Source of the DNA: Ignavibacteria bacterium
GTDB taxonomy: Bacteria; Bacteroidota; Ignavibacteria; Kapaibacteriales; Kapaibacteriaceae
Direction of reading: 5' to 3'
Length of the DNA: 64,000 nucleotides
Assembly: GCA_013204605.1 (NCBI GenBank)
Contig: JABMNI010000041.1
Span: forward strand, 170 to 64,169
The notes beneath the pieces are model-generated. The model worked only from the letters and a program-made list of their open reading frames with translations, had not been told where the DNA came from and searched no databases. Below, one piece after another: positions 1 through 64,000 of the stretch (positions are counted from its first letter, which is position 1; each line of letters begins with the position of its first letter). The position numbers and the translations under genes are program-made.

Positions 1-235
1 TTTCGTACGGCGACAACTCGTCATTAATCACCAGTGGCACCTTGCCGTGTGGTGTTTCAAGAATGACGGATTCGGTGCTCTCCATGCCCCCAAGCATGTC
101 GGACTCGTGCTGAAGTTCGGCAATCCAGTTGTACAATGCGGATGACACAGCCAGCTCGTGAGGGGGCTTACCATGTTCGTTTGCGTATCGTTCAACCGAA
201 GCAAAAACTTCATCAAATGCATCAAACCAGTCCAT
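1..235 (-). CDS. Hypothetical protein, runs off the left edge (3' partial)
   Basis: ATG at 235 opens a frame MDWFDAFDEVFASVERYANEHGKPPHELAVSSALYNWIAELQ...TPHGKVPLVINDELSPYE that stays open to the edge; not in the supplied ORF track. Confidence 0.6.
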   Translation of the reverse strand, partial: MDWFDAFDEVFASVERYANEHGKPPHELAVSSALYNWIAELQHESDMLGGMESTESVILETPHGKVPLVINDELSPYE

Positions 236-479
236 TTTTCCTACTTTTTCTATGTAAAAATGGCAAAACGCCAGACCACATACAACAACCTCGCAAGCGC
301 CCCGAAGTTACCCATGAGTTATTAACACACAGCCTGGGAGAGCCCCTTTTACCATTAATTCGCGTTTTTTCCATATTTTAACACTCTTTTCTCGGGCCCT
401 AAACTTGTTTCAATAACCTTTAGCGACGAATGCGATGCGGAGGGCCGCGCAAAGTAATTCGTTTGGTTCGGAGTATTAC

Positions 480-2732
480 ATGTCGGAACAGACAGAAGAT
501 CAAAATGAAGTTACACAGGACAGTTCAGCCGATACGGCGAACGATGCGCCTGAAGTAGCTGTGGAAGTGGTGGAAGAAGAAACAGTTGCAGTACCGGAAG
601 CTCCGGTAGCGGTGGCTGAAGAAGTAGTTGAAGAACAAGTAAGCGCAGTTGAGGCTGTTGCAGCACAAACAACATTTGTTGAAGAGACATCGATGGAATC
701 GATTGCTATGCGTGCTGCTCAAAAAGCAATCAACACAAAATCTGCCATGGCTAAAATTCTCGAAGGGGAGTTGGATGACGTGTCGATGACAGATGATGCG
801 TTTAGAAGCTTGTTCGATGACAAACTTTCACGTGTAAAAGAAGATGAGATGGTTCACGGTACAGTGGTATCGGTAACCAAGGATGAAATTTTAGTCGACA
901 TCGGATTCAAATCACTAGGTATTGTTCCGCGCGCTGAATTTGTTGGTGCCGAGACTTTGTTACCGGGTGATGGCGTTGACGTATTTGTTGAGAAGATAGA
1001 AGATGGCGAAGGACGACTAATTCTTAGTCGACGTCGCGCTGACTTCATGAAAACTTGGGAAGATATTCTTAAGCTTCATGAAACTCAGGCTATCACTCCT
1101 GTACACATTCTGCGTAGAATCAAGGGTGGAATGGTTGTTGACCTTTTGGGTATCGAGGCCTTCCTTCCGGGATCGCAAATCGATGTTCGTCCGGTTCGTG
1201 ACTTCGACGCATGGGTTGGAAAAACTCTCGACGTTCGTGTAGTTAAGGTAAATCATCCTAGCGAGAACGTTGTTGTAAGTCATAAGGTATTGCTTGAAGA
1301 GCACTTGGCTGAACAACGCGGAAAAATTCTTGAGCTACTTGAGAAGGGTCTTGTACTTGAAGGTGTGGTTAAAGCAATCGCAGACTTCGGAGTATTTGTT
1401 GACCTTGGTGGTGTTGATGGTTTGGTACACATCACAGATCTATCATGGGGTAGAGTTACTCATCCAAGTGAGATTGTTCAACTTGATGAGCACGTTAAAG
1501 TTGTGGTCCTTGAGTACGATGAGAATCGCAAACGAATCTCGTTGGGAATGAAGCAACTAACACCTCATCCATGGGATCAGATTTCGGAACGTTACGAGCC
1601 GAACTCGACGGTATCCGGCAAGGTTGTTTCCTTGACTGACTACGGCGCGTTTATTGAAATTGAAAAAGGTGTTGAAGGCTTGATTCACATTAGTGAGATG
1701 AGCTGGACTCAGCACGTTAAGCATCCATCGCAGGTTGTGAGCTTGGGTCAAGTTGTTAACGCGGTTGTATTGAGTATCGACAAAGGCGAGCGCAAACTTG
1801 CCCTTGGTATGAAGCAACTCGAGCCTGATCCTTGGAACGACCTAACAGCTAAGTATCCGGTTGATTCAACGCACAAAGGTATTGTTCGCAACCTCACCAA
1901 CTTTGGTGTGTTTGTTGAACTTGAGCCTGGTGTTGATGGACTGGTTCACATTTCTGACCTTTCTTGGACAAAGAAAATTCGTCATCCGGGTGAGTTTGTG
2001 AAGAAGGGCGACGAACTTGATGTTATCGTTCTTGCTATCGACAACGAGCACCGTCGGATTTCTCTTGGCCATAAGCAGATCAGCGAAAACCCATGGGATA
2101 TCTTTGAGAACGAATTTGGTGTTGGCACCGAAACTGAAGGTAAAATCATTCGCATCATCGATAAAGGTGTGATTGTTGAACTTCCTCAGGGTGTTGATGG
2201 ATTCGTTCCGGTATCACAACTTTCGTTCGCACCTGTTCGGAACATTGCAGACTTCTTCAACCCTGATGATACGTTGATGATTAAGGTTGTAGAGTTTGAT
2301 AAAGAGCAGAAGAAGATTGTTCTTTCCGCAGTTGAGTATTTGCGCGGTAGAGGTGCCGAAGAGATTGACGCATACAATGCGAAACACCCGGTTCCAAATG
2401 CTGACAAATACAATACGGACGGTTCGGCTTCAACTTCGACAACCATGGAAGATCTTGAAGATTCTTTCCCGGTTGAAGAATTGGGTCTGGACTATTCTGG
2501 AATTCAGATTCCCGACATCATTATCGACGAAGATGATAATGGTGACCGCGTTGTAGAACCAGTCAAAAAAGCTCCAAAGGCGAAGGCGAAAGCTAAAGTT
2601 GTCGCTGAGGCTCCGGCTGAAGTTGTTGCTGAGGCTGCTGCTGAAGTTGCTGCTGAGGCTGCTGCTGATGACGTAGCTGCTGACGACGCTCCTGCAGAGG
2701 ATGCCGCTAGCACGGAAGAGCCAACAGCGTAA
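480..2732 (+). CDS. rpsA: 30S ribosomal protein S1
   Basis: Six S1 repeats (e.g. FGVFVDLGGVDGLVHITDLSW, YGAFIEIEKGVEGLIHISEMSW); GGAG just upstream of ATG at 480; long acidic/Ala-rich N- and C-terminal extensions. Confidence 0.97.
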   Translation: MSEQTEDQNEVTQDSSADTANDAPEVAVEVVEEETVAVPEAPVAVAEEVVEEQVSAVEAVAAQTTFVEETSMESIAMRAAQKAINTKSAMAKILEGELDDVSMTDDAFRSLFDDKLSRVKEDEMVHGTVVSVTKDEILVDIGFKSLGIVPRAEFVGAETLLPGDGVDVFVEKIEDGEGRLILSRRRADFMKTWEDILKLHETQAITPVHILRRIKGGMVVDLLGIEAFLPGSQIDVRPVRDFDAWVGKTLDVRVVKVNHPSENVVVSHKVLLEEHLAEQRGKILELLEKGLVLEGVVKAIADFGVFVDLGGVDGLVHITDLSWGRVTHPSEIVQLDEHVKVVVLEYDENRKRISLGMKQLTPHPWDQISERYEPNSTVSGKVVSLTDYGAFIEIEKGVEGLIHISEMSWTQHVKHPSQVVSLGQVVNAVVLSIDKGERKLALGMKQLEPDPWNDLTAKYPVDSTHKGIVRNLTNFGVFVELEPGVDGLVHISDLSWTKKIRHPGEFVKKGDELDVIVLAIDNEHRRISLGHKQISENPWDIFENEFGVGTETEGKIIRIIDKGVIVELPQGVDGFVPVSQLSFAPVRNIADFFNPDDTLMIKVVEFDKEQKKIVLSAVEYLRGRGAEEIDAYNAKHPVPNADKYNTDGSASTSTTMEDLEDSFPVEELGLDYSGIQIPDIIIDEDDNGDRVVEPVKKAPKAKAKAKVVAEAPAEVVAEAAAEVAAEAAADDVAADDAPAEDAASTEEPTA

Positions 2733-2757
2733 AATCACCGCAAGTTGATTAGTAATT

Positions 2758-2793
2758 AGAGTCCTGAGCGTTTTGCTCAGGACTCTTTTTTTT
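2758..2793 (+). terminator. Rho-independent terminator of rpsA
   Basis: Perfect 12-bp stem AGAGTCCTGAGC/GCTCAGGACTCT followed by a T-tract. Confidence 0.9.
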
Positions 2794-2815
2794 GTTCTGA
2801 TTAGTTTTGAATGTT

Positions 2816-4102
2816 ATGTTACAAGACCCCAACAAAGAATTACTCCACCAATTGTTTGCCATGACGTTCCAAGGCATCAAGCCGGGATTGGAACGCATTC
2901 AACAAATGTTGCAGACGCTGAATAATCCACACCTTTTGTTTCCCGTAATTCATGTTGCAGGTACAAACGGTAAGGGCAGTACAAGTAGCATTCTTGCTTC
3001 GGTTTTGCGAAGCGCGGGGTACAAGGTTGGACTCTACACTTCACCGCACATCGTCAGCTTTAACGAGCGCATAAAAATCAACGCGGAAAATATTTCCGAC
3101 TCCGACGTGGCACGCCTGGCAAGCCCCCTAATGGAAGAAGCTAGACAGATTGGCGGAACATTTTTCGAGGTGACTACTGCAATGGCGTTTCAGTATTTCG
3201 CTGAGCAGCGCGTGGATGTGGCCGTGATTGAAGTGGGCATGGGCGGACGGCTGGATGCGACAAATGTGGTGGAGCCAATTTTGAGTGTGATCACGGCAAT
3301 CGATTTAGATCACACGGAATATCTGGGGAATACCATCGCAAAAATTGCCGCTGAGAAAGGGGGCATTATTAAATGCGGAATTCCAGTTATCGTTTCGGAA
3401 CAGTCGCCGCATCACCGAGCTGAGGTATATAAAACGCTCACCGACATTGCAGAAAAAATAAATTCGCAAGTGGTTTTTGCCGATGATGTAGTAAAGGTCG
3501 AAATCGATCACGTTCATCCCGATCTTAGCATGAGTGTAAGCGTTATCGACGATGATTTTTTGCATTACTACAACGTAGATATTGCCGGTGCGCATCAGGC
3601 CGCAAACGTTGCGACAGTTTTGGCGGCGATTCCATTTTTGCAACGACTCTATTTCATAAACGCCGATCAGCTGCGTTATGGAATCGAGCATGTACGAGAG
3701 CAGAGTGGCCTGTATGGTCGCGTAACGCTCATAAACAAAACGCCGACCACCGTGCTTGACGTTTCGCACAATCCTGCCGGCATTACAACATTGGCCAACA
3801 CGCTGTCGGCCGCTGGCTATGTCACTCCGAATTGGAACGTTGTGTTTGGCGCTATGCAAGACAAAGATGTCGCGGGCATGCTAAAAGCTGCAGCTGTTTT
3901 TGCCGGACATTTCCATTTGTGCACACCTAAAATTGCTCGCGCAGCATCGGTTGACGAACTTGAAAAACTACTAACTGAATTCAGTTCAATTTCGTACACC
4001 GTTCACGCATCTGTCGCTGATGCATTTAGGTCAGCACAACTTGCCGGTCCAACTATTGTATGCGGATCATTTCACGTTGCCGACGAAGTTCTCACCTCGT
4101 GA
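2816..4102 (+). CDS. folC: Folylpolyglutamate synthase/dihydrofolate synthase
   Basis: IHVAGTNGKGS P-loop, GLYTSPH, EVGMGGRLDATN, DLDHTEYLG, DVSHNPAG, VCGSF. Confidence 0.95.
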   Translation: MLQDPNKELLHQLFAMTFQGIKPGLERIQQMLQTLNNPHLLFPVIHVAGTNGKGSTSSILASVLRSAGYKVGLYTSPHIVSFNERIKINAENISDSDVARLASPLMEEARQIGGTFFEVTTAMAFQYFAEQRVDVAVIEVGMGGRLDATNVVEPILSVITAIDLDHTEYLGNTIAKIAAEKGGIIKCGIPVIVSEQSPHHRAEVYKTLTDIAEKINSQVVFADDVVKVEIDHVHPDLSMSVSVIDDDFLHYYNVDIAGAHQAANVATVLAAIPFLQRLYFINADQLRYGIEHVREQSGLYGRVTLINKTPTTVLDVSHNPAGITTLANTLSAAGYVTPNWNVVFGAMQDKDVAGMLKAAAVFAGHFHLCTPKIARAASVDELEKLLTEFSSISYTVHASVADAFRSAQLAGPTIVCGSFHVADEVLTS

Positions 4103-4183
4103 TAACCATGTACTCAGCACGCACTTACCACGCACTCACCTCGTGATAACCAGGTACTCAGCACGCACTTACCACGCACTCAC
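4091..4183. repeat. 44-bp tandem duplication between convergent folC and menA-like genes
   Basis: CTCACCTCGTGATAACCA(T/G)GTACTCAGCACGCACTTACCACGCA at 4091-4134 and 4135-4178, one mismatch. Confidence 0.9.
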
Positions 4184-4190
4184 TACACAC

Positions 4191-5450
4191 TCACCACGTA
4201 ACAACTAACGCAAGCGCAAATAATACCGTAGCAACAATCTGAAGTTTAATGGTGTTCACATTAGCCTTCACCAGAGTTCTAAGCAAGATGTGTTTGCGCA
4301 TATACGAGATAATCCATGCACCGTACATTAAGCTCACCAGTGCTGAGATGTTGAGAAGGGGCTTTCCATACATTAGCCCAAGCCACACTGTGACTGCAAT
4401 GCTGAGCATCCAAAACATTGAGTAGAAAAGTATGGCGCTCTTTTTTCCGAACGTTACGATGAGATGATTTTTTCCTGTAGAGGCATCGCCCTCTTCGTCG
4501 GGCACTTGATTAAGAACCAAAATATTTGTGGTTAGAAGTCCCGCCGGAATTCCAAACAAAAATGCTTCCCAAGAATATGCGGAAGTAAGAACGTAGTGCA
4601 TTCCCATCGTAATTAACGGACCGAAGGCCAGTCCAATAACAATCTCTCCCAGACCATGCCTGGCAACCAGTCTGATGGGCGGCGCGGTGTAAAAGAAGCC
4701 CAGGAACAAACCAATGGTTCCTATCACAAGCACTCCTGTGCCAACAACGCTGGTTAAATAGACGCCAATAACTAGTGCTGCAATAGCCAAACCAATGGCC
4801 ACATTTCTAGTACCTTTTAAATCTATCAATCGCATTTCAATTGCTCTGCTGCCACCCGAATACTGCACAAAATATTTCGAGTTTGCAGCATCAGTTCCAT
4901 TCTTAACATCGAAATAATCATTAAAAACATTGCTAGCCAAATGTAGGAATGCTACGCCCAGAATGGCAAGTATTGCATGTGTCCACACAATCGGAATTCC
5001 TACTACACCACTACTATATGCCAGTCCAATAAATGTCGGTGTCAACGCCGCGGTCAAAAACGGAGCTCTGGTGATAACTAACCACCGAATAATTTTCGTA
5101 GCAGTTTTAATTGGAACATCAACTACTTCACTCAACTCCTCTGTTACGCCGCAATAACCAATTTGCACCCCGCCTTTAAACGTCGGTGAAATTCTAATTC
5201 GAGCACCGAATTCGTCACCGTTCTTTCGAATAAAAACAGTGTCGGTCACATACTCGCCATCCTTCACCGCAGAAGTAAGCCACGTGTTCAAATTCTGAAG
5301 GACAATCTCGCCCGGCGAAAACAACGAAACGCGCTGCCTCGAAACAACCTCTTGTGCATTATACCCAAACATTGCCTCGGCACCCGAACTAAACGTTTCT
5401 ATGATGCCTTCCATATCACACGTGATAACCGATTTGTCTGCAGCCGCCAT
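4191..5450 (-). CDS. PAS-domain / MenA-like (UbiA family) prenyltransferase fusion
   Basis: N-terminal PAS fold (VITCDMEGIIETFSSGAEAMFGY...RKNGDEF); C-terminal multi-TM UbiA motifs NVFNDYFDVKNGTD, GGSR, YTAPPIRL, NQVPDEEGDASTGK. Confidence 0.85.
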   Translation of the reverse strand: MAAADKSVITCDMEGIIETFSSGAEAMFGYNAQEVVSRQRVSLFSPGEIVLQNLNTWLTSAVKDGEYVTDTVFIRKNGDEFGARIRISPTFKGGVQIGYCGVTEELSEVVDVPIKTATKIIRWLVITRAPFLTAALTPTFIGLAYSSGVVGIPIVWTHAILAILGVAFLHLASNVFNDYFDVKNGTDAANSKYFVQYSGGSRAIEMRLIDLKGTRNVAIGLAIAALVIGVYLTSVVGTGVLVIGTIGLFLGFFYTAPPIRLVARHGLGEIVIGLAFGPLITMGMHYVLTSAYSWEAFLFGIPAGLLTTNILVLNQVPDEEGDASTGKNHLIVTFGKKSAILFYSMFWMLSIAVTVWLGLMYGKPLLNISALVSLMYGAWIISYMRKHILLRTLVKANVNTIKLQIVATVLFALALVVTW

Positions 5451-5632
5451 GGCGTCTCCTGGATGAATGTTGATGAGATGGGTGCTAATATACTAAACTG
5501 ACCCACTGGTCGGAAGTCTAATGTGGAAATTTATTAAATCTTGCCGGGGAACTTTTGCCGGGGAAGAAAATTGGGTTTCGTAGTTTTGTCCTTCATAATC
5601 CTTCCCCTCATAAACAAAATCTTCCCTTAAGA

Positions 5633-7159
5633 ATGCAAAAAACAGCGCTGTTATCCGTTTCAGATAAGACAGGAATTACCGAACTAGCAAAACACCTACA
5701 TGACCTTGGATATCGCATAATGTCGACCGGTGGCACCGCAAAAGCGGTAAGCGAAGCCGGAATTCCGGTGGTTTCGGTGTCTACAATTACGGGCTTTCCT
5801 GAAATAATGAACGGTCGCGTAAAAACACTACACCCGAACGTTCACGGTGGACTGCTGGCAGTGATGGACAATCCGTCGCACGTAAAAGCTCTGAAGGAAC
5901 ATGGTATCGACAAAATAGATGTCCTAGTTGTAAATCTGTATCCGTTCGAAGCAACCGTGGCGAAGGCCGATGCAACACACGAAGAAGTGATAGAAAATAT
6001 CGACATCGGTGGACCAGCCATGGTGCGCGCAGCAGCAAAAAATTATTTGCACACCGTTGTTGTCGTCAACCCAGATCGGTATGCAGAGTTGACAACCATG
6101 CTCACAAATAACGACGTACCAAAAACCACTCGTCTCAATCTCGCGCTCGAAGCGTTTGCGCACACCGCTCAATACGACGCACGTATCGCGCAGTATCTAA
6201 CCACGTTTACAAAAAACGAAAACATTCGCGAGACTGCAATCCCCTTGCGCGTAGATCAACACTTGCGATACGGCGAGAACCCGCACCAAACTGCAACGCT
6301 GTACGGCGATTTCACAAAAATTTTTACACAACTGCACGGCAAGGAATTGTCGTACAATAACATCATCGACATCGACGCCGCAGCAAAACTCTGCACAGAA
6401 TTTTCACAGCCTGCCGTAGTAATCGTTAAGCACACAAACCCTTGCGGCGTGGGCATTGCAGACACCCTCACCGACGCATGGCACAAGGCCTTCGCCACCG
6501 ATACAGTAAGCCCCTTTGGCGGAATAGTTGCTGTCAACCGCGAAGTTGACAAACAATTCGCCGAAACAATTCACAGCATTTTTACCGAGGTTGTAATTGC
6601 GCCGAGTTTCTCCGCAGAGGCACTCGAAATTCTGCAAAAGAAAAAAGATCGACGTCTAATGATTTCAAACGGCGAACTACTTGCAAATAATTTTGGCAAC
6701 GATTTCAAATCTGTGTCAGGGGGCTTTCTGGTTCAATCAACTGATGCGGCATTGTTAAATGCAGGCGCCTTAAAAGTTGTAACCGAGCGCAAACCAACTA
6801 CTGATGAAGAAGCTGCCATGATGTTCGCGTGGACAATTGCAAAGCACGTAAAAAGTAACGCAATTGTATATGCCGCCGCCGATCGTACGCTTGCCATTGG
6901 TGCGGGTCAGATGTCGCGGTTAGATTCCGCTCGAATTGCCGTGCGCAAGGCTGCCGACGCTAACATCCCGTTAGACGGCTGCGCAGTAGCATCAGATGCA
7001 TTTTTTCCTTTTGCCGATGGATTGCTGCAAGCCGCCGAGGCCGGTGCCACCTGCGTTATACAACCGGGCGGATCAATCCGCGACGAAGAAGTTATTGCCG
7101 CAGCTAATGAAAAGGGGCTTGCCATGATGTTCACTGGAATGCGCCACTTCAAGCACTAA
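5633..7159 (+). CDS. purH: Bifunctional AICAR transformylase/IMP cyclohydrolase
   Basis: ALLSVSDKTG, GRVKTLHP, IDIGGP, LRYGENPHQ, KHTNPCG, SDAFFPF, RHFKH. Confidence 0.97.
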   Translation: MQKTALLSVSDKTGITELAKHLHDLGYRIMSTGGTAKAVSEAGIPVVSVSTITGFPEIMNGRVKTLHPNVHGGLLAVMDNPSHVKALKEHGIDKIDVLVVNLYPFEATVAKADATHEEVIENIDIGGPAMVRAAAKNYLHTVVVVNPDRYAELTTMLTNNDVPKTTRLNLALEAFAHTAQYDARIAQYLTTFTKNENIRETAIPLRVDQHLRYGENPHQTATLYGDFTKIFTQLHGKELSYNNIIDIDAAAKLCTEFSQPAVVIVKHTNPCGVGIADTLTDAWHKAFATDTVSPFGGIVAVNREVDKQFAETIHSIFTEVVIAPSFSAEALEILQKKKDRRLMISNGELLANNFGNDFKSVSGGFLVQSTDAALLNAGALKVVTERKPTTDEEAAMMFAWTIAKHVKSNAIVYAAADRTLAIGAGQMSRLDSARIAVRKAADANIPLDGCAVASDAFFPFADGLLQAAEAGATCVIQPGGSIRDEEVIAAANEKGLAMMFTGMRHFKH

Positions 7160-7202
7160 GCATTACTTGTTTTTCTGTATCACTATTCCTGAGTCAGAGT
7201 CT

Positions 7203-9716
7203 TTACTTCGCGTTTCTACTCGCCTCATGTAGCACGTCCAAATTGTGCTGCACTTTCCCATATACAGTGTCTTCCGGAAAGGTTGAATCGGTACCAATCT
7301 CACCCGCAGGATACCGCATCATAATCTCCACTGCATCTTCTAACGTAGTAATTGGATAGATGAAGAATTTCTTTTTTCGGATAGCTTCAACAATTTCGTC
7401 ACGTAGCATTATGTCTGAAACGTTTTGATACGGTATTGCAACTCCTTGCGTGCCAGTTAGCCCCCTATCCATACAGACTTCAAAGAAGCCCGTAATTTTT
7501 TCGTTCACGCCACCGATTGGTTGCACGTCACCTTTTTGATTTATCGAGCCTGTTATGGCAAAATCTTGTCTGATGGGAATGTTGGAAATCGCCGAAAGCA
7601 AGATGAGAATTTCGGCCACAGATGCACTGTCGCCGTCGATGCCGCCATACGATTGTTCAAACGCAATACTGGCCGTAAACGATATTGGTTGAGAGCGAGA
7701 GAAAAGCGATCGCAGTAGTCCCGATAATATCAACACGCCCTTAGAGTGGATGGCTCCACTCATATCAACCTCGCGCTCGATGTTCACGATGCCGGCGTTT
7801 CCGGCACTGACAGTAGCTGTGATGCGCGATGGTTTGCCGTATGCTACAATGCCGGCTTCGTATACAGTTAGTCCATTAATCTGACCCACTCGTTCGCCCT
7901 TGACATCGATTAGCAATGTCCCTTTTGTTATCTCTTCGCGCATCTGTATATCCACGCTGTTGCTGCGCCACCTGCGTTGCTCCAACGCGTGTAAAACATG
8001 TGTACGGGTTACAATTTTGCCACCATTGATTTTTGCAAAATGAGAAGCCTCCCGAAAAACATCAGCAACGTAGCTGAATTGAAGCGAGATTTTCGATTTC
8101 GATTCCGAGTATGCCACGGCCCACTCTACTATAGCTGAAGCGCCCGATGCATTACAGTGTAATAACGATTCCTCCTGCGCAAGCCGGTGAAAAAATCGAC
8201 AATAGTTCTGCACCATTGTGACCGAAAGTTTTGCCGTATCATCGAATTGCGAATGCACCTTAAACATTTTATGAAAGTCTTCATCGGCCGCCCACAAGGC
8301 ATCATAGATGCTCGGATCTCCAAGCAATATCACCTTAACATTCACCTTAATCCATTCGGGATTTATTTGGTTAAGTTGCATTTGATTTTCGGGTGACTGT
8401 ATCTCCAATCGGTTGTACAGTAGCACTTTCTTTAACGCATTCCAAAGCGTTGCATCAGCTAACAAATCCATTGCATTCAGAACAATGTATCCACCATCGG
8501 CACGCAACAAAGAACCCGCGCGAATATTTGTAAAGTCACTCACCACAAACCCGCTCGAGTCCATGCGCTTTTCGATCGTACCAAATAAACTCGCAAACGT
8601 TGGCGACGTTTCAACAAGGATCGGCGCCGTCTTCGTATCGTAGTTGTCTACAATCAAATTCACATAATGCTTTCGTTCAAGAACCTTGATCTGCTCATCT
8701 GCAACGGGATCCACCACACCTGCCTGTTGAGCAGAATACGCTTTGACGTATTCTTCCAAATGCCGCAACAAGAACGCCGTAACGCCCAACAAATATTGCT
8801 CAACTCGTTCGCGTGGAAAACTGTGTCGAACATCCGATAATACTGCATTTAGTAAAATCTCCACAGCAACTCGGTCATGCTTAGAAAGTTCGCGTTTGAA
8901 ATTCGTCATTAGGCGCAACGACCTTCTACCCAAATCATTCAATTCGTCGCGGTGAATCGCATATTTTTTGCGAATTTTTTCAACCTCTTTCAGCGTAATC
9001 CCACCCTTCGCCAGCAATTCGTCCAGCTCATCTGGTGAAAGGGGCTTTCCATCTACTAAGGGGAATATCTCGGAGCGCGTTGTGCCGTCTTCTTCCTGCA
9101 GTTGACCGAGCACGAAGCCCACCGGACGCAACTTTGCATCGTACTCTTGCAAGAGGTCTTGCTCCAAGGTCTGATACCGCTGAATAATTTCTTTGCGTTT
9201 CGATTGAAATTGTTCCTCGTCGAAAAGCATTGGGATGCGGCGCTTAATCACGGTAAAGCAATCCGACATCATCTCCTTAAATACTCGACCTTCTCCAACA
9301 TCAAAACGTAGCAACACCGGACACTCTGGCTGTTTAAAATTGTACACGTAGGCAAAGTCATATAACTCTTCAACTAAATGTTTGTGCTCATCCAAGATTT
9401 GCCTAACCGTTGTCATTCTTCCTGTACCAACCACGCCAGAAGCCCAAATGTTATAGCCTTGACTTCTAATTTGTGCGCCCAAACGTATGGCTTCGATGGC
9501 CCTATCCTGTCCGACAATTTTATTGAGGGGTATTAACTCTCGCGTCGTTTTAAACTTCACCCACTTTGTAGGACATACCCATTGTGCGTCTGCCGCAGTC
9601 AAAGGCACAAACTTTCGGAGCATGGCCACAGGAACCGCAGGCTTTGCAGTTTTCAGTCTTTTTTTCGAAGCTGTAGTAGGTGTTTTCTTACTTACATCAG
9701 AATTTTTCTTTGCCAT
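7203..9716 (-). CDS. Lon-like (LonB/LonC-type, AAA_32) protease
   Basis: IVGQDRA, degenerate Walker A GVVGTGRMT, GQINGL, EQSYGGIDGDSAS (catalytic Ser), GGVNEKI (catalytic Lys). Confidence 0.9.
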   Translation of the reverse strand: MAKKNSDVSKKTPTTASKKRLKTAKPAVPVAMLRKFVPLTAADAQWVCPTKWVKFKTTRELIPLNKIVGQDRAIEAIRLGAQIRSQGYNIWASGVVGTGRMTTVRQILDEHKHLVEELYDFAYVYNFKQPECPVLLRFDVGEGRVFKEMMSDCFTVIKRRIPMLFDEEQFQSKRKEIIQRYQTLEQDLLQEYDAKLRPVGFVLGQLQEEDGTTRSEIFPLVDGKPLSPDELDELLAKGGITLKEVEKIRKKYAIHRDELNDLGRRSLRLMTNFKRELSKHDRVAVEILLNAVLSDVRHSFPRERVEQYLLGVTAFLLRHLEEYVKAYSAQQAGVVDPVADEQIKVLERKHYVNLIVDNYDTKTAPILVETSPTFASLFGTIEKRMDSSGFVVSDFTNIRAGSLLRADGGYIVLNAMDLLADATLWNALKKVLLYNRLEIQSPENQMQLNQINPEWIKVNVKVILLGDPSIYDALWAADEDFHKMFKVHSQFDDTAKLSVTMVQNYCRFFHRLAQEESLLHCNASGASAIVEWAVAYSESKSKISLQFSYVADVFREASHFAKINGGKIVTRTHVLHALEQRRWRSNSVDIQMREEITKGTLLIDVKGERVGQINGLTVYEAGIVAYGKPSRITATVSAGNAGIVNIEREVDMSGAIHSKGVLILSGLLRSLFSRSQPISFTASIAFEQSYGGIDGDSASVAEILILLSAISNIPIRQDFAITGSINQKGDVQPIGGVNEKITGFFEVCMDRGLTGTQGVAIPYQNVSDIMLRDEIVEAIRKKKFFIYPITTLEDAVEIMMRYPAGEIGTDSTFPEDTVYGKVQHNLDVLHEASRNAK

Positions 9717-9753
9717 ATTTGATTTTTGATAGTCGGAGTTGTCTTCGCAATAA

Positions 9754-12582
9754 TTAGTTTCTGTTAGTCTGGTCTGTTTTCCAATCGGCAATTCGGCATA
9801 GTTCACTGTATGCACAAAAGTTGCAGACATTCTTTTCTGGCCGCACCGGATAGTATGTTGATGTAAGCAACTCTATTCCGTTTGGCACTGTACTCATCGC
9901 CTCGAGGAGCTGTGCCGACACGTTCGTCACATCCATCGAGTCTTTCTCTTTATATACCCATTTTTCTCCCATCGCAATTTTTTGCGACGGTTCTTTGTCT
10001 GATTTTATCGACTTGCCAAACGTTCTATACACCGCACCCACTGGCACGGTAGTAATGGCTTGTTTTTCAAACAACCACTTCACGCCCTCAAGATACAACG
10101 GCATTTGCGAAGCCTTGCCTTGCTTAATTACACTCCACGGTTTCACACCGTAGCCAGTGGTTTTGTAATCTACCACTATGAAAAACATCAACCCCTCGTG
10201 GACTAACGTGTCTACTCTATCTATTCGCATTCGCACGCGCTGGAGAGCCCCCTTACCATCAATTGGAATTTCGATATCTACATCTAATTCGAAAAACGTT
10301 GGACGGAATTTCGTGTCTCGCTGAATTTGAATTTCTTTCATCAGCCAACGTCGCAACAGCCCGGCCCTTCCCTCATGGTCTAACAAAATCCGCTCTTCAA
10401 CCGGTTCGTACAAATAATCGGTGCGATACGTTCGGCGCACCTCATTGTACACTTCAAGTAAATAATTGTACAACTTTTCCACGTCTTCCGTTGGCAACGT
10501 CACCTGATACTGCTCAACCTCGGTCAATGTTCGTGGCAATTTCGAGTCTGATTTGAGGAACGATTCGTAAAAACGCCGTGCAACATCGTGCATCATTGTA
10601 CCACGCTCCAACGCCGACAACTTGTCTTCCTCTTCGGTAGTGTCTTCGAGTGCTAGCAAGTACTTTGCATAATACTTGTACGGACACGCGGTTGCCGTAT
10701 CGAGTCGGCTCGGACTCAACGCTCGCTGCGTAACACTTGCATGACGTTCCAAGGCCTCAGCGCTTGAATCCGCATTTATCACCACAGCGTGTTGCCGTGC
10801 ATTAACATCAAACGCAACGCTACCAACACCCACCCTATCACCATCACCATCACTATCACCATCACCATCACTACCCACTCCGCCACCTAGCTCCGAGGTC
10901 ACTAGCGCGAACGTCATTGTTACGTCGTCGAGAATTTTCCACCCACTTGGTTCGTCAACATTTACTAACGAATAACTCTCTTGAATCTGTGAAAAGTATT
11001 CCGACGGAAGCACTTCATCTTGATCCACTTTAAGTGGCCTACTACAAAACAGAAAGCCCCCTTCACAAACTGCACTCTGGATGTCAGCAAACATTTCGTG
11101 TTGCAATTGTGCATGCAAATCGGGCACGATAAACTCATCCACACCCTTGCCTTTTCTGCTCGGAAATTCGCCATCAACAAAACCAACCGCAAAAACATAC
11201 TGCCACTTCTGCATTCGGAGCATGGACGGACGCATGATTTGAATTCCGTTAAAGGGGCTTTGTGGCACAGCAACATTCGTGTTGCGCACTAACTCCCACC
11301 ACCACGCCAGATGCTGCGCAGCATGCGCCATGCCCCGCCGGTACTGGTGTGAATAGGTTTGGTAATTGGCAATCAGTCCGCGGATTGTTTCAAGCGTTCG
11401 GCTCTCAATTCCCCTGACGTTATGCAGGGCGGCTGTCGAATCTAGTGTTACAGAATTTTCAGATTCCTCGCACAACGTAAATGCAGGGAGTAACAACTCC
11501 GAAATGAATTTTTCTGCCGACATTATTTCGGCAACGTTTTCAATTGCTTCTTGAACGTGCTTTCTAATTATTCCGGCAATGCGCGTTTCCGACATTCTAC
11601 GATCAACTTGGAAATTCAATGGAATCCCCGAGAACATCCCAAGTTCTTCAACTATGCTATCGTAATGTGAATTCTGAGGAAGCACAATGCAAACACTGTT
11701 CAGTTTTATCTCTGCTGAATTAGTCTTTATCCAAGCGAAGATTCGACGAATCTCCTCTTTTCTGCTCTTCCAATTTCGCAACACCGTCTTGAAACCTTTG
11801 CTTGAAGAATTTTCAGTTTCAACTTCAGTATTGAAACTTTCTGTGCTCCATCCGCCGGCTGCAAACCACAGCTCAGCATCGGCGCTTCGAGTAGTATTTA
11901 GCGGGTCGTTGAGTAGTTGCACGCCTATCTTCCAGCCCTTAGCCGACAGTACGTGCAGCAATTCGCGATCAGTTTGCGACACTCCATGCGTTGCCATCAT
12001 CACCATCATATTATACGTGATTTGCGATCGCTTTTCAAGTAAATAAAATTCAGATTCTTTCAACAACATTCCAATGGCACTGTATGATGCGTCTGCCGGA
12101 TCGGAACCATAAAGCCCCTTAGCACTTTCGTAGTCATGCCATAACTTGAGCACTGCATTAAACTCGCGTTGACGTCGGGGAATATCGATATTACTCAGTA
12201 GCTCCTGCACTTTCGCGAACGGCAGACCCTCCTGCTTCCATCGGATAATTTGATTGACGTTTAGCAGGGCGCTGTGAAGTGAGTTCGAGTTTTGCGACGA
12301 CTGCGCAAAAAGCAGTGCGGTTTCAGCCTTGCTCATTAGGCGAGCTCCTGGGTGGAGTTGGCGCAACATATCGCGCACAAACACGGCCAGCGTGCTTACG
12401 TACGGATGGCTTTGCGTTGGATGGTTGCGTCCGAAGATCCGTCGCAACTCCTGCACATGATGCATGGTTGGCACAATCAAAACCGTATCAACTCCGGCAC
12501 TCGCAGCGGCAACATCAGCAAGCTTTTCGCAACACACAGCGGTGCGAATATTTTCATTGTCGGAGCTAGTAACAGCTACCAT
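9754..12582 (-). CDS. AddB-like PD-(D/E)XK nuclease family protein
   Basis: SPSRL...CPYKY, ERGTMMH, RIDRVD...VVDYKT nuclease motifs, C-terminal CNFCAYSELC (Fe-S staple cysteines). Confidence 0.85.
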   Translation of the reverse strand: MVAVTSSDNENIRTAVCCEKLADVAAASAGVDTVLIVPTMHHVQELRRIFGRNHPTQSHPYVSTLAVFVRDMLRQLHPGARLMSKAETALLFAQSSQNSNSLHSALLNVNQIIRWKQEGLPFAKVQELLSNIDIPRRQREFNAVLKLWHDYESAKGLYGSDPADASYSAIGMLLKESEFYLLEKRSQITYNMMVMMATHGVSQTDRELLHVLSAKGWKIGVQLLNDPLNTTRSADAELWFAAGGWSTESFNTEVETENSSSKGFKTVLRNWKSRKEEIRRIFAWIKTNSAEIKLNSVCIVLPQNSHYDSIVEELGMFSGIPLNFQVDRRMSETRIAGIIRKHVQEAIENVAEIMSAEKFISELLLPAFTLCEESENSVTLDSTAALHNVRGIESRTLETIRGLIANYQTYSHQYRRGMAHAAQHLAWWWELVRNTNVAVPQSPFNGIQIMRPSMLRMQKWQYVFAVGFVDGEFPSRKGKGVDEFIVPDLHAQLQHEMFADIQSAVCEGGFLFCSRPLKVDQDEVLPSEYFSQIQESYSLVNVDEPSGWKILDDVTMTFALVTSELGGGVGSDGDGDSDGDGDRVGVGSVAFDVNARQHAVVINADSSAEALERHASVTQRALSPSRLDTATACPYKYYAKYLLALEDTTEEEDKLSALERGTMMHDVARRFYESFLKSDSKLPRTLTEVEQYQVTLPTEDVEKLYNYLLEVYNEVRRTYRTDYLYEPVEERILLDHEGRAGLLRRWLMKEIQIQRDTKFRPTFFELDVDIEIPIDGKGALQRVRMRIDRVDTLVHEGLMFFIVVDYKTTGYGVKPWSVIKQGKASQMPLYLEGVKWLFEKQAITTVPVGAVYRTFGKSIKSDKEPSQKIAMGEKWVYKEKDSMDVTNVSAQLLEAMSTVPNGIELLTSTYYPVRPEKNVCNFCAYSELCRIADWKTDQTNRN

Positions 12583-12704
12583 GCTTAGTTACGACCTCGA
12601 TGTCGCGTATTTTTGTAGTTCATTATTAAAGTCGAAATCTGACATCGCTCACACCAAATAAATCCGTTCCATTTTTACACTCGCACGTTGCATCGTTTGA
12701 CAAT

Positions 12705-13619
12705 ATGTTTTGCAACCGAGTCCGTAGCATTTTGCGTCGCAATAAATCCGCTACGCTCTTAGTTTTGCAACCTAATCAAACCGAGATAACTGAGTGTGTA
12801 GCGAGACATCACGATATCGCACAAACCCCGTGGTTGTTGAATTTACTGATTGCGTGTTGTCTGTGTTTGATTGCTACCTCATGCAAAATGGATTCTGTTC
12901 TCAACTCAACCGCAAAACTTGAAGTCTACAAACTTTCCAATACAATTATCGCAGATTCACTTCGCACAGAGTTTGCTTTGCCATCGGGATCGGAAACGAT
13001 ATATGGATTTTACGTAAAACAACCCGATACAAATCGCATAGCCCCGCACCCCGTAATTATTTTTCACCATGGCGCTGCAGACGATCTGCAATATTATTGG
13101 CCAAGGGTAGAATTACTTTTTCAAGCGGGCTTCGACGTGTGTATTTACGACTATCGTGGCTTTGGAAAAAGTACGGGAAGCAGCTCCGAGCAAGGTTTGA
13201 AAACCGATGCGCAAACGGTGCTGAATTTTGTTAGGGGGCTTGCCACGACTGATACATCATTCATAGTGCACTACGGCTTTTCAATTGGCATCGTCAATGC
13301 ACTTTATTCTGCTGCCGAATTGCATCAAGCGAAATCAGTCATTATCGAGTCAGGTTTTGCCGAAGGACGCATTGATGCAATTCACGGTGAGTTCGACAAC
13401 GAAGAAACAATTTCCAATATCCACACTCCGGTTTTAATTCTCCACGGTCACGCCGACACTATTTTCGACTACACCCGAAACGCCGTCGAACTATACGATG
13501 CAGCAAAAAACCCCAAGCGCCTCATTGGCATTCCAAATGCAAATCACGAAACCATCCCCGCAACCATGGGCACACAACAATACTTAGATTTGATAACTGT
13601 TTTTGTAAGGGGCTCATAG
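12705..13619 (+). CDS. Alpha/beta hydrolase, probable lipoprotein (start uncertain)
   Basis: FHHG, YDYRGFGKS, nucleophile elbow GFSIG, LILHGHAD, ANH; lipobox-like IATSC. Confidence 0.85.
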   Translation: MFCNRVRSILRRNKSATLLVLQPNQTEITECVARHHDIAQTPWLLNLLIACCLCLIATSCKMDSVLNSTAKLEVYKLSNTIIADSLRTEFALPSGSETIYGFYVKQPDTNRIAPHPVIIFHHGAADDLQYYWPRVELLFQAGFDVCIYDYRGFGKSTGSSSEQGLKTDAQTVLNFVRGLATTDTSFIVHYGFSIGIVNALYSAAELHQAKSVIIESGFAEGRIDAIHGEFDNEETISNIHTPVLILHGHADTIFDYTRNAVELYDAAKNPKRLIGIPNANHETIPATMGTQQYLDLITVFVRGS

Positions 13620-13620
13620 A

Positions 13621-14208
13621 ATGTTTACAGGATTAATCGAAGACGTAGGCGAAGTTGTGGAAATGGAAACCGCTGCAGACAGCGCAACGTTTACCATTCG
13701 TACAATACTTACCGACATAAAAGTAGACGATTCCATTTCCGTGAATGGGGTCTGCCTAACCGCCACCGCCGTAACAAGCGGTACGTTCCAAACCACCGCC
13801 ATTAAAGAAACACTCATCAAAACCACAGCGGGCAAACTAGTAGTGGGCTCGGCAGTAAACCTAGAACGCGCCATGCGAATTGGAGATCGCCTCGGTGGCC
13901 ACATGGTGTTGGGTCACACAGATTGCACTGGTACCATCACCTCCATTGTGAGCAATTCCCAGGGCAAAGAATTCTGGATCTCCTTCTCACCGGAATTCCG
14001 CAAGTGGCTCATCCCCGTCGGTTCGATATGTGTTAACGGCGTATCACTCACCATTGCCGAACTAACCGATACTACTTTCAAAGTAGCAATCATCCCCCAC
14101 ACACTCCAGCTCACAAACCTGGGTTTGGTTGGTGCGAATGATATGGTGAATCTGGAGTTTGACTCCATGGCAAAACACGTTGAGTCAATTATGAATTACA
14201 AATTATGA
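13621..14208 (+). CDS. ribE: Riboflavin synthase (alpha chain)
   Basis: MFTGLIE N-terminus, DSISVNGVCLT, VNLERA, GGHMVLGH, GSICVNGVSLT. Confidence 0.95.
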   Translation: MFTGLIEDVGEVVEMETAADSATFTIRTILTDIKVDDSISVNGVCLTATAVTSGTFQTTAIKETLIKTTAGKLVVGSAVNLERAMRIGDRLGGHMVLGHTDCTGTITSIVSNSQGKEFWISFSPEFRKWLIPVGSICVNGVSLTIAELTDTTFKVAIIPHTLQLTNLGLVGANDMVNLEFDSMAKHVESIMNYKL

Positions 14209-14283
14209 ATTACGAATTGTGAGTTTCAAGTGCTCGTAATTCGTAATTTCTTATGTCGTAATTCGCAATTCGTAATTCCTAAT
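14190..14283. repeat. Heptamer tandem repeats in inverted arrangement between convergent genes (possible bidirectional terminator)
   Basis: AATTATG/AATTACG units followed by reverse-complement CGTAATT/TCGTAAT units. Confidence 0.7.
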
Positions 14284-14695
14284 TGACTAAGAAGTTCATG
14301 GTTACGACCATTCCGTCGGCAGTCCTTTTAAAATCTGAAACATCAGAAAGACTGCGGATGAGGAAGACGCCACGGCCGCCTTCGCGGAGGACGTTTTCGG
14401 GGAGGCGCGGGTCGGGGACGTCGTTCACGTTGAAGCCGGCACCGCAATCAGATACACAGATTGAAATTTGATTTTCAGATGAAAGAACTTCGATGGAGAT
14501 TAGTTTTTCGCTGTCGAAATGGTGGGCGTGAATAATGGCATTATTGACGGCTTCGGTTACGGCTACAAGGAGGTTGTGGTATTTATCGAAGGATAGATGC
14601 GCAATGGTTGAGATTGAACGTAGGAAAGGATCGACCATGGTTATGCCTTCGGGGTTGCTCTGCATAACAAGGGTATTTGATTCGGCTACGTTCAT
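14279..14695 (-). CDS. RsbW-like anti-sigma factor / Ser-Thr kinase (HATPase_c_2)
   Basis: VAVTEAVNNAIIH, SDCGAGF, VPDP, EGGRGVFLIRSLSD. Confidence 0.9.
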   Translation of the reverse strand: MNVAESNTLVMQSNPEGITMVDPFLRSISTIAHLSFDKYHNLLVAVTEAVNNAIIHAHHFDSEKLISIEVLSSENQISICVSDCGAGFNVNDVPDPRLPENVLREGGRGVFLIRSLSDVSDFKRTADGMVVTMNFLVN

Positions 14696-14738
14696 AAGAA
14701 GTGTAAAATATAGAGAATTCGAGTGTGTCGGCCTGAAC

Positions 14739-16745
14739 CTACAGGTTGACTTTTGCCTGTAGCAGGACGTTGGGAAGCTCGCGATATCCGGTGACGTTAA
14801 CTGTTTGAAACTCATACCAACCGCTTAATGAAAACGTGGAACCGCCGGCAGTGCGGTATCGGATTGAAGTTTCGGGCGCCCAGAAATGCACCGAGTTGAT
14901 TAGCGACGGTAGCCCTTCCACGGTCTGCAGCGTATGTTGCTGCAACGTGTACAGCCGCACGCCAAACCCCACATCCCAAATGTTTTGTCCAACGCCTTGC
15001 ATCCATGGCGTGGTGACGGCATCGCGTGCGGTTGACCCAATTGTAGTGAAGGCCAAAAATTTTATGAGATATTCGAGATTGTTCGTTTGTGGAATTTCTG
15101 AAAAACTTGCGGGTAACAGAGTGCCCCTTTCAAAATATCTTAGCAGCAACTGAGTTTCGGTGCGGATGTGCTGCGTGAGGAAAATCTTGATGGAATCGCG
15201 GTAGGAAATTTGGCGGAAACTGTAGGAGCGGACGCTGGCGCCTTGACCCTCGAAATCGTAGATGGTGTAGTTGGCCAGCACTTCGAGTTGCGGCTGCATG
15301 ATGAGCGATTTGCCGGCAATACGCACAAAGGGCGACAGCCGAATAACAGTGTTCTGATTGTTTAGAGCACTGCGTAGTGATTTGAGAAAAACCAAGTGGC
15401 CAAATTGATACGCGGCCGAAACGCCGGCGGTTAGCACCGACGAAATGCTACGGGTGTACCGTAATGATGCGAGGGCGGAAATTTCATCTCGATCATCATC
15501 ATTTAGGGGGCTTGGGGTGTCGTATTGGAGTAGCCACCAGCTCCACTCGGCTTGCAATGTATCGTGCTCTGAAAACCGATGTTCGGCACGAGCCAAGAAC
15601 CGAGTGCGCACGGTATTATTGTCGCGCTGGAACTCCTGCGCCCGAATTTGTGCGAAGTCGGTTGGAGTGATGTTATAAACCTGCGAAACACTGTTCTGTT
15701 CGTTGCGGCGGTACACAGAAGCGCCAGTCATAAGACTGGTGCTCAACGAGGTGTATGTAACAGATCCCTCAAAATCGAGCAACAATTCGCCCAGCTCACG
15801 ATTTACGGCTGTAATTGTAGCTGTTTGAATGTCCTCCTTATACAGCCTACCAATCCGGTTGGATTGCACGCTGCCTAGCCCCCTTACGGAGAAAAGTGGC
15901 GACAACACATAATCCAGATTCCCCGAAAAACTCACGCGGTTTTCGTTGCGCGCCTCCACTGCAAGTTGATTTTGCGTGCCCGAAATGGTTGTGAAATATG
16001 CCCGCTCCAGGGCGCCGTAGTTACCAGAAATAGAAAACCTCGAGCCATCGGCAATGGTCCGCGAAGCCCTGGCGTCGACATCAAAATCGGTGTTAATCCG
16101 CAAGGCGTCCATTTTGTGCCAGTCGGCAAATACCTTGCCCGACATGTCCCATTGCTCCAAATCGGCGTGGTTTAGGACCGCTTGACCCGACAAAAGTGGA
16201 CCCGTGCTGATTACTCCCAACTGGGTGGTTTGCTCGAGGCCGCCAAATGCTTCCGACCAAAAATCCTGGTCGGGTGCGTATTTCATGCCCACGGCGCCAC
16301 CTATGCGCTGTAAACTTGACAATCCCAAACTCCTCGAATCTCTCGAAACCAGCCAAGTTTGCCTAAAAAATGTGGAAAGGGGCTCAGAAATCGGGTAGGA
16401 AAATTCACTAAACAGCGCCTCGTCGTCCCGAATTGCCGTGTTTAACGTCCGAAATGCCGATCCGCGGTACACATTGCTCAATCTGAACGTTCCTTCAAAC
16501 ACCGGCACCTCAATATCCGCATTCCCTATAAAAACAAAGGTGTTAGCTATTTTATCAACGCCGAATTGTAAGGCATCCGACAACTGGCCGCGTGGCTGAC
16601 TGAACAAAAGCTGGGATTCTTGTGCAAAACTCGATGTAACAAATGCCAGAATAACGGGTATATAGCAACACATACTAAACGCAACAGCAGCAAGGCGTAC
16701 AGCCGACTCACTAATCGCGAAATATTTATTTTTAGTATGTAACAT
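14739..16745 (-). CDS. Hypothetical secreted/outer-membrane beta-strand-rich protein
   Basis: 668-aa ORF, signal peptide ending SFA-Q, amphipathic beta-strand pattern, C-terminal ...LQAKVNL. Confidence 0.7.
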   Translation of the reverse strand: MLHTKNKYFAISESAVRLAAVAFSMCCYIPVILAFVTSSFAQESQLLFSQPRGQLSDALQFGVDKIANTFVFIGNADIEVPVFEGTFRLSNVYRGSAFRTLNTAIRDDEALFSEFSYPISEPLSTFFRQTWLVSRDSRSLGLSSLQRIGGAVGMKYAPDQDFWSEAFGGLEQTTQLGVISTGPLLSGQAVLNHADLEQWDMSGKVFADWHKMDALRINTDFDVDARASRTIADGSRFSISGNYGALERAYFTTISGTQNQLAVEARNENRVSFSGNLDYVLSPLFSVRGLGSVQSNRIGRLYKEDIQTATITAVNRELGELLLDFEGSVTYTSLSTSLMTGASVYRRNEQNSVSQVYNITPTDFAQIRAQEFQRDNNTVRTRFLARAEHRFSEHDTLQAEWSWWLLQYDTPSPLNDDDRDEISALASLRYTRSISSVLTAGVSAAYQFGHLVFLKSLRSALNNQNTVIRLSPFVRIAGKSLIMQPQLEVLANYTIYDFEGQGASVRSYSFRQISYRDSIKIFLTQHIRTETQLLLRYFERGTLLPASFSEIPQTNNLEYLIKFLAFTTIGSTARDAVTTPWMQGVGQNIWDVGFGVRLYTLQQHTLQTVEGLPSLINSVHFWAPETSIRYRTAGGSTFSLSGWYEFQTVNVTGYRELPNVLLQAKVNL

Positions 16746-16825
16746 TTTTTACTTGCGTTGTCTTTACCAAAGAACTAAGTTTGGCACAGTCTTGGGAGTG
16801 GCTTCTCAGGAATAACATATAATAT

Positions 16826-18025
16826 ATGTCACAATCACCCCGCACAATATTACTGCTAGATGCAGATTCTGCACGCGCAATTGACACCGCGCAGATTTTG
16901 CTGCAGCATAGCGTTTCGGTTTTAATGGCCAACGATGTTGCTACGGCGCAGCAATTGGTCAGGCACCACCGTCCAGGCGTGGTTGTGCTAGATGGCGGAT
17001 TTCTATCCATCAAGGACCTTCGCGAAAAACTTTTCATCCACGGTTTGAATGTTGATACACCGTTTGTAATTCTTTCGCCGGACCGCGAACCACTTGCAGA
17101 AACCAACGTTCCGTACGCAATTATTTCGCGTCCGTTAACCGATGCCGGCATTACATCCTTACTTGCCATACAGGGTCTGCCCGTTCAAGGTGAAATTCCT
17201 CCAATTGTAACTCCATCGCAAACGCAGCCTTCGCTGTTGTAAGCGTTACCACACGAATATCGCACTCCTTTAACTGACATCATTGGCCAAGCTTCATTTT
17301 TGCACGGTCATGCGTCAGATTGTCCTGCCGAAGAAATCCGAGAAGTCAGTGCCGAAATCTTATCTGCCGCACGCCGGCTGCTCCGCACTACGGATAACTT
17401 TTTGATGTACGCGCAAATTGAGACGCTATCAGATAGCCCCCTACATATCGAGCGGATGCGTCAGTGCACATCGGTCGAGCCCGCGGGCATTATGTACGAC
17501 GTGGTTGTACAAAAAGCGTTGGCCCACCAACGTCAGCAAGACGTATCTATGGCGCTCGACATCGAAGGCGTGCCTATTGCTATTATGGAGCAGCACCTCG
17601 ACAAAATCACTTCGGAGTTAGTCGAAAACGCGTTGTACTTCTCGCGTCCGGGCACTCCAGTTACCGTCACCGCCACACCAAGCAAATCGGTATTCGGACT
17701 AACTTCCGGTAACGATGGCGCGTATGTTTTTTATCCCGACTCCGTTGTTTCTAGCATAGAGAACGATGACCTTGGAAATGAAATCCAAGTTTCCATCTAT
17801 CCCAACCCTTCCAATCACTTGTTCACCATCGATCTAACCGGTACAGGATTCAACCCTGCAGAAACAATCATAACCTTATTCGATGCCCAAGGAAAAAAGA
17901 TTTTTGAAAGGTTTCCAACGAACATTCATAATCAATTTAGCGTTGAAGGACTTCACAAAGGTTTGTATTTGCTTCATATCGACAATCAAACAACCAAAGC
18001 CGTTAGAAAATTGCTCGTTGACTAA
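16826..18025 (+). pseudogene. Interrupted hybrid receiver-histidine kinase fused to a T9SS C-terminal domain
   Basis: Receiver-like ORF 16826-17242 ends in TAA, but the same frame continues with H-box LPHEYRTPLTDIIG and N-box ELVENALYFS, then switches to a T9SS CTD (IYPNPS...GLYLLHI...KLLVD) in place of the G1/G2 boxes. Confidence 0.7.
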
Positions 18026-20535
18026 TTGAGTACGAGCATGGGCTCGCAATGTATGCCAGTGTTTGTTGAACAAACTACATAGTAGGTTCCGTTTTGCAAG
18101 TCCGACACATCCACTACTATACTACCTTCGTTTCCAACGCTAACTGAGTTTCCATCAATCGGTAACTCTCGCACGGTGCGTCCTAGGTAGTCGACCAATT
18201 TTAATCTCACCTGCGAAACTCCTTGACCAAGCGCACTAAAATTTACGAATCGAATGCTCGCGCTATTCGAAACCGGGTTAGGTGAAACACTTAATTTGAA
18301 TTGAGTGCTTAGATCTTTCTCATTTTCATCAATTGATGTTAAAAGCGATCGAACGTAAAGCCCTTTGTCAGTTGACACCCATAGCTGTTGCCGTGCATCA
18401 AGAGCTACACCAGAGATTCTCGTATTAAATGGAGTCACGGATTTCTCTTTCCATGACAGACCATTATCTACCGATACAAGGATAGCTTTGTCTGAGCTAG
18501 CCACGATAACAGCAGGAGCATGATCAATCGACCATGAAACATTGCTAGCTAATTCAAGGTTGTAGGATTCAGTATGTACCGATTTCCAAGTGCCACCGTT
18601 ATCGGTAGATCGAAGCAAGTACCAGTTATCCCACCTGAACTGTCCCTTATTCGACCAAACATCCCAGGTAGGTCGGGATGCCCAACATAGCAAAACATTG
18701 TCGTCAACTTGCACTACGTTCTCAATCCATGTAAGGTCAGCAGGTACGTTTGATTTTGCCCACGTAACGCCATCATTATCTGTTGTCCAAATGCCACCTG
18801 GAACTGAATCCTTCAACTCACCATCCTTTGAAATAACATACCCTCTATAACCAATCACTATTCGGCCACTGCTTAAGGGTATAATCGATGAAATAGCAGG
18901 TTTAGAAGTAGCTTCTTTATAAGCATCGGGAACGTCTGACCAGGTAGTTCCTTCATCCTCAGACATAAACAGCTTTCTAAAGCCAGCGTACAATACATTT
19001 TTTGATGGCTGGCTGGCTGCTGAAATCGTGTCCTTACGAATTGCTCGACTATTGTGCCCCTCAATCGAAAACAAACCATTACTTCTAAAGCTAAACAGGC
19101 CAAAGTCAGAAACAGCCAGTGGCGAATTTCCGATTTCGAATCTACTTCTTGATTCAGGAGTCGAGGTTAGGAGTTTTGCATATTTCATCCAGTATGGGCT
19201 ACTACCATCGTCACCAATAGTCAGAACATCCCCAAGGCTCGACAATGATAGTATACTACTGTCACGGCGTCGCACTGACAAAAACTCACGTGGTCTTTGG
19301 GGCTGTCCGTCCGCTGAGTAGCACTTCCCTGTGGGCTGCAAAACACCACGTTCAAGATCTACTTTATTCAGCATCGTTGAAACACCAGTGGATAGTAACT
19401 CTTCTCCATTCCACAATAAAGAATATAGCCTAGTTCCACTCACAACAACTTTTGATTGGCCCGTTTTAACGTTAAAAAGAACGGTGTTGTTAATACTCTG
19501 AAGCCCCTCTGTGTGACTATACTTCATAACAACCGAGTCACCCTTCACAGCAAAACCACCGGGCCCCCTGTTCACTGCACTCACACGTGTTTCAAGAGGC
19601 AAACGGTAAGCTGTAAATGAACTTCCAGTTGCTACAACTACGTACCCTTTGTCAAGCGCCATAACAACTACGGAGTCATTTATTCTTACCAAATAACTGC
19701 TGACGTTTGAGACATCGATTTTGGGGAATGGAATGGCTGCTTCACTAGGCACATCTAACTCGTTCAAGTACACCCACGAATCACTTTCACTTGCCCTACG
19801 AGCAAGGCCAACTATCAAATTCGTGTTTGAGCCAGCCAACGAAACGGCACTGCCTTTTTCTAAAAATTCAGTATAACCTACAGAAGTAGGCAAGCTGTTT
19901 GTCGCTTCCCAACGCTTTGTTTCTAGATTCAACCAGTGCCATGATGAATCCGCTTGAGCAAACGCGAAAAATCCTTTGGTTGGGTTATAACTCGTAGATA
20001 AGAAATGCGCCGTTTGTCCCCGATACGATTTCAAAGAATCTGGAATCGGCGCGCGAACCCAAGTAACACCACGATCTGTTGAATATGAATCCAAAATTGC
20101 GAACGCATTTGGTTCGAACCCTCTGAAATTGTTACCGTCAGCTATTCCTCCACCAACGTTTTGACTATCCAAATCTTCAAAAGTCAACACCCTAGGTGAA
20201 TCGGAGGGCTTCGTGAATAGGTACGTTGTACCTCTAGTCTCAGTAGCGAATGTTCCTCCTGAAATAATCCAAGTGCCATCTGCCAACCACGCATTTTGAT
20301 TGCTTGCCACTATCCTTTTGAAAGACGAGTCCGGCAAGAACTGGTGCATTTCATCTGGTGTTGATCCCTTGAACAATCCAAATCCCGTTGTCACTGTACC
20401 CCACGTAGCATGCCACCTACAATATTGCCCATCAAATACTGAAGAATATTCTGTCCACCAATAGTCTGGCAATGGTTGCTGTGCTTGCGTAACGATGTTT
20501 AACGCAAAGAACATTGTCAAAATCAAGATTTTCAT
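18022..20535 (-). CDS. T9SS type A cargo protein, BNR/Asp-box beta-propeller
   Basis: Signal peptide MKILILTMFF...AQ, Asp-boxes SxDxGxTW (STDRGVTW, SEDEGTTW, STDNGGTW), CTD VSPNPVS...GTYYVV; SD AAGAGG upstream of ATG 20535. Confidence 0.85.
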   Translation of the reverse strand: MKILILTMFFALNIVTQAQQPLPDYWWTEYSSVFDGQYCRWHATWGTVTTGFGLFKGSTPDEMHQFLPDSSFKRIVASNQNAWLADGTWIISGGTFATETRGTTYLFTKPSDSPRVLTFEDLDSQNVGGGIADGNNFRGFEPNAFAILDSYSTDRGVTWVRAPIPDSLKSYRGQTAHFLSTSYNPTKGFFAFAQADSSWHWLNLETKRWEATNSLPTSVGYTEFLEKGSAVSLAGSNTNLIVGLARRASESDSWVYLNELDVPSEAAIPFPKIDVSNVSSYLVRINDSVVVMALDKGYVVVATGSSFTAYRLPLETRVSAVNRGPGGFAVKGDSVVMKYSHTEGLQSINNTVLFNVKTGQSKVVVSGTRLYSLLWNGEELLSTGVSTMLNKVDLERGVLQPTGKCYSADGQPQRPREFLSVRRRDSSILSLSSLGDVLTIGDDGSSPYWMKYAKLLTSTPESRSRFEIGNSPLAVSDFGLFSFRSNGLFSIEGHNSRAIRKDTISAASQPSKNVLYAGFRKLFMSEDEGTTWSDVPDAYKEATSKPAISSIIPLSSGRIVIGYRGYVISKDGELKDSVPGGIWTTDNDGVTWAKSNVPADLTWIENVVQVDDNVLLCWASRPTWDVWSNKGQFRWDNWYLLRSTDNGGTWKSVHTESYNLELASNVSWSIDHAPAVIVASSDKAILVSVDNGLSWKEKSVTPFNTRISGVALDARQQLWVSTDKGLYVRSLLTSIDENEKDLSTQFKLSVSPNPVSNSASIRFVNFSALGQGVSQVRLKLVDYLGRTVRELPIDGNSVSVGNEGSIVVDVSDLQNGTYYVVCSTNTGIHCEPMLVLN

Positions 20536-20552
20536 TTTGTGGTTCCTCTTAA

Positions 20553-21274
20553 TTATGGAGTGCAGCATGGTAAGCCTCCCAGTTTGCAACATTCGTCGAA
20601 ATAAGTATTGCACTCGCCAGTACAAGCCGTGTTATCGCCCTCACAAACAGTACGTTGAAAACTACAGCAATCAACTGGAGATGTTCTGCAGTATCGTCTT
20701 TCAACAAAACAATGTCGGGCACAAGAGTTATCACATGCATAGTAACAAAACGGAGCGTCGTAATGTTTATCCAAACATTTAGGTAGGGCTAGAATATGGC
20801 AGTAAACATTGTTGTTCGTAAGATTTGTACATGTGTTACCAATGCCGCAATTCGGAAGGGTCACACCCAGAATGTTGTTGCAACAAAGATCAGTGCCTCT
20901 TATGATTGCTTGGTAAATAGCAGTCAAGCCTTGGTTTTTCAATTCCTGGGGAACACATATCCGTTTAATCCAAGTAATCGCATTTACACCATAATTACAA
21001 TCCAGCCCTCCACCGGCAGTGCATGGGTTATCGATTAGTGTCGAACTAGAAGCATATTGCGTACACATCCAAACAGAAGCAGTATAGTTAGTCCCCGCAA
21101 AACATATCGTAAAATCCGTTTGCACACCTTCACAATCGCAATCCAATGGCATTTGTTTTGGACACTGATCTATAGGATACTCACATTGTGCTTTCGCATC
21201 ACTGGCGGTTAACCCCAACATAACCAATGAAAGGACTAGCAGAGAGAGAGAGAGAAAAAAAAAACCTTTTTCAC
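20553..21274 (-). pseudogene. Cys-rich secreted protein A, frameshifted at T10/(CT)7 tract (phase-variable OFF candidate)
   Basis: GAGGT SD then GTG at 21274 gives MKKVFFFSLSLC*; removing one CT gives MKKVFFFSLSLLVLSLVMLGLTASDAKA-QC and joins a ~29-Cys ORF. Confidence 0.75.
21241..21264. repeat. Microsatellite (AG)7 + A10 (coding strand T10-(CT)7)
   Basis: Read directly at 21241-21254 and 21255-21264. Confidence 0.95.
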
Positions 21275-21379
21275 ATAAACCTCACCGTTTAACTGAAAGA
21301 AAATTTAATTTCAGTAATAATACGTGATTTTGGGAAAATGTCAAGAAATTGTTTTCACACCACTTCGAGTTTTGCAAAC
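21266..21379. repeat. ~113-bp direct repeat, copy 1 (pcrA 3' end copy + promoter + leader)
   Basis: Near-identical to 24541-24652. Confidence 0.92.
21317..21344 (-). promoter_or_regulatory. sigma70-like promoter of cassette A
   Basis: TTGACA-16 nt-TATTAT on the minus strand. Confidence 0.6.
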
Positions 21380-21389
21380 TCTGGTTCTC

Positions 21390-23804
21390 CTATCTATTCA
21401 AATACACCTTGCCAGTTACTTCACCACATGCTGTAGACAGCGTGTAACAGATCAATCCAGTAAGGTTATGAGGAAACAAAGCCTCTATTCTATCGCTTGA
21501 AGCAATTCCTTTACCTGTGTGCACTAATTCACCGGCATACGTGTAAGCCTTAATGGAGAATGACCGATCGGTACAAGACGGGAAGAGATTTGCACCCTCC
21601 GTGTTTTGAGTTGGCTCATCCTTGATCGACGTAAAAATAGTTGGAGTGTACTTGTACAAACTTCTGTTAGTTCCGAAAAAGTATATGTCACTACCATCCA
21701 CTGCAAAACCCTGGATACGGTACGGATTACTCCAATTCGACACCGCAGAGCCATTCCAATTTTTGCATCCATCAGTACTTGTAAATAGCAAGGAGTATTG
21801 GTAGAGCATTAAGGTTCGCTCCTCATTGCGATCCACTTGTTGCACCAACAAACTTCCGGGATCCACGGGTTTGCCATTCAAGCTCCACTTCATGCGCTCA
21901 GCGCTCCACGCTGATGAATCTGCATTGAAAGAACAGAAGTAATTCACCACGGGATCAAACAAATTTGTAGATCCGCGAGTTCCCAACATGTAGGCAATCT
22001 GATTTTTCAAATGAAGATCGTACCCGGTATGTGGAAGAAAAGTCCGCACTACAACTGGGACTCTGGGCAAAATACTTACAGATCCATCATCAAACAACTC
22101 GAATACTTCCAGTGTATCCGGGATGCGATTAGTTTGGGTTCTTTGTTTATTTAACAAGCTCACTCGTAGCAGTACCTTACCGTTCTCCAACTTATCAATC
22201 CCAATTAGTCGGTATATAATTGAATCTTTATAGTCAATCTTTGGCAACACCCATGTTGTCCCATTATCGGTAGAAATCAATGGAGCAAAAAAGCCCCATC
22301 TCGATGATGAAAAATCACTACTACTTGTTGCGGCAGCCAGCAATCCGGAATTGGTGCGAATTAATGTACCGACGTACTCTACCTTAAAGTTGTCGATACG
22401 GACCGTTTGTTCTTGCCAACTGCTCCCCGCATCAGAACTTGTTGCATAATGATTGTCATTGGAACTTCCACTCAGGAAGAGAATATTGCCTTGTTTATTC
22501 AATACTGTGTATCCAGTTTCAAACGTAGCTAAAGTGTCCTCTTGGCAATTCACTTCAGCAACGTTACTTAGTCTCAACACAGAGCATGACACTGGAGTAT
22601 CAAATTGACCAACCACCCTGGTATTTAATACAAGAAAAGAACCTTCATCAGACTTTATTGCGCCACGCCATTCATTCTTGAAACTTCGAAATGTTCCCAG
22701 TGAATCTATCTCGAAATTTCCGATAGCCGATTGCACATCTTGAAACCGCCACGATTCACCACCATTACGTGTATGATGAATTGCAATGTTTTGTCCATTG
22801 AATTGAGAGCCACAAAACACAACACCATCGGTGTCATTTAACATTACCACGCCAATTGCAGGAGTTGCGGGGTATAGGGACTGATAGTTTCCGTCTACTA
22901 ATTTGTCTGTCAATAGTGCCTTGTTCCAAAAAGCCCCGCCATTGACGGATTTTGCGACAATCTGAAAGTAGGCATTATCACTCTCTTTCTTCCACAGATT
23001 TCCGCAAACATAAATTCTCCCAGAAGAATCCATGGAGAGCTTTCTAAATGTATCGTCGCGCTCAACTCCATCCGCGTACGGGTAAGGAGTAGGTGGAATT
23101 AGATGATATACTTGATCCCATGTTTTTGCGCTATCTATTGACCTAAATACACGCCCTAGCGCACCACAAAGTAGTACCACGCTATCAGAAACAACTAATG
23201 CACTTGTAATGTGCATTGTGTCCAAGGGTGCAGGTCCATCAAACCACGTTTTCCCGGCGTCTCTCGAAAACATACTCTTCCCATGCTGACCAGGTACTGC
23301 AATTACGTCTCCCTTCATACTTAGCGAACCGCAAACAAAGTCAGACTTGTTTTGCACCACTCTCCATTCGTTAGTTGCACTACTCAACACAAGTATTTTG
23401 CCGTCGGTAGTGGCAACTACAATTCCATCTGGATGAGCCTGAACTCCTGAAATACTGGAGCTAACTGGTGCATTGATTGACTCCCAAATATTCGCGTTCT
23501 TAGGTCGCCTCCACACGTTTCCACCCTCACCAGCAGCCCACACGTCAACCTCGGTAACCAAGATTGACGTGATTTCGAATTGAACTGGCAAGCATTCCCA
23601 TTCCCAAGTCATGCTACGATAGTCGTAGGTTCCTACGCGCCCAAACCCGCCACCAGCTATAACGTGAATTGAGTCGAGTTTTTCTGCGGCCATCAGATAT
23701 CTGGCCCCATATTTACAAGGGAGTATCTCCCTCTGCACCGATTGTGCACTTAAAGTAGCGCACAGCAAAAAGTTAAATACTATTCCAACTAGAATTTTTT
23801 TCAT
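21390..23804 (-). CDS. Secreted BNR/YCF48-like beta-propeller protein with degenerate T9SS-like C-terminus
   Basis: Signal peptide MKKILVGIV...LSA-Q, repeated SxDxGxTW boxes (SRDAGKTW, STDNGTTW, SSDAGSSW), C-terminal YTYAGELV...KVYLNR. Confidence 0.8.
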   Translation of the reverse strand: MKKILVGIVFNFLLCATLSAQSVQREILPCKYGARYLMAAEKLDSIHVIAGGGFGRVGTYDYRSMTWEWECLPVQFEITSILVTEVDVWAAGEGGNVWRRPKNANIWESINAPVSSSISGVQAHPDGIVVATTDGKILVLSSATNEWRVVQNKSDFVCGSLSMKGDVIAVPGQHGKSMFSRDAGKTWFDGPAPLDTMHITSALVVSDSVVLLCGALGRVFRSIDSAKTWDQVYHLIPPTPYPYADGVERDDTFRKLSMDSSGRIYVCGNLWKKESDNAYFQIVAKSVNGGAFWNKALLTDKLVDGNYQSLYPATPAIGVVMLNDTDGVVFCGSQFNGQNIAIHHTRNGGESWRFQDVQSAIGNFEIDSLGTFRSFKNEWRGAIKSDEGSFLVLNTRVVGQFDTPVSCSVLRLSNVAEVNCQEDTLATFETGYTVLNKQGNILFLSGSSNDNHYATSSDAGSSWQEQTVRIDNFKVEYVGTLIRTNSGLLAAATSSSDFSSSRWGFFAPLISTDNGTTWVLPKIDYKDSIIYRLIGIDKLENGKVLLRVSLLNKQRTQTNRIPDTLEVFELFDDGSVSILPRVPVVVRTFLPHTGYDLHLKNQIAYMLGTRGSTNLFDPVVNYFCSFNADSSAWSAERMKWSLNGKPVDPGSLLVQQVDRNEERTLMLYQYSLLFTSTDGCKNWNGSAVSNWSNPYRIQGFAVDGSDIYFFGTNRSLYKYTPTIFTSIKDEPTQNTEGANLFPSCTDRSFSIKAYTYAGELVHTGKGIASSDRIEALFPHNLTGLICYTLSTACGEVTGKVYLNR

Positions 23805-23807
23805 AGC

Positions 23808-24549
23808 TCAATTCACACAGTTAACTACTTTGCAGTTGTTATAAATTGGGTCAGTACATGGTGGACCTTGCATCAGCCACGGTCCATCCCAGAATTGAAC
23901 CTGACTTTGCGAACTCTTACAAAATGTGCGGACTCTATAACAGCAACCGTTATTCAAGCAAGTGGTGAAACCTACAGACGCGTTTGCGTAAGGTGTAGGA
24001 GGCGGCAATGGGAACCAAGAGGCTTGAATCAACATCAAATAAGTCGACCAAGAGATTGTAGGATCGTACGACTGCGTGGTGTGCCCGCCACCAGGGGTCT
24101 CCCACGTTATATAGGTTGCCATGCAATTTGCCACTTTGGAATAAATTAATGATACAGTTGAAGGACATGGACAACACTCTGGATCGGCTGTCCATTTAGC
24201 CATTTCTTTATTCGCAATAACCTTATAGATCCCGTCACGTAATCTCCCATCATTGATGGCAGCATTTATTGCATTTGCATCTGCACAGCCGGAAGGTGAA
24301 ACGACTTCCATATTTACTGAATAGTCTAGCCACTCTATTTGATTACACCTTGTCTGATAAGGCATGAAAACCTCAACAGAACACGGCGGAGAAGTTGAAA
24401 TTTCCACAAATGCAGTCAAGGGATGATAGACCCAAGGTTCAGCACATGGCGGCAACCCACCCCAATTGCAGCCTTCTTGGGCAGCAACTTGATTTGTCAG
24501 TGCACTAAGTAGAAATACCAGAGAGAGAGAGAGAGAAAATCTTTTTCAC
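23808..24549 (-). pseudogene. Cys-rich secreted protein B, frameshifted at (CT)8 tract (phase-variable OFF candidate)
   Basis: GTG at 24549 gives MKKIFSLSLSGIST*; adding one CT gives MKKIFSLSLSLVFLLSALTNQVAA-QEGC and joins a 16-Cys ORF. Confidence 0.75.
24520..24535. repeat. Microsatellite (AG)8 (coding strand (CT)8)
   Basis: Read directly. Confidence 0.95.
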
Positions 24550-24652
24550 ATAAACCTCACCGTTTAACTGAAAGAAAATTTAATTTCGGTAATAATACGT
24601 GATTTTTGGAAAAAGTCAAGAGATTTTTTACACCACTTCCAGCTTTGCAAAC
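24541..24652. repeat. ~113-bp direct repeat, copy 2 (includes true pcrA 3' end)
   Basis: Near-identical to 21266-21379. Confidence 0.92.
24592..24619 (-). promoter_or_regulatory. sigma70-like promoter of cassette B
   Basis: TTGACT-16 nt-TATTAT on the minus strand. Confidence 0.55.
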
Positions 24653-26928
24653 GCTAGCATGAGTTGCTTGCGCTGCCCATTATTGAACATCACAGTTGCC
24701 TTGGCGCTTTGCTCTGATCCGCTCAAAGCCATGATGGTGCCAATTCCAAACATGGGATGGTTTACCTGCTGCCCAACGGTGTAGCCGTTTACGGAGTCTT
24801 TGTTTGCCGGACGGATGGATTTTGGAATGGGGGCGTTGTAGCGCGGTGCCGAAGGTAACTGACTGTATGTTTCGCCCTCGGGCATTTGACTGAATTCAGA
24901 TTGACGTTTAGGAGAGCCCCTTTCCCAAACATTTTGGACAGCATGCGCCTCACTGTGCGGGGTGCGGTTGGAGTGATTCCCAACTACACAGGCGGGATCG
25001 ATCTCGCCGATAAACATTGATGGTCGCGAAAAATTCATTTCGCCAAAACGGAACCGGCGCTCGGCATACGTGAGCACGAGGTGCTGTTTTGCGCGCGTAA
25101 TTCCAACGTAAAATAACCGACGCTCTTCCTCGCGTTCATCTATGTCTTGCTCGGCCTTGGCCAGCGGGAACAGACCCTGTTCCATGCCGGCGATGACTAC
25201 CATGGGGTACTCCAGACCCTTCGCGGCGTGCATCGTCATCATACTTACTCGGTTGCCACCAGTCGCCTCATCGTCGGCATCCGATAGCAACGAAATCTGC
25301 TCGATGTATTGCGACAACGTAAGCGTCTCATCAAACTCGTACTGCTCCTGAATGTGGCTGAGCAATCGGTCGATGTTATTCCAGCGGTCTTGGGACTCGT
25401 CGGTGTTTTGCAGACGGTACATATCGGCCAACCCGGTTTGCGCCATAAATCTCTGAGCAACTAAGGCAGGGGGCTCGGTGTCGATATCAACTTGGTTGCG
25501 CGTTATGAGTTCAACAAAATTTTGCACCGAGGTTGCAGAGCGCTTTTGAATGCCAACTACATTCTCAGCAATTTTAAGCGTTTCGAATAATGTGGTATTT
25601 GTTTCAACGGCGTAGTCTTGCAGACGCTGCATGGTAGTGTTGCCGATTCCCCTGCTTGGCTCGTTGATGATGCGCAAAATACTTTCGGTATCGGAAGGGT
25701 TCACCAGTACTCGCAGATACGCCAACGTGTCCTTGATTTCTTTGCGTTTGTAAAAGCTAACACCACTCACAATATGGTAGGCAACGTTGGCGCGGCGCAT
25801 AGCATCCTCGATGAGTTGCGACTGTGCGTTGGTTCGGTACAAAACCGCAACATCACTTGCTTGAAGATTGCTTTCGCGCATCGCGGTCCGCACAACCTTC
25901 ATAATGGTTTCGGCTTCTTCTCGATCATCTCTACAACCGAGCACGAGAATTTTTTCACCCTCGGCGTTATCGGTCCACAATTCTTTTTTCAACCGACCCG
26001 AATTATTCTTTATCACACTATCGGCTGCTGCAAGAATAGTTTTTGTACTCCGATAATTCTGCTCGAGTCGAACGGTTGTTGCCTTTGGATAATCCCTTTC
26101 GAAATCTAAAATATTCTGAATATCAGCACCGCGCCACCGATAAATACTTTGGGCGTCATCGCCCACCACACATAGGTTCCGGTACTTGCGCGCCAACAAT
26201 TCCACAGCCTTATACTGCGCCTTATTTGTATCCTGATACTCATCAACCATGATGTACCTGAAGCGCTCCTGTAACTGGTCAAGCACATCGGGTTGCTGCT
26301 GCAAAAGTCGAATCATATTCAGCAGCAAATCATCGAAGTCCATGGCATTACTTCTCTTCAATCGCGCTTCGTATTCCTGAAAAATCTGCGCCGTCTGCTT
26401 TTCAATTACACTATTGGCTCCATTCGAATACTGTTGCCACGATATCATAGCATTCTTCGCGGAACTTATTCTACCGCGCACTCCATTTGCCGGCAGCACT
26501 TGTTGCGAAATACCAAGCTGAACCATGATGGCTTTTACGGCCGACAACTGATCATCGGTATCGTAAATACTAAAGCTTCGGTTGTAGCCTATCAAATCTG
26601 CATATTGCCTGAGTATTCGTGCAAACACCGAATGAAACGTGCCCGCCATTACGCCATACACCGTATCGCCCACCAGGTGTGTTATCCGCTCGCGCATTTC
26701 CTTGGCGGCCTTGTTCGTAAACGTCAACGCCAGAATACTCGACGGATGAATTCCCTGCTGAAGCAGATACGCAATTCTGAACGTCAGTACGCGCGTCTTT
26801 CCACTGCCCGCCCCCGCAATAATCAACACCGGACCCTCCGTTGTTACGGCGGCCTTGCGCTGATGTTCGTTCAATCCCTCTAGAAGTGATTCGACCGTAT
26901 TTTTTGTAAGAGCAGATTGTGACAACAT
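24628..26928 (-). CDS. pcrA: ATP-dependent DNA helicase PcrA/UvrD
   Basis: AGAGSGKT, TFTNKAA, VDEYQDTN, VGDDAQSIY, EQNYRST, MTMHAAKGLEY, EERRLFYVGITRA, C-terminal Tudor-like HPMFGIG. Confidence 0.96.
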   Translation of the reverse strand: MLSQSALTKNTVESLLEGLNEHQRKAAVTTEGPVLIIAGAGSGKTRVLTFRIAYLLQQGIHPSSILALTFTNKAAKEMRERITHLVGDTVYGVMAGTFHSVFARILRQYADLIGYNRSFSIYDTDDQLSAVKAIMVQLGISQQVLPANGVRGRISSAKNAMISWQQYSNGANSVIEKQTAQIFQEYEARLKRSNAMDFDDLLLNMIRLLQQQPDVLDQLQERFRYIMVDEYQDTNKAQYKAVELLARKYRNLCVVGDDAQSIYRWRGADIQNILDFERDYPKATTVRLEQNYRSTKTILAAADSVIKNNSGRLKKELWTDNAEGEKILVLGCRDDREEAETIMKVVRTAMRESNLQASDVAVLYRTNAQSQLIEDAMRRANVAYHIVSGVSFYKRKEIKDTLAYLRVLVNPSDTESILRIINEPSRGIGNTTMQRLQDYAVETNTTLFETLKIAENVVGIQKRSATSVQNFVELITRNQVDIDTEPPALVAQRFMAQTGLADMYRLQNTDESQDRWNNIDRLLSHIQEQYEFDETLTLSQYIEQISLLSDADDEATGGNRVSMMTMHAAKGLEYPMVVIAGMEQGLFPLAKAEQDIDEREEERRLFYVGITRAKQHLVLTYAERRFRFGEMNFSRPSMFIGEIDPACVVGNHSNRTPHSEAHAVQNVWERGSPKRQSEFSQMPEGETYSQLPSAPRYNAPIPKSIRPANKDSVNGYTVGQQVNHPMFGIGTIMALSGSEQSAKATVMFNNGQRKQLMLAFAKLEVV

Positions 26929-26954
26929 GTTCAATTTCTATTTTTTAAGGGGCT

Positions 26955-27410
26955 TTATGTTTTTGGTGAATCAGACTTCGTTGAAGAATCTGATGTTGTT
27001 GATGAACTAGTTTCTAATTTGTTTACAGATTTTTCAGACGCACCAGATGTTGATTTTGAAGAGTCTGTACTTGAAGATTTTTCACTCGTTTTTTCAGAAG
27101 ATTTTTCTGTTGACTTCTCGCTTGAACTTTCACCTGATTTGTCACCCGTTTTTTCAGACTTTTCACTAACGGATTCCTTGCGTCCGCCTTCCTTTTCCGA
27201 CTTGGTATGAACATAGTCAGTAAGGTAGAAGCCCGCACCCTTGTAAATCACGCCTGTTCCACCGGTAATCTTGCGCGTGATAGCGCCTTTTCCCTTTACT
27301 TCCTGCTGGCAAACCTGCTCCGGGCAGGTGGTTAGTGCGTCATCCTTCATGGACTGGACAAATTCAAATGTGGCTCCGCATGTAGAGCATACATAGTCAT
27401 ACGTGGGCAT
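26955..27410 (-). CDS. FmdB-family zinc-ribbon protein with Ser/Lys/Glu-rich tail
   Basis: MPTYDYVCSTCG...CP..C, YKGAGFYLTDY. Confidence 0.9.
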   Translation of the reverse strand: MPTYDYVCSTCGATFEFVQSMKDDALTTCPEQVCQQEVKGKGAITRKITGGTGVIYKGAGFYLTDYVHTKSEKEGGRKESVSEKSEKTGDKSGESSSEKSTEKSSEKTSEKSSSTDSSKSTSGASEKSVNKLETSSSTTSDSSTKSDSPKT

Positions 27411-27510
27411 GCGCACCTATTATGTGACATTATTCGAAAAAATATTACTGCGTTCAGCTTTCGCAAAACTACCATTCGCCCAACTAGTGCTTTACAAAGC
27501 AGGTTTACTG

Positions 27511-28500
27511 CTATTCTATGAAGCCCGTTTTCTTGTAAACTTTTCGCAAAACCTTGCGTGCACGACCCCGAGCTTTTTCTGCTCCATCGGCAAGGATTTT
27601 TCTCAGTGCTGCATCATCGGCTCGGATTTCAATAAAGCGTTCACGTATCGGACGCACGTACCCGGCTATGGCATGCGCAACTGTTTCCTTGAATTCTGCA
27701 TAGCCCCCTGACCCTTTAAATTCCTGCTCGATTTCGGCGAAAGATTTGTTGTTAACAATGTGGTAGAGCGTCATAAGATTTGAAATTCCCGGACGTAATT
27801 TTTCATCGTAGATAATTTCGGTTCCGGAATCGGTAACGGCGCGTTTTATTTTGTTGATGATTTGTTCGTCGGTGTCGACCAGATAAATCGAATTTTTCTC
27901 GTTCGGATCCGACTTCGACATTTTTTTCGTGGGCTCTTGCAGACTCATAATGCGTCCGCCAACTTCCGGGATATACGGCTCGGGCACCGTAAACGTATCC
28001 GAGTACCGATGATTAAAACGTTCGGCCAAATTTCGTGCAAGCTCGAGATGTTGTTTTTGATCTTCACCCACGGGAACCAGATCGGCGTTGTACACCAAGA
28101 TATCGGCGGCCATTAAAATTGGATACGTGAAGAGTCCGACGTTTACATTATCAGAGTGGCGGTCAGACTTGTCCTTGAACTGCGTCATGCGCGAGCACTC
28201 GCCCATGCCCGTCATGCATGTAAGCACCCACGCAAGTTGCACATGTTCGGGCACATGACTCTGGATGAACACCGTGCTTTTTTCGGGATCGATGCCCGCG
28301 GCAATGTACATGGCGGCTGCATCGAGGGTCCGTTTGCGCAGCATGGCTGGTTCTTGTCTGACGGTAATTGCATGCTGGTCTACCACGCAAAACAGAGAGT
28401 CGAATTCGCTCTGCAGCTTAACCCAGTTGCGCAGTGCGCCGGCGATGTGTCCAAAGGTTAACTCGCCCGACGGGGCCATACCCGATAGTATAGTCTTCAT
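27511..28500 (-). CDS. trpS: Tryptophan--tRNA ligase
   Basis: ILSGMAPSG, FIQSHV, YPILMAADIL, VPVGEDQKQH, KMSKS. Confidence 0.96.
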   Translation of the reverse strand: MKTILSGMAPSGELTFGHIAGALRNWVKLQSEFDSLFCVVDQHAITVRQEPAMLRKRTLDAAAMYIAAGIDPEKSTVFIQSHVPEHVQLAWVLTCMTGMGECSRMTQFKDKSDRHSDNVNVGLFTYPILMAADILVYNADLVPVGEDQKQHLELARNLAERFNHRYSDTFTVPEPYIPEVGGRIMSLQEPTKKMSKSDPNEKNSIYLVDTDEQIINKIKRAVTDSGTEIIYDEKLRPGISNLMTLYHIVNNKSFAEIEQEFKGSGGYAEFKETVAHAIAGYVRPIRERFIEIRADDAALRKILADGAEKARGRARKVLRKVYKKTGFIE

Positions 28501-28546
28501 AACTGCAAAGCTAACACCCAACGCGCAATGCCGTATTTTCGACGCC

Positions 28547-29101
28547 ATGAAAAGCCCCCTAAAAATATTATTCTTCATACTTGCTATGGTTTTGTGTGTT
28601 CCAGCAAGCGCGCAAGAGGAGCTAGGCAAGGTGAGCGAGCAGTCGTCATCGTGGTCGATGATCGGATTTGATCGCACTTGGGTCCCGCAGGAAAGGGGCT
28701 TCCCCAATGGTGGATTTGGATTTACAACGTTTCAAAGTTTGAACGATCCGCGCACAATTTGGCTAGGTGGGGGGCTACGGGGAACGGGCGTTCACCGGCG
28801 CGATGCGCTGGCGCTCACCATGGGTCCAGGTGTTCAATTGCTCGGAACCTCGCGTCTGGGAGTTTTCGCATACGTCCAAGCCGGCATGTGCATTTCCTCC
28901 AGCAACGCCCTAACTGGATTCAGTTTTTTCACCGACACGTCAACAACGTTTGGATTGACCTCCATAGGTGCCCTTGGCGGGAGCGTAGAAGCCTTTTCAA
29001 ACGTTAAAATTTACGTCGCATTTATTGGCACCTACTTTTCAAACGAGCACGGCTACACCCCGTACGGTCTACAGTTGGGTCTGACAATAGGAGGCAAGTA
29101 A
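28547..29101 (+). CDS. Hypothetical secreted / small beta-barrel protein
   Basis: Signal peptide ending ASA-Q, Gly/aromatic beta-strand pattern, ends YGLQLGLTIGGK. Confidence 0.7.
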   Translation: MKSPLKILFFILAMVLCVPASAQEELGKVSEQSSSWSMIGFDRTWVPQERGFPNGGFGFTTFQSLNDPRTIWLGGGLRGTGVHRRDALALTMGPGVQLLGTSRLGVFAYVQAGMCISSSNALTGFSFFTDTSTTFGLTSIGALGGSVEAFSNVKIYVAFIGTYFSNEHGYTPYGLQLGLTIGGK

Positions 29102-30687
29102 TGATAGGATTTGGATCGTATCGAATCAACACCACAAACGCCCAGCACGAACAAGCGCTCAAACTCGCACTTGCCAACGGCATAACGCTCATTGATACCA
29201 GCACCAATTATGGTAACGGACAAAGCGAACAACTTATCGGGCGAGTTATAAACGCGAGAAATTCTGATGCGGGAAATTCTAACGCTGATAATTCTAACGC
29301 GAACATTTCTAACACGGAAAATTCTTACGCGGAAAATTCAGCGGTGCAAGTAGTTACTAAGGTGGGATATATTCAGGGCGACCTCCATGATTTTGCGCTA
29401 GCGCACGAGGCCATGGGCAACCCCTTTCAGGACGTGGTGAAACTCTCCGACGGGCTCTGGCACTGCATTCACCCAGATTTTCTCGAGGCAGTTCTCGAGC
29501 AATCTTTTGCCCGACTTCAAACCCCGCACGTCCACGCCGTGTTGTTGCACAACCCTGAATATTTTTTGCAACTGGCGTTCAAAGAATCCAAGGATGTCGA
29601 TGAATCCCGCACCGAAATGTACCGTCGCATCGCTCTTGCTTTCGAGTATCTGGAAAGTTTAGTTGTTAAGGGGCTTATCAGTGCGTATGGAATTTCGTCA
29701 AACACGTTCGTTGCCGATGCTCAAGCGTACGATCATGTAAGTCTTGAGAAGTGCATTGAAATTGCACGTGCTATTGCAGAGACAAGTTCAAGTGATAGCG
29801 TGAGCTCAAACTCAAGCGAGAGTGCTGGGCTGGTTTCGAATAATAGCACAGCTGTTGGCGTGCAAAATACTTCCAGCTCGGTACATAATTTCAAGTACGC
29901 GCAATTCCCTTTCAATTTGTTGGAGAACGACGCCGTGCTTTGCAAGAACCAATCCGACGGTACGATGTCTACATTGGATGTAGCTCGCGCCAACAACATG
30001 TTTGTCATGGGAAACCGACCTCTCAATGCATTTGTCGATGGTGAGTTGATTCGCCTTGCAACACACGTGCTGCCGGGTCAGGAGAACATCGCCGACCTCA
30101 GCGATTTCGCACAAGAAATCGAAACCACAATTCACGCACTCGAGCTTGTTGAGCACGAAGTCACACAAGATGTAATTCGAAATGCGAATGTAGATGCAGA
30201 GGAGCAACCAAAGGTTCACGAAGCCTTCCGAATTGCCAGCGCCTTGTGTTCTGCGTGGAACACTTTTCAGGGCAAAATGCACTGGGAGGATGTTCGCCGC
30301 GCACATCTCGACACGCGCCTGCAGACCGTTACAGAATACGTAGATCGAATGTCAGATCCGGCAAGCTTGTTATCCTACATCGAAAGTATTTCTGCCTTAC
30401 TCGACCAACTCTCGCTTCTGTATACGGCAGATGAAAATGAATCGCTCGATTCAATGCGCGAACGTCTAACGGAAATTTTTTCGCTGCCTTCAACCACGCC
30501 CCTTCAACACATTGCCATTCATGCTGTTAATCACACGCAAGGTGTCGGCGCTGTCCTAGTTGGAATGCGCACCCCGCAATACGTACGCGATGTCCTGCAG
30601 TGCGCTCAGCTGCCACCATCAACTTACGATGAACAAACGTGGGAGAAAGTACGAGAAGCGTTGGTGGAACTGTCGGCGGAAGAGTGA
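29101..30687 (+). CDS. Aldo/keto reductase family protein
   Basis: GFGSYR, IDTSTNYG.G.SE, TKVGY, LLHNPE, YGISSN, VLVGMR. Confidence 0.88.
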   Translation: MIGFGSYRINTTNAQHEQALKLALANGITLIDTSTNYGNGQSEQLIGRVINARNSDAGNSNADNSNANISNTENSYAENSAVQVVTKVGYIQGDLHDFALAHEAMGNPFQDVVKLSDGLWHCIHPDFLEAVLEQSFARLQTPHVHAVLLHNPEYFLQLAFKESKDVDESRTEMYRRIALAFEYLESLVVKGLISAYGISSNTFVADAQAYDHVSLEKCIEIARAIAETSSSDSVSSNSSESAGLVSNNSTAVGVQNTSSSVHNFKYAQFPFNLLENDAVLCKNQSDGTMSTLDVARANNMFVMGNRPLNAFVDGELIRLATHVLPGQENIADLSDFAQEIETTIHALELVEHEVTQDVIRNANVDAEEQPKVHEAFRIASALCSAWNTFQGKMHWEDVRRAHLDTRLQTVTEYVDRMSDPASLLSYIESISALLDQLSLLYTADENESLDSMRERLTEIFSLPSTTPLQHIAIHAVNHTQGVGAVLVGMRTPQYVRDVLQCAQLPPSTYDEQTWEKVREALVELSAEE

Positions 30688-30734
30688 TGCCGGGTAACTA
30701 TCCATCCCAACAAGCACCAGGCTCTTCGTAAATT

Positions 30735-30815
30735 TGCATTGGGATTTTTGCATTGGCATTATGAATTGGCATTGATGATTGGCATTCTCAGATTTACACA
30801 TTTCCACATTTACAC
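30735..30815. repeat. Low-complexity intergenic repeats (TTGGCA / ACATTT units)
   Basis: Repeated ATTGGC and CACATTT units; same family at 31455-31525, 39030-39110, 44570-44980, 57995-58270, 59655-59715. Confidence 0.75.
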
Positions 30816-31463
30816 ATGATCCTCGCTCCGTCTTTACTCGCCGCCGATTTCGGCCACCTATCCAGTCAAATCGCCGAGTGCGAAGCAGCCGGAGCAGACA
30901 TTCTGCATATCGACGTCATGGACGGACACTTTGTCCCGCCCATCTCGTTCGGCGTCAGCCTCATGCCGGCAATTCGCGCCGCAACCACATTGCCCCTTGA
31001 CGTACACCTCATGGTCACCAACCCCGACCACCACATCCCGCAATTTGCCGACGCCGGAGCCAACTGGATTTCCGTTCACGCCGAAGTATGCCCGCACCTC
31101 CACCGCACGCTCCAATCCATCCGCCAACGCGGATGTCGCGCCGGTATCGTGCTCAACCCCGCCACTCCCCTCACCTACGCTACCGAAGCCGCCGAACACG
31201 CCGACTTCATCCTCCTCATGAGCGTCAACCCCGGCTATGGCGGCCAAGCCTTCATCCCCTCGTTCTTCGAACGCTGCAGTTCTTTGCGTGAGAGTCTAAA
31301 TGAAAAGGGGCTTTCCCACATCCAAATAGAAGTCGACGGCGGCGTAAACGCCTCCAACATCAAAGCCGTGTGCGATGCCGGAGCCGAAATAATCGTCAGC
31401 GGAAGCGGAGTGTTTAAAGGGGATATTGCGCAGAACATCTTACAGATTCGGGCAAATGTGTAA
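30816..31463 (+). CDS. rpe: Ribulose-phosphate 3-epimerase
   Basis: APSLLAADF, HIDVMDGHFVP, DVHLMV, MSVNPGYGGQ, EVDGG. Confidence 0.96.
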   Translation: MILAPSLLAADFGHLSSQIAECEAAGADILHIDVMDGHFVPPISFGVSLMPAIRAATTLPLDVHLMVTNPDHHIPQFADAGANWISVHAEVCPHLHRTLQSIRQRGCRAGIVLNPATPLTYATEAAEHADFILLMSVNPGYGGQAFIPSFFERCSSLRESLNEKGLSHIQIEVDGGVNASNIKAVCDAGAEIIVSGSGVFKGDIAQNILQIRANV

Positions 31464-31522
31464 ATGTGGAAATCTGAGAATGCCAATGGCAAATGCAAAT
31501 GTGGAAATGCGTAAATCTGAGA

Positions 31523-31870
31523 ATGACAATGATAATTAGTCTTGAGGTCATTTGTTACCTACTGTTGTTGCTAGCATCGTTTGAATTGCTACCTAATATT
31601 GGCATTGAGCGGCACACCGTTGTTGCGATTATCATGTCTGTGATTACGCTGTACTCATGGAATCGGCGATCAGTAATTCCCGCATTCAAAATGGTGAGCT
31701 TGGGCAGTTTGATATCCATGCTGGCGCTTGGACTCATACCTTTGATGAGTTCAGTTTCCATTCCCATTTTTGTTTTTCTTTGTGTTGATGGTTTTGTGCT
31801 TGTAGTGTTCTTGGTGACGGTTGCAACAGACATTACAACAATGGTCGGCAGTAAGCCACTGGCCGAATAG
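31523..31870 (+). CDS. Small hypothetical membrane protein
   Basis: About four hydrophobic segments; start uncertain because upstream codons derive from repeats. Confidence 0.5.
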   Translation: MTMIISLEVICYLLLLLASFELLPNIGIERHTVVAIIMSVITLYSWNRRSVIPAFKMVSLGSLISMLALGLIPLMSSVSIPIFVFLCVDGFVLVVFLVTVATDITTMVGSKPLAE

Positions 31871-31911
31871 GATGCTTTAGCCGGCTGGGTAAGTCCTGCA
31901 TGGACGACACA

Positions 31912-32045
31912 TTAATTCCGGTAGAACACTTTGCGCTCAACGTGCCCATCTTGCAAGCGGATGGTGGCGGCGTAGATGCCCTTCGGAGACTCGAGGGAGT
32001 TGTCGAGAATTACTTTACACTGTGTGCCATCACATCTTGATTGTC
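31912..32045 (-). pseudogene. Orphan remnant resembling a T9SS C-terminal domain
   Basis: Start-less frame ...KVILDNSLESPKGIYAATIRLQDGHVERKVFYRN*. Confidence 0.35.
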
Positions 32046-32199
32046 ACATTTTAGCCTCCTTCCAGCACTTATTCAGCGTATTAGCAAACACTTTAGGATT
32101 ACAACGGCAGACTCCGGCAGAACGGCACTTGCGTTTCAGTCAAATTGACGGTGATATTTCTACTTACACTTACTGTTATCTATTTTTCCTATATTTGTT

Positions 32200-32538
32200 T
32201 TGAATATAACGTTTGATAACAACAAACTAGCACGACTGGCCAACAACTTCAATAGATGTCAGAAGGAGATGGGTGCCTTTCGCGCAAAGCTCTTTCACAG
32301 ACGCCTGGGCGATTTGTTGAACGCTGAAACGCTGGAAGATGTTCGATATCTCCCGGGCAAATACCACGAGTTGATTGGTGATAGAAAGGGTCAATGGGCT
32401 TGCGATCTCGATCAACCTTATAGAATGATTTTTGTACCTCACGAGAAGCCCGTTCCTACTAACCAGCATGGAGTTTCCGAATGGAATCAAATCAGGGGTG
32501 TGATAATCTTGGAGATTGCTGACTATCATGGCAAATAG
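32200..32538 (+). CDS. HigB-like (RelE/ParE superfamily, killer protein) toxin
   Basis: LPGKYHELIGDRKGQWACDLDQPYRMIF, ends EIADYHG; toxin upstream of antitoxin. Confidence 0.85.
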   Translation: MNITFDNNKLARLANNFNRCQKEMGAFRAKLFHRRLGDLLNAETLEDVRYLPGKYHELIGDRKGQWACDLDQPYRMIFVPHEKPVPTNQHGVSEWNQIRGVIILEIADYHGK

Positions 32539-32544
32539 TTGCTA

Positions 32545-33651
32545 ATGGAAACGAATAATATGACAACGAAAGAGCACACATATAAACCACAAATAGCATT
32601 CCATCCGGGTGAAACCTTGCGGGAAAAACTGGACGAGATGAACATGGGACCCAAGGAGTTTGCTGTGCGCACTGGCAAGCCAGAAAAGACCGTGATTGCC
32701 ATTTTGAATACCACGAGTAGCGTTACTCCCGAAATGGCAGTCAGATTTGAACATGTGTTGAAAATCCCCGCACATTTTTGGCTGAACATGCAACGCCACT
32801 ATGATGAGTATGTAGCTCGTGAACGCCACACCGCAACGCTGAAAGAGCAGTCCAATTGGGCAAGGGGCTTTCCCATTGCTGACATGGTAAAGAAAGGCTG
32901 GATTCCTGAGCGAACCACAATTTCTGAAAAGACGCAAGAGCTACTGTCCTTCTTCAGCGTGAGCAACCACGAAGCCTGGGCGAACTACTATCTCAATCAA
33001 GAGTTGAAAGTAGCTTTTCGAATCTCGCTTGAACACGTGAAGGAGCCTCATGCAGTTTCGGCCTGGTTGCGCAAAGGCGAACTTCAGGCCGCGAACGTGA
33101 AGGTTGTTCCATACAATGAGCAGAAATTCAAATCTCTGCTGCCGAAGATGAAGTCAATCATGTCCTCACCGCCAAACAACTTTTTTAAACAATTGCAGAG
33201 TCTGTGCCTGCAGGCAGGTGTAATCGTGGTCCACACACCGTGTATTAAAAACGCGCCTATCAACGGCTGCACTCGTTGGTTGAACCATGCACCCCTCATT
33301 CAACTTTCAGGAAGAAATAGTAGGAACGACATCTTTTGGTTCACGTTCTTCCATGAGGCCGGACACATTTTGTTGCATGGCAAAAAGGACATATTTCTGG
33401 AGGATCTCGAGTACTCTGAGTGTGATGCTCAAAAGGAATATGAAGCTGATGAGTTTGCGAAGCGGTGGACGCTTACTACCGAGCAGGAATCCGAAGTTTT
33501 ACTCCACATGCCCTTAACAGAAAAGGACGTAATTGGATTTGCGAAAAAGTTCAAAACTCATCCAGCTATCATCGTAGGTAGACTTCAACGCAGTGGACAC
33601 GTTCGCCGGTCGTTTGGTGCAAAGTTCTTTGTGCACGTGGAACTGGAGTAA
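32545..33651 (+). CDS. HigA-family XRE antitoxin fused to ImmA/IrrE-like metallopeptidase domain
   Basis: HPGETLREKL...TPEMAVRFEHVL..PAHFWLNMQ (HigA HTH); FWFTFFHEAGH (HExxH) and EYEADEFA. Confidence 0.88.
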   Translation: METNNMTTKEHTYKPQIAFHPGETLREKLDEMNMGPKEFAVRTGKPEKTVIAILNTTSSVTPEMAVRFEHVLKIPAHFWLNMQRHYDEYVARERHTATLKEQSNWARGFPIADMVKKGWIPERTTISEKTQELLSFFSVSNHEAWANYYLNQELKVAFRISLEHVKEPHAVSAWLRKGELQAANVKVVPYNEQKFKSLLPKMKSIMSSPPNNFFKQLQSLCLQAGVIVVHTPCIKNAPINGCTRWLNHAPLIQLSGRNSRNDIFWFTFFHEAGHILLHGKKDIFLEDLEYSECDAQKEYEADEFAKRWTLTTEQESEVLLHMPLTEKDVIGFAKKFKTHPAIIVGRLQRSGHVRRSFGAKFFVHVELE

Positions 33652-33677
33652 CCGTTGGGCGAAAGCTGAAAGCCGCG

Positions 33678-34898
33678 TTAATCGCCCTTCAACCTTGCAT
33701 GACTGAGTTTTGCGAGTGTGAACACCAAAGTTAGAACTACCAGCGCCACCATGCCCCCTACAAAGAAGTATGAGTCTGGGTACCATCGCTGGATGGCACC
33801 GGCCAGTGGATAGGAGAAGGCCCACCATAGATGCGACCAAGCAAAGTGGGCTCCGTATACTCTGCCTTGGATGGGCTTGGGAATGTGCAGTGCGATTAGT
33901 GTTTGCATGCTGACGTTTACTAAACTCTGTGCGGCTCCCGCTACAAACCAGGCTACCATCAGTATGGGCAACGTGAAAAGATTGGCAGGGATAATTACAA
34001 GAGAAACTAGTGTAGCGCCTGCAATGATTATGGGAACTAGGTTGGTGCCATGGCGTAGCGATCCAAGCCAAAAGGCGGCCATTGTAGCGCCAATGCCGAG
34101 GGCCGACATTACCCAGCCGTATTGCGCCACTTGCAAATGCAAACTTCCTTGCACGTACCCTACCGTGCCCACAAGTATTAACGCGCCTGCTACGGATGCC
34201 CCAAGCTGCATGAATAGTGGAAATCGTAACTGCGTTTCTCCAAACAACAGTCGGGTTCCTGTTTTGATGTCAGACCAGTTACTTTGCTTTTTACTCTTCG
34301 AATCTGGTGATGCAAGTAGGGGGCCAGGCAGAGCAACAATTACTATTGCCGCAATGAAAAATGTGGCAGCATCGATAAAAAAGATTTGACGTAATCCGAT
34401 GAACGCGGCCAAGGAGCCAGCAATGCCAGGTCCGAGGACGCCAAGTAATTGGTACGTAGATGCCGAGAGCGAAATTGCACGACCGTACATTATCTCGTCA
34501 GAAAAAACCAACGGTACCGTAGCGTTATACGTGGGCGTGAAGAATGCGTTGAATACGTTTAGCCCGAACATCAAAACATACAGTTGCCATACTTCAGTCA
34601 CAAATGGAAACATGCAAACAATTGCCAATCGAACGAAGTGCGTGGTGGCGAGTATGTACTTCCTGTCAAATCTATCAGCCAACACTCCGGCATACGGAGC
34701 CACAAAAACAAAGGCTGCTACACGTAGTGTTAGAGCGATTGAAAGTATCTCTGCAGAATTCGATGGTGACAATTCGAATGCCAATAAGGCTAAACCAAGC
34801 CACGTTATTGCATCACCAAACAAGCTTACTGACTGCGCAAAATACAGTTGCGCAAAAACCTTGTTCGATAAACTGCGAAAGACTTCGGGTAGCTTCAT
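33678..34898 (-). CDS. MFS transporter (H+ antiporter / MFS_3 type)
   Basis: AQSVSLFGD, motif A GVLADRFDRK, about 12 TM segments, IQGRVYG. Confidence 0.9.
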   Translation of the reverse strand: MKLPEVFRSLSNKVFAQLYFAQSVSLFGDAITWLGLALLAFELSPSNSAEILSIALTLRVAAFVFVAPYAGVLADRFDRKYILATTHFVRLAIVCMFPFVTEVWQLYVLMFGLNVFNAFFTPTYNATVPLVFSDEIMYGRAISLSASTYQLLGVLGPGIAGSLAAFIGLRQIFFIDAATFFIAAIVIVALPGPLLASPDSKSKKQSNWSDIKTGTRLLFGETQLRFPLFMQLGASVAGALILVGTVGYVQGSLHLQVAQYGWVMSALGIGATMAAFWLGSLRHGTNLVPIIIAGATLVSLVIIPANLFTLPILMVAWFVAGAAQSLVNVSMQTLIALHIPKPIQGRVYGAHFAWSHLWWAFSYPLAGAIQRWYPDSYFFVGGMVALVVLTLVFTLAKLSHARLKGD

Positions 34899-34913
34899 GT
34901 GCTCAATAGCCCC

Positions 34914-36182
34914 CTACACAGTTAGTGCGCCGATAGGTACAACGGAGATACCGTCGGTGGTTTGATAGTGATGACCAGTTCCAGTTAAAACAATCAGGGC
35001 CTTGGGTTCGCCTTTTTTTTCAAGATTGATTTTATCTCTGAATTTTATCAACGAACTGCTTGCTTCAACAACTCTGTCTGGACTCAACTTAATCTCGATA
35101 GCTATCCAATCACCGTTTCGTTTCTCCACAATTGCATCAACTTCCAGGTTGTCGCTATCGCGGTAATAGGAAACCGTTGCGTCGTGTAATTGTGCATACA
35201 CGAACAAGTCTCGCATTACTAAGTTTTCAAACAACTGACCCAGAAATGAAGTATCTCGGCGCAACAAATATTCGTTTGTATCAGCCGCAGCAGTTGCAAT
35301 TGATGGGTCGGCAAAATAGGACCGACGCGTTGTGCGCAGTCGCACCTTGGAACGAAGATGAGTGTTCCAAGCTGGCACCATGGAAATCAGCATCGATCTT
35401 TCCAATGCATCGATGTACGAGCTGACAGTTATCTCTGATACTCCTGCTCGATCACCCACGCTTCCCACATCGTTTGCTATGGTTGCTATGTTCATAGCTG
35501 CTCCAACACCTCGTGACATCGACTGCAAAACCGATCGAATTTTGTTTGGATCTCGAGACTTTGTTGTAGTTCCAATTTGTGCCACATCAATGCGAATCGA
35601 CTCTTCAACGTAGTCTCTGATTGCGTGTCTGGCCTGCGAAGACGTTAACCCAATATGACTAGGCCATCCTCCTGTTAACACATGCTCGATGATATCGCCA
35701 AACTCCAATGCGCTAGTTCCCAATTCAACCGGAATACCATTCAACAAGTCACCAAAAGATACCGCATTGGTTGAAAGCCCTAACTCAAACAGCGTCAACG
35801 GCCACATTCGCAGTCGGCTAAATCTCCCAGCACCTGAATGTCGTGTACTGTCTTTAGGCGGTCGTGCCGATCCCGTGAGAATAAACTGTCCCTTCATTCC
35901 ACGGTCATCCACGGCCCTTCTAACCACGTTCCATATCTCCGGATACTCTTGCCACTCATCAATTAGGCGCGGTGTAGCTCCCTCAACTGCTAACCTAGCC
36001 ACAAGTTCTCCTCCCGTATTTTTTGCCTTTTCTGTGTCAGCTCGAATTTCGCTTGCCGCAAACCTTCGCGCGGTAACGGTTTTGCCACATGCCTTTGGAC
36101 CCTCCAATACTATCGCCCCAGCGTAGGTTAGCCGGAACTCAATCATCTGATCCACTATTCTCTTATGATAATTCTTGTTCAT
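34914..36182 (-). CDS. AAA_14 ATPase with DUF4143 / nuclease-like C-terminus
   Basis: Walker A GPKACGKT, LIDEWQ, FILTGS, YFADPS, LFENLV, YYRDSDNLEVD, AIEIK. Confidence 0.9.
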   Translation of the reverse strand: MNKNYHKRIVDQMIEFRLTYAGAIVLEGPKACGKTVTARRFAASEIRADTEKAKNTGGELVARLAVEGATPRLIDEWQEYPEIWNVVRRAVDDRGMKGQFILTGSARPPKDSTRHSGAGRFSRLRMWPLTLFELGLSTNAVSFGDLLNGIPVELGTSALEFGDIIEHVLTGGWPSHIGLTSSQARHAIRDYVEESIRIDVAQIGTTTKSRDPNKIRSVLQSMSRGVGAAMNIATIANDVGSVGDRAGVSEITVSSYIDALERSMLISMVPAWNTHLRSKVRLRTTRRSYFADPSIATAAADTNEYLLRRDTSFLGQLFENLVMRDLFVYAQLHDATVSYYRDSDNLEVDAIVEKRNGDWIAIEIKLSPDRVVEASSSLIKFRDKINLEKKGEPKALIVLTGTGHHYQTTDGISVVPIGALTV

Positions 36183-36212
36183 CTGAATACAAACATACAC
36201 AAACTGCGATCA

Positions 36213-36281
36213 ATACTATAGGATTTGCGGAACTTATACTATAGGATTTGCAGTGTTTATACTATAGGATTTGCAGAATTC
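36213..36281. repeat. Three 23-bp tandem direct repeats upstream of the DUF4143 ATPase
   Basis: ATACTATAGGATTTGC core at 36213, 36236 and 36259. Confidence 0.9.
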
Positions 36282-36627
36282 TCAATATTTGGCTCTGATC
36301 ACAAATTATCTGCATAACACTCTACAAAATCTGAGTCGACGTGGGGTTAGGTTCACCGAATCTTGGGGTGCACTACGTTCCACAAATCTTAACCGCTCAT
36401 CGTGCAGTAACTAATGTTCTCTAAAAGATGAAGTGCTTTTTGTGAATTGGGGACTACAAGTCCGCGAGTATTAAGTAGTTCTAGTTGGTCAACCAGACTT
36501 AGTGAAGGCTTACAGTACTTCTTCTTAATCATTGCTTTTAAGCAAAATGATTAGCGGAAAAGAAAAAGCTCACCCTGAGCGCGCTGTTCTATGGGAAGCG
36601 AGTTGAGCATGTTGGTTCAACTATACG

Positions 36628-37557
36628 TTAAAACTCACTCTGGTCACGTAATATCCGCTTCATTTCTTCGATCGTATGCCTCGGCAGATGTTTCCTAACC
36701 ACATCCAAAAGCGCCAACGACAAATTCACAAACTGTTCGCGCTGCTCGAGTGGAATCACTGCGAGCTGTTTCTTCACGGCATCCACATCGCCCCTTACCA
36801 ACGGACCAGTCACATCGAAATCTTGATCCTGTTCGATGCTGACTTGAGCATTGTGAAGCGTGCGCTGCATGATAGGTATAAGGAACGTCTCGACTGGAAT
36901 GCCGGCCGTGTTTGCAAGATTGCGCGCAAGGTGATAGGCTGCGTACGTGAAATTAGAGGCGGCCACGGCGACGGCGTGATAAACTAATTTGTCGGAATCG
37001 TTTTGCAGTTTCAATTGAAAAGGGCTTCCCGAGAGCATTCCAATAAAGTGTGAGGCGCGCGAATAATTTACGTCGGCGCAATGCACGCCCCATCCAATTC
37101 CAATCAGTGCATTTGGATGCGAGTTGTTGAAGGTTTGAAATGGATGCGCAGCTACGCAAATGGCGCCATGCTCACCGCACGGCTGCAAGACAGAATACGG
37201 CAGCGAACCGTTTACATGCATAACCATTACGCCTCGCAGCGTACTGGTTTTTGCGTCGGCAATTTGGCGGACAACTCTCTCGAGCACGTTGTCTTTTACA
37301 GCGATAATAATTGTCGTGCGTTGTGCGATATCCCCAACATCTTCAACGCTACGATCACCAACACTCTCACCAACACCCGCACCAACACTCGCACCAACAC
37401 TCGCACCAACACTCGCACCAACACTCGCATCGTGTGTCAACCAATCTGCAAAATCATTTTTGTTCAGGCCAATAACATCCAAACTGTTCAGTTTGCAATA
37501 AGAAAATATTGCACCACCAACCCGACCAATCCCGACAATTATTATGCGAGGTTTCAT
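36628..37557 (-). CDS. Rossmann-like / DUF2520 oxidoreductase-family protein
   Basis: GIGRVG, IAVKD, HVNGS, HPFQTF, YHAVAVAASNF, TGPLVRGD. Confidence 0.88.
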   Translation of the reverse strand: MKPRIIIVGIGRVGGAIFSYCKLNSLDVIGLNKNDFADWLTHDASVGASVGASVGASVGAGVGESVGDRSVEDVGDIAQRTTIIIAVKDNVLERVVRQIADAKTSTLRGVMVMHVNGSLPYSVLQPCGEHGAICVAAHPFQTFNNSHPNALIGIGWGVHCADVNYSRASHFIGMLSGSPFQLKLQNDSDKLVYHAVAVAASNFTYAAYHLARNLANTAGIPVETFLIPIMQRTLHNAQVSIEQDQDFDVTGPLVRGDVDAVKKQLAVIPLEQREQFVNLSLALLDVVRKHLPRHTIEEMKRILRDQSEF

Positions 37558-39032
37558 GGCACTGGTTCCAACGTGTAGCCGTCCTTGCCATCCTTCATTA
37601 CAAAACCATTTGACGCAATTTCATCGCGAAGTGCATCGGCATCGGCCCAACGTTTTTCAGACTTTGCAAGCCAACGTGCCGACGCAATTTTTGCAACGTG
37701 CTCTGGAATTTCAGCAAATATTTGTTCAGTGAATTCCCAAACGTTCAACACGCAATTAACTCCCCACAACACTTCAAGGTACTGCGTGGCCTGGCTGATG
37801 TCCAACTCGGCTATCATAATTTTTGGTAACGCAGAAAATAATTCCGCCAGCGCCCGCGGCATGTGAAGGTCTTCTGCCAAGGCAGTGTATACGCTTTGCT
37901 GCAGAAAAAGGGGCTCACCCAACACGCTGATATCAGAACCGATGTAAGATTTCAGATTTGTTTTTTTCAACAACTGCCAAATAAGTTGTTGTATGCGTAT
38001 GCGAGTTTTGCCGGCAGCCACAACACCATCGAATGTGAAGTTTAACTTATTTCGGTAATGTCCGCTAATTAGCGAAAACCGCACATCACGAATGTCCAAG
38101 CCCCTTTCCAAAAGATCGGTAACTGTGTAGAAATTATTGAGCGACTTCGACATTTTTCCGCCGTCTACTTCCAAGAATTCTCCGTGGCACCAAAACGTGG
38201 CCTGCTCTACAATATGATAACCGGCGCAGCACTGCGCTAGTTCATCCTCGTGGTGCGGGAAGCGGTTGTCTACGCCGCCGGTGTGCACATCGAACGGCAG
38301 ACCCAACAGTTGTTTCGACATTGCAGAACATTCAATATGCCAACCCGGACGGCCGGGAAGGTTCTCGCCAGCAACCGTGAAATCCCAAAACGGTTCGTTC
38401 CCTTTTCGAGCCTTCCAAAGCACAAAGTCACTCACGGAATCGCGGTCATATTCATCTGCATCAATGCGAACTCCTTCGCGAAAGTTCTCCATATCCACGT
38501 GAAATATTCTGCCATACGTGTGAGTTTTTCGGTAAGCTGCAACATTGAAATACACCGAGCCCCCACTAACGTAACCGTACCCCGCATCAATAATTTTCTG
38601 CGTCAAATTGCGCATCTCGTCGATATAATCCGTAGCTCGCGGCATCGCTAAAAAATGTTTGCGCTCTATTCCCAATCGTGCAATATCATTCAAAAACATT
38701 TCCGAATAGTACTCCGTTAGCCTCCGCAAATTCACCATCGAATCATCAACCTGCGCGCCTAATTCTTTTGGCCAACTTGAACTCCCCATCGCACTGTCGG
38801 CAATTGTTTTATCGTCGATATCCGTAATGTTCATCACCCAGCGCACCCCATAGCCCCCTACCACGCGCATCACGCGCTGCAGAATATCGGCAAACAAAAA
38901 GCTCCGCATGTTTCCTATGTGCGCAGTGTTGTACACCGTGGGTCCGCACGAATAAATGCTAATCTCCCCTTCGGTAAGGGGCTTCACCGGCTGCACAGAT
39001 TTGGATAAGGCGTTGTATAAACTTACGATCAT
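37554..39032 (-). CDS. cysS: Cysteine--tRNA ligase
   Basis: YSCGPTVY, HIGN, NITDIDDK, GRPGWHIECSAM, KMSKS. Confidence 0.96.
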   Translation of the reverse strand: MIVSLYNALSKSVQPVKPLTEGEISIYSCGPTVYNTAHIGNMRSFLFADILQRVMRVVGGYGVRWVMNITDIDDKTIADSAMGSSSWPKELGAQVDDSMVNLRRLTEYYSEMFLNDIARLGIERKHFLAMPRATDYIDEMRNLTQKIIDAGYGYVSGGSVYFNVAAYRKTHTYGRIFHVDMENFREGVRIDADEYDRDSVSDFVLWKARKGNEPFWDFTVAGENLPGRPGWHIECSAMSKQLLGLPFDVHTGGVDNRFPHHEDELAQCCAGYHIVEQATFWCHGEFLEVDGGKMSKSLNNFYTVTDLLERGLDIRDVRFSLISGHYRNKLNFTFDGVVAAGKTRIRIQQLIWQLLKKTNLKSYIGSDISVLGEPLFLQQSVYTALAEDLHMPRALAELFSALPKIMIAELDISQATQYLEVLWGVNCVLNVWEFTEQIFAEIPEHVAKIASARWLAKSEKRWADADALRDEIASNGFVMKDGKDGYTLEPVP

Positions 39033-39110
39033 TATGAATTACGAATTATGAATTACGAATTGAGGATTAAGGATTGGCATTCTCACATCTACACATTTTC
39101 ACATTGGGCT

Positions 39111-40364
39111 TCACACATTTTCTTCTCCTCCTACCCACACGCTCCACACATGGTTCACGCCAAAGTGGTACACTAGTGAACTATACGATGGCACATCATA
39201 AATTACGAGGTCAGCAAGTTTTCCAACTTCGATAGATCCAACAGAATTACTCATGCGAAGTGCGTGTGCACCGTTTAATGTTGCAGCAACAATGGATTCT
39301 TCGATGCTCATGTGCATGTTGGCGCAGGCGAGCGATAGAACGGTTGACATGTTTTCAGTAAAGCAGCTACCCGGATTACAGTCTGTGGCGAGCGCAACAG
39401 TAAGCCCTTTTTCAATCATCTTGCGGGCGGGTGGGTACGGCAGACGCAGCGTATATGCCGTGCCGGGGAGTAACGTGGCAACGGTGCCAGCTGTTAGCAT
39501 GGCGTCCATATCAGATTCGGTTGTGAACTCTAAGTGATCAGCACTAACGGCGCCAAGTTCAGCTGCCATTGCCGACGCACCAATGTTTGATATTTCATCT
39601 GCATGAACTTTAACCAAGAAGCCGAGTTTTTTTGCGGCTAACAAAATTCGTGTTGATTGTTCAACGGTAAAAAATCCAGCATCAGTAAACACATCTACAA
39701 ACACAGCAAGATTATGCTCGGCAACTTTTGGAAGCATTTCGTTTATCAAGAGATCGACATACTCATCGGGGGCGTGTTTGAATTCAGGCGGTACATCGTG
39801 CGCACCCATGAACGTGGGAACTATGCGTGCCTCGTGCGTTTCACGCAACAATTCGATTGCTTCAAGTTGAGCTAACTCTGACTCGACGGATAATCCGTAA
39901 CCGCTTTTAATTTCGATAGTGGTGGTTCCGTGCATCAGTGCCGACGTAGCAAGCGCTTCGGCAACATCATACAATTCTTGAACCGATGCTTCTCGCACGG
40001 CATTCATAGTGGTAAGAATTCCGCCACCTTCGGCTGCAATTTGTGTGTATGGAACGCCTTGCAGACGCCGTGCAAATTCGTCTGCACGATTGCCTGCAAA
40101 CACCATGTGCGTGTGCGAATCCACGAAGCCGGGCATAACCGTCTGACCCGAACAATCAACGAACTCAACGTCATCGTTGCCCAAATGCAGATCCACAATG
40201 GCGGCATCAACATCATTGTTGCTTCCAACCCATCGAATTTTTTCATCAAACAATATTGCGCCGTTGTTAATCACTCCAAGGTCTTGCATGGCCGCGCCAA
40301 CCTTAAACAATTCCCCGTTTGCGTTTACAGTTACTAAACATTCAATGTTCGAAAACAACGTCAT
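39111..40364 (-). CDS. hutI: Imidazolonepropionase
   Basis: PGFVDSHTH, GGGILTT, EIKSGYGL, KVHADE, SADHLE, ATDCNPGS. Confidence 0.95.
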   Translation of the reverse strand: MTLFSNIECLVTVNANGELFKVGAAMQDLGVINNGAILFDEKIRWVGSNNDVDAAIVDLHLGNDDVEFVDCSGQTVMPGFVDSHTHMVFAGNRADEFARRLQGVPYTQIAAEGGGILTTMNAVREASVQELYDVAEALATSALMHGTTTIEIKSGYGLSVESELAQLEAIELLRETHEARIVPTFMGAHDVPPEFKHAPDEYVDLLINEMLPKVAEHNLAVFVDVFTDAGFFTVEQSTRILLAAKKLGFLVKVHADEISNIGASAMAAELGAVSADHLEFTTESDMDAMLTAGTVATLLPGTAYTLRLPYPPARKMIEKGLTVALATDCNPGSCFTENMSTVLSLACANMHMSIEESIVAATLNGAHALRMSNSVGSIEVGKLADLVIYDVPSYSSLVYHFGVNHVWSVWVGGEENV

Positions 40365-40372
40365 GAATTTTC

Positions 40373-40720
40373 CTACGGTTTATGTTCTTTTCGGGAACGG
40401 GCTTTCTGGATCTGACGCTCCATGATCAAATCCGCCAACATATCTGGCACGTCGGGCGGTAACGCTTTATTAAATACTTCATTTACTTTTTCTTCAGTAA
40501 CATCAATTCGGTATAACACGGCAAATAATTTTTCAACATTAGTATTGAGCAGTTCTATTATTCTACTCACCAACTCTGCACGAATTCGCTCATACGTATC
40601 GGTGTTTACAATTTCGCCTTCGGCTTCATCGAAGTCTAAATCAAAAACTCGCGACACATGTTTCACCACCTGTTGCTGAATGTTTGCAGTTGCTTCATCG
40701 TCGTCATCAAAGAACATCAT
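40373..40720 (-). CDS. Conserved hypothetical protein
   Basis: KLFAVLYRIDVTE...IMERQIQKARSR; coupled between manC-like gene and hutI. Confidence 0.75.
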   Translation of the reverse strand: MMFFDDDDEATANIQQQVVKHVSRVFDLDFDEAEGEIVNTDTYERIRAELVSRIIELLNTNVEKLFAVLYRIDVTEEKVNEVFNKALPPDVPDMLADLIMERQIQKARSRKEHKP

Positions 40721-41795
40721 CAAGCCCCTTATTCCGCATAGCCTGCACAATGCGTTTTACTTCTTGCGCCCTATCCTTTGGGCATACCAGCGTGGCATCG
40801 GGCGTTGCTACCACCACCATATCGCGTAGACCCAACGTAGCGACGATGTGATTATCGCCGATGGTGTTTACAATAATCGACGATTCGGTGTCGACAGTTT
40901 CTGTCAATCCATACTCAACATTTTCGCCCGGTTTCAGCGTCCGCAATCTGTCTAACGAATCCCAACTTCCAACGTCATCCCACACAAACGTTGCCGGTTT
41001 TACAAAAACATTTTTCGCACGTTCCATTACTGCATAGTCGATAGAAATGTTTGGGAGCGCCAAGAATGCTTCGGCTTCCTTTTCATTTTCAACGGATTTG
41101 TAAAGTGTTGGAAGTGCTGTTGCAATTTCAGGCACGCATTCTTTCATGGCATTGAACAACGCGTTTGCGCGCCAAAAAAACATTCCGCTGTTCCACAAAT
41201 ATTCTCTGCCGCGCACGTAAAGCAAAGCAGTTTCTACATCTGGTTTTTCTTTGAAACTTTGCACGGTGCGGATATCGCCTTCTACCGCATTCCCAAAGTG
41301 AATATATCCGTAACCAGTTTCGGGGCGGCTGGGTGGGATTCCCAGCGTTACCAACGCATCTTGCTTTTCCGCAAACATCAATGCGATTTTTACATCTGTT
41401 CTAAAATTTTCTTCGTTGCCAATAAAGTGATCCGCGGTCAACACCGCCATCGTAGCATCAGCTTGTTCACTTTGCGAATTCATTTGTTCGCGCTGTAAAA
41501 TAATACTTGCCGCCAATGCCAAGCACGGAGCCGTATTCCGTTTGCCTGGTTCGGCAATTACATTCTCAGCGGGAAAATTCGGCATGGCTTCGATGATGGC
41601 CGGCTTAAGTACTTCACTCGTGATAATCAGAATATTTTGTTGTGGAACCAGAGGTTCGATGCGATCAATTGCTTCTTGCAACATAGTTTTTGTTGTGCTT
41701 GTAAGCATCAACAATTGCTTTGGTTTTTTAATTCTGCTGTAAGGCCAAAAACGCTCCCCAGAGCCCCCTGCCATAATTACTACATAGGATTTCAT
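40707..41795 (-). CDS. manC: Mannose-1-phosphate guanylyltransferase
   Basis: IMAGGSGERFWPYSR..PKQ, EPGKRNTAP, ADH, TGYGYI, FKEKP, WNSGMF, SIDYAVME, WDDVGSW. Confidence 0.93.
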   Translation of the reverse strand: MKSYVVIMAGGSGERFWPYSRIKKPKQLLMLTSTTKTMLQEAIDRIEPLVPQQNILIITSEVLKPAIIEAMPNFPAENVIAEPGKRNTAPCLALAASIILQREQMNSQSEQADATMAVLTADHFIGNEENFRTDVKIALMFAEKQDALVTLGIPPSRPETGYGYIHFGNAVEGDIRTVQSFKEKPDVETALLYVRGREYLWNSGMFFWRANALFNAMKECVPEIATALPTLYKSVENEKEAEAFLALPNISIDYAVMERAKNVFVKPATFVWDDVGSWDSLDRLRTLKPGENVEYGLTETVDTESSIIVNTIGDNHIVATLGLRDMVVVATPDATLVCPKDRAQEVKRIVQAMRNKGLDDVL

Positions 41796-42790
41796 TTCGG
41801 TTGTAGGTGCTCCATAATCTGAATTGCATTTGTGGCGGCGCCCTTGCGCAGGTTATTTGCCACAACCCATAAATGTACGCCGTTTTTCACCGATGCATCC
41901 GTGCGAATGCGACCAACGAAAACTTCATCCCGGTCAGTCACAAATTTTGGCGTAGGATACAAATCATTTTGCGGGTCGTCCATCACCACAATTCCAGGCG
42001 AATTTTTCAACAGTTCTCGCACTTCGTTGGCGGTAGCTGGCTGTGTGGTTTCAACATTTACACTTTCGGCATGACCGCCCAACACAGGCACACGCACACA
42101 CGTAACTGCAATTCGCAGCTCTGGAAGATGCATAATGCGGCGCGTTTCATTCACCATCTTCAGTTCCTCCTCCGTGCTCTCGCCATTCATGAACGTGTGG
42201 AACACCGTGTTAAACGCAACCGTGTGCGGCGTAATTCGCGCCGTAGGTTCGCGTCCGGCTATTTCATCCGTCAGTTGTTGCACGCCTTTTTGACCCGCCC
42301 CACTCACCGACTGATACGTGCTAACCACAACGCGCTCGAGTCCAAATTTTTCTGCAAGGGGCTTTAGGGCAACCACCAATTGAATAGTCGAGCAATTTGG
42401 ATTGGCAATGATCCCTTTATGAGTTGAAATATCGTGCGCGTTTACTTCTGGCACTATAAGCGGCACGTTGGGGTCTAAACGAAACGCGCTGCTATTATCA
42501 ATCACCACGCAGCCGGCATCGGCAAACTTCTGAGCATATTCCCTACTAATCGCACCACCCGCGCTAAACAACGCCACTTGCACGGTTGACGGATTAAATC
42601 CGCGCAAGGCCTGAACTGTAATGTTCAGCTTAGGTGCATCTACGTCAAACTCGCCATATTGAATGGTTTGTCCAGCCGATCTGTCCGAGGCCAACAGGCT
42701 AATATTTTCAGCCGCATACCCACGCTCGTACAAGCCCTGCAGCATCGTGCGTCCAACCAAACCCGTAGCACCAACAATTGCAATCTTCAT
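41792..42790 (-). CDS. asd: Aspartate-semialdehyde dehydrogenase
   Basis: GATGLVG, DNSSAFR, ANPNCST, YQSVSGAG, CVRVPV..GH, NLRKGAATN. Confidence 0.96.
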   Translation of the reverse strand: MKIAIVGATGLVGRTMLQGLYERGYAAENISLLASDRSAGQTIQYGEFDVDAPKLNITVQALRGFNPSTVQVALFSAGGAISREYAQKFADAGCVVIDNSSAFRLDPNVPLIVPEVNAHDISTHKGIIANPNCSTIQLVVALKPLAEKFGLERVVVSTYQSVSGAGQKGVQQLTDEIAGREPTARITPHTVAFNTVFHTFMNGESTEEELKMVNETRRIMHLPELRIAVTCVRVPVLGGHAESVNVETTQPATANEVRELLKNSPGIVVMDDPQNDLYPTPKFVTDRDEVFVGRIRTDASVKNGVHLWVVANNLRKGAATNAIQIMEHLQPK

Positions 42791-42838
42791 AGATGCGAAA
42801 TTACGGAATGCAGGAACGCACCGGGTGCAATTGCTTAA

Positions 42839-43120
42839 TTACAGATCCTGTGTTTTCCTCACTACGAAATTCATCTCAATCAAGTCTGTACCCAAACGCT
42901 GCGAAATTCGGGCCAGCACCCTGAGAGTTGGGTTTGCGTTCGATTGAATGAGCGCCGTAACCTGCGCCTCGGTCAATCCGGTCTTCTCTGCCAACTGTTT
43001 TTGATTCAGTTTTTGTTCGCCCATCACCTCTATTAGTCTAGTGGCAAGTTTGTGTTGCCATGTCCAATATTTCCGATCGTCCGGCTGCACGCTGGCAAGA
43101 ATTTTTTCGTAAATGCTCAT
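42839..43120 (-). CDS. XRE-family HTH protein (probable antitoxin)
   Basis: LNQKQLAEKTGLTEAQVTAL...NPTLRVLARI; GGAG upstream of ATG 43120. Confidence 0.85.
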   Translation of the reverse strand: MSIYEKILASVQPDDRKYWTWQHKLATRLIEVMGEQKLNQKQLAEKTGLTEAQVTALIQSNANPTLRVLARISQRLGTDLIEMNFVVRKTQDL

Positions 43121-43130
43121 AATTGTGCTC

Positions 43131-43631
43131 CTACAATTCAAATGTCAATTCGTCAACATCACTTACCACTAAAACACCACTACTATCAATGCCAACAACC
43201 CCGAAATCTAATCTGGTTTCTACCTGCCTAGCTACTTTCGAAATGAACAACGCATCTTTCAACAACTCTGGCCATTGTTGTATTGAGACATTCTTGGTTT
43301 TCAGACCGCCCGATCCAATCAGCATCGTCGTCGCTTTCGAACCCAGATAGCAGCACAATAATCGTGCAGGACAATACGATATTGGGTTTGAAAGTATTCC
43401 GTTGTGCTTGTACATAGCGTAAATACCTGGACTCATCTCAAACCGCAATCTATCTGGACTGATATACTCCAACGTCAACAAATATTCAATAAACGTCACC
43501 AATTGTTGAGCAATACTTGGGTTCAAATGGTAAAGCTTTTCAAGAAACTGATCAACCAATACCACTCCGTCGCATTCGATGGCATACAATACAACTATCC
43601 CTCTGCGCCACAATTTGATTTTTATTTCCAC
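43131..43631 (-). CDS. Probable RelE/Gp49-like toxin
   Basis: Lies immediately upstream of the XRE gene; vague Gp49-like pattern (VDQFLEKL...ARLLCCY...GGLKTK). Confidence 0.5.
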   Translation of the reverse strand: MEIKIKLWRRGIVVLYAIECDGVVLVDQFLEKLYHLNPSIAQQLVTFIEYLLTLEYISPDRLRFEMSPGIYAMYKHNGILSNPISYCPARLLCCYLGSKATTMLIGSGGLKTKNVSIQQWPELLKDALFISKVARQVETRLDFGVVGIDSSGVLVVSDVDELTFEL

Positions 43632-43779
43632 GTGTGTTCTGAGTCATTACAATATAATATAATTTTCAACACAAATTGCCCCTGTTGAGTGGGGAGTATC
43701 ATTGCAAAGCCGTGCATACGGAGCCGTGTAATGTGACATTCCTACACTCACAAACTTCAACGACGTCCTATTTTTGCAC

Positions 43780-44505
43780 ATGATCCTTCGCTTACTATTA
43801 TTTTGTTCCCTGCTGGCGCTTCCCCTGCACGCCCAAGACTGCACCAACCTACCCTTCGAGGTGCAACTTGCCCACGACGTAAACCATTGGGGGGGCAGCG
43901 GATTCCATTCCGCATCGGGCGTTGTGAGCGATGCCCTTTTGCCCCTTACCATAGGCGTCCCCGTCATGCTGGTAGCGTATGGCGCGCTGGAGATGCAAAT
44001 TTTTGAGGGGGCTGAGGGGTACCGTCACAAATACGCGTTTCAGTCCGGACTCGAAATTGCATCGAGTTTGGTGGCGGCCTATGGCACGGTATTCATTGCT
44101 AAGAAAATCTTCGGCCGTGCTCGGCCCTACCAGGAACACCCCGATTGTATCACGAACTACCGCGATGATGCCTATGGGTCCTTCCCCAGCGGCCACAGCG
44201 CCGGTTCGGCCGCTCTGGCCACCTCGCTCAGCCTTGCCTATCCCGAGTGGTATGTAATTGCCCCAAGCGTGGCCTACGCCCTGTACACAGGCTTCTCCCG
44301 AATGCATCTTGGAATGCACTATTTAAGCGATGTTGTAGGGGGCTATGCAGTTGGGGTCGGAGCCGCCGTGGTGGTCCATTTACTTCGAAATCATTTTTTC
44401 CCATACGAAGGCGAAGGAATGGCCACCAACACTCAACAAAATTTTCCACGTCTTGCCGTGCTGAATCCGTACCAGCCGGTGTTTGCCGTTACGATCCCGT
44501 TTTAG
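43780..44505 (+). CDS. PAP2-family phosphatase
   Basis: KKIFGRARP, SFPSGH, SRMHLGMHYLSDV. Confidence 0.93.
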   Translation: MILRLLLFCSLLALPLHAQDCTNLPFEVQLAHDVNHWGGSGFHSASGVVSDALLPLTIGVPVMLVAYGALEMQIFEGAEGYRHKYAFQSGLEIASSLVAAYGTVFIAKKIFGRARPYQEHPDCITNYRDDAYGSFPSGHSAGSAALATSLSLAYPEWYVIAPSVAYALYTGFSRMHLGMHYLSDVVGGYAVGVGAAVVVHLLRNHFFPYEGEGMATNTQQNFPRLAVLNPYQPVFAVTIPF

Positions 44506-44513
44506 ATTTCTGC

Positions 44514-44862
44514 GGGCGACGCATGCGTCGCCCTTACTCGGGGATAGGTTGCGTGTAACAGCATCGTCATTAACATTTTCACATTTTTACATTTTCTCAT
44601 TGGCATTCTCATATTCGCACATTTACACATTGGGCTTCCCTCCCGGCTATTTTCTCCGGGCGACGCATGCGTCGCCCCAACTTGAAGATAGTTTGCGTGA
44701 ATATGTTCGAAAAGAGAACTTCGTTTTTACGTCACATTATTTATTGCAGATTACGCATTGGCATTGGCATTCTCACATTTTCACATTTTCACATTTACAC
44801 ATTGGGCTTCGCTCCCGGTTATTTTCTCCGGGCGACGCATGCTCGCCCCAACTTGAAGATAG
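44514..44862. repeat. Cluster of three REP-like palindromes within a ~170-bp imperfect duplication
   Basis: GGGCGACGCATGCGTCGCCC at 44514 and 44658, 1-nt-deleted copy at 44830. Confidence 0.85.
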
Positions 44863-44992
44863 TTTGCGTGAATTGGTTCGACAAAGTAACTTCGTTAACA
44901 CACTACATTATAAATTGTTGATTGGCATTGGCATTGGCATTGGCATTGGCATTCTCATATTTACACATTTACACATTTGACTTCCCCACATT

Positions 44993-45781
44993 ATGAAGAT
45001 AGCTGCCGTTCAATTCACCCCTGAGTTCAAAAACGTTGACAAGAACGTTCAGCATATTCTTGATCACGTTGTGAACGCACAATCGGATTTGGTTGTAATG
45101 CCGGAACTGGCCACGTCGGGATACTTCTTTTTGAGCGCTGCCGAGGCGGCGCCATACTCGCACGAAACAGATAGCCCCTTCATAAAAAAATTAGAGTCCG
45201 AAGCGGTTGCAAACAACACGGTGGTGGTGTGTGGATTTATCGAGAACAGCAACGGGGTTTTGTATAACAGCGCGGTGGTGGTGGGCAAGGGAGTTGCAAA
45301 ATACGTGTACCGCAAAACGCATTTGTTTTACAAGGAGCATCAAGTTTTTGAAAGGGGCGATACGGGATTTGGTGTGGTGAATATTCCGCATTTGGATTGC
45401 AATCTGGGCGTGATGATTTGTTATGACTGGCGGTTTCCGGAGTCGGCGCGGACGCTGGCGTTGCGCGGTGCCGATGTGATTGCGTGTCCCTCGAATCTTG
45501 TTACCAACATCTGGCGGATGGCCATGCCAGTGCGCGCGCTCGAGAACAAGGTGTACTTGGCGGTTGCTAATCGCGCGGGTACAGAATCGAACGACGGCGA
45601 AGAAGTAACGTTTAACGCTGATAGTGTGATTTACGGTTATAACGGCAGCGTGTTAAACCAAGCGTCTACCACTGATAACATGGTAGTTGTGGCCGACATC
45701 AATCCATCTGAAACGCGCGACAAATCGTTTAATGATGTGAATGATATTTTCAAGGATCGAAGGCCGGAAATATACGAATGA
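44993..45781 (+). CDS. Carbon-nitrogen hydrolase (nitrilase superfamily)
   Basis: Catalytic triad motifs VMPEL, YRKTHL, ICYDWRFPE. Confidence 0.92.
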   Translation: MKIAAVQFTPEFKNVDKNVQHILDHVVNAQSDLVVMPELATSGYFFLSAAEAAPYSHETDSPFIKKLESEAVANNTVVVCGFIENSNGVLYNSAVVVGKGVAKYVYRKTHLFYKEHQVFERGDTGFGVVNIPHLDCNLGVMICYDWRFPESARTLALRGADVIACPSNLVTNIWRMAMPVRALENKVYLAVANRAGTESNDGEEVTFNADSVIYGYNGSVLNQASTTDNMVVVADINPSETRDKSFNDVNDIFKDRRPEIYE

Positions 45782-45791
45782 CAATTAGCAA

Positions 45792-45836
45792 TTAGCAGTC
45801 CCGAGCGCGACGAGGGACGAGAGGGACAATTAGCAA
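45792..45836. repeat. 45-bp imperfect direct repeat, left flank of the protease island
   Basis: 36/45 identical to 51243-51287. Confidence 0.75.
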
Positions 45837-45981
45837 GTAACAACTTGCAGTCCGGAGTGAAACGCGAGACGAACAGTAAATTCCGAAAATTGAACCCTTG
45901 TTTCCTAGGTTGAATTGGTCAGACACGTTCACGATAGTCGGAAAGGAACTGATTCAATCGGCCCGTCACCGTCAGGGTACC

Positions 45982-47235
45982 CTACTTCAACAAAACAACT
46001 CCCTGAGAAACCGCGGCATTTAAACTGCTCACCACCACTCGATACATTCCTGGTGGAAGGGGGCTTAACTCCACCGCGAATGTTCTGCCTACGAACGTTG
46101 TATGCATCGATGTTTGTCCAAACATATCAACAACTGAAATGGTGTGTTCCTGTGCGCCATCTTCATCCAACGTGATGGTAAGGGGGCCAACTGTCGGGTT
46201 TGGATGCATGGTGATTTTTCCTGAGTGTGGGAGTTCCTGAACAGAAACGGGAACGGTTCGTCTGAGAATCACGCGCTGGTTACCAACGGCAACAATTGTG
46301 TTGCCGGAGATGGCAATGTCGTTTATCGGTTCGTACAAAATTCCGTCATAATCCAACTCCCAGGTAAATCCGCCATCTGTTGTAAGGTAGATATCTCCTT
46401 GATTGTCGCCCGCAAATCCATGCAATTCATCGGCAAAGGCCATCGCCGTTATCGTGTATGGCAACTCGGTCTGGGGCTCATGCCAGGTAAGACCCGAGTC
46501 GGAAGTAAAAGCAATATTCTTTGTGAACGAGGCAGATTTGTAACGATTACCACCGACCCATAGATGGTGTGGCATTATGGCCTCCAGCGCGTTAACCCGG
46601 AAACTTGACGATATCTTGTTCAAATTTGGTGGGAATATGTACTTCTTCCCATACTTCATCATAACCTCTCCCCCTACGCCTGCAATAGACTGAGTCCAAC
46701 CACCAAAAAATGCAATGCTGTCACCACGAACAATTAGAGTTTCACAATATGAACAACCACCTATCTGATTAATCCATGTGGCACCGCCATTTGTGGTGTA
46801 TGAGTACACAGCGCCTGCGGGACCCAATACATGTCCGTAGAGTTCACTATTAAATCCGATGCCCACGGCATACGACCTCGTTCCGTCACTCGCTAGCACC
46901 CTGTGCACACTATCCCACGTCATGCCAGCATCGGTGGTTTTGAATACATATTCACCGGCAACATACCCCGTATGAGCAGTGGGAAAACTCACCGCATGAA
47001 AGCTCTGCCCCTTGGCTTCTTTAGGTTCGATCTTTAGCCACGTTCTCCCTGCGTCCGTTGTTCTAACTACAAAGGGTCCACCAACTGTATAACCCGTATC
47101 GGCATTTACAAAGTCAACATCTGTCAGATCAACTCCGTCACAAGGGCACAAGAGCCTTTCCCAAACAGCGTTTTGAGCTCGGGCCAAACTTATTAAAGCG
47201 AGCATAGCTAATACAACTGAAATAAAGATCCTCAT
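45982..47235 (-). CDS. YCF48/BNR-repeat T9SS cargo protein
   Basis: Signal peptide ending ARA-Q, TTDAGRTW/TTNGGATW repeats, CTD HPNPT...GMYRVVV. Confidence 0.88.
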   Translation of the reverse strand: MRIFISVVLAMLALISLARAQNAVWERLLCPCDGVDLTDVDFVNADTGYTVGGPFVVRTTDAGRTWLKIEPKEAKGQSFHAVSFPTAHTGYVAGEYVFKTTDAGMTWDSVHRVLASDGTRSYAVGIGFNSELYGHVLGPAGAVYSYTTNGGATWINQIGGCSYCETLIVRGDSIAFFGGWTQSIAGVGGEVMMKYGKKYIFPPNLNKISSSFRVNALEAIMPHHLWVGGNRYKSASFTKNIAFTSDSGLTWHEPQTELPYTITAMAFADELHGFAGDNQGDIYLTTDGGFTWELDYDGILYEPINDIAISGNTIVAVGNQRVILRRTVPVSVQELPHSGKITMHPNPTVGPLTITLDEDGAQEHTISVVDMFGQTSMHTTFVGRTFAVELSPLPPGMYRVVVSSLNAAVSQGVVLLK

Positions 47236-49553
47236 CGCACCACCTGTAATACTGTGGATACGGTATGGCTACCAGTGCTTAGTACACATATATACAAACC
47301 TGCTGGTGTTTGGTCCAATTCGATTTGTAGCCGATGAACGCCCGAAGGATAGTTTACATTCTCTATTAGCACGCGATGAACACGCCCAAGTTGGTCGCAA
47401 AGCACAAAACGCACTGACTCTGCGTTCCGGAGTGAAAACCATAACACACCTTCATCTTGTACTGGATTGGGTGCTACGAATAACGTCGGTGCTGAGGACG
47501 CTAACTCGGGAGAAACAGCCCCAAGTTCTTGGCCTGCACTGCCATTTGAAACAACAATAGGTACTCTTGGAAAAAAGTCAGTACATGGGTCAGCAATTGA
47601 GGCTCTGAAGGAACAACCATCTCGTGCTCTAAACCCATTTTTCAGTCTCACCCTATCACCGGCAATGTAACTCAGCGTCGCCCCGGACTGTACAATGTTT
47701 TCATTGGCATTTCCGCAAACCTTTCCTGCCGTTATCCTGTGAATTGCCTCAAGCAACGTTTCAGTTGATTGGCTTGTGTATGTTGCACACCGTACAAAGT
47801 CGTAGCCAACATTATTCGCGTAGACACCTACGGCTTTCCATGCCTCCTTAATCTGCGTAACATCTCCTGAGGTCAGCTCACTATTCAGAACTAAATCATT
47901 TGCTGCTTCCAAACTCCCGATACGTGCGTCCACGAAGTTTGACCATGGACCTAGGTAGTCTGAAAGATTCCGAAATGCAACCTTTGCTGCTTTTTCCTTT
48001 CCAATCCCGGTAACTGAATACGTGGCGGTGCTGCAACAATGGTTATTTGTTCCCGTGTGCGTACCCGACTTAGCAAGCAAGGTGAACCATCTATTTTGAA
48101 CCCCGGCACGGATATGATATCCAGGGTCTTCTTCTTGAATTGTGCTCCAGTATGTTCCACAGTATGTATCGGGGTGTTGCTTCGCATTCGGGTTTACCAT
48201 GTTTCGCTGGTTGGCCGTCGTCAGACATTCTTCTCCCATAATATAGTCTTCACAGTCGTACTGGTTGCTTTGATCATACAGACCCTTTGCATAGCACTCA
48301 ACCATACTGCCAAAAATATCTCCAAAGGACTCGAATAGCGCGCCAAATTCACCAACAGGACCAGAAGTTGGAATATCGGCGACTTCGTAGCTGATAGCAT
48401 GCGTCCATTCATGTCCAATCACGTCTAGCGCTGTGCCCCAGTCAATAAAAACGTCTGGGTACTCTTCAGGGTCAGGGACAACTATGCATTGATAGTTATT
48501 ATACCAGTTAAATTGTGACCGTCCTCCTAATAACTGCAACATGGGTGACCCATTATTATCATATCCATCATATTTTTGTTCTTTATGGAAATATTCGTAG
48601 GTCATCATGGCGGACCAATGCGCCTGTACATATGGATTTAGGGCATTGTCATCCGTCCATTCGAGATCAGCATGAGATATTTCGGTTTGCGTTGGATTTG
48701 TGAGGATATGAGCATCAATACTACGTGTTTGAATATATGTAGCGTTGCAATAATCTTCGAGTATATAATCACTACCAACTAGCTTCACATTTATGATTTG
48801 CTCACCGTTAAACAAGGTGTTGGCATTTGCTTTTGGATTGGTACATCCAGTACTGTTGCGAACGGCTTTCACAATTGAACCATTAATTGCATCCACAAAC
48901 ATATTGTATTGGCCAATTGGTCGAACGGTTGCAATTGGTATTAGATAGGCTAAAACAAGATTAGATCCCACAACATCTTGATTGTCATTAACCCGTACGA
49001 AGGCTAGTTCCGGTTCTGGATATTGCGTGACTGTCGTGTCATTCAGTATACGTTTAACAAAGAGTTCTTCTGCCCGGTCAAGAAAGGCAGGCGTGCCGTG
49101 TGGCACAGCACGAATGGCTCGTTCAAGAGCTTGTTGCCTTGTTAGATTTGGCCAACCGGAGAGGCCTAAGCTGATAACGATCCTGCCATTAGCTTTTACG
49201 GCTCTGCCGTTCTTCTCATGGACGATAAACATGGCATCTTGAATTGGGACGCCATCGTGATATTGCTTGTATCGGTAATGAGTATACCCATATCTGTCTT
49301 GAGTAACCCGTAACAGTCGCATCTCATCAGTTGAGGTTAGCCCAAATAGTGGTCCGTAGACCTCAAACACACGCTTCCCTGAAATGTTCACGTTGTCTTT
49401 GAAACGTACCCATCCGCTAGGGTGTACGATATTGCATATCTCTGTTACATTCGGGTCAAGCTGAGCATGAAGCGACCTTGGTACAGAAAAAACAACCAGT
49501 GGAACTATTAAGAGAATACACCGGCTGAACGAAACCGAAATTGCTGTACTCAT
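47232..49553 (-). CDS. M4 (thermolysin/bacillolysin) metallopeptidase, T9SS cargo
   Basis: FTP/PepSY propeptide (HYRYKQYHDGVPI, VDAING), HEWTH and GALFESFGD zinc motifs, CTD APNPVQ...GLYICVL. Confidence 0.92.
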   Translation of the reverse strand: MSTAISVSFSRCILLIVPLVVFSVPRSLHAQLDPNVTEICNIVHPSGWVRFKDNVNISGKRVFEVYGPLFGLTSTDEMRLLRVTQDRYGYTHYRYKQYHDGVPIQDAMFIVHEKNGRAVKANGRIVISLGLSGWPNLTRQQALERAIRAVPHGTPAFLDRAEELFVKRILNDTTVTQYPEPELAFVRVNDNQDVVGSNLVLAYLIPIATVRPIGQYNMFVDAINGSIVKAVRNSTGCTNPKANANTLFNGEQIINVKLVGSDYILEDYCNATYIQTRSIDAHILTNPTQTEISHADLEWTDDNALNPYVQAHWSAMMTYEYFHKEQKYDGYDNNGSPMLQLLGGRSQFNWYNNYQCIVVPDPEEYPDVFIDWGTALDVIGHEWTHAISYEVADIPTSGPVGEFGALFESFGDIFGSMVECYAKGLYDQSNQYDCEDYIMGEECLTTANQRNMVNPNAKQHPDTYCGTYWSTIQEEDPGYHIRAGVQNRWFTLLAKSGTHTGTNNHCCSTATYSVTGIGKEKAAKVAFRNLSDYLGPWSNFVDARIGSLEAANDLVLNSELTSGDVTQIKEAWKAVGVYANNVGYDFVRCATYTSQSTETLLEAIHRITAGKVCGNANENIVQSGATLSYIAGDRVRLKNGFRARDGCSFRASIADPCTDFFPRVPIVVSNGSAGQELGAVSPELASSAPTLFVAPNPVQDEGVLWFSLRNAESVRFVLCDQLGRVHRVLIENVNYPSGVHRLQIELDQTPAGLYICVLSTGSHTVSTVLQVVR

Positions 49554-50928
49554 CGCATGGATTCCCGAATTTGGTCAATCTCACGTTTGAGGGAGTTATT
49601 CTGCTCAGATAATCTGATAACGTAGAGCGTCAGTTGTTCAATTTTTTCTAAAAAAGTTGCTTGTAGCTTGCCAAGCAGAACCCCATGTTCTGCTACTTCT
49701 GACTGATTTGGAATTCCAGGAAGGTGTTTGTTCTTATATATATACTCTTTCAATTCATCTATTGCCATAAGGTTATAGTCTTCGCTAAAAACGTAATCGG
49801 GCCACCAACCTCCAGTTCGAACAGCAATTTCTTTTGTCAAGATCACACCGTCTACATGCAACTTGTGAGAAAAATTTGCCGTTAGTTGATCGTCGTTATA
49901 ATTTTCACCTATAATAACATCACCCTTTACTTGCAGTCCGCCCCCTGCTAAATTCGAATGTGCATCACCATACCCTACTACCAATGTCCCTGCATTCGTT
50001 AGCTTAATCAACTGGGAGTTATCCGAGTTAGTGATCCTCAAGGCATTTGTCGCACCTGTATAATCTTGCGTCTTGATAAAGAGTCTTGTCCCAGTTTCCG
50101 GCGTACCACTACCGAATGCGTAGATTCCGTTGCCGTTGGAATCGTAGTATAAACTCAATCCATTAAACGTTCCAGATGGCTCTTGAAAATCCACTGCTCC
50201 GTCAGCGCTTCCAGTACCACCTAATCCCAATCGCACCTTACCGTTGCTGGCAAAATCGAGTACTGAACTGTATCCATTGTTAATTCGCTTCTGATTGTTC
50301 GAACCGTCAACGTAGACATTGAACCCGAAAAAGTCGTTGAACGAACCAACATGAAACGTCAGCCGTGGACCTATTTGCAACAACTCCTTTGGATCTACAC
50401 TCGCAATTCCAACGTGTCCAATGTCGATGATCCGCATTCTTTCCGCATCTGCGCCGCTATTCGGCGATGTCGTCGCAAACCGTATCATCGAACCAGGATC
50501 GCGAGTGGTAAGAATCAGGTTGGCGGTTGTAGAATCAGAGACACCCACGGCAATTGAAAAATCATTGAGAGTTTCGAGTGTAGTATTTTGAAACCCACCA
50601 CGATACAAACTTAAAGTTGTATGAAAATCACCAGCACATATCGGACTCAGTGCTGGACCATTCGAGCTGAACCTTAGAGATGGCTGACCACTCTCCAATA
50701 GATGCAGAGTAAATGGCTGCGTATAGTTATTTGCGCATGCACAGCCATTCGCATTGTCTGTAATCCTTACCCGCTGGCCAATTCTATCCCCATTTATTAC
50801 ACCCGGATTACAGTTTTGTGACCTAGCTACCCCATGAATACAAAACAGGCTTATTATAAGAACCGCAACTATGTTATCACGTCTGGATAGGTAACTACGT
50901 CGAGAGAGAGAGAGAGAGATTTAATCAT
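49550..50928 (-). pseudogene. Secreted fibre-like protein with tail-fibre chaperone-like C-terminus, frameshifted at (TC)9 (phase-variable OFF candidate)
   Basis: GAGGT SD and ATG 50928 give MIKSLSLSLDVVTYPDVIT*; removing one TC gives MIKSLSLSRRSYLSRRDNIVAVLIISLFCIHGVARS-QNC, open through to WPDYVF...HLPGIP...LEKIEQLTLY and a coiled coil. Confidence 0.78.
50902..50919. repeat. Microsatellite (GA)9 (coding strand (TC)9)
   Basis: Read directly. Confidence 0.95.
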
Positions 50929-50978
50929 AAACACCTCAATGTTAAAAACTTAAACGCAGTATTTATACTGAATTGACA

Positions 50979-51006
50979 ACTATACTAAATTTTTTTTTTA
51001 AAGCAA
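50979..51006 (-). promoter_or_regulatory. sigma70-like promoter with A10 tract in the spacer
   Basis: TTGCTT-16 nt-TATAGT on the minus strand; T10 at 50990-50999 on plus. Confidence 0.45.
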
Positions 51007-51242
51007 GTGAGTTTCCAAACAAACTCGAAATATCCTTAATCTATTGACTACTTATAGGAGTAGTGCATCGACAACCTGAAGGTTTTGCCAGATAATTCTA
51101 ACTGGATACAAACTCGAAATCATATGTTCGCTGTTTATATGAACAGTAGCAATTTTGGTCGCCACCATCCATCGTAACGCATAATAGATCAACTAGCTAG
51201 GTCAATCCAATTTTCTGCAAATCGCCGAGCTAAAATGTGCAG

Positions 51243-51287
51243 TTAGCTGTCCCGAACGCAGCTAGGGACGAACTGGACCATTAGCAA
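51243..51287. repeat. 45-bp imperfect direct repeat, right flank of the protease island
   Basis: 36/45 identical to 45792-45836; a shorter inverted relative lies at 51420-51443. Confidence 0.75.
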
Positions 51288-51443
51288 TTAGCATTCTCAG
51301 ATTTCCACATTTTCACACTAGGTTTCTTCCCGGTACATCCTTCCCGGTAATTTTTCTCCCGCCTATTTCTTGGGCGTATTTTGTAGTTCGTAAATTGAGC
51401 GCGACTCGTAATTGTTTTTTCGTCCCTCGTAGCGCTCCGGACT

Positions 51444-51492
51444 CGCAATTCGTAACTCGCAATTCGTAATTCCTAATTCGTAATTCGAAATT
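51444..51492. repeat. Heptamer tandem repeats (AATTCGT/AACTCGC)
   Basis: CGCAATTCGTAACTCGCAATTCGTAATTCCTAATTCGTAATTCG; same family at 14190, 39030 and 59875. Confidence 0.8.
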
Positions 51493-51496
51493 GTTT

Positions 51497-52864
51497 ATGA
51501 ACTTTTCAAGCATCCATCACATCCACCTAGTCGGCATTGGCGGCATTGGCATGAGCGGCATCGCCGAAATTCTGCTTTCGCAGGGGTTCAAGGTGAGTGG
51601 TTCGGATTTGGCGCGTAGTGATGCTACTGACTATTTGCAGCAGATTGGGGCCACGATCTACATTGGACACAGCGAAGAAAACGTACACGGCGCCGAAGTT
51701 GTGGTGTACTCGAGTGCTGTAAAGCCCCTTTCAAATGTTGAAACTGTGTATGCTACCGATAAAAAAATTCCGATTATCCGGCGCGCCGAAATGCTGTCGG
51801 AAATTAGTCGGCTTAAGTATTGTCTGGCGGTGGCGGGCACCCACGGCAAAACCACCACCACCAGTATGTGCGGGTTGATAATGATGCAGGCATCGCTCGA
51901 CCCAACGGTGATTGTGGGAGGTAGGTTGAAGGGGCTGGGTGGTACCAATGCGCGGCTGGGCAAGGGCGAGTGGATTGTGCTGGAGGCAGACGAGTATGAC
52001 CGGTCGTTTTTGCAGCTGCTGCCCACGATTGCGCTGGTTACCAATATCGAAGCAGACCACCTGGATATTTATTCGGATTTGGATGATATTAAGGGGGCTT
52101 TTGTAGAGTTTACAAATAAGGTTCCGTTTTATGGGACGGCGTGCGTGTGCTTGGATGATGCGGGCGTACGCGACATTTTGCCGCTGATTAAGCGCGTTGT
52201 GGTGACCTATGGGATGTCGCCACAGTGCGATGTACGCGCGACCGATGTAGAATTCGATAAGAATTCGGCCACATTTATGTTGAATTATCATGGCGAAGAA
52301 TTAGGCACAATTCATTTGAATGTTCCCGGTGATCATAACGTGCGTAATGCGCTTGGCGCTTGTGCAACGGCCTTGCAATGCGGCATTTCTTTCCAGGTTA
52401 TTCATGATGCTTTGAAGCTGTTTACGGGAGTGTACCGGCGGTTTGAGTTGATTGGTGAGCGCGATGGAGTGATGATTGTTGACGACTATGCGCATCATCC
52501 TACCGAGATTAAGGCCACGCTTCAGGCAGCCCGCGAAGGGTGGGACCGACGCATTGTGGCCGTGTTTCAGCCCCATACCTACACAAGAACCAGAGATTTA
52601 TATAAAGAATTTGCACTTTCTTTCGACGATGCAGATATTATGGTAATTACCGACGTTTATCCCGCCAGAGAAGCGCCAATTGAGGGTGTTTCGGGACAGC
52701 TCATTGCCGATGCAGCAAAGGCTGCAGGGCATAAGTCGGTACTATACGTGCCGCAACGTTCAGACGTGGCCAAAGCACTGCGTCCGCTGCTTTCCAGCAA
52801 CGATTTAGTGCTTACCATGGGTGCCGGCGATGTGTGGAAGATAGGACAAGAACTTCTGAACTGA
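51497..52864 (+). CDS. murC: UDP-N-acetylmuramate--L-alanine ligase
   Basis: GIGGIGMSGIA, AGTHGKTTTT, EADEYD, DHLD, DDYAHHPTE, FQPH. Confidence 0.97.
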   Translation: MNFSSIHHIHLVGIGGIGMSGIAEILLSQGFKVSGSDLARSDATDYLQQIGATIYIGHSEENVHGAEVVVYSSAVKPLSNVETVYATDKKIPIIRRAEMLSEISRLKYCLAVAGTHGKTTTTSMCGLIMMQASLDPTVIVGGRLKGLGGTNARLGKGEWIVLEADEYDRSFLQLLPTIALVTNIEADHLDIYSDLDDIKGAFVEFTNKVPFYGTACVCLDDAGVRDILPLIKRVVVTYGMSPQCDVRATDVEFDKNSATFMLNYHGEELGTIHLNVPGDHNVRNALGACATALQCGISFQVIHDALKLFTGVYRRFELIGERDGVMIVDDYAHHPTEIKATLQAAREGWDRRIVAVFQPHTYTRTRDLYKEFALSFDDADIMVITDVYPAREAPIEGVSGQLIADAAKAAGHKSVLYVPQRSDVAKALRPLLSSNDLVLTMGAGDVWKIGQELLN

Positions 52865-52927
52865 CTATTTTTGCCCTCTGCTCGTCAGTGACGAGCCTTA
52901 AATTCATTGTTTCCGAAACACTCAGAA

Positions 52928-55045
52928 ATGCTCATGTTGAACAGACTCAATCCAAACGCGGTTGTACTTGCCATTTTATGCATTGCCTGCACCCAGATGT
53001 TTGCACAGAAGAAAACGAACAAAACAAGCAGCCCAGTTGTTAATAGTTTCGATGCCCTTGTGTTGGCTACCGTTGGTTCAGAAAAAGTAATGTATGCCGA
53101 TGTAGAACGGGCGTTTCAGAAAAACATGACCCGGCGCGACACTAGAATGTCGCAGGTGCCAAAAGATACCGCAATGGACTTCCTTCGGCTATACACAAAC
53201 TACCGTTTGAAAGTTGCTAGCGCCAAAGAACGCGGAATGCACAAAGATTCGGCCGTGATGGCCGATATCGAGAACAACCGGCGTCTGCTTTCGGAAACGT
53301 TTTACTTCGACAAAGTAGTGGCTGATGCTCGCGTAACTGAGCTGGCCAAACGTCGCACGCAGGAATTGCAAATCGGAATCATTCTTTGCGCAATTCAAAA
53401 CACCGAGACAAAATTGTGGGATACCGTTGGCAGCAAGCGGAAAGCCGAAGACATTATTAAGCAGCTAAGCAACGGTGGCGATTTTCAGAAAATTGCTCGC
53501 GAACAATCCGACGATAAAGAAACCGGCAGCAACGGTGGAATGCTTCCGTGGATTTCTGGTGGCTCCATCATTAAAGCCGTCGAAGACGAAGCCTATTCAC
53601 TTCCCGTTGGCAAGCACAGCGCCAAGCCCGTCGATTCTCGCTTTGGATTTTTCATCGTAAAAGTTTTCAATCAGGTTCCGCGTACGTCAGTGAAATTCCG
53701 TCACATCCTTTTGCAAGCGAAAGACGGACGCGACAGCCTTGCCACTATGGCGCTTGCCGATTCGCTGGTCAAGTTGTTAAGATCGCCTAAGGCAAAGCAA
53801 AGGGAGCTTCTCAAATCTCGTGGCATCACAACTGAAGGCGACGCATTTACCGAAGTAGCAAAGAAGTATTCAAACGATGAAGCTTCGGCTGAGAAAGGGG
53901 GCTATCTGGGTTCGTATTATTCACGTTCAGGCGGTCTAGAAGCAAACGGTACAAGATTACTTGCCGAGTTTGAACACGGTGTGTACGGATTAAAGGACGG
54001 CGAAATTTCTGACAAGGTCAAAACAATTTTCGGCTGGCATATTATTATTCGGGATTCAACAAAAATTCCAAACGAGTTAGTAGAACGCGATGTAGCAAAG
54101 CGTACGTACCGCAGGCTTTACTTCGAAGAAGACAAACGCGCTGTATACGACTCACTTAAAATGGCATACGGTTATCAATGGGACGCAGCAACGTTTAAAG
54201 CGTTCATGAATACGATCGATACTACAAAAAACACGCAAGACACTGCTTGGTGGAAGGTTGTACCAACTGACTTAGCCACACGTTCAATATTCAACTCGCC
54301 TAAGAAAAAACTCACCGTAAACGACTTCACAGATTCGCTACGCCGCAGAATGGATATGCGGGGCTACACCCTCAACCGATCGGGAATGGAACGTGCGATT
54401 AATAAGTTGTACGATGCCGAAGTGCTTGATCAAGCTACTTCCGTGTTAGAAAATAAATACCCCGACTTCGCTGCGCTAATGCAAGAATTTTACGATGGCA
54501 TTTTGCTTTTTAAAGTTGAGGAGCAAGAAGTGTGGAGCAAGTTGAAATTCGATACTGTCGATGCAAAAGTGTTCTATGAGTCAACCAAATCACGATGGAT
54601 TTCGGAACCTAAATATCGATACTCAGAAATCTACGTTCTGCAAGATTCGATACTCAACGAAGTACAACGAAGATTAAAAGCCGGTGAAAGTTTTGAGTCG
54701 GTAGCTGCGGCATACACCCAGCGCGATGGTGCACGCGACAAAAACGGATCCATGGGAGCACAGTCTCCACGCACTTCCAAAATCGCCCACGTGATCGAAT
54801 CCGAACGACCATCCATCGGTTCCGTGAGTGCTCCAATTTCTATTGATAAGGGGCATAGTGTTTACCGGTTCGACGGACCTGAAGCACCTCACGTGAAATC
54901 TTTCGAAGAGGCCTTACCCGAGCTTGCACCTGCATATCAAGACGCCTTGCAAAAACGACTAACCGAGCAATGGCTTTCCGACGTGCGTAAACGCAATCCC
55001 GTTGTAATGAACGAAGCAAACATTCAGACTATCTGGGGTAAATGA
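52928..55045 (+). CDS. Parvulin-type peptidyl-prolyl isomerase (SurA/PpiD-like, multi-domain)
   Basis: FQKIAREQSDD...GGML, RHILL, AKKYSND...GGYLG, TIFGWHII. Confidence 0.9.
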   Translation: MLMLNRLNPNAVVLAILCIACTQMFAQKKTNKTSSPVVNSFDALVLATVGSEKVMYADVERAFQKNMTRRDTRMSQVPKDTAMDFLRLYTNYRLKVASAKERGMHKDSAVMADIENNRRLLSETFYFDKVVADARVTELAKRRTQELQIGIILCAIQNTETKLWDTVGSKRKAEDIIKQLSNGGDFQKIAREQSDDKETGSNGGMLPWISGGSIIKAVEDEAYSLPVGKHSAKPVDSRFGFFIVKVFNQVPRTSVKFRHILLQAKDGRDSLATMALADSLVKLLRSPKAKQRELLKSRGITTEGDAFTEVAKKYSNDEASAEKGGYLGSYYSRSGGLEANGTRLLAEFEHGVYGLKDGEISDKVKTIFGWHIIIRDSTKIPNELVERDVAKRTYRRLYFEEDKRAVYDSLKMAYGYQWDAATFKAFMNTIDTTKNTQDTAWWKVVPTDLATRSIFNSPKKKLTVNDFTDSLRRRMDMRGYTLNRSGMERAINKLYDAEVLDQATSVLENKYPDFAALMQEFYDGILLFKVEEQEVWSKLKFDTVDAKVFYESTKSRWISEPKYRYSEIYVLQDSILNEVQRRLKAGESFESVAAAYTQRDGARDKNGSMGAQSPRTSKIAHVIESERPSIGSVSAPISIDKGHSVYRFDGPEAPHVKSFEEALPELAPAYQDALQKRLTEQWLSDVRKRNPVVMNEANIQTIWGK

Positions 55046-55058
55046 TATTAACTCACTC

Positions 55059-56372
55059 TTGATTAACTCGCTCTTAAAAAGTCCGCAACGCTTGTTTTTG
55101 TGTGCCATGGCAGTTCTTGCCCCATTGCTGGGGAGCGCTACTCTTGTTGCGCAAGAATCTGTCGAAAAAATCATGGCCGTTGTAGGCAAGGAGATAGTTC
55201 TCAAGAGCGACGTTGAGGGTCAGCTAGAGGTACTCGCATCCAGAAATCCGGCAATCGATAAAGCAGATCCGAAAATTCGTCAATTCGTTTTGGATCAACT
55301 TATTAATGAGCGCTTGATCATGACAAAGGCTCAAGAGGACACTGTAGAAGTTTTAGAAGAAGACATAACGCAGCGAATGGAGTATCAAATTCAATCGATG
55401 GTTCAACAGTTTGGATCGGAGAAACGGATTGAAGATTTGTACGGAATGTCGATGAGCAAGGTACGCCGAGAATTTCGCGACGAAATCAAGAAGCAACTTC
55501 TCGTTGAAAAAATTCGGAACATTCATTTTGGGAATGTAAAAGCAAATCGTTCAGATGTTGAAAGTTTTTACGAGCGTTACAAGGACTCAATTCCGGAGAT
55601 TCATCCGCGTATCGACCTTTACCACATAGTTCGTTATGTACGCGCATCGGACGAACAAAGCAAGGATGCCTTCGACCTTGCAATTCGCGTCCGCGATTCG
55701 ATTATGAAGGGCGGCAACTTTGCCGAGTTCGCTAAAAAATATAGCGGCGACCCAGGATCGGCCGTTCACGGTGGCGACCTAGGATTCGTTGAAAAAGGAA
55801 AGTTCGTTCCTGCGTTCGAAGCTTCGGCGTATGGCTTGCAGCAGAATGAAATTTCTCACCCAGTCGAGACCCCGTTCGGCTGGCACGTTATACAACTGAT
55901 AGATAAAACTCCCACGTCAATCAATTGTCGGCACATTTTGTTTAAGGTTGGACAGTCAGAAAGCGATCGTAACAAGGCACGCGAGGCACTTAACGAGATA
56001 CGAGATAGTGCAAAGGCAGGCAAAGATTTCGAGGAGCTAGCTAAAACTTTCAGCGACGAAAAAGAAACCCAAGGTTTCGGCGGTTCTATGGGTCAGATTG
56101 AGTTAGAAAGACTTCCCGAAGACATGCGAAAAACCATCGAGGCTTTGCCCGACGGAGGCGTGAGTGAACCTATGCCCTATGCGGCCGATCCAACGAAACC
56201 CGGCTACCACATAATGTTCCGGAAGTCACTAATTCCTGCACACCAGGCCAGCCTAGAAACAGATTACAAAGCCATTGAACAAATGGCAACGTTCGAGAAA
56301 AAACAGCGCCTAGAGCAAGAGTGGATTGTTCAATTGCGCTCAACCCTGTACTGGGAACAACGCGACAAGTAA
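55059..56372 (+). CDS. surA: SurA-like periplasmic chaperone/PPIase
   Basis: SurA N domain (IMAVVGKEIVLKSD), AKKYSGDPGS..GGDLG, FEASAY, TPFGWH, RHIL. Confidence 0.85.
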   Translation: MINSLLKSPQRLFLCAMAVLAPLLGSATLVAQESVEKIMAVVGKEIVLKSDVEGQLEVLASRNPAIDKADPKIRQFVLDQLINERLIMTKAQEDTVEVLEEDITQRMEYQIQSMVQQFGSEKRIEDLYGMSMSKVRREFRDEIKKQLLVEKIRNIHFGNVKANRSDVESFYERYKDSIPEIHPRIDLYHIVRYVRASDEQSKDAFDLAIRVRDSIMKGGNFAEFAKKYSGDPGSAVHGGDLGFVEKGKFVPAFEASAYGLQQNEISHPVETPFGWHVIQLIDKTPTSINCRHILFKVGQSESDRNKAREALNEIRDSAKAGKDFEELAKTFSDEKETQGFGGSMGQIELERLPEDMRKTIEALPDGGVSEPMPYAADPTKPGYHIMFRKSLIPAHQASLETDYKAIEQMATFEKKQRLEQEWIVQLRSTLYWEQRDK

Positions 56373-56431
56373 ATGCCGGGGAATTTTAGCCGGGGAGATA
56401 TCATTAACTTTGGGGCTTCAACGGAGTTCAC

Positions 56432-57451
56432 ATGAAAATTTTGAGACGTATTCTGTGGTCGCTTTTAGGCTTAGTTGTAGCCGTAATGATAGTGGGATTG
56501 TTTTTGCCTTCGCAGGTAAGTATCGAGCGCTCAATAGTGGTAAAAGCTGATGCAGCCGAGGTGTACGATTTGATTGCCAACCCCACCAACTTCAGCAAAT
56601 GGTCGCCATGGCACGAAAAAGATACGGCCATGGAGATTACATTTTTTGACCCACTTTATGGCAAGGGGGCTGGGTATACGTGGAAGAGTGAGGTTAGTGA
56701 AGTAGGCTCCGGACGGTATGAGATAATCAGCGTTGATCCCGGCAAGCAGATAGATGTGGAGATGAATTGGGACGAAATGGGTCCGTCGTTCGCAAAGTAT
56801 ATTATTACGCAAGATCCCGCCGGAAGCAAGCTCGTATGGACGTTCGAAAAGGATATGGGCAGTTGGCCTCTAATGCGCTGGATGGGTTTACTAATGGACC
56901 CTATGCTAGGATCGGACTATGAGAAGGGTCTGGCTAAATTCAAGACCGTCATTGAAAAAGCCCCCAAGGCGCACGTAGCCAGTATTTCGGAGCAGCAATT
57001 TCCCGGAATGGACATACTTTCAGTTACCAGCACCATTAATCCGCGCCTGATTGGTTCAACCTTGGCCAAGAGTTACGGCGCTATTATGCAAAACATGGGC
57101 TGGCACAACCTAACAATGATGGGCAGCCCGATGGCAATCTATCACACATGGTCGCCTTCAAAAACCACGATGGAAGCGGCCGTTCCCGTGGCATTAATGC
57201 CTGTGAGCGCTGGCAAAATGGACCTGGGCGGCGAAGTTATTGTCGGTCAAATGAAACCCGGCGCGACGGTCGTTGCGGACTACTTCGGACCTTACGAGCG
57301 CACCGGAATGGCACATGATGCACTAGCAAACTGGGCCATCAAGAACGGGAAGCAATTAATGGATGCGCCGTGGGAGATCTACGTCACAGACCCAACAACC
57401 GAGCCCGACCAAAGCAAATGGAACACCAAGGTTTGCTATCGGGTTAAGTAA
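56432..57451 (+). CDS. SRPBCC + GyrI-like domain protein
   Basis: N-terminal TM, ERSIVV...WSPW, DYEKGLAKFK; C-terminal GPYE...PWEIYVTDP. Confidence 0.88.
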   Translation: MKILRRILWSLLGLVVAVMIVGLFLPSQVSIERSIVVKADAAEVYDLIANPTNFSKWSPWHEKDTAMEITFFDPLYGKGAGYTWKSEVSEVGSGRYEIISVDPGKQIDVEMNWDEMGPSFAKYIITQDPAGSKLVWTFEKDMGSWPLMRWMGLLMDPMLGSDYEKGLAKFKTVIEKAPKAHVASISEQQFPGMDILSVTSTINPRLIGSTLAKSYGAIMQNMGWHNLTMMGSPMAIYHTWSPSKTTMEAAVPVALMPVSAGKMDLGGEVIVGQMKPGATVVADYFGPYERTGMAHDALANWAIKNGKQLMDAPWEIYVTDPTTEPDQSKWNTKVCYRVK

Positions 57452-57468
57452 TCGAAGTAACTTTGCAC

Positions 57469-58020
57469 GTGGCAAATCCATTCAGTTCTGCATCGGTTAA
57501 AACATTTTCGGTCCTTTTTGCACTTGGAGGCACCATTTGGTTGGGTGCAACCATTGCAAGAACCGCAATTGGTTTTGATGTTTTTGAAGGGGGCTCTCTG
57601 ATTTTCAAGGAGTGGCAACCTGTAGAAGTAAGACTGCATGTTATCTGGTTGTTCTCCATGTTGGGCGCACTTACTGGATGGTCGTTCCTATTGGCCACAA
57701 TTGGCGCTGTTGGCAACCTGTTTTTATTGCGTCAGCATACCAAACAACACGGTTGGATAATGATGGCCGCCATCATGTTTTTGCTCATGTTACCCGTCCA
57801 AATGTACCTATCGTGGCAAGATTTCCATCTGTGGCGATTGTTCGATCCGTATACCGGAATGCCCCTTGCCAAGACCGATGAAATATTCAGTGTCTTTTTA
57901 ATGCGCTACACAAACGTGCTTATTAACGTCGCAACCGGCATGCTTGTCCTGATGGGCGTAACGCTGGTAATGGTGTTAGCGGCACGACCGCTAAGCAAAT
58001 GTGAGAATGTGGAAATTTGA
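57469..58020 (+). CDS. Hypothetical membrane protein
   Basis: Four hydrophobic segments; probable GTG start. Confidence 0.7.
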   Translation: MANPFSSASVKTFSVLFALGGTIWLGATIARTAIGFDVFEGGSLIFKEWQPVEVRLHVIWLFSMLGALTGWSFLLATIGAVGNLFLLRQHTKQHGWIMMAAIMFLLMLPVQMYLSWQDFHLWRLFDPYTGMPLAKTDEIFSVFLMRYTNVLINVATGMLVLMGVTLVMVLAARPLSKCENVEI

Positions 58021-58180
58021 GAATGACAATGTGGAAATGCAAATGTGAGAATGTGGAAATTTGAGAATGACAATGTGGAAATGCAAATGTGTAAATGCAA
58101 ATGTGTAATTGAGTAGATATGTAAATGAGTAGTTATGTAAATGAGTAGATATGAGAATGCCAACAAAACGTTTCAAAGCT

Positions 58181-58215
58181 CCTATCCGCAAGTAGGGGCG
58201 ACGCATGCGTCGCCC
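58181..58215 (+). repeat. GTAG-type REP-like palindrome
   Basis: CCTATCCGCAA-GTAG-GGGCGACGCATGCGTCGCCC. Confidence 0.85.
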
Positions 58216-58270
58216 GAGTTGTCCCCAAGAAAACCCAATGTGTAAATGTGGAAATGTGGAAATGTGAGAA

Positions 58271-58582
58271 ATGAAACCCGATAAAATTCTTGAAGAGTTA
58301 TACGCGTTGGCAAAGAGCCTTGGATATAGTGTTCATCGCGAGCCGGGAGCCTTTAAGGGTGGGGCATGCATTGTGCGCGAACAGAAACACATCATCATAA
58401 ATAAGTCGATGCCGCTCGAAGCATCGTCAGTTATACTTGCACGCGCGCTGTGCCAACTCGACGTTGAAGGAATGTTCATCAAGCCCGCCGTGCGCGAGAT
58501 AATTGATCGCGAAAGAAAATGGGCATTGTTGAACCCAGACGTTATGTTCGAACTCGATGGCGCCAAAGAGGTTCAAGAATGA
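58271..58582 (+). CDS. Conserved hypothetical protein
   Basis: GAFKGGAC...IIINK, FIKPAVRE; stop overlaps era start. Confidence 0.8.
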   Translation: MKPDKILEELYALAKSLGYSVHREPGAFKGGACIVREQKHIIINKSMPLEASSVILARALCQLDVEGMFIKPAVREIIDRERKWALLNPDVMFELDGAKEVQE

Positions 58583-59652
58583 CATCCGAATTAAATTCAG
58601 AGTCGACGGGAACGCCCGAAACACAAGGCACAGAAGAAAAGTCAAAAAGGAAGAGTGCATCAGTTGAGCCTGATAAGAAAAGTGCATCTGTAATATCTGA
58701 TAAGAAAAGTGCAATTGGAATGAGTGAATCGAACGAGGCGGTTAGCGCGTCTGGCATGGCGGTGTTCAAATGTGGTCAGGTGGCAATTGTTGGACGCCCT
58801 AACGTTGGCAAATCCACGCTGATGAATACCATTCTCGGTGCTCACTTAAGCATTGTTACGCCAAAGCCGCAGACCACGCGCAAGCGCGTGTTGGGAATTC
58901 ATTCGGCGAATGACACGCAGATGATTTTTATTGATACACCAGGAATTTTGAAACCGCGGTATAGAATGCAGCGGACCATGATGGAATATGTTCATCAAAC
59001 GCTTCAGGAATCCGACGTGGTGTGTGTGATTATCGATGCGGTGCGAGGTTTGGAAAATAAAAGTTTCATCGATCCAATGATCGACGAAGTGTTGGTTGGA
59101 GTAACAACGCCAATAATCTTGGTGATCAATAAAATGGACGCTATAAGTGTGCCCAGCTTGATCCCGCCGCTCATCGAAGAAATGCGCGTTCGAGGTGCCT
59201 TTGCGAAGGCCGTGGCTGTGAGTGCACTTGAGAATAAAGAAGTAGACGCACTGCTTGAAATTCTTTCTGGCTACATGCCGGAAAGCCCCTTTCTATATGA
59301 TGCTGACCAATTGAGTTCCCTGCCTGAGAGATTTTTTGTTGCTGAACTTGTGCGCGAAGTAATTTTCGAACGCTTTAAAGATGAAATCCCCTACTCCACC
59401 GATGTAACGGTAATTGAGTTTAAAGAACGCGAACGAGGCAAGTGGCTAATTGCGGCCGATATCTACGTGGAGCGTGACACGCAGAAGGCCATCATAATTG
59501 GCAGTGGAGCTAGCGCGTTGAAGGATGTTGGAATGGCCGCACGGCAGCGCATAGAAGCACACCTTGGTGCACAAGTATACCTTGAGCTGTTCGTTAAGGT
59601 GCGAGCCGACTGGCGGAACGATCCTGCGCAGCTGATGAACCTCGGCTATTAA
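58579..59652 (+). CDS. era: GTPase Era
   Basis: GRPNVGKST, PQTTR, DTPG, NKMD, EIPYS, KH-domain IIIG; low-complexity N-terminal extension. Confidence 0.96.
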   Translation: MTSELNSESTGTPETQGTEEKSKRKSASVEPDKKSASVISDKKSAIGMSESNEAVSASGMAVFKCGQVAIVGRPNVGKSTLMNTILGAHLSIVTPKPQTTRKRVLGIHSANDTQMIFIDTPGILKPRYRMQRTMMEYVHQTLQESDVVCVIIDAVRGLENKSFIDPMIDEVLVGVTTPIILVINKMDAISVPSLIPPLIEEMRVRGAFAKAVAVSALENKEVDALLEILSGYMPESPFLYDADQLSSLPERFFVAELVREVIFERFKDEIPYSTDVTVIEFKERERGKWLIAADIYVERDTQKAIIIGSGASALKDVGMAARQRIEAHLGAQVYLELFVKVRADWRNDPAQLMNLGY

Positions 59653-59714
59653 GAGAATGTGCAAATGTGTAAATGTGAGAATGCCAATTGGATTATGTGA
59701 AAATCTGGAAATGC

Positions 59715-59808
59715 GATGCGTTCCTATCTTCGAGTAGGATGCGTTCCTATCTTCGAGTAGGAGCGACGCATGCGTCGCCCGCGTATTGAACGCCCCATGC
59801 GTCGCCCT
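59715..59808 (+). repeat. REP-like palindrome with duplicated flank
   Basis: GATGCGTTCCTATCTTCGAGTAG twice, then GAGCGACGCATGCGTCGCCC at 59761-59780 and a half-site near 59796. Confidence 0.8.
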
Positions 59809-59937
59809 TCCTCCCCGCATCCTCGCGTATCGAACCTGTCGCCGGTGAGACCAGATACCGGCTGTTTCGCCCCCAATTCGTAATTCGTAATTCCTAATTG
59901 ATCATTGGCTGGCTTAGAAACCTTATTTTCGTAGTCT

Positions 59938-60726
59938 ATGCCTTTTAAACTCATGCCGATGTCCCGTTTTGTGCTGCTTCGTTTAGTAGTGCTTCGTATT
60001 GCGCCGCTGTTTGCCGTTGCTTTTCTTGTTGCGTGTGGCACTTCGGAGAAAAGTCAGCAACAGCAAACCGTCGAGGAAGTATACACGTCGGCTATGGCCA
60101 ACTATAACGATGGCGACTGGAACGCGGCGATTTCGCAGTTCGACATTATAAAACTGCAGTACCCGGCAAGTCAGTTTGCCGATGATGCGCAGTATATGTT
60201 GGCAGAAATTAATTTCAAACGAAGTGAATACATTATTGCCGCATTTAATTACAGTATGGTGCGCCGCTCGTATCCAACTAGCGATTTAGCAAAGCCGGCC
60301 ATGTATAAAGCGGCCCTGTGTTACAACGAAATAGCCGGTCCGCCGGATCGCGATCAAGAATACACACGCAAGGCAATCCAAGCATTTTCGGAGTTTCAGA
60401 GTGTGTATCCGGTAGATAGTTTGGCATTGGAATGCGTGGTTCATATCCACGAATTGCGCTCGCGTCTCGCGGAACGCTACATGATTGTAGCCGAGCATTA
60501 CGTTACAACACGTTCGTTGAAGTCGGCACTCATCTATTACGACGCTGTAATGGATGAATACCCTGATTCGAAGTGGTACGAAATGGCCGTGGTAGAAAAA
60601 GTTCGAACGCAGTTAGCAATGAAAAAAATTGAGGAAGCTCGCGCGACTGTGACGGTGTACAGAAGAACAGTGAAGGACCCAAAACTTGCATCTCAAATGG
60701 ATGCACTCGAGAAAGAAATACCATGA
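59938..60726 (+). CDS. bamD: Outer membrane protein assembly factor BamD
   Basis: Lipobox LVAC, TPRs (YPASQFADDAQY), RDQEYTRKAI, YPDS. Confidence 0.92.
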   Translation: MPFKLMPMSRFVLLRLVVLRIAPLFAVAFLVACGTSEKSQQQQTVEEVYTSAMANYNDGDWNAAISQFDIIKLQYPASQFADDAQYMLAEINFKRSEYIIAAFNYSMVRRSYPTSDLAKPAMYKAALCYNEIAGPPDRDQEYTRKAIQAFSEFQSVYPVDSLALECVVHIHELRSRLAERYMIVAEHYVTTRSLKSALIYYDAVMDEYPDSKWYEMAVVEKVRTQLAMKKIEEARATVTVYRRTVKDPKLASQMDALEKEIP

Positions 60727-61205
60727 TGAAGCCCCCTGCAGAATCGACTGTTATAATGACGGAGTTAGTGCTGCCGAATGATACAAATCAGTTGGGCAAC
60801 TTATTGGGAGGACGCTTGATGCACTGGATTGACATTGCGGCGGCTCTAAGTGCGCAGCGGCACGCCAGCAAGGTTTGTGTTACGGCATCGGTAGATGAAA
60901 TTAGTTTCAACGAACCAATCAGACTGGGTCATGTAGTTCACATTAGGTCTGTGGTAACCCGCTCATTTCGCACATCGATGGAGGTGTTGGTGGAAGTTGA
61001 ACGTGAGGATCCATTGCACGGATCACGCGCCCACACTTCAACCGCCTACTTGACCTTTGTGGCAATCGATCAGTACGGCCGACCGCTTCCGGCAAATGGA
61101 GTGGACCCTCAAACCGAAGATGAAAAAAGACGCTTTGAAGAAGCTTCCATTCGTCGAGAAGCACGATTGCGTGAACGCGAAGCAATTTCTGAGCGGAGGA
61201 AATGA
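60723..61205 (+). CDS. Acyl-CoA thioesterase (hotdog fold)
   Basis: VLPNDTN.LG.LLGG.LM.WID, VTASVD, FRTSMEV, TFVAID. Confidence 0.93.
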   Translation: MMKPPAESTVIMTELVLPNDTNQLGNLLGGRLMHWIDIAAALSAQRHASKVCVTASVDEISFNEPIRLGHVVHIRSVVTRSFRTSMEVLVEVEREDPLHGSRAHTSTAYLTFVAIDQYGRPLPANGVDPQTEDEKRRFEEASIRREARLREREAISERRK

Positions 61206-61209
61206 ATTC

Positions 61210-62523
61210 TTGAAAGGGGCTAAACCAGGATTCATTTTTTCAATGTTGTGTGTGTGTGTAGTTTTCATTGTTACACCTCAGATTTCAAGTAGCACCGACG
61301 TAGCGTTGCGCTTCATTCGGAGCTATGGTGCAAACAATGAATTGTTGCCACCCATTGTTTCTCTGGGTGGAGCCTCGGAAGATGTTCAAGGCTACGTTTC
61401 GGAGTTTGCAACAGTAGAATTTGATTTACGAAGCAACAATTATCCAAACGTATACGCGCGGTTGATTCATTGTCAGACGGATTGGACGGAGGATCAGAAC
61501 GCGTTTCTTTCCGATGTAACTAATCGCACAACCCTTGTGGACTGGAAGCTTGCGCCATCGCGAAGCACGTATTACACACATCGCGGAAAAATTCAAATTC
61601 CAAACGTTCAAATGCAACTTCGCTTTGCCGGCAATTGGAAGGTGAGAATTTTTGATATGGATGGCGATATCGTATTAGGTGAGGCAAAGATTTTCGTTGT
61701 GAAAGAAATGGCATCTGTGAACGTAAATTTTATGACTGATTTTTACGAGCCAAAGGCAAAGGTTTCTACCATTGCACTAACGCTGGAAGCCATTGTTAGA
61801 TCGGGCCGTGGCACCACGCTAATTGATGGCTATCAACACTCAACAGTTTTTTATCGTAATCACAGATGGAACGAACCGTTCATGGTGTCATCGAAATATT
61901 CCGAAGAAGATAATCCGCCAAGTACAACAACAGGCACGGCAGGAATTCTCAATGCGGGAAAAGTTTTTCGCATTGCGAAAATTCCGGCGGAGAATGAATA
62001 TCGAGTTCTGGATTTAACCAACCTTGCAATGTATCCGTTTACGGGTCAGCCGGTGCGAATGCCGCTCTCGGATTTGCGCCGCAATGGAATGTTCATTCAG
62101 CGCGCCGATGATGGTGCCATGGTAACAAGTACCGTGAGCGGTGTGAATGATGAGTATGTTCCGATAGAATTTCTGCTTAACCCGGACCCCGGAGCCCCCT
62201 CCGAAAATGATGTTTTTGTGTCTGGCTCGTTTAATCAGTGGAAGCCAGATAGGACGTGGATGATGTATTTCGATGAGACACTTAGGTTGTATAGGCTGCG
62301 TCAGTGGGTGCGCCGCGGACGCCACAACTACATGTATGCAACGGGCCGCGTGAATGCCGACAACGGATTGGTGGATAATTTGTCGTACGAGGAAATGGAA
62401 GGAAATACGGCCAGCGCTGGTATTGGATACCTTGCTTTTGCCTATTATCGCATTCCTGAATATGGTGGTTACGACGCAATAATTGGCGTGACTGCATCTA
62501 ACATTTATTTATCGAACAGATGA
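61210..62523 (+). CDS. DUF5103-like protein (T9SS plug-family candidate)
   Basis: [42 protein letters not shown] pattern; TTG start after GGAGG. Confidence 0.65.
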
Positions 62524-63554
62524 GAGACCGAAACAATCCTGAACTAGGCACGGCGAAAAACGACGACGAAGTGGAAGCCTCGTTGCGGCCACCTACGTTT
62601 AGTGAGTTTACCGGCCAAGATAAAATTGTAGAGAACTTAAAAATATTTATTGCTGCTGCGAAGAATCGTGGCGAAGCATTAGATCACGTTTTGTTGACGG
62701 GTCCGCCGGGACTTGGCAAAACCACGCTGTCGCACATTATTGCACGCGAGCTCGACGCACGCATTACAATGACGTCGGGTCCGGTTCTTGAAAAACCAGG
62801 CGACCTAGCCGGCCTACTCACCAACCTCGAAGAAGGCGACATTTTATTCATCGACGAAATTCACAGACTGAGTCCGATAGTTGAAGAATATTTATACTCA
62901 GCGATGGAAGATTTCAGATTAGACATCATGATCGACTCCGGCCCCGCAGCCCGTTCAGTTCAGCTCACCGTTCCACGTTTCACCCTCATTGGCGCCACAA
63001 CGCGCCAGGGTTTGCTCACTGCGCCACTGCGTTCTCGCTTTGGTATCACCAACCGCCTCGACTATTACAACGCCGAAGAATTATGCGGCGTAGTCCAACG
63101 CTCGGCAAGATTGTTGGGTGCCGCTATTGAATTGCAAGGGGCTATGGAGATCGCGAGAAGATCACGTGGAACACCAAGAATTGCAAACAGATTGTTACGC
63201 CGCACTCGCGACTTTGCCGAAGTAAAAGGTGATGGCGTAATCACAAAAAAAATTGCCGACGTTTCGTTAACTGCGTTAGACGTGGATGAGTATGGATTGG
63301 ATGAAATGGACACCCGAATCTGCATGACGATAATCGAAAAATTTGGTGGTGGTCCTGTTGGTTTATCAACTATCGCTGTTGCAGTGGGTGAAGAGTCGGG
63401 CACAATTGAAGAAGTGTACGAACCATTTTTGATTCAGCAAGGTTTTATTCAGCGCACTCCACGAGGGCGCATCACAACGCCTCTTGCCTACCAACATTTT
63501 GGCATCCAACGTCCACCAGCTGCCAGCGGACTTTTTGAGCAGGAATCATTATGA
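62520..63554 (+). CDS. ruvB: Holliday junction branch migration helicase RuvB
   Basis: [44 protein letters not shown]. Confidence 0.97.
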
Positions 63555-64000
63555 GAATTACAGCCGTTAAGCGCAAGTACACCGTTGTAAAAACTTTTGT
63601 GTTCATGAATGTTTTATTCGTTTGTGCATTCGCCGTACTCAGTTCCGCCGCATGTTCCTCTGCGCAAAAAATGGAGGGCACTGAAACGCAAGACTCAAGC
63701 ACCACAAAGCCCCTTGCCGACACTGCAGATGCTGTTCAAAAAAACACTGGGACTGATGCCGCACCCAAGAAAAAAAAGTCAGAAACGACTGAGAAGGCGC
63801 ATAATATTTTAGGTAGGGCTACTCGGTTAGTGTTGAGTTGCAAAGACGTGATTAAAAACATGAGTTGGTGGAGCAGGATTGGATTTGTTCCGATGGGTGC
63901 GATGGACCGACCGGATTCTGCGATGACGTTGAGCGATGGGCAGATTGTGATAACGCTGATTAAGGATCCGCTGCCGTCGCCGATTGTTATGTTCAGCACG
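63551..64000 (+). CDS. Putative lipoprotein with possible VOC/glyoxalase-like domain, 3' partial
   Basis: ATG overlaps the ruvB stop; hydrophobic stretch ending SAAC; frame open to the edge (LSCKDV...WWSRIGF...[10 protein letters not shown]). Confidence 0.6.

Follow-up and report, generated by a model that had tools for sequence, protein, structure and literature searches.

What is the short G-rich word that recurs throughout this locus, and how did it become so frequent? The stretch of DNA analysed here (the window) is 64 kb of one genome, and word counts in it cover both strands. The initial annotation had estimated about 53 copies of AGGGGCT or AGGGGGCT, about 29 on the plus and 24 on the minus strand. 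An exact count gave 53 (29 plus, 24 minus) compared to approximately 4 expected, and all 15 positions that had been offered as examples are among the matches. AGGGGCT was found 28 times (mean of 3.40 and maximum of 10 in dinucleotide shuffles) and AGGGGGCT 25 times (mean of 0.72, maximum of 4), and none of 100 shuffles reached either count. The annotation had also proposed a variable run of four or five Gs. The octamer is in fact fixed, and what varies is its second base, a purine: A precedes 27 of the 28 AGGGGCT copies, AGGGCT occurs 12 times, AGGGGGGCT does not occur in the window, and the single-mismatch neighbours of ARGGGGCT occur 0-6 times each. The copy at 19502-19509 on the minus strand, GAGGGGCT, is off consensus, so the window holds 52 ARGGGGCT sites, or 0.81/kb (about one per 1.2 kb). 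The word is a fixed-length, non-palindromic octamer, A-R-G-G-G-G-C-T, over-represented approximately 15-25-fold. The literature searched for ARGGGGCT yielded no description of it, in agreement with the initial view that it is undescribed.

To describe the sites, we give the strand and, within ORFs, the peptide read. Four sites are intergenic or at a boundary: AGGGGGCT at 161..168 (+) and AAGGGGCT at 341..348 (-), both upstream of rpsA; AAGGGGCT at 26947..26954 (+), intergenic; and AGGGGGCT at 34908..34915 (-), at the boundary of ORFs 33678-34898 and 34914-36200. Twenty-eight sites lie in the sense orientation. As AGGGGGCT, these are in purH at 6718..6725 (+, SGGF), the Lon-like ORF at 7459..7466 (-, RGL), the AddB-like nuclease ORF at 10246..10253 (-, KGA) and 11055..11062 (-, EGGF), the hydrolase-like ORF 12705-13619 at 13233..13240 (+, RGL), ORF 14739-16745 at 15877..15884 (-, RGL), trpS at 27702..27709 (-, SGGY) and 28553..28560 (-, RGL), cysS at 38852..38859 (-, VGGY), the mannose-1-P guanylyltransferase-like ORF at 41762..41769 (-, AGGS), ORF 43774-44505 at 44006..44013 (+, EGA) and 44337..44344 (+, VGGY), murC at 52092..52099 (+, KGA), the PPIase ORF 52907-55045 at 53896..53903 (+, KGGY), ORF 56432-57451 at 56664..56671 (+, KGA) and ORF 57463-58020 at 57588..57595 (+, EGGS). 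As AAGGGGCT, they are in purH at 7112..7119 (+, KGL), the AddB-like ORF at 12113..12120 (-, KGL), the hydrolase-like ORF at 13607..13614 (+, VRGS), the pcrA/uvrD-like ORF at 24915..24922 (-, ERGS), ORF 29101-30687 at 29668..29675 (+, KGL), rpe at 31305..31312 (+, KGL), the HigA/M78-like ORF 32539-33651 at 32862..32869 (+, ARGF), cysS at 38099..38106 (-, ERGL), the overlap of ORFs 40373-40750 and 40707-41795 at 40723..40730 (-, sense in both), murC at 51929..51936 (+, KGL), the T9SS-plug-like ORF at 61214..61221 (+, KGA) and ruvB at 63136..63143 (+, QGA).

The remaining 20 sites are antisense. AGGGGGCT is found in folC at 3122..3129 (-, SPL), ORF 14739-16745 at 15505..15512 (+, SPL), ORF 17300-18025 at 17435..17442 (-, SPL), the pcrA/uvrD-like ORF at 25468..25475 (+, EPP), the BNR/T9SS ORF 45982-47235 at 46058..46065 (+, SPL), ORF 60723-61205 at 60730..60737 (-, KPP) and the T9SS-plug-like ORF at 62193..62200 (-, GAPS). 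AAGGGGCT is found in the menA-like ORF at 4356..4363 (+, KPL), purH at 6509..6516 (-, SPF), the Lon-like ORF at 9039..9046 (+, KPL), the AddB-like ORF at 11252..11259 (+, SPF), ORF 14739-16745 at 16377..16384 (+, EPL), trpS at 28693..28700 (+, KPL), cysS at 37908..37915 (+, EPL) and 38976..38983 (+, KPL), asd at 42356..42363 (+, KPL), the nitrilase-like ORF at 45173..45180 (-, SPF), murC at 51723..51730 (-, KPL), era at 59284..59291 (-, SPF) and ORF 63551-64000 at 63708..63715 (-, KPL). All six frames thus carry the word, with the peptides that the annotation had listed, and it acts at the DNA level, independently of frame.

Could the excess nevertheless be an artefact, produced by codon usage, by amino-acid motifs, by base composition or by a dispersed repeat? 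The G-rich codons GGG, AAG and AGG are indeed common, as are the KGL, RGL and SPF peptides. Against this, 49 sites were observed in ORFs, compared to a mean of 2.27 (sd 1.46, largest count 7 among 500) when synonymous codons were shuffled within each of the 52 ORFs, and a mean of 1.73 (largest 8) when codon order was shuffled. The enrichment therefore survives the shuffles that had been named as able to refute it, and the claim that peptide constraint does not explain the word stands. Copies in six frames, on both strands and in intergenic DNA also speak against an artefact. The flanks add a weak G at -3/-2 and a weak C at +10/+11 (GGnARGGGGCTynCC) and are slight in information beyond about four bases per side, which indicates that the word is not a repeat element; Rfam has no family matching the 64-kb window.

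The strand distribution bears on a second alternative, namely a polar recombination or segregation signal, either Chi-like for the AddAB-type nuclease of the window or a skewed octamer of the KOPS/AIMS type. The window does contain an AddB-like PD-(D/E)XK nuclease ORF (9754-12582) and a PcrA/UvrD-like helicase, and the word, like those short over-represented signals, is concentrated in core genes. Polar signals are co-oriented with replication, and any 20-kb stretch distant from origin and terminus would show a strong strand bias. In contrast, the 52 window sites split 29:23 and those pooled over related loci 219:197, in line with the annotation's contrast between non-polar uptake words and strand-polarised Chi and KOPS. 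Both strands are represented in each of 35 loci, and the split is at most 7:3 in the 25 loci with at least 8 sites. This strand balance contradicts a Chi, KOPS or AIMS reading, which we consider highly improbable.

To see how far the word extends beyond the window, an RpsA tree took in 80 related loci. In one RpsA clade, all 36 rows carry 0.18-1.51 sites/kb, while outside it only 1 of 45 rows (L013) reaches 0.15 sites/kb. The clade consists of uncultured FCB-group MAGs, mostly labelled Candidatus Kapaibacterium, Ignavibacteria or Bacteroidota; its sister lineages have the same syntenic genes and almost no sites. When 574,637 bp from 35 clade loci were scanned for 8-mers without bias, AGGGGGCT (178 compared to 9.1 expected) and AAGGGGCT (186 compared to 14.5) emerged as the top independent words, and the same scan of the sister groups gave no word of comparable excess. 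The enrichment is accordingly not limited to the window, and ARGGGGCT is a DNA-level 'genomic word' of one uncultured FCB-group clade.

Codon choice separates the clade from its sisters in the same manner. Among the peptide positions that permit the motif, the window realises 11 of 19 as sites and the clade 166 of 515 (13.1 expected), but the sisters 1 of 83 (2.0 expected). The invariant VSPFG peptide of purH, at the 6509..6516 site, is encoded with AGC CCC TTY in 16 of the 26 clade rows that have sequence there and in 0 of 6 sisters. At the D[R/K]GLT peptide of lonL, the site orthologous to 7459..7466 toggles between AGG GGG CT and AAG GGG CT in 16 of 21 clade genomes. Sisters with identical peptides do not use the word. 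The artefact explanation is refuted by the codon shuffles, the purH and lonL codon comparison and the permissive-position counts, and its probability is negligible.

Orthologous positions also recur as sites. Where clade genomes align to window sites, 64 of 207 genome-positions are sites too, compared to 4.2% identity for other octamers; in sisters the count is 0 of 48 aligned genome-positions. In the column of the 4356..4363 site, 12 of the 27 genomes aligned there carry the word. Sites arise by point substitution in existing codons, mostly synonymous and sometimes exchanging K and R, rather than by insertion. The substitution origin, the orthologous recurrence and the absence from sisters imply that some sequence-specific process creates or retains the word.

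One such process would be a sequence-specific repair or conversion bias, for example a very-short-patch-type mismatch endonuclease with a methyltransferase that converts near-matches into a functionless word. The clade-specific distribution would be expected of a gained enzyme, single substitutions at synonymous positions do create sites, and parallel occupancy of permissive positions could reflect continual re-creation rather than conservation. However, a VSP-type mechanism predicts depletion of single transition neighbours, and none shows it: the C-to-T change at position 7 stands at 0.7x and 1.7x, and the G-to-A changes across positions 3-6 at 0.3-1.3x, like other neighbours. The motif itself inflates the expectations behind these ratios. 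Eight specified positions with a 15-25-fold enrichment also fit poorly, since VSP-related words in E. coli are enriched far less. Moreover, such a cell-internal bias should eventually act equally on non-ORF and recently acquired DNA, and both are poorer in the word. We regard this explanation as improbable.

The distribution within loci is uneven. As annotated, rpsA (435-2732) has no copy, only the 19502 copy lies between 17435 and 24915 (claimed for 17.7-24.6 kb), and none lies between 46058 and 51723 (claimed for 46.1-51.7 kb). The 7.5-kb site-free block 17443..24914 covers T9SS-tailed BNR/sortilin-like ORFs (GC3 0.36-0.41), and the 5.7-kb block 46066..51722 covers the remainder of the BNR ORF, an M4 metallopeptidase, an unknown ORF and a 0.8-kb intergenic stretch (GC3 0.40 in its two large ORFs). 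In 20000 random placements, the largest gaps, 7480 and 5665 bp, had P = 0.079 and P = 0.050. The two empty stretches are statistically marginal, and the proposed depletion in islands is borne out by the relatives rather than by the window alone. Over the pooled loci, density is 0.35/kb in variable compared to 0.68/kb in conserved ORFs, and 0.28/kb outside ORFs compared to 0.68/kb, comparisons whose P values are overstated because the pooled orthologous loci do not give independent counts. Regular spacing, which had been suggested as a check, was not seen: the CV is 1.06 in the window, and the mean CV over 25 loci is 0.975 compared to 0.932 for random placement. A close pair of sites recurs inside purH.

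These densities bear on another possibility: an abundant chromosomal protein specific to the clade may bind at the word, or an orphan methyltransferase may use it as an epigenetic mark. Selection would then keep the word for nucleoid organisation, replication or repair bookkeeping, with transformation uninvolved; roles of this type have been put forward for the cyanobacterial octamer HIP1 (GCGATCGC). Orthologous sites are kept far beyond other octamers, a type of conservation that was argued in PMC5861425 (Xu et al.) to indicate selection on HIP1. That conserved gene bodies are denser in the word than DNA outside ORFs fits a binding array better, since a neutral drive should first fill unconstrained DNA, and the weak symmetric flanks suggest a footprint longer than 8 bp. 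On the other hand, this explanation comes with no named protein or methyltransferase, spacing is not regular at scales of 20-64 kb, and a structural array gives no obvious reason for variable genes to be poorer in the word. In addition, passages of 10.1101/2024.09.10.611283 and PMC13756078 now tentatively tie HIP1, whose function was long unknown, to transformation, so a protein-binding role may merge with one in uptake. On balance we consider it rather unlikely.

HIP1 is a close parallel in other respects, being an octamer present about once per gene, tens-fold over-represented within and outside ORFs, with orthologous sites kept beyond codon explanation (PMC5861425, in part). It differs in phylum and in being a perfect palindrome that contains the sites of two known methyltransferases, whereas ARGGGGCT is asymmetric. 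A 10-90 kb periodicity is reported for HIP1, a scale for which the 64-kb window is too short. We know of no methyltransferase for ARGGGGCT.

The uptake sequences of transformable bacteria are the other parallel. The USS of Pasteurellaceae has a 9-mer core and the DUS of Neisseriaceae is a 10-12-mer; ARGGGGCT has only 8 bp, one of them degenerate, and its excess is 15-25-fold compared to the quoted 200-1000-fold, for a shorter, degenerate word. It occurs in an uncultured FCB lineage rather than in a proteobacterium. According to PMC2817400, USS and DUS are under-represented within coding sequence and often form dyad terminators between genes, whereas ARGGGGCT is depleted outside ORFs and forms no terminator-type dyads. 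Intergenic enrichment, terminator dyads and even spacing were looked for as USS/DUS features and not found; together with the lower fold excess, they count against an uptake reading. Competence, pilus or DNA-receptor genes were sought among the 52 ORFs of the 64-kb window, in one genome, and none was found.

The likenesses are nonetheless several. Like USS and DUS, ARGGGGCT originates through mutation of existing sequence rather than by insertion, is less frequent in variable DNA, and has a density (0.81/kb) close to the 0.80 USS/kb of H. influenzae and 0.89 DUS/kb of N. meningitidis given in part of PMC2817400. Peptides that it can encode are modestly enriched (tripeptides at 3.57 compared to 2.20 per 1000 aa; reversed control 2.76 compared to 2.31), as passages of that source report for USS and DUS. 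It is shared by a family-level clade, and its weaker positions vary, comparable to the DUS dialects covered in part of PMC3630211: variants are enriched at position 2 (~3x) and position 8 (1.8-4.9x) only, with preferences that shift by lineage, such that one locus (L045) has 9 copies of AGGGGGCA and 7 of AGGGGGCT.

By analogy with these systems, we tentatively favour the reading of ARGGGGCT as a word of the uptake-signal kind that biased DNA exchange has spread, at somewhat less than an even chance. A DNA receptor of the transformation machinery would prefer fragments that bear the word, with strict contacts at positions 1 and 3-7 (A.GGGGC) and soft positions 2 and 8 that drift between lineages. 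Alleles that gain the word would be transmitted more often through uptake and homologous recombination, a form of molecular drive. In this clade, the DNA common to the population would then gain copies of the word at every place where protein function allows, and newly acquired DNA would remain poor in it.

The initial annotation had counted 53 copies of a G-rich word in the window, 29 on the plus and 24 on the minus strand, and this tally proved exact. It comprises 28 matches to AGGGGCT and 25 matches to AGGGGGCT. In dinucleotide-preserving shuffles the two words occurred on average 3.40 times (largest 10) and 0.72 times (largest 4), respectively, and neither observed count was reached in any of 100 shuffles. 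When the 65 occurrences of GGGGCT in the window were aligned, an A was found two bases upstream in 54, and the base directly 5' was A in 28 and G in 28. All but one of the 28 AGGGGCT copies read AAGGGGCT, the sole exception being GAGGGGCT at position 19502. AGGGCT occurred 12 times and AGGGGGGCT not at all, which together with the A two bases upstream indicates that the unit is a fixed octamer, A-R-G-G-G-G-C-T. The proposed variable run of four or five Gs was therefore abandoned: the word keeps one register, with A and G alternating at position 2 among orthologous sites. The window holds 52 sites of ARGGGGCT (27 AAGGGGCT and 25 AGGGGGCT), or 0.81/kb.

The word is sharply bounded, each of its single-base neighbours occurring 0-6 times in the window. 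In the window and its relatives pooled (638,637 bp), enriched variants were found only at position 2 (C or T, ~3-fold) and position 8 (A, C or G, 1.8-4.9-fold), while positions 1 and 3-7 were strict. That the word is a by-product of repair or conversion seems quite improbable, as a VSP-type signature, in which one transition neighbour is depleted, was not seen against order-3 expectations that are themselves inflated by the motif. The flanks are poor in information. Their preferences in the window are for G upstream (48% at both -3 and -2) and, downstream, for T (54% at both +8 and +9) followed by C (42-44% at +10 and +11), yielding a loose quasi-palindrome, GGnARGGGGCTynCC. The octamer differs from its own reverse complement, and symmetric arms appear only in the extended AAG-GGG-CTT form. 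The window also has a (GA)n/(CT)n run, in which AGAGAGAGAG was counted 11 times in overlapping windows and which Tandem Repeats Finder did not list at its default score.

The 52 ORFs picked in the window contain 49 sites, one site sitting in two overlapping ORFs. When synonymous codons were permuted inside every ORF, the mean was 2.27 sites (largest 7 in 500 shuffles), and shuffling codon order gave a mean of 1.73 (largest 8), so that codon-preserving shuffles account for about two sites where 49 are observed. The refuting condition set in the initial annotation, a match by such shuffles, was thus not borne out. The sites, of which 28 are in sense orientation, 20 antisense and 4 intergenic or at an ORF boundary, occupy all six frames, in agreement with the earlier claim that the word is frame-independent and not explained by a peptide constraint. 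A peptide or codon explanation is ruled out by the shuffles, by the use of six frames and by the different codons found in sister lineages (see below), and an artefact is effectively excluded as the source of the excess. A dispersed repeat of the REP or MITE type was likewise rejected, because the flanks carry at most 0.46 bit per position and 48 of the 52 sites lie inside ORFs at codons that align with relatives. A search of the window with Rfam at gathering thresholds returned no structured RNA.

Other repeats were seen in the window. A perfect 20-base palindrome, GGGCGACGCATGCGTCGCCC, lies within a ~170-bp unit present in ~3 tandem copies at 44507-45016 and is flanked by CATT-type short repeats with a period of 6 to 8. 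Further full or half copies are found at 58196-58215 and 59761-59807, all in or adjoining intergenic DNA, and the half-word GGGCGACGCA occurs 9 times in the window against 0.08 expected. The ORF at 44483-44980 (165 aa, without a family match) is probably this element, which is REP/MITE-like, rather than a gene. Tandem arrays of the heptamer TCGTAAT (14234-14284 and 51443-51492, ~7 copies in either array) and of a related 14-mer, ATTATGAATTACGA, are intergenic and adjoin gene starts or ends (14187-14284, 39031-39069 and 51443-51492). Intergenic tandem repeats were also observed at 57995-58153 (periods 22/44, 14 and 16) and 4091-4200 (periods 11/22/44). At the 0.8-kb intergenic gap at ~50700-51490, gene orientation turns from mostly minus to all plus and GC skew from negative to positive; the skew switch could merely follow the gene strand or mark a replication landmark.

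The window genes include rpsA, folC, purH, pcrA, trpS, cysS, asd, murC, era, bamD and ruvB, and several of its proteins carry T9SS sorting tails, which point to a host in the FCB group. Genome contigs were scanned with RpsA, and 80 related loci with 10-kb flanks (1,326,219 bp; numbered with an L prefix), which do not include the window's own genome, were collected. The closest RpsA matches had 85-88% segment identity (89% over 573 tree columns), and the matching records are MAGs titled mostly Candidatus Kapaibacterium, Ignavibacteria or Bacteroidota. A quick maximum-likelihood tree of RpsA (81 rows) had one branch (SH-aLRT 91.9, not starred) that split off the window and 35 loci, hereafter the clade. 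All 36 clade rows carry the word at 0.18-1.51 sites/kb, over a GC range of 0.47-0.59. Of the nearest motif-poor lineages, hereafter the sisters, one group (L009/L011/L012) had 0 sites in 55.8 kb and the other (L007/L013/L008/L010) 0-0.18 sites/kb; the other 38 tree rows had 0-0.08 sites/kb. A density of 0.15/kb was reached by 37 of the 81 rows, requiring 2 changes on the RpsA tree; the one row beyond the clade was L013, with 4 sites against 1.2 expected.

The 35 clade loci together held 364 sites in 574,637 bp against 23.6 expected. An unbiased scan of all 8-mers in these loci ranked AGGGGGCT first (178 vs 9.1 expected) and AAGGGGCT third (186 vs 14.5), the second-ranked word overlapping the first. 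The same scan of the two sister groups (55.8 kb and 63.8 kb) gave no standout word, the top words having 8-18 counts. The enrichment is thus not confined to the window and is clearly restricted to the clade. The loci represent one conserved neighbourhood, partly homologous to window positions 1-12.7 kb with ~10 kb further upstream, and we infer from them that the word would be spread over whole genomes of the clade. Within the clade, L045 had more AGGGGGCA than AGGGGGCT (9 vs 7), L003 had more AGGGGGCG than AGGGGGCT (7 vs 5), and G-ending words and ATGGGGCG were frequent in the highest-GC subclade (L049/L048/L043/L042/L046), all at small counts. These shifts at positions 2 and 8 are possible dialects of ARGGGGCT.

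Some features of the collected loci were noted separately. In L007, L008, L010 and L013, the overlapping G-rich words GGGGTGAC, CGGGGTGA, ACGGGGTG, GACGGGGT and GTGACGGG have 8-12 copies apiece in 63.8 kb, 6-8 times the expectation, and may represent another word or a local repeat. The palindrome TTCATGAA was 6-8-fold over order-3 expectation in these four loci and in the 35 clade loci; its excess in the window (5 vs 2.5 expected) was not significant. Discordant submitter titles (uncultured Hyphomicrobiales, Patescibacteria group, Chitinophaga pinensis, Bradyrhizobiaceae and Candidatus Didemnitutus) were found on L002, L003, L004, L024, L040, L046, L053, L056 and others, which group with Kapaibacterium/Ignavibacteria MAGs by RpsA and synteny.

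The word is non-polar, as first described, with 29 plus- and 23 minus-strand sites in the window and 219:197 pooled; neither strand lacks sites in the window or in any of the 35 loci. This balance effectively excludes a polar signal of the Chi, KOPS or AIMS type, which would show a strong strand skew. Spacing showed no regularity, the coefficient of variation being 1.06 in the window against 0.98 for random placement and, on average, 0.975 in 25 loci against 0.932, which is indistinguishable from random. Gaps shorter than 100 bp were somewhat few (15 vs 25.5 expected). Eight convergent pairs within 60 bp were found in the 36 sequences, none of them terminator-like; five are one orthologous pair inside purH, the only recurrent close pair.

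The gaps described in the initial annotation were confirmed: only the copy at 19502 lies between 17435 and 24915, and none lie between 46058 and 51723 or in rpsA. The depletion in accessory islands that it proposed is marginal on the window gaps alone, where the empty blocks measure 7480 bp (P = 0.079) and 5665 bp (P = 0.050); the relatives lend it independent support. The products of these blocks are T9SS-tailed BNR/sortilin-like proteins and an M4 peptidase, and GC3 in the blocks is 0.36-0.41, compared with ~0.44-0.58 for most other ORFs and 0.40 for rpsA, which is also empty. ORFs were called crudely (greedy, minimum 100 aa) and their homologues counted among the 35 clade loci, which gave 322 sites in 471,129 bp of conserved ORFs (0.68/kb), 24 in 68,754 bp of variable ORFs (0.35/kb) and 11 in 39,675 bp of non-ORF DNA (0.28/kb). 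Since orthologous loci are not independent, the Poisson probabilities for these differences (2e-4 and 4e-4) overstate the significance; a roughly two-fold depletion of the word in variable DNA is supported. A small block at 32200-36200 in the window has a mobile- or defence-like look: one ORF (32539-33651) joins a HigA-type antitoxin domain to an IrrE/M78 peptidase domain, another (34914-36200) encodes a DUF4143 AAA ATPase, and the block holds 2 sites.

The rpsA-folC-menA-purH-lonL-addB block (menA, lonL and addB being menA-, Lon- and AddB-like ORFs) is syntenic in the clade and the sisters, and protein identity to the window is alike in both (PurH, for example, 62-72%). In codon alignments, the same columns carry sites patchily across distant clade members, and only 1 site was found in all six genes of the sisters. 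The invariant PurH peptide VSPFG is encoded with AGC CCC TTY in 16 of the 26 clade rows that cover it; all six sisters use other codons, mostly AGT CCG. At D[R/K]GLT of LonL the word is present in 16 of 21 clade genomes and toggles between AGG GGG CT and AAG GGG CT, so that either form can stand in for the other, despite the R/K exchange this entails. In the six genes, the word filled 11 of the window's 19 permissive peptide positions. The 35 clade loci filled 166 of 515, where their own codon usage predicts 13.1, and the sisters 1 of 83 against 2.0 expected. Motif-encodable tripeptides were modestly more frequent in the clade (3.57 vs 2.20 per 1000 aa; reversed control 2.76 vs 2.31). In the rpsA alignment (n=43), 12 rows share a site at one column and 5 at another; the window rpsA has no site. 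The window RpsA ORF (435-2732) has acidic Glu/Val/Ala-rich extensions at both ends, and its annotated start is probably too far upstream.

Conservation of the window sites was examined in the same alignments. The word was present at 64 of 207 aligned clade genome-positions (31%), compared with 4.2% identity for other octamers, and at 48 of 74 (65%) where the peptide is identical, compared with 10.8%. In the sisters it was present at 0 of 48 aligned positions, including 0 of 12 with identical peptide. These data indicate that a sequence-specific force acts on clade DNA, by retention or by repeated re-creation of sites. Conservation beyond codon constraint is also a trait of HIP1, the cyanobacterial palindromic octamer. 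Retention at orthologous positions, in an argument like that made in PMC5861425, and the gene-body preference of ARGGGGCT would both suit a binding or methylation word under selection, as a HIP1-like word might be. We regard this explanation as unlikely. HIP1 is palindromic and ARGGGGCT is not.

To our knowledge, hyper-abundant frame-independent genomic words are rare, and the USS of Pasteurellaceae and the DUS of Neisseriaceae have for decades been the sole accepted uptake signals. We file ARGGGGCT as a further case of such words beside USS, DUS and HIP1. Like USS and DUS it occurs about once per kb, far over expectation, and its window density matches the 0.80 USS/kb and 0.89 DUS/kb quoted in PMC2817400. 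It shares with them strand balance, an origin by point mutation in all frames with a shift of the proteome (here modest, in tripeptides) and scarcity in strain-specific DNA. A possible drift at its soft positions would resemble the DUS dialects described in PMC3630211. In contrast to ARGGGGCT, which is densest in conserved ORFs, USS and DUS are under-represented in coding DNA; they are also frequent as inverted terminator pairs and more evenly spaced than random, and their fold excess is higher. Compared by sequence traits alone, ARGGGGCT was therefore not placed in the USS/DUS family, since three secondary features differ. HIP1 is itself now being tied to transformation, according to 10.1101/2024.09.10.611283 and PMC13756078.

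The closest functional analogy is, we infer, to an uptake signal. Strand balance, mutation in place and clade restriction, together with a possible dialect-like drift at soft positions, scarcity in variable DNA and an imprint on the proteome, fit a molecular drive in which biased uptake and homologous recombination would spread ARGGGGCT in the clade. We tentatively put forward such a drive of an uptake-signal-like word as a plausible account. That a Kapaibacteria-like clade genuinely uses the word for DNA uptake or self-recognition, through a dedicated receptor and with dialects at positions 2 and 8, seems slightly less likely. No match to ComEC, DprA, uptake-pilus or receptor families was found among the 52 ORFs of the 64-kb window. 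The main text of open-access PMC papers and bioRxiv preprints yielded no description of ARGGGGCT, nor any account of competence or of an uptake signal for either Kapaibacteria or Ignavibacteria. At least two of the four literal 8-mer strings occur in 185 papers of this literature; the matches listed were primers or eukaryotic and viral sequences, with no report of a genomic word. No uptake signals are known in other Proteobacteria according to PMC2817400.

With a fourth case, repeated evolution of such words would be established. The sharp core of the word and the motif-free sisters with the same syntenic genes make this uncultured FCB lineage a clean comparative system for asking which genes co-occur with it. 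In these MAGs the word may also help with binning and with detecting foreign DNA, and it is a candidate handle toward the genetic tractability of these organisms. If it is instead a binding or methylation word, it would bear on chromosome marking at a density of one per gene. If ARGGGGCT is an uptake word, it would represent an uptake-signal system that arose independently in the FCB superphylum, outside the Proteobacteria, and the clade would be naturally transformable, exchanging core genes preferentially with its own kind.

Follow-up and report, generated by a model that had tools for sequence, protein, structure and literature searches.

Downstream of pcrA, the 64,000-nt stretch of DNA analysed here (the window) carries two different two-gene operon types, P (proximal to pcrA) and D (distal), each combining a gene for a small, Cys-rich secreted protein with a gene for an ~800-aa BNR-propeller protein. 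The features of the region are as follows.

24628 to 26934, minus strand: pcrA, UvrD/PcrA helicase, 768 aa, intact (Pfam).
24511 to 24655, minus strand: proximal leader module, comprising the pcrA tail (24628-24651), a promoter-like site TTGACT-16-TATTAT (24592-24619) and the 5'UTR, and in its 3' part the SD GAGG, GTG (24549-24547), AAA AAG, TTTT and (CT)8 (24520-24535).
23808 to 24549, minus strand: smallP, Cys-rich secreted protein of type P (mature ORF 23808-24455).
21390 to 23804, minus strand: largeP, 804-aa BNR/Sortilin-like propeller with an N-terminal signal peptide (sub-threshold PSII_BNR, BNR and Sortilin matches).
21236 to 21382, minus strand: distal leader module, comprising a pcrA-tail copy (21355-21378), a promoter-like site TTGACA-16-TATTAT (21317-21344) and the 5'UTR, and in its 3' part the SD, GTG (21274-21272), AAA AAG, T10 (21255-21264) and (CT)7 (21241-21254).
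20553 to 21274, minus strand: smallD, Cys-rich (about 30 conserved Cys) secreted protein of type D (mature ORF 20553-21227).
18022 to 20535, minus strand: largeD, 837-aa BNR/Sortilin-like propeller with a T9SS-type C-terminal sorting domain at threshold (Pfam).
17690 to 18025, plus strand: orphan T9SS C-terminal-domain fragment (Por_Secre_tail 2.4e-12, residues 166-240 of ORF 17300-18025).
16826 to 17690, plus strand: histidine-kinase/receiver pseudogene with an in-frame stop (17240-17242), truncated by ~78 aa at its end, which removes most of HATPase_c.

The small proteins of the two operons are unrelated even by profile comparison (BLASTP E 0.2; hhalign probability 0.3%), while largeP and largeD share only similarity of the BNR-propeller type (E 0.006). 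The description of the cargo genes in an earlier note on this DNA as highly divergent copies is therefore incorrect. SmallP (AF2 model, pLDDT 86.6) matches neither Pfam nor NCBIfam families; it has paralogs on contig C39 of the same genome (36-40% identity) and homologs in 11/50 genomes of the family. The C39 paralogs of largeP are 27-28% identical to it; no T9SS tail was detected in largeP, the last 100 aa of which have no Pfam match. For smallD we found 14 homologs, all unnamed or annotated as hypothetical. They are distributed over 18/50 family genomes, the one in genome G046 being 62% identical, and the AF2 model (pLDDT 83.2) had no clear fold match in the PDB. LargeD scored 34.5 bits for Sortilin-Vps10, 29.5 for BNR and 27.0 for Por_Secre_tail (cut-off 27) in Pfam, and 17.9 bits for TIGR04183, under the cut-off of 23; it is 30% identical to the large genes that adjoin smallD homologs in relatives. 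In the compared loci the pairing of small and large genes follows type, and both types recur across the bacterial family in a patchy, multi-copy fashion. Where P and D operons occur elsewhere in this genome and in relatives, they have other leaders and lie away from pcrA.

The helicase encoded by pcrA has UvrD-helicase (1e-90) and UvrD_C (3.7e-74) domains and a C-terminal Tudor domain (PcrA_UvrD_tudor, residues 720-763), and is 62-66% identical to its counterparts in most genomes of the same family. Its true end (24628-24651, minus strand) reads TTTGCAAAGCTGGAAGTGGTGTAA and the 24-base scrap in the distal leader module (21355-21378, minus strand) reads TTTGCAAAACTCGAAGTGGTGTGA; both encode FAKLEVV and a stop codon, in agreement with the duplication described in the earlier note. 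The two are 21/24 identical, and each of the three differences (AAA/AAG, CTC/CTG and TGA/TAA) is silent. Silent changes make up 18 of the 72 possible single changes, so that three silent out of three has P = 0.064, a value that assumes one copy of the pcrA tail to be dead and the other constrained. The silent-only pattern mildly favours a second functional pcrA allele, which is a lean rather than proof, and because of it recombination with a sister lineage stays under consideration. The proposal that one scrap descends from a formerly functional allele is plausible, but the polarity between the copies cannot be set, since both versions of the two variable codons occur among the genuine pcrA genes of relatives.

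The scrap belongs to a longer repeat, a block of about 138 nt present at 21245-21382 and 24520-24655 with 90% identity. The repeat finder reported it as two segments, 21245-21358 versus 24520-24633 (114 nt, 91%) and 21352-21382 versus 24625-24655 (31 nt, 87%), with copy-to-copy spacings of 3275 and 3273, respectively, matching the period of about 3.27 kb noted earlier. Homology runs from the G preceding codon F762 to the (CT)n tract, with unrelated flanks on both sides, and takes in the final eight codons of pcrA, a promoter close to consensus, the SD, GTG AAA AAG and the tract itself. Beyond pcrA the repeat reaches 113 nt further, via the promoter and start codon, into the cargo signal peptide. 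The promoter-like sites match a sigma70-like pattern at 11/12 positions in the distal copy and 10/12 in the proximal copy, and are the best such matches within 17600-24900. Through the SD and GTG AAA AAG, 47 nt are identical between the copies, and the 66 nt upstream contain 8 differences; where this identity stops, the distal copy continues with T10(CT)7 and the proximal one with TTTT(CT)8. These comparisons confirm the near-identical promoter, leader, SD and GTG AAA AAG reported after both pcrA tails. The distal module starts 10 nt past the largeP stop codon. A leader more conserved than the body it precedes is also found in a tandem array of another genome (locus L113; 53 nt, 98%, bodies diverged). 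In the genome-wide search that the earlier note had suggested (146-nt query against the whole 2.69-Mb assembly) the block was recovered exactly twice, both with E <= 1.6e-47, the remaining nine matches all having E > 1; no occurrence was found in the public collections scanned.

The assembly under study consists of 86 contigs (2.69 Mb), and its order at this locus was compared with two other data sets: X1, an independent assembly of Logan unitigs (k=31) from a run that is possibly the source sample, and X3, a contig from the run of another study. One X1 unitig of 3288 nt covers 21283-24570 and joins the largeP end to the pcrA scrap, so this junction is not a scaffolding artefact. The 283-nt X3 contig corresponds to 24480-24762 with 0 differences, including (CT)8, and connects pcrA to the proximal cassette. 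The X1 unitig depths are 34.2, 36.5 and 33.4, and that of the shared 47-mer is 81.8. Taken by itself, the k=31 unitig graph is also compatible with pcrA joined to D plus a 3.27-kb circle, and the tandem order therefore rests on the assembly contig together with the X3 contig from pcrA to P. No variant junctions, such as would mark the excised 3.27-kb circle that the earlier note had envisaged, were present in the X1 unitigs.

In both operons the CT tract separates the GTG from the mature protein in a different reading frame. With (CT)8, the smallP mature ORF is shifted by +1 relative to the GTG frame, and a tract of 6 or 9 units would align the two. For smallD, T10(CT)7 shifts the mature ORF by +2, and alignment would need either 6 or 9 CT units or a T11 run; a scripted frame check showed that the GTG-frame reading stops after 12 and 14 codons in the two copies. 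All four operon bodies are intact ORFs (215-837 aa), with the frame breaks confined to SSRs. Such tracts are rare: the 2.69-Mb genome has 10 dinucleotide tracts of at least 6 units, 3 of them of the CT/AG type, namely those of the two leader modules and one more. This third CT locus in the window (50902-50919) directly follows ATG ATT AAA of another signal-peptide ORF and is also out of frame. Tracts of at least eight CT units are present in just 7/51 family genomes, and 7 of the 11 fall within the opening codons of signal-peptide ORFs (2/2 in this genome, 3/3 in G006 and 2/2 in G046); CT tracts recur at this position in three genera. In G006, which belongs to another genus, one of two near-identical P-type paralogs has (CT)11 and is in frame, the other has (CT)13 and is not, and a third P-type paralog, with (CT)18, is likewise out of frame; the P-type paralogs on C39 have 8-nt SSRs at the corresponding place. 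No variation in tract length was seen in the contig data (X1 unitigs, and the X3 contig with the same (CT)8).

We infer that the GTG is the start codon used, and prefer it because its distance of 5 nt from the GAGG equals that of the ATG at the third CT locus. Both copies also have an ATG, 2 nt before the GTG, that is directly followed by TGA, a normal stop here (it ends 18/39 long ORFs of the window), and at (CT)8 the proximal body is in frame with that ATG. Promoter use and switching are predictions from sequence; the terms self-promoted and phase-variable in the earlier note are reasonable, since each unit has a promoter-like site and an SSR in the start of its signal peptide.

In 6/6 relatives examined an intact convergent kinase gene adjoins pcrA and is followed by the same further neighbours. 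The remnant in our genome aligns in one frame, at 52-69% identity, to the 362-401-aa proteins of four relatives (tblastn), with homology ending at ~17677-17720, where the truncated gene is fused in frame to the orphan T9SS fragment. As the kinase gene abuts pcrA in relatives and is broken and truncated here, the ~6.9 kb between the two genes, which has no counterpart in the relatives, was inserted. The T9SS fragment, which has no close paralog in the genome, is the left-hand scar of the inserted DNA. That two units are stacked at pcrA is correct, in that two different operons occupy DNA the relatives lack. None of the six relatives carried any cassette beside pcrA.

We consider it probable that the locus comprises two types of phase-variable operon under a copied leader module, inserted beside pcrA. 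Both types lie within the insertion between pcrA and the broken kinase gene, and each would be driven by a copy of the one ~138-nt module. The (CT)n tract in the signal-peptide coding region would act as a slipped-strand switch, with gain or loss of CT shifting the frame of the body, making each operon an independently switchable contingency locus. The module was probably copied whole from its position adjacent to pcrA, taking along the final 24 nt of that gene as a passenger, and was fused at the CT tract to a foreign body; the scrap would then be a fossil recombination junction rather than an attachment site, with general (homologous plus illegitimate) recombination as the presumed route and no integrase required. 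A history in which a sister lineage supplied a second pcrA allele, diverged yet functional, appears about evenly poised and is preferred over a purely in-genome copy, a somewhat weaker prospect. Such an allele may have entered through stacking of two alleles of the locus, or when homologous recombination later replaced the 3' end of pcrA.

The earlier note had instead read the locus as an integron-like array, by analogy with integrative elements that restore their target gene. In the strict form of this reading the 138-nt block would be an attachment site, and a mobile 3.27-kb cassette, inserted site-specifically into the 3' end of pcrA, would restore the gene, with a recombinase from elsewhere acting in trans. 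Direct repeats with the 3' end of the target gene do bound the P unit, the scrap differences are silent only, the unitig topology is that expected of a circularising unit (47-mer depth 81.8 against ~34-36 for its neighbours) and the genome encodes three tyrosine recombinases. However, all three are on other contigs, with none on this contig, and the Pfam scan of the 43 window ORFs revealed no integrase, transposase or other recombinase, as had already been remarked of integrases. Moreover, no attC-like inverted repeats were found, the block has just its two genomic copies and no match in the public collections scanned, other P and D operons use different leaders at other sites, and the X1 unitigs, with depths of 1:1:1, contain neither a deletion nor a circle joint. 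The repeat is also unlike att cores, spanning promoter, SD and start codon and ending at an SSR within the cargo signal peptide. We judge such an element improbable. A plain tandem duplication of one cassette bounded within pcrA, after which diversifying selection drove the bodies extremely far apart while selection kept the leader, would account for the period and the like two-gene architecture, and whole-unit cases exist in a relative (locus L109, 90% over 3.6 kb). It is very hard to reconcile with small proteins unrelated at profile level whose closer kin are elsewhere (smallD 62% to the G046 homolog, smallP 40% to a C39 paralog), or with a non-coding scrap that at 21/24 identity is too young for the P/D split, and we rejected it.

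Concatenation of two strain variants of the pcrA-downstream region through the repeat is conceivable in a genome of 86 contigs, in which the exact 47-nt repeat forms a branching node in the k=31 unitigs. We regard such an artefact as highly unlikely, given that the largeP end, and not pcrA, is just upstream of the scrap inside one unitig, that depths are equal, and that the X3 contig ties pcrA to P, so that only the scrap copy is left for D. Decay of the island, with the operons being lost and the T/CT frame breaks being ordinary hot-spot indels of no adaptive role, is unlikely in our view, yet it is a live alternative because none of the three CT loci of the window is in frame in the consensus and the adjacent kinase gene is a pseudogene; the recurrence of (CT)8 in an independent sample (X3) and the ATG TGA in both leaders also fit it. 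Against decay, the four bodies are intact and broken exactly at SSRs only, the two copies agree at all 47 nt around the SD and start yet show 8 differences in the 66 nt upstream, and CT tracts occupy a like position in three genera, one G006 paralog being in frame.

We read the locus as slipped-strand phase-variable operons with a copied leader module, by analogy with babB of Helicobacter pylori, the closest precedent. This gene has CT repeats in its 5' region, and gene conversion yields babBA and babBC chimeras that put other bodies under the CT switch (PMC4552749); oipA, also of the Hop family, likewise undergoes CT-repeat phase variation (PMC10564699). In the Hop genes, as here, the CT unit comes just after an MKK-type signal-peptide start, the repeat number sets the frame, and recombination can shift the CT-bearing 5' end onto another body, making that body phase-variable. 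The Hop bodies, however, are paralogous outer-membrane adhesins of a host-adapted pathogen, whereas here unrelated operons (Cys-rich protein plus BNR propeller) stand in tandem in an uncultured freshwater Bacteroidota/Ignavibacteria-like bacterium, the copied unit brings with it a promoter and a piece of the housekeeping gene upstream, and switching is predicted from sequence.

A conserved 5' module before variable bodies, with SSR switching, is also known from Neisseria opa, in which CTCTT repeats in the leader peptide turn each member on or off, and from Mycoplasma hyorhinis vlp, in which a conserved promoter and signal-peptide region precedes divergent tandem bodies and the switch is a poly(A) tract in the promoter. 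In contrast to the locus here, each of these two systems draws its bodies from one gene family, and neither is known to carry part of an adjacent gene as a passenger. Integrons and chromosomal cassette arrays resemble the locus in having unrelated cargo in tandem at a fixed chromosomal point with a repeated element between; the locus differs in having no intI and no attI/attC structure, a promoter of its own for each unit, just two units, and a promoter-leader as the repeat. With islands and prophages that integrate at gene ends it shares an intact target and a direct repeat of the last target-gene codons flanking 3.27 kb, but there is no integrase, the repeat continues for 113 nt beyond the gene and takes in functional expression signals of the cargo, and no presence/absence polymorphism was seen in the X1 and X3 data. 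In naturally transformable bacteria, homology-facilitated illegitimate recombination produces exactly one illegitimate joint, the other end being homologous. Here that joint would be the one between the largeP end and pcrA codon 762, and the process is a candidate route compatible with a donor-derived pcrA scrap.

Two directly repeated segments of about 138 nt, termed here the proximal (24520-24655) and distal (21245-21382) modules, were returned by the repeat finder as two pairs, 21245-21358 versus 24520-24633 (114 nt, 91% identity) and 21352-21382 versus 24625-24655 (31 nt, 87%), offset by 3275 and 3273 nt, respectively. The 768-aa ORF at 24628-26934 (minus strand) is a complete UvrD/PcrA helicase, including its C-terminal Tudor domain, and its gene ends TTT GCA AAG CTG GAA GTG GTG TAA. 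The distal module holds a scrap of this end at 21355-21378, TTT GCA AAA CTC GAA GTG GTG TGA, and both versions encode FAKLEVV followed by a stop; 21 of the 24 nucleotides are identical and all three differences are silent. The stop codon of the preceding 804-aa gene (largeP) lies 10 nt upstream of the scrap. Homology between the modules extends from the base preceding codon F762 to the CT tract, the flanking DNA is dissimilar, and comparison of the tandem units with each other returned a 146-nt block as the sole match. The account in the earlier note of a duplicated pcrA end was accurate in its repeats, its FAKLEVV-stop and its three silent changes. The genome-wide search that it proposed found the block in two places only, both in the window (E 1.3e-71 and 1.6e-47; the nine remaining rows from the 2.69-Mb, 86-contig assembly had E > 1). 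Neither a 30-mer nor a 22-mer of the block had an exact match in public genome contigs or metagenome contigs (four scans), and matches in same-family relatives were confined to the portion of the query that encodes pcrA.

Each module heads an operon of one small and one large gene, designated P (proximal) and D (distal):

23808-24455, minus strand: smallP, Cys-rich protein, 215 aa
21390-23804, minus strand: largeP, BNR/Sortilin-like protein, 804 aa
20553-21227, minus strand: smallD, 224 aa, about 30 conserved Cys
18022-20535, minus strand: largeD, BNR/Sortilin-like protein, 837 aa

The two small proteins are unrelated (BLASTP E 0.2; profile-profile probability 0.3%), and largeP and largeD share only propeller-type similarity (E 0.006). 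Closer relatives of each type occur elsewhere: an array on contig C39 of the same genome encodes paralogs of smallP (36-40% identity) and largeP (27-28%), and smallD is 62% identical to a protein from another genus. In a survey of 50 genomes of the family, smallP-type proteins were present in 11 and smallD-type proteins in 18, often in multiple copies and at times in tandem, with the small and large genes paired by type in the loci fetched. Based on the unrelated small proteins, the closer kin elsewhere and the type-wise pairing, plain tandem duplication followed by divergence is excluded. The module, at 90% identity, is evidently far younger than the split between P and D, and the other P and D operons have different leaders at different sites. 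Ordinary tandem duplication nevertheless also amplifies such cassettes, as indicated by a locus in a complete genome of another genus (G006:C1:2017000-2028000) where whole D-type units have recently been duplicated in tandem (3.6 kb at 90%, with a third partial copy at 96.6%). In another tandem array (L113), a 53-nt leader is 98% identical while the bodies have diverged.

The C39 array (positions 4248-13649 of the locus G000:C39:16000-34000) comprises two P-type operons with 8-nt repeats at the signal-peptide start, and a 420-aa thioredoxin/redoxin-like gene lies between the two units on the opposite strand, which fits a disulfide-rich cargo. A DDE transposase gene about 500 nt upstream of this array was considered as an insertion-sequence link and rejected; the gene occurs once in the genome, and nothing in the window is meaningfully similar to it.

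Within 17600-24900, the strongest resemblance to a sigma70 promoter is found inside the two modules, as TTGACA-16-TATTAT in the distal (11/12) and TTGACT-16-TATTAT in the proximal (10/12). The 47 nt downstream of this promoter-like site, spanning GGTGAGG, TTTAT and GTG AAA AAG, are identical in both modules, and the first 66 nt contain eight differences (three in the scrap, one 2-nt indel and four substitutions). The modules can be told apart by C at 24588 on the pcrA side and T at 21313 on the scrap side. Beyond the identical stretch the modules carry different tracts, G T10 (CT)7 in the distal and A TTTT (CT)8 in the proximal, with the repeats T10(CT)7 (T-run 21255-21264, CT units 21241-21254) and (CT)8 (24520-24535) located 3-7 codons past the GTG. 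The GTG frame terminates after 12 codons in the distal module and 14 in the proximal, and the mature ORFs of 224 aa (smallD) and 215 aa (smallP) lie in frames +2 and +1 relative to the GTG. Tracts of 6 or 9 CT units would therefore bring both ORFs into the GTG frame, and T11 would do so for the distal ORF. Once corrected for frame, the N-termini are, as judged by eye, ordinary signal peptides, MKKVFFFSLSL-LVLSLVMLGLTASDAKA followed by QC... and MKKIFSLSLSL-VFLLSALTNQVAA followed by QEGC....

We infer that the GTG is the start codon of both modules. An ATG lies 2 nt upstream of it in each, followed directly by TGA, a normal stop in this organism (18 of the window's 39 long ORFs end in it); with (CT)8, the proximal body shares the frame of this ATG. 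The GTG is favored because its distance from the GAGG (5 nt) equals the GAGG-to-ATG distance at a third CT locus, described below. Nothing in 17000-25000 matched Rfam, and the 5'UTR folded no better than shuffled sequences (z -0.4 and -0.1). A genome of the same order gave a weak match to the leader (80% over 49 nt, E 4.3e-4), which was rejected: the matching sequence, ATG TTA AAA AGA TTT TCT..., opens an unrelated signal-peptide gene and likely reflects convergence of A-rich signal-peptide starts.

Dinucleotide tracts of at least six units are rare in the 2.69-Mb genome, with ten in total, and all three of the CT/AG type are at signal-peptide starts. The third is:

50902-50919, minus strand: (CT)9, directly after ATG ATT AAA of a signal-peptide ORF and out of frame in the assembly, in the operon 45982-50930

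The ORF leads into a 382-aa protein that belongs to no family, and this operon further encodes an M4 (thermolysin-like) peptidase along with a BNR/T9SS (type IX secretion system) protein. The geometry of its leader (GAGGTGTTTATG) is similar to that of the module.

Tracts of (CT)8 or longer were present in only 7 of 51 family genomes, with 11 tracts altogether, of which 7 are in the first codons of signal-peptide ORFs (2/2 in the window's own genome, 3/3 in G006 and 2/2 in G046); the other four, in G010, G047, G023 and G059, are not evidently so placed. All three G006 tracts head P-type operons; of two near-identical paralogs there, the one with (CT)11 is in frame and the one with (CT)13 is not, and a third paralog, with (CT)18, is likewise out of frame. 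The P-type paralogs on C39 carry 8-nt repeats, (CTGCGCCT)4 and (CTGTGCCT)3, in the matching position, and only one of the two is in frame. Overall, repeats at the signal-peptide start were found in 7 of 19 leaders inspected. Two of the features by which slipped-strand simple sequence repeat (SSR) contingency loci of the babB/oipA type are recognized are present here: a repeat unit not divisible by three lies in the 5' coding region with an intact ORF in another frame, and tracts are over-represented at such positions compared with the rest of the genome. Phase variation of the P and D operons is well supported on comparative grounds, with switching itself predicted; in the contigs, from which tract length at the locus was read, there were no indels, and a contig from an independent study had the same (CT)8. 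Much of the earlier reading of this locus as stacked, self-promoted and phase-variable cassettes holds: two different operons stand in tandem, each with a module and its own sigma70-like match, and the frames, the placement of the tracts and the G006 paralogs argue for phase variability.

Several other repeats were observed. In the relatives, 6 of 24 plus-strand matches to the small genes start less than 500 nt from a contig start (e.g., G013:C1:32, G046:C19:145 and G045:C191:174), which indicates that assemblies tend to break at the leaders, as expected of repeated or length-variable sequence. The window's own genome has (AC)13 at C20:4532-4557 and C35:38-63, (GT)12 at C64:43601-43624 and (AC)8 at C66:12485-12500. 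Those on C20, C64 and C66 are about 50-60 nt upstream of ORFs that begin with signal peptides, two of these peptides ending ...AAQC/AAQTC like those of the Cys-rich proteins, and these tracts are possible promoter-spacing switches. The end of C20 and the start of C35 carry a common tract, so the assembly breaks there. Arrays of short motifs of 6-8 nt (AATGTGGA, CATTTTCA, ATTTACAC and ATTGGC) are present in many intergenic regions and also flank the C35 (AC)13. Those in the window are:

30733-30817, 31452-31510, 39078-39105, 44573-44978, 51292-51317, 57995-58273 and 59656-59683: motif arrays

One G58 homopolymer and one C18 run in the genome are probably sequencing or assembly artefacts.

In all six relatives examined, pcrA is neighbored by a convergent gene for a 362-401-aa receiver/histidine-kinase, followed by the further neighbors seen in the window; matches covered both halves of the kinase gene in five and the N-terminal half alone in one (L124). 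In the window this gene (16826 to ~17690, plus strand) is a pseudogene, with an in-frame stop at 17240-17242 and about 78 C-terminal residues missing, and its end is replaced in frame by an orphan fragment of a T9SS C-terminal domain (fusion 16826-18025, plus strand) for which neither the genome nor the loci retrieved from relatives offered a close paralog. The intact gene beside pcrA in the relatives and its truncation here indicate that about 6.9 kb (17690-24627) is inserted, with collateral damage. The GC content of the insert (0.40-0.46) is at or slightly under the genome mean of 0.461, which gives no strong sign of a foreign composition. The earlier note had anticipated variable cassettes on the 3' side of pcrA; none of the six relatives, all of other genera, has a cassette in the pcrA-kinase interval. 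There is no same-genus genome among the 41 relatives or the 41 family genomes, the top pcrA identity being 66%, and the genomes recovered by a related-loci search seeded with pcrA were all distant (≤48% identity). Together with the T9SS-type domains, these distant matches point to a Bacteroidota/Ignavibacteria-like organism.

Support for the tandem order comes from independent sequencing. Unitigs of a public run possibly derived from the source sample (X1) span 16500-21295, 21283-24570 and 24558 onward at depths of 34.2, 36.5 and 33.4, with the common 47-mer at 81.8. The k=31 graph alone fits the tandem order as well as it fits pcrA joined to D plus a 3.27-kb circle. In a contig from another, aquatic study (X3; 24480-24762, no differences), pcrA runs into the P body, so that D can be connected only through the scrap copy, and the arrangement is therefore real. 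A further run (X2), also from an aquatic study, yielded identical pieces of D, P and pcrA along with one P piece with four differences. Parts of the arrangement thus recur in a second study, where no content variation was seen at 2-6x coverage. The excised 3.27-kb circle that the earlier note had suggested looking for did not appear: the contigs of the four runs, which drop rare variants, contained no joint skipping or circularizing the unit.

How the second module arose can be addressed in part from the scrap itself, which shows that the module was evidently copied from a position adjacent to pcrA. Because the module ends at the CT tract on its 3' side, a foreign body was probably joined to it at or near the repeat. 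Site-specific insertion would fit the fact that direct repeats including a gene end bound the 3.27-kb unit, as in integrative elements, but the repeat continues past this end into the promoter and start codon of the cargo, and we regard such an origin as very improbable. The unit contains smallP and largeP only, without an integrase. As the earlier note had stated, no integrase is encoded in the window: none of the 43 ORFs has a recombinase or transposase domain, and the three tyrosine recombinases (PF00589) of the genome are on contigs C6, C16 and C70, with none on C36, the contig of the window. Examination of the block for attC-like inverted repeats turned up nothing beyond a 12-nt palindrome in the 5'UTR and a pair of 10-nt sequences rich in A and T. 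Unlike the promoterless cassettes of integrons, which are under a common Pc, each unit here has its own promoter-like site. With no recombinase on the contig or among the window ORFs, no attC, only two copies and a repeat that runs through the promoter into the signal peptide, the integron-like or integrative mechanism put forward earlier finds no support.

The silent differences bear on the remaining explanations. The eight codons allow 72 single substitutions, of which 18 are silent, and the probability that all three differences are silent is P = 0.064 if one copy was dead and the other constrained (0.4 each), or P = 0.016 if all fell on a dead copy. This pattern mildly favors both versions having evolved as working pcrA ends, in line with the formerly functional allele proposed in the earlier note. 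The pcrA ends of relatives did not polarize the differences, as both versions occur there: three loci, from two genomes of a single genus, have TTTGCAAAACTCGAAGTG, and other loci have AAGCTG. Involvement of a second, working pcrA allele has, in our estimation, about an even chance of being correct. The distal module and D could have come from the pcrA locus of a sister lineage by, for example, one-sided illegitimate recombination, which needs just one odd joint, as at the largeP end. Alternatively, duplication within the genome could have been followed by homologous replacement of the real pcrA 3' end and the first part of the proximal module, which would account also for the clustering of differences in the first 66 nt. 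A purely in-genome copy of the module, in which no second allele took part, is a credible but less probable account.

The leader might act as a portable, integrase-free landing pad, in that homology in a pcrA tail-promoter-leader-(CT)n segment common to different alleles would let operons swap and stack between lineages by ordinary recombination; we consider this unlikely. It would line up modules for unrelated secreted or surface proteins in arrays, every module under a stochastic CT switch of its own, and would constitute a recombination-based functional analogue of the integron in free-living freshwater bacteria, with the silent-only divergence of the scrap as the trace of the donor's working pcrA.

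We expect that the P and D operons represent secreted or surface two-protein modules. The T9SS-type C-terminal domain of largeD is borderline (Por_Secre_tail, 27.0 bits versus a Pfam cut-off of 27, and under the TIGR04183 cut-off), and largeP had no match to either model, including when its C-terminal 100 aa were searched alone. For the small proteins nothing usable was obtained from Pfam, NCBIfam or the ESM Atlas, neither family nor name, and a locus search seeded with smallD returned no related loci. Their AF2 models, although confident (pLDDT 83.2 for smallD and 86.6 for smallP), had no clear PDB match (smallD: best Foldseek E 0.45, best VIA Z 3.9; smallP: best VIA Z 5.2). The two models do have two weak top matches in common, 9cr1_A and 6jis_A, in the same chain region, despite the lack of sequence similarity; as a lead only, smallP and smallD may share one novel disulfide-rich fold. 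Predictions of a complex between largeD (21-745) and smallD (18-222) gave no consistent answer (0.01, 0.67 and 0.30 in three runs). One could speculate that expressing such modules stochastically helps against phages and grazers or in the use of patchy substrates.

In host-adapted pathogens such as Helicobacter, Neisseria, Haemophilus and Campylobacter, SSR contingency loci are textbook knowledge. The uncultured freshwater bacterium studied here has this device, with CT repeats immediately downstream of an MKK signal-peptide start, at the head of operons for surface or secreted proteins. It occurs in at least three genera of the family, which suggests stochastic surface variation in free-living bacteria, perhaps against phages or grazers. 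Among the matches listed by a full-text search, no paper combined type IX secretion with simple sequence repeats or contingency loci, which is not proof of absence. The pcrA scrap is a rare physical record of a complete promoter-leader-switch module copied onto an unrelated operon, and shows how expression switches spread between genes.

The closest precedent for both the CT switch of the module and the swapping of its leader is babB of H. pylori. In this gene, CT repeats follow shortly after an ATG AAA AAA start and their number sets the frame, and gene conversion gives rise to babBA and babBC chimeras whose different bodies come under control of the CT repeat (PMC4552749). H. pylori oipA is of the same type (PMC10564699). 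Leader swapping among SSR contingency loci is known, and what is unusual here is the organism and the cargo.

Follow-up and report, generated by a model that had tools for sequence, protein, structure and literature searches.

The question raised by this locus is why three operons for secreted proteins, each headed by a short CT repeat just 3' of the start codon, should begin with a gene whose reading frame is broken. The operons lie in the window, a contiguous stretch of 64,000 nucleotides, and their host is an uncultured freshwater Kapaibacteria-like bacterium that possesses the mismatch-repair genes MutS and MutL. Its genome (G000) is metagenome-derived and comprises 2,693,137 bases (2.69 Mb) in 86 contigs. 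Tract lengths were read from the assembled contigs, which hide minority alleles. A second assembly was available in the Logan contigs of X1, a run that is probably from the source sample.

Results

Structure of the three loci

All features of the three loci are situated on the minus strand (Table 1). An SD sequence and a start codon precede each of the tracts, which are (CT)7-9, by three to seven codons. Translation from these start codons stops after 12 (at a TAG), 14 and 19 codons at loci 1, 2 and 3, respectively. A second frame is open through each tract into a long ORF of 239, 245 and 456 codons for genes 1, 2 and 3, in which no second lesion was seen. The N-terminus of each long ORF provides the h- and c-regions of a signal peptide which, as read from the translation, ends directly before Gln in all three cases. 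At all three loci the frame is set by the length of the repeat, since this lies within the 5' part of the coding region and its unit is not divisible by three. To mend the frame -2/+1 nt are required at locus 1, +2/-1 nt at locus 2 and -2/+1 nt at locus 3, matching the changes of one repeat unit (-1, +1 and -1) given in the original prediction, whose description of tracts, start sites, stops and signal peptide ends was borne out in every detail. As it had also stated, gene callers report N-truncated products (222 aa for gene 1, 185/167 aa for gene 2 and 382/332 aa for gene 3); the frame of gene 1, for example, is open from 21272, and the annotated ORF begins at 21227 or 21221.

Table 1. Features of the three loci and their operons in the window
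Feature	Position	Strand	Remark
Locus 1, promoter-like site TTGACA-16-TATTAT	21317..21344	-	11/12 matches, top-scoring of the region; consensus match only
Locus 1, SD GGTGAGGT and GTG start	21272..21286	-	SD 21286-21279, GTG 21274-21272; read from sequence
Locus 1, T10 homopolymer	21255..21264	-	leader codons 4-7; altered in the ON allele
Locus 1, (CT)7 tract	21241..21254	-	adjoins T10; sequence and genome-wide repeat scan
Gene 1, Cys-rich secreted protein of no known family	20553..21272	-	out of frame with GTG
Operon 1, downstream gene, BNR/sortilin-type beta-propeller with T9SS C-terminal sorting domain	18022..20535	-	Pfam
Locus 2, promoter-like site TTGACT-16-TATTAT	24592..24619	-	10/12 matches
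Locus 2, SD GGTGAGGT and GTG start	24547..24561	-	SD 24561-24554, GTG 24549-24547; read from sequence
Locus 2, (CT)8 tract	24520..24535	-	sequence and genome-wide repeat scan
Gene 2, Cys-rich secreted protein, second orphan family	23808..24545	-	out of frame with start codon
Operon 2, downstream gene, 804-aa BNR-type beta-propeller	21390..23804	-	3 nt after gene 2 stop
Locus 3, SD GAGGT and ATG start	50926..50937	-	SD 50937-50933, ATG 50928-50926; read from sequence
Locus 3, (TC)9 tract	50902..50919	-	sequence and genome-wide repeat scan
Gene 3, 456-codon frame, secreted, possibly fibre-like	49550..50920	-	out of frame with ATG
Operon 3, M4 (thermolysin-type) metallopeptidase with propeptide	47232..49553	-	ATG overlaps gene 3 stop (ATGA)
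Operon 3, Ycf48-like BNR propeller with T9SS C-terminal domain	45982..47235	-	ATGA overlap with M4 peptidase gene

At locus 1 an ATG lies two bases upstream of the GTG and overlaps it; a TGA comes directly after this ATG. The number of promoter-like sites in the region is not above that in shuffled sequences. A stretch of about 122 nt comprising promoter and leader, with the promoter-like site of locus 2 inside it, is 91% identical between loci 1 and 2. These two loci share their grammar because this stretch was copied, and of the dispersed same-grammar system originally proposed the grammar holds, whereas the independent origin of loci 1 and 2 does not. A slippery site (an A/T homopolymer or a heptamer with a stimulatory structure) common to all loci was considered as well; the T10 run occurs at locus 1 only.

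Proteins encoded by the operons

The tracts head closely packed operons, as had been predicted: the junctions are a gap of 17 nt between the gene 1 stop and its downstream gene, a gap of 3 nt in operon 2 and two ATGA overlaps in operon 3. No family was found for genes 1, 2 and 3 in the Pfam/NCBIfam search, nor did Por_Secre_tail or TIGR04183 match any of them at E<=0.01. Gene 3 matches weakly the phage tail-fibre family phrog_18345 (E 1.3e-4). In gene 2 every one of the 18 invariant columns of the family alignment A3 (Cys, Trp and Pro columns, ten of them Cys) is preserved; the structure model of its product has a pLDDT of 81.5, and comparison of the model with the PDB gave no clear fold match.

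The genome encodes the T9SS translocon SprA, and Por_Secre_tail exceeds the Pfam cut-off (27 bits) in two of the four downstream proteins. These are the downstream protein of operon 1 (27.1 bits; also Sortilin-Vps10 and BNR) and the Ycf48-like propeller of operon 3 (30.8 bits; PSII_BNR 60.2 bits). The M4 peptidase, which contains Peptidase_M4, Peptidase_M4_C and FTP, stays below the cut-off with 19.8 bits, and the propeller of operon 2 gave no Por_Secre_tail match and only weak BNR, Sortilin and PSII_BNR matches, each under cut-off. The switched first genes thus encode Sec-exported orphan proteins and not the T9SS cargo that had been assumed; the T9SS cargo is encoded by the downstream genes.

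Repeats in the genome

In the whole genome there are 35 dinucleotide repeats of at least five units. AG/CT-type tracts of at least six units occur at loci 1, 2 and 3 only, in agreement with the original prediction, and one further (CT)5 is present elsewhere. As background, about 9.7% of randomly chosen genome positions fall into the class of long-ORF 5' ends. The probability that three of three CT tracts lie at 5' ends by chance is about 1e-3, a figure that does not yet include the requirement for an SD sequence and a start codon. Dinucleotide repeats of at least six units are found at 5' ends in six of ten cases (p=1.2e-4), and 4-, 5-, 8-, 10- and 11-mer repeats in nine of 18 (p=1.6e-5). The frame-preserving 3-, 6-, 9- and 12-mers, which were used as a control, are not enriched (4/24, p=0.2). 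Enrichment of repeats at N-termini is an accepted signature of phase variation (PMC3315296).

The leader repeats that could be assessed are in the ON state in five of 20 cases, near the one third predicted for random lengths; the claim that OFF is the default was therefore not upheld. A repeat was found at most 80 nt from the contig end at 25 of the 172 ends, against about 0.35% expected.

Paralogues and relatives

Paralogues and orthologues carry different repeats at one and the same site of the leader, namely T10, 5-, 7-, 8- and 10-mers, poly-C and CT. Within the genome, members of the gene 2 family on contig C39 carry (TCTGCGCC)4 and (TCTGTGCC)3, and the gene 3 paralogue on C83 (62% identity) carries (CCACT)9. 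A paralogous family of 713-1747-aa proteins has leader 10-mers or a 7-mer, the copy on C62 being ON and those on C68 and C35 OFF. The two-gene module of operon 2 is also present on C39 (two copies), in G052 and in G006 (three copies). G006, a complete one-contig genome of another genus, contains three CT tracts and no more; each directly follows the start codon (ATG) of a gene 2 homologue, and their repeat numbers are 13 (OFF), 11 (ON) and 18 (OFF); the two tracts of G052 are (CT)15 (OFF) and (CT)8 (ON). In G023, which encodes a gene 3 orthologue (54% identity), the orthologous three-gene operon is headed by C21 in place of (CT)9 and is OFF, and G024 has a C7 leader tract that is OFF. The arrangement thus recurs across genera with other tract lengths and types. 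The grammar is shared, but the CT tract itself is no special common element, other repeat types being used at this position as well.

Family-wide, there are 13 tracts with at least seven CT units, eight of them in leaders; in other families of the order six of the 27 fetched tracts directly follow an ATG (5/5 in G120, one in G112). Since the genomes are those of related organisms and the paralogues are of common descent, fewer independent events have occurred than these counts suggest. Homologues of gene 1 with ordinary signal peptides were found in ten of 40 relatives, and CT tracts of at least five units are absent from the leaders of these homologues in the ten relatives, which belong to other genera. 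The CT tracts are therefore young.

As a separate observation, G11/C11 tracts adjoin -10-like hexamers upstream of secreted-protein genes in this genome and in relatives.

Alleles on public record

The 90% cluster of gene 1 includes P0150, a protein of 240 aa from a JGI/IMG contig of 148,937 nt, which is a full-length ON allele. It starts with VKKVFFFLSLSLLVLSLVM (VKKVFFFL..., i.e. at the GTG), and its residues 5-240 are identical to the downstream frame of the window. From the protein sequence T11 instead of T10 is deduced. Locus 1 is thus on record as an ON/OFF pair differing by one T beside the CT tract and not by a CT unit; the difference lies in a homopolymer, and no other kind of tract is as readily affected by sequencing or assembly errors. 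A change of CT units, as proposed for locus 1, is not the polymorphism recorded there. In P0149, a strain variant of gene 1, the leader is in frame, short and interrupted. Among the public assemblies on record we found only N-truncated OFF products for loci 2 and 3, and the same is true for the genes on C68 and C35.

In the contigs available no variation of CT-tract length within species was seen. Locus 2 showed zero differences in the X1 Logan contig, which stems from another assembler, and the Logan contigs of X1 span locus 1 colinearly according to the record coordinates. Invariance across samples had been named as speaking against a switch; the (CT)8 of locus 2 indeed has the same length in a Logan contig of X3, from a different study (depth 2.2), and the lengths in relatives differ. 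ON and OFF states are mixed between paralogues and between genera.

Alternative explanations

We considered whether the broken frames could be sequencing or assembly errors, the genes being in frame in the cells. Repeats are error-prone, and many contigs of this 86-contig metagenome assembly break at repeats. However, (CT)7-9 is well read by short reads at a depth of about 34-36x, the independent assembler arrived at identical lengths for loci 1 and 2, the run from the other study gave the same length at locus 2, and gene 3 is truncated alike in the JGI/IMG, NCBI and Logan products. Moreover, the out-of-frame pattern recurs in unrelated assemblies, a one-contig complete genome among them, so that an artefact is extremely unlikely. 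If the frames are broken in the cells, the genes might be plain pseudogenes which acquired frameshifts at mutation-prone repeats and decay without adaptive switching. The OFF state of all three genes here, of genes 2 and 3 in every assembly on record, and the split or stop-containing homologues of some relatives (G024, G020; G013) would fit such a decay. It does not account well for frames of 239, 245 and 456 codons without a second lesion and with invariant Cys, Trp and Pro columns kept, nor for a 5'-end enrichment confined to frame-shifting units, the different repeats at the same position in orthologous operons of other genera and the existence of in-frame copies; we regard it as unlikely.

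Transcriptional slippage on runs of at least nine A or T is established, and the mRNA of locus 1 has a U10 run. The tract could accordingly be a fixed attenuator, with RNA polymerase slippage on T10 or a ribosomal frameshift allowing low constitutive expression, and the tracts at loci 1 and 2 do look stable in length in the contigs available. Such recoding is improbable, given that a long homopolymer is missing at loci 2 (T4) and 3 (none), that the leader RNAs fold no better than shuffled sequences (z -0.4, 0.13 and -1.0), that tract length varies among paralogues and orthologues including in-frame copies, and that an allele in frame at the DNA level (P0150) is on record as a called gene. It is more doubtful still, and very unlikely in our view, that the CT tract is a pyrimidine-tract element of the 5'-UTR controlling translation and that the true starts lie downstream of it. 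Gene callers choose these downstream starts, and the minimum-energy fold of locus 3 pairs UCUC with the GAGG of the SD sequence; yet the folds are not better than those of shuffles, and a protein initiated at one of the downstream codons would be without the n-region and without some or even the whole of the signal peptide, which all homologues have. The frame upstream of the called starts is open and encodes the hydrophobic core, and the upstream GTG is used in the ON allele P0150.

Discussion

Proposed mechanism

It is likely that the three tracts are simple-sequence contingency loci switched by slipped-strand mispairing. This phase-variation reading is well supported by comparison and in part directly: the mixed states of the relatives and the ON allele of gene 1 speak for the switching originally proposed, and the CT tracts of loci 2 and 3 add no variation within the species. 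Slipped-strand mispairing at replication would alter the repeat length within the first signal-peptide codons, the slipping element being the CT tract and at locus 1 the adjoining T10 run as well. At two in three lengths the start codon would be out of frame, translation would stop after 12-19 codons and no exported protein would be made. The third length would bring back a normal Sec signal peptide, to which the repeat merely adds, or from which it removes, Ser-Leu (or Phe) residues. Since the downstream genes are 3-17 nt away or overlap in ATGA, the OFF state probably lowers the expression of the beta-propeller and protease T9SS cargo, too. What we infer is how fast and how reversibly switching proceeds, that it is polar, and what selects for it, which could be pressure from phages or grazers, or attachment. 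Since MutS and MutL are present, slippage of short dinucleotide repeats should be rarer than in H. pylori, which lacks mismatch repair.

The three loci probably represent a small part of the leader-peptide and promoter repeats that this genome and its relatives contain. As these repeats head paralogous cassettes for surface or secreted proteins, a population of mixed surface types would result. We tentatively put forward, with slightly less than even confidence, that the Kapaibacteria-like order, environmental and mismatch-repair-proficient, has a large phase-variable repertoire made up of dozens of repeats, with units of any length, which are inserted and time and again replaced by others, either at the same few signal-peptide codons or in promoters, some of them on copyable promoter-leader cassettes. 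They would head modular surface cassettes composed of an orphan-fold Cys-rich protein and a beta-propeller T9SS cargo, or of a fibre-like protein and secreted proteases. If this is true, stochastic surface switching, presumably directed against phages or grazers, would be normal in free-living bacteria and not a speciality of small-genome host-adapted pathogens.

Comparison with known systems

The Neisseria opa genes have CTCTT pentamer repeats in the region coding for the leader peptide. As in opa, paralogous surface-protein genes here each have their own leader repeat and are independently ON or OFF, and, like CTCTT, the unit of the (CCACT)9 tract that heads the C83 paralogue of gene 3 is a pentamer. 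Proteins and lineage are different, and the related genes described here use units of 1, 2, 5, 7, 8 and 10 nt.

A closer parallel in mechanism is H. pylori oipA (hopH), for which, as also for babA and sabA, CT repeats in the signal-peptide coding region subject to slipped-strand mispairing are reported, with 5-11 CT units in oipA (PMC10564699). The loci agree in a CT tract of similar length within the 5' signal-peptide codons whose frame determines ON or OFF, in the C-terminal end of the signal peptide as the in-frame marker and in the presence of several loci per genome. The likeness concerns the mechanism only: genes 1-3, being without a Pfam or NCBIfam family, are not members of the Hop/OipA family, and their products are orphan Cys-rich or fibre-like proteins unrelated in sequence. 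Unlike H. pylori, the Kapaibacteria-like host has MutS and MutL, the switched genes head T9SS-cargo operons, and switching is a proposal here.

In Neisseria meningitidis porA, phase variation is caused by a poly-G homopolymer in the promoter spacer (PMC3639595). The G11/C11 tracts upstream of secreted-protein genes resemble this arrangement; loci 1-3 form a separate class, as they act on the reading frame and not on promoter strength. Bacteroides belongs to the same wider bacterial group and likewise has several surface-related loci that switch independently; there phase variation proceeds through invertible promoters and site-specific inversion by invertases (PMC11868660), whereas here inverted repeats are absent and the element is a simple repeat in a coding leader. 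For the Kapaibacteria-like lineage we found no description of phase variation by such repeats in the literature, in line with the original prediction. The mechanism is of the type known from H. pylori oipA; what is new is the lineage and the extent to which the mechanism occurs in it.

Anatomy of the three CT-repeat loci

The original prediction was that one (CT)n ON/OFF switch is shared by three operons for secreted or type IX secretion (T9SS) proteins. The tract anatomy was confirmed as described and lies far beyond chance. At each locus the start codon leads into an early stop, and the other frame runs uninterrupted across the tract into a long ORF (genes 1, 2, and 3 behind loci 1, 2, and 3). 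The frame offsets had the same values on re-reading, −1, +1, and −1 repeat units for loci 1, 2, and 3; at locus 1 the frame can also be restored by one added T. At the N-terminus all three ORFs show what reads as a signal peptide's hydrophobic core and its cleavage region, ending before Gln, which corresponds to the "Q-rule" of the Bacteroidetes (PMC5837995 and PMC10653852). Automated gene calling gives N-truncated products and misses these signal peptides, as had been supposed. At loci 1 and 2 an ATG is found two bases 5' of the GTG, and TGA follows immediately after that ATG. Folding of the leader RNA at the three loci gave no structure beating shuffled sequences. Locus 3 also has an A10 run about 60 nt 5' of its start, immediately ahead of a TTGTCA hexamer; this run may form another mutable element, one that acts through the promoter.

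Repeats and associated features. Positions are those of the window or of the contig named (C and number; contigs of the window's own genome, G000, unless another genome is given; other G numbers are relatives' genomes). ON, start codon in frame with the long ORF; OFF, out of frame.
Feature	Position	Strand	State or remark
Locus 1 SD GGTGAGGT	21286-21279	minus	sequence reading
Locus 1 start codon GTG	21274-21272	minus	sequence reading
Locus 1 T10	21264-21255	minus	
Locus 1 (CT)7, following T10	21254-21241	minus	stop after 12 residues
Locus 1 long ORF frame	20553-21272		
pcrA remnant, last codons and stop	21360-21385	minus	alignment and PcrA C-terminus
Locus 2 SD GGTGAGGT	24561-24554	minus	sequence reading
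Locus 2 start codon GTG	24549-24547	minus	sequence reading
Locus 2 (CT)8	24535-24520	minus	stop after 14 residues
Locus 2 long ORF frame	23808-24545		
Gene 2 product as modelled	23811-24476		
pcrA where it precedes locus 2	24628-24650		
Locus 3 SD GAGGT	50937-50933	minus	sequence reading
Locus 3 start codon ATG	50928-50926	minus	sequence reading
Locus 3 (TC)9	50919-50902	minus	stop after 19 residues
Locus 3 long ORF frame	49550-50920		
A10 run 5' of locus 3	50990-50999	minus	
Intergenic short arrays	14187-14284, 30733-30817, 39031-39069, 44573-44978, 51443-51492, 57995-58273, 59875-59899		6-, 7-, and 8-mers
First gene 2 paralogue, (TCTGCGCC)4	C39		OFF
Second gene 2 paralogue, (TCTGTGCC)3	C39		in frame, without canonical start
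Gene 3 paralogue	C83		begins directly after (CCACT)9, at contig end
713-1747-residue secreted family, 10-mers or 7-mer	C62, C68, C35, C38, C71		C62 ON; C68, C35 OFF; C38, C71 broken within array
(GCTACACA)3	C76		ON
10-mer array at contig ends	C38:10194-10273, C71:5379-5448		7-8 or more copies
(GT)/(AC) tracts, 8-13 units	C64:43601-43624, C66:12485-12500, C20:4532-4557 / C35:38-63		promoter regions
G11/C11 tracts	C72:23312-23322, C75:57508-57518; G012 C6:3239, C1:52143; G006 C1:2115430		
CT tracts, n=13, 11, 18	G006		OFF, ON, OFF
(CT)15, (CT)8	G052		OFF, ON
C21 in gene 3 orthologue	G023		OFF
C7 at gene 3 leader position	G024		OFF
G12 past predicted cleavage site	G024 C62:12608-12619		240-codon ORF out of frame

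Leader repeats across the genome

These three are the only AG/CT-type tracts of at least six units in G000 (2,693,137 bases on 86 contigs scanned). The genome-wide scan also disclosed further leader-peptide repeats, so that of the proposed shared CT switch the three loci are real and the CT tracts are only part of a larger set. This set includes paralogues of genes 2 and 3 and a secreted family with its repeats placed after a conserved M..L...F leader. In this family two contigs, C71 with the conserved leader and C38 with an ORF of 1747 codons, end in the same 10-mer array, which separates leader and ORF; probably they represent a single gene that the assembler split inside the repeat.

A repeat with at least 150 open codons after it and at most 40 before it was counted as lying at the 5' end of a long ORF, a position that 9.7% of random sites pass. 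In G000 this applied to 6 of 10 dinucleotide repeats of at least six units (p 1.2e-4), to 9 of the 18 4-, 5-, 8-, 10-, and 11-mers (p 1.6e-5), to 13 of 62 homopolymers of at least nine (p 0.006), and to 8 of 43 heptamers (p 0.05). The frame-preserving 3-, 6-, 9-, and 12-mers served as control and gave 4 of 24 (p 0.2). This contrast between frame-shifting and frame-preserving repeats is what selection for switches predicts. A repeat was situated within 80 nt of the contig end at 25 of the 172 ends, with about 0.35% expected, which fits long or heterogeneous arrays and is not proof of heterogeneity.

Repeats are also found outside coding leaders. The (GT)/(AC) tracts of G000 are located in promoter regions 5' of small secreted Cys-rich paralogues, where they adjoin TTGCAA and a TTATCCACA-like motif. 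At one of them contigs C20 and C35 overlap with one mismatch, suggesting an assembly bubble that the assembler left unresolved. The intergenic arrays of the window (ATTGGC, TCGTAAT/AATTACG, and CACATTTT/AATGTGGA) also occur 5' of housekeeping genes, for example, murC (51491) and a CN-hydrolase gene (44993), and are therefore a general intergenic feature not tied to secreted genes.

Leader repeats in relatives

The PcrA protein encoded beside locus 2 is 60-66% identical to relatives labeled by their submitters as Ignavibacteria bacterium, Chlorobi/Chlorobiota bacterium, Candidatus Kapaibacterium, and Kapaibacteriota; in genome contigs the identity is at most 48% among the matches listed. A same-genus relative is on record with P0027, a PcrA that is 84% identical. 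Five sequencing runs were found, none of RNA among those listed; the runs containing the genome are freshwater and aquatic metagenomes.

Homologues of gene 1 were found in 10 of 40 relatives, all of other genera. All have ordinary in-frame signal peptides, and none of these ten carries a CT tract of at least five units; several gene 2 homologues are likewise ordinary. The tracts are therefore young. Nevertheless, the design recurs. G006, a complete one-contig genome of another genus, contains exactly three CT tracts, one directly after the ATG of each of its three gene 2 homologues. In G052 the two tracts follow a few codons past the ATG of Cys-rich secreted genes, and in G023, which has an orthologue of the gene 3/peptidase/propeller operon, a C21 run heads the operon at the codon position of the locus 3 tract.

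Within the family, 8 of 51 genomes have (CT) tracts of at least seven units, 13 in all; eight of these lie in such leaders and the remaining five (G010, G042, G023, G047, and G049) do not lie at clear gene starts. Within the order, tracts of at least eight units occur in 24 of 151 genomes and 7 of 11 families. From the other families 27 tracts of 12 genomes were inspected among the matches listed, with 97 further matches beyond these. Six of the 27 follow directly after an ATG (all five of G120, mostly in lipoprotein leaders, and one in G112), and the other 21 are in intergenic DNA or in dispersed repeated elements. The latter, with (CT)8-12 and conserved flanks such as GGGCGGGCGG...GGG ahead of the tract in G078, are present in G078 (five tracts), G148 (five), and G156 (three) and are not gene leaders.

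Two further arrangements were noted. G11/C11 tracts follow GGAAA(A/T)G and lie directly 5' of a TAAATT/TAAGTT hexamer; in G006 the tract is placed between TTGACT and TAAATT. This arrangement, with a homopolymer as promoter spacer, is conserved in several genera and lies 5' of genes for secreted proteins. The G12 run of G024, just past the predicted signal-peptide cleavage site, has the same design as the leader repeats with the repeat after the leader instead of within it.

ON and OFF states and alleles

Of the 20 leader repeats followed by at least 120 open codons, 5 are ON (C62, C76, the n=11 tract of G006, (CT)8 of G052, and locus L191 of G120). Random lengths would leave about one third in frame, close to this figure, and the proposed default OFF state is consequently no separate finding.

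Tract lengths in sequencing runs were read from assembled Logan contigs, in which minority alleles are not visible. A contig of X1, the probable source run, spans locus 2 with zero differences, and a second X1 contig is colinear through locus 1 (60 letters, 21236-21295), having the four mismatches to locus 2 that the window sequence predicts. Run X3, from a different study, gave a 283-letter contig of depth 2.2 that covers locus 2, again with zero differences. The lengths are therefore real, and that of locus 2 was found twice. The contigs of run X2 (depth about 3) end before the tracts of loci 1 and 2, and run X4 yielded fragments of other organisms only.

The 90% cluster of gene 1 holds three products: a truncated one of 222 aa, which is the window form, one of 240 residues, and a strain variant whose short leader is interrupted and in frame. 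The 240-residue protein, P0150, is encoded on a 148,937-nt JGI/IMG contig, starts VKKVFFFLSLSLLVLSLVM, and is otherwise identical to the gene 1 frame. Its sequence is in the start frame up to and including three Phe and from there in the downstream frame, and therefore requires T11 in place of T10. P0150 would represent an ON allele of locus 1, changed in the T run and not in the CT tract, as read back from a protein for which a homopolymer error of the platform is possible. This contig also encodes the products of genes 2 and 3, both truncated. Public records held no ON alleles of gene 2, gene 3, C68, or C35, and the clusters of five other repeat-headed genes held no ON/OFF pairs. Genes for MutS and MutL are present in G000, so any instability would not come from missing mismatch repair.

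A cassette common to loci 1 and 2

Loci 1 and 2 have a stretch of 122 nt in common (91% identity) comprising a promoter-like site, the SD, the start, and the first codons; there is no third copy in G000. Whereas pcrA is the true predecessor of locus 2, at locus 1 only its last codons and stop are left as a remnant 5' of the leader. From this fossil, as read in the alignment, it follows that the promoter–leader–repeat unit was copied from locus 2. The copied unit now heads a gene without detectable relationship to gene 2. A pattern scan of metagenome contigs for the shared leader with a CT tract gave seven matches, all of them unrelated chance matches, in a collection that may exclude records close to G000.

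Gene products and operon partners

The products of genes 1 and 2, each about 225 residues long, are rich in Cys, belong to no family in Pfam or NCBIfam, and show no detectable relationship to each other (BLASTP E 0.1). In the gene 2 family alignment Cys accounts for 10 of the 18 invariant columns, and all 18 are retained in the copy of the window. Logan also contains two homologues of gene 2, P0151 and P0152. The gene 2 product was modeled confidently as an alpha/beta protein (pLDDT 81.5, pTM 0.77). Against solved structures Foldseek returned nothing at E<=0.001 (best TM 0.13-0.15), and the best hit of a wide VIA search (Z 5.6) was within noise. The protein atlas, whose own model is poor, had no usable feature match. 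Judging from the model, the family may represent a new extracytoplasmic fold. Gene 3 (456 codons) matches a phage tail-fibre family weakly; its model is poor (pLDDT 50.7) except for C-terminal helices, and a sequence search of the PDB gave nothing meaningful.

The switched genes had been taken for T9SS cargo, which did not hold, as genes 1, 2, and 3 are all without a T9SS sorting domain. Downstream of them two BNR/sortilin-type beta-propellers of about 800 residues, an M4 peptidase, and a Ycf48-like propeller are encoded; two of these four proteins have a T9SS tail above the Pfam cut-off, and G000 encodes the SprA translocon. The propeller partners of loci 1 and 2 show at most weak kinship via BNR-repeat segments (best E 0.005). 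Each gene 2 family member in the window, G006, G052, and C39 has a propeller of about 800 residues downstream (790-830 in the latter three). The operon junctions measure 17 nt and 3 nt or are ATGA overlaps (two), and with such tight spacing it is plausible that the OFF state would have a polar effect on the genes that follow.

Discussion

Contingency loci are the best explanation for these repeats and, in our view, a probable one, given the anatomy, the enrichment, the recurrence across genera with tracts of differing type and length, and one apparent pair of ON and OFF alleles, differing in the T run of locus 1. They would constitute a sequence-level case of phase variation in an uncultured freshwater lineage with mismatch repair, the targets being secreted and T9SS-linked surface modules. 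If real, annotation is affected, with genes now recorded as N-truncated fragments and their signal peptides overlooked, and so is the breakage of metagenome bins, because many contigs end in repeats. The switches would also bear on the interpretation of metagenomes with respect to surface diversity between strains and to pressure from phages or grazers, and they would flag two orphan protein families as probably exposed and under fluctuating selection.

Simple-repeat phase variation is treated, in research and in teaching, mostly as a characteristic of bacterial pathogens with small genomes (PMC11475388), and N-terminal repeat enrichment has been proposed as its genomic signature (PMC3315296). 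In the Bacteroides group phase variation is known mainly via DNA inversion; the accessible part of a recent review names Bacteroides for invertase-based switching only (PMC11868660). Among the papers listed on repeat-based phase variation no mention of type IX secretion was found. Of those found on free-living and environmental organisms, one surveys phase-variable Type III restriction-modification systems and the others looked unrelated; none dealt with this lineage or with secreted or T9SS genes. Pairing phase variation with Kapabacteria gave no match and with Ignavibacteria one, unrelated; most subscription journals lay outside the search. Within the literature searched, the type of system is known and is not described in this lineage or ecological setting.

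Among the known systems, Neisseria opa genes carry pentamer repeats, a design that loci 1-3 match. They also match oipA of H. pylori, which has its CT tract in the signal-peptide codons, as at loci 1-3, and is switched by slipped-strand mispairing (PMC10564699). The products of genes 1-3 are unrelated to the oipA and opa families, so the likeness is one of mechanism and not of family membership.
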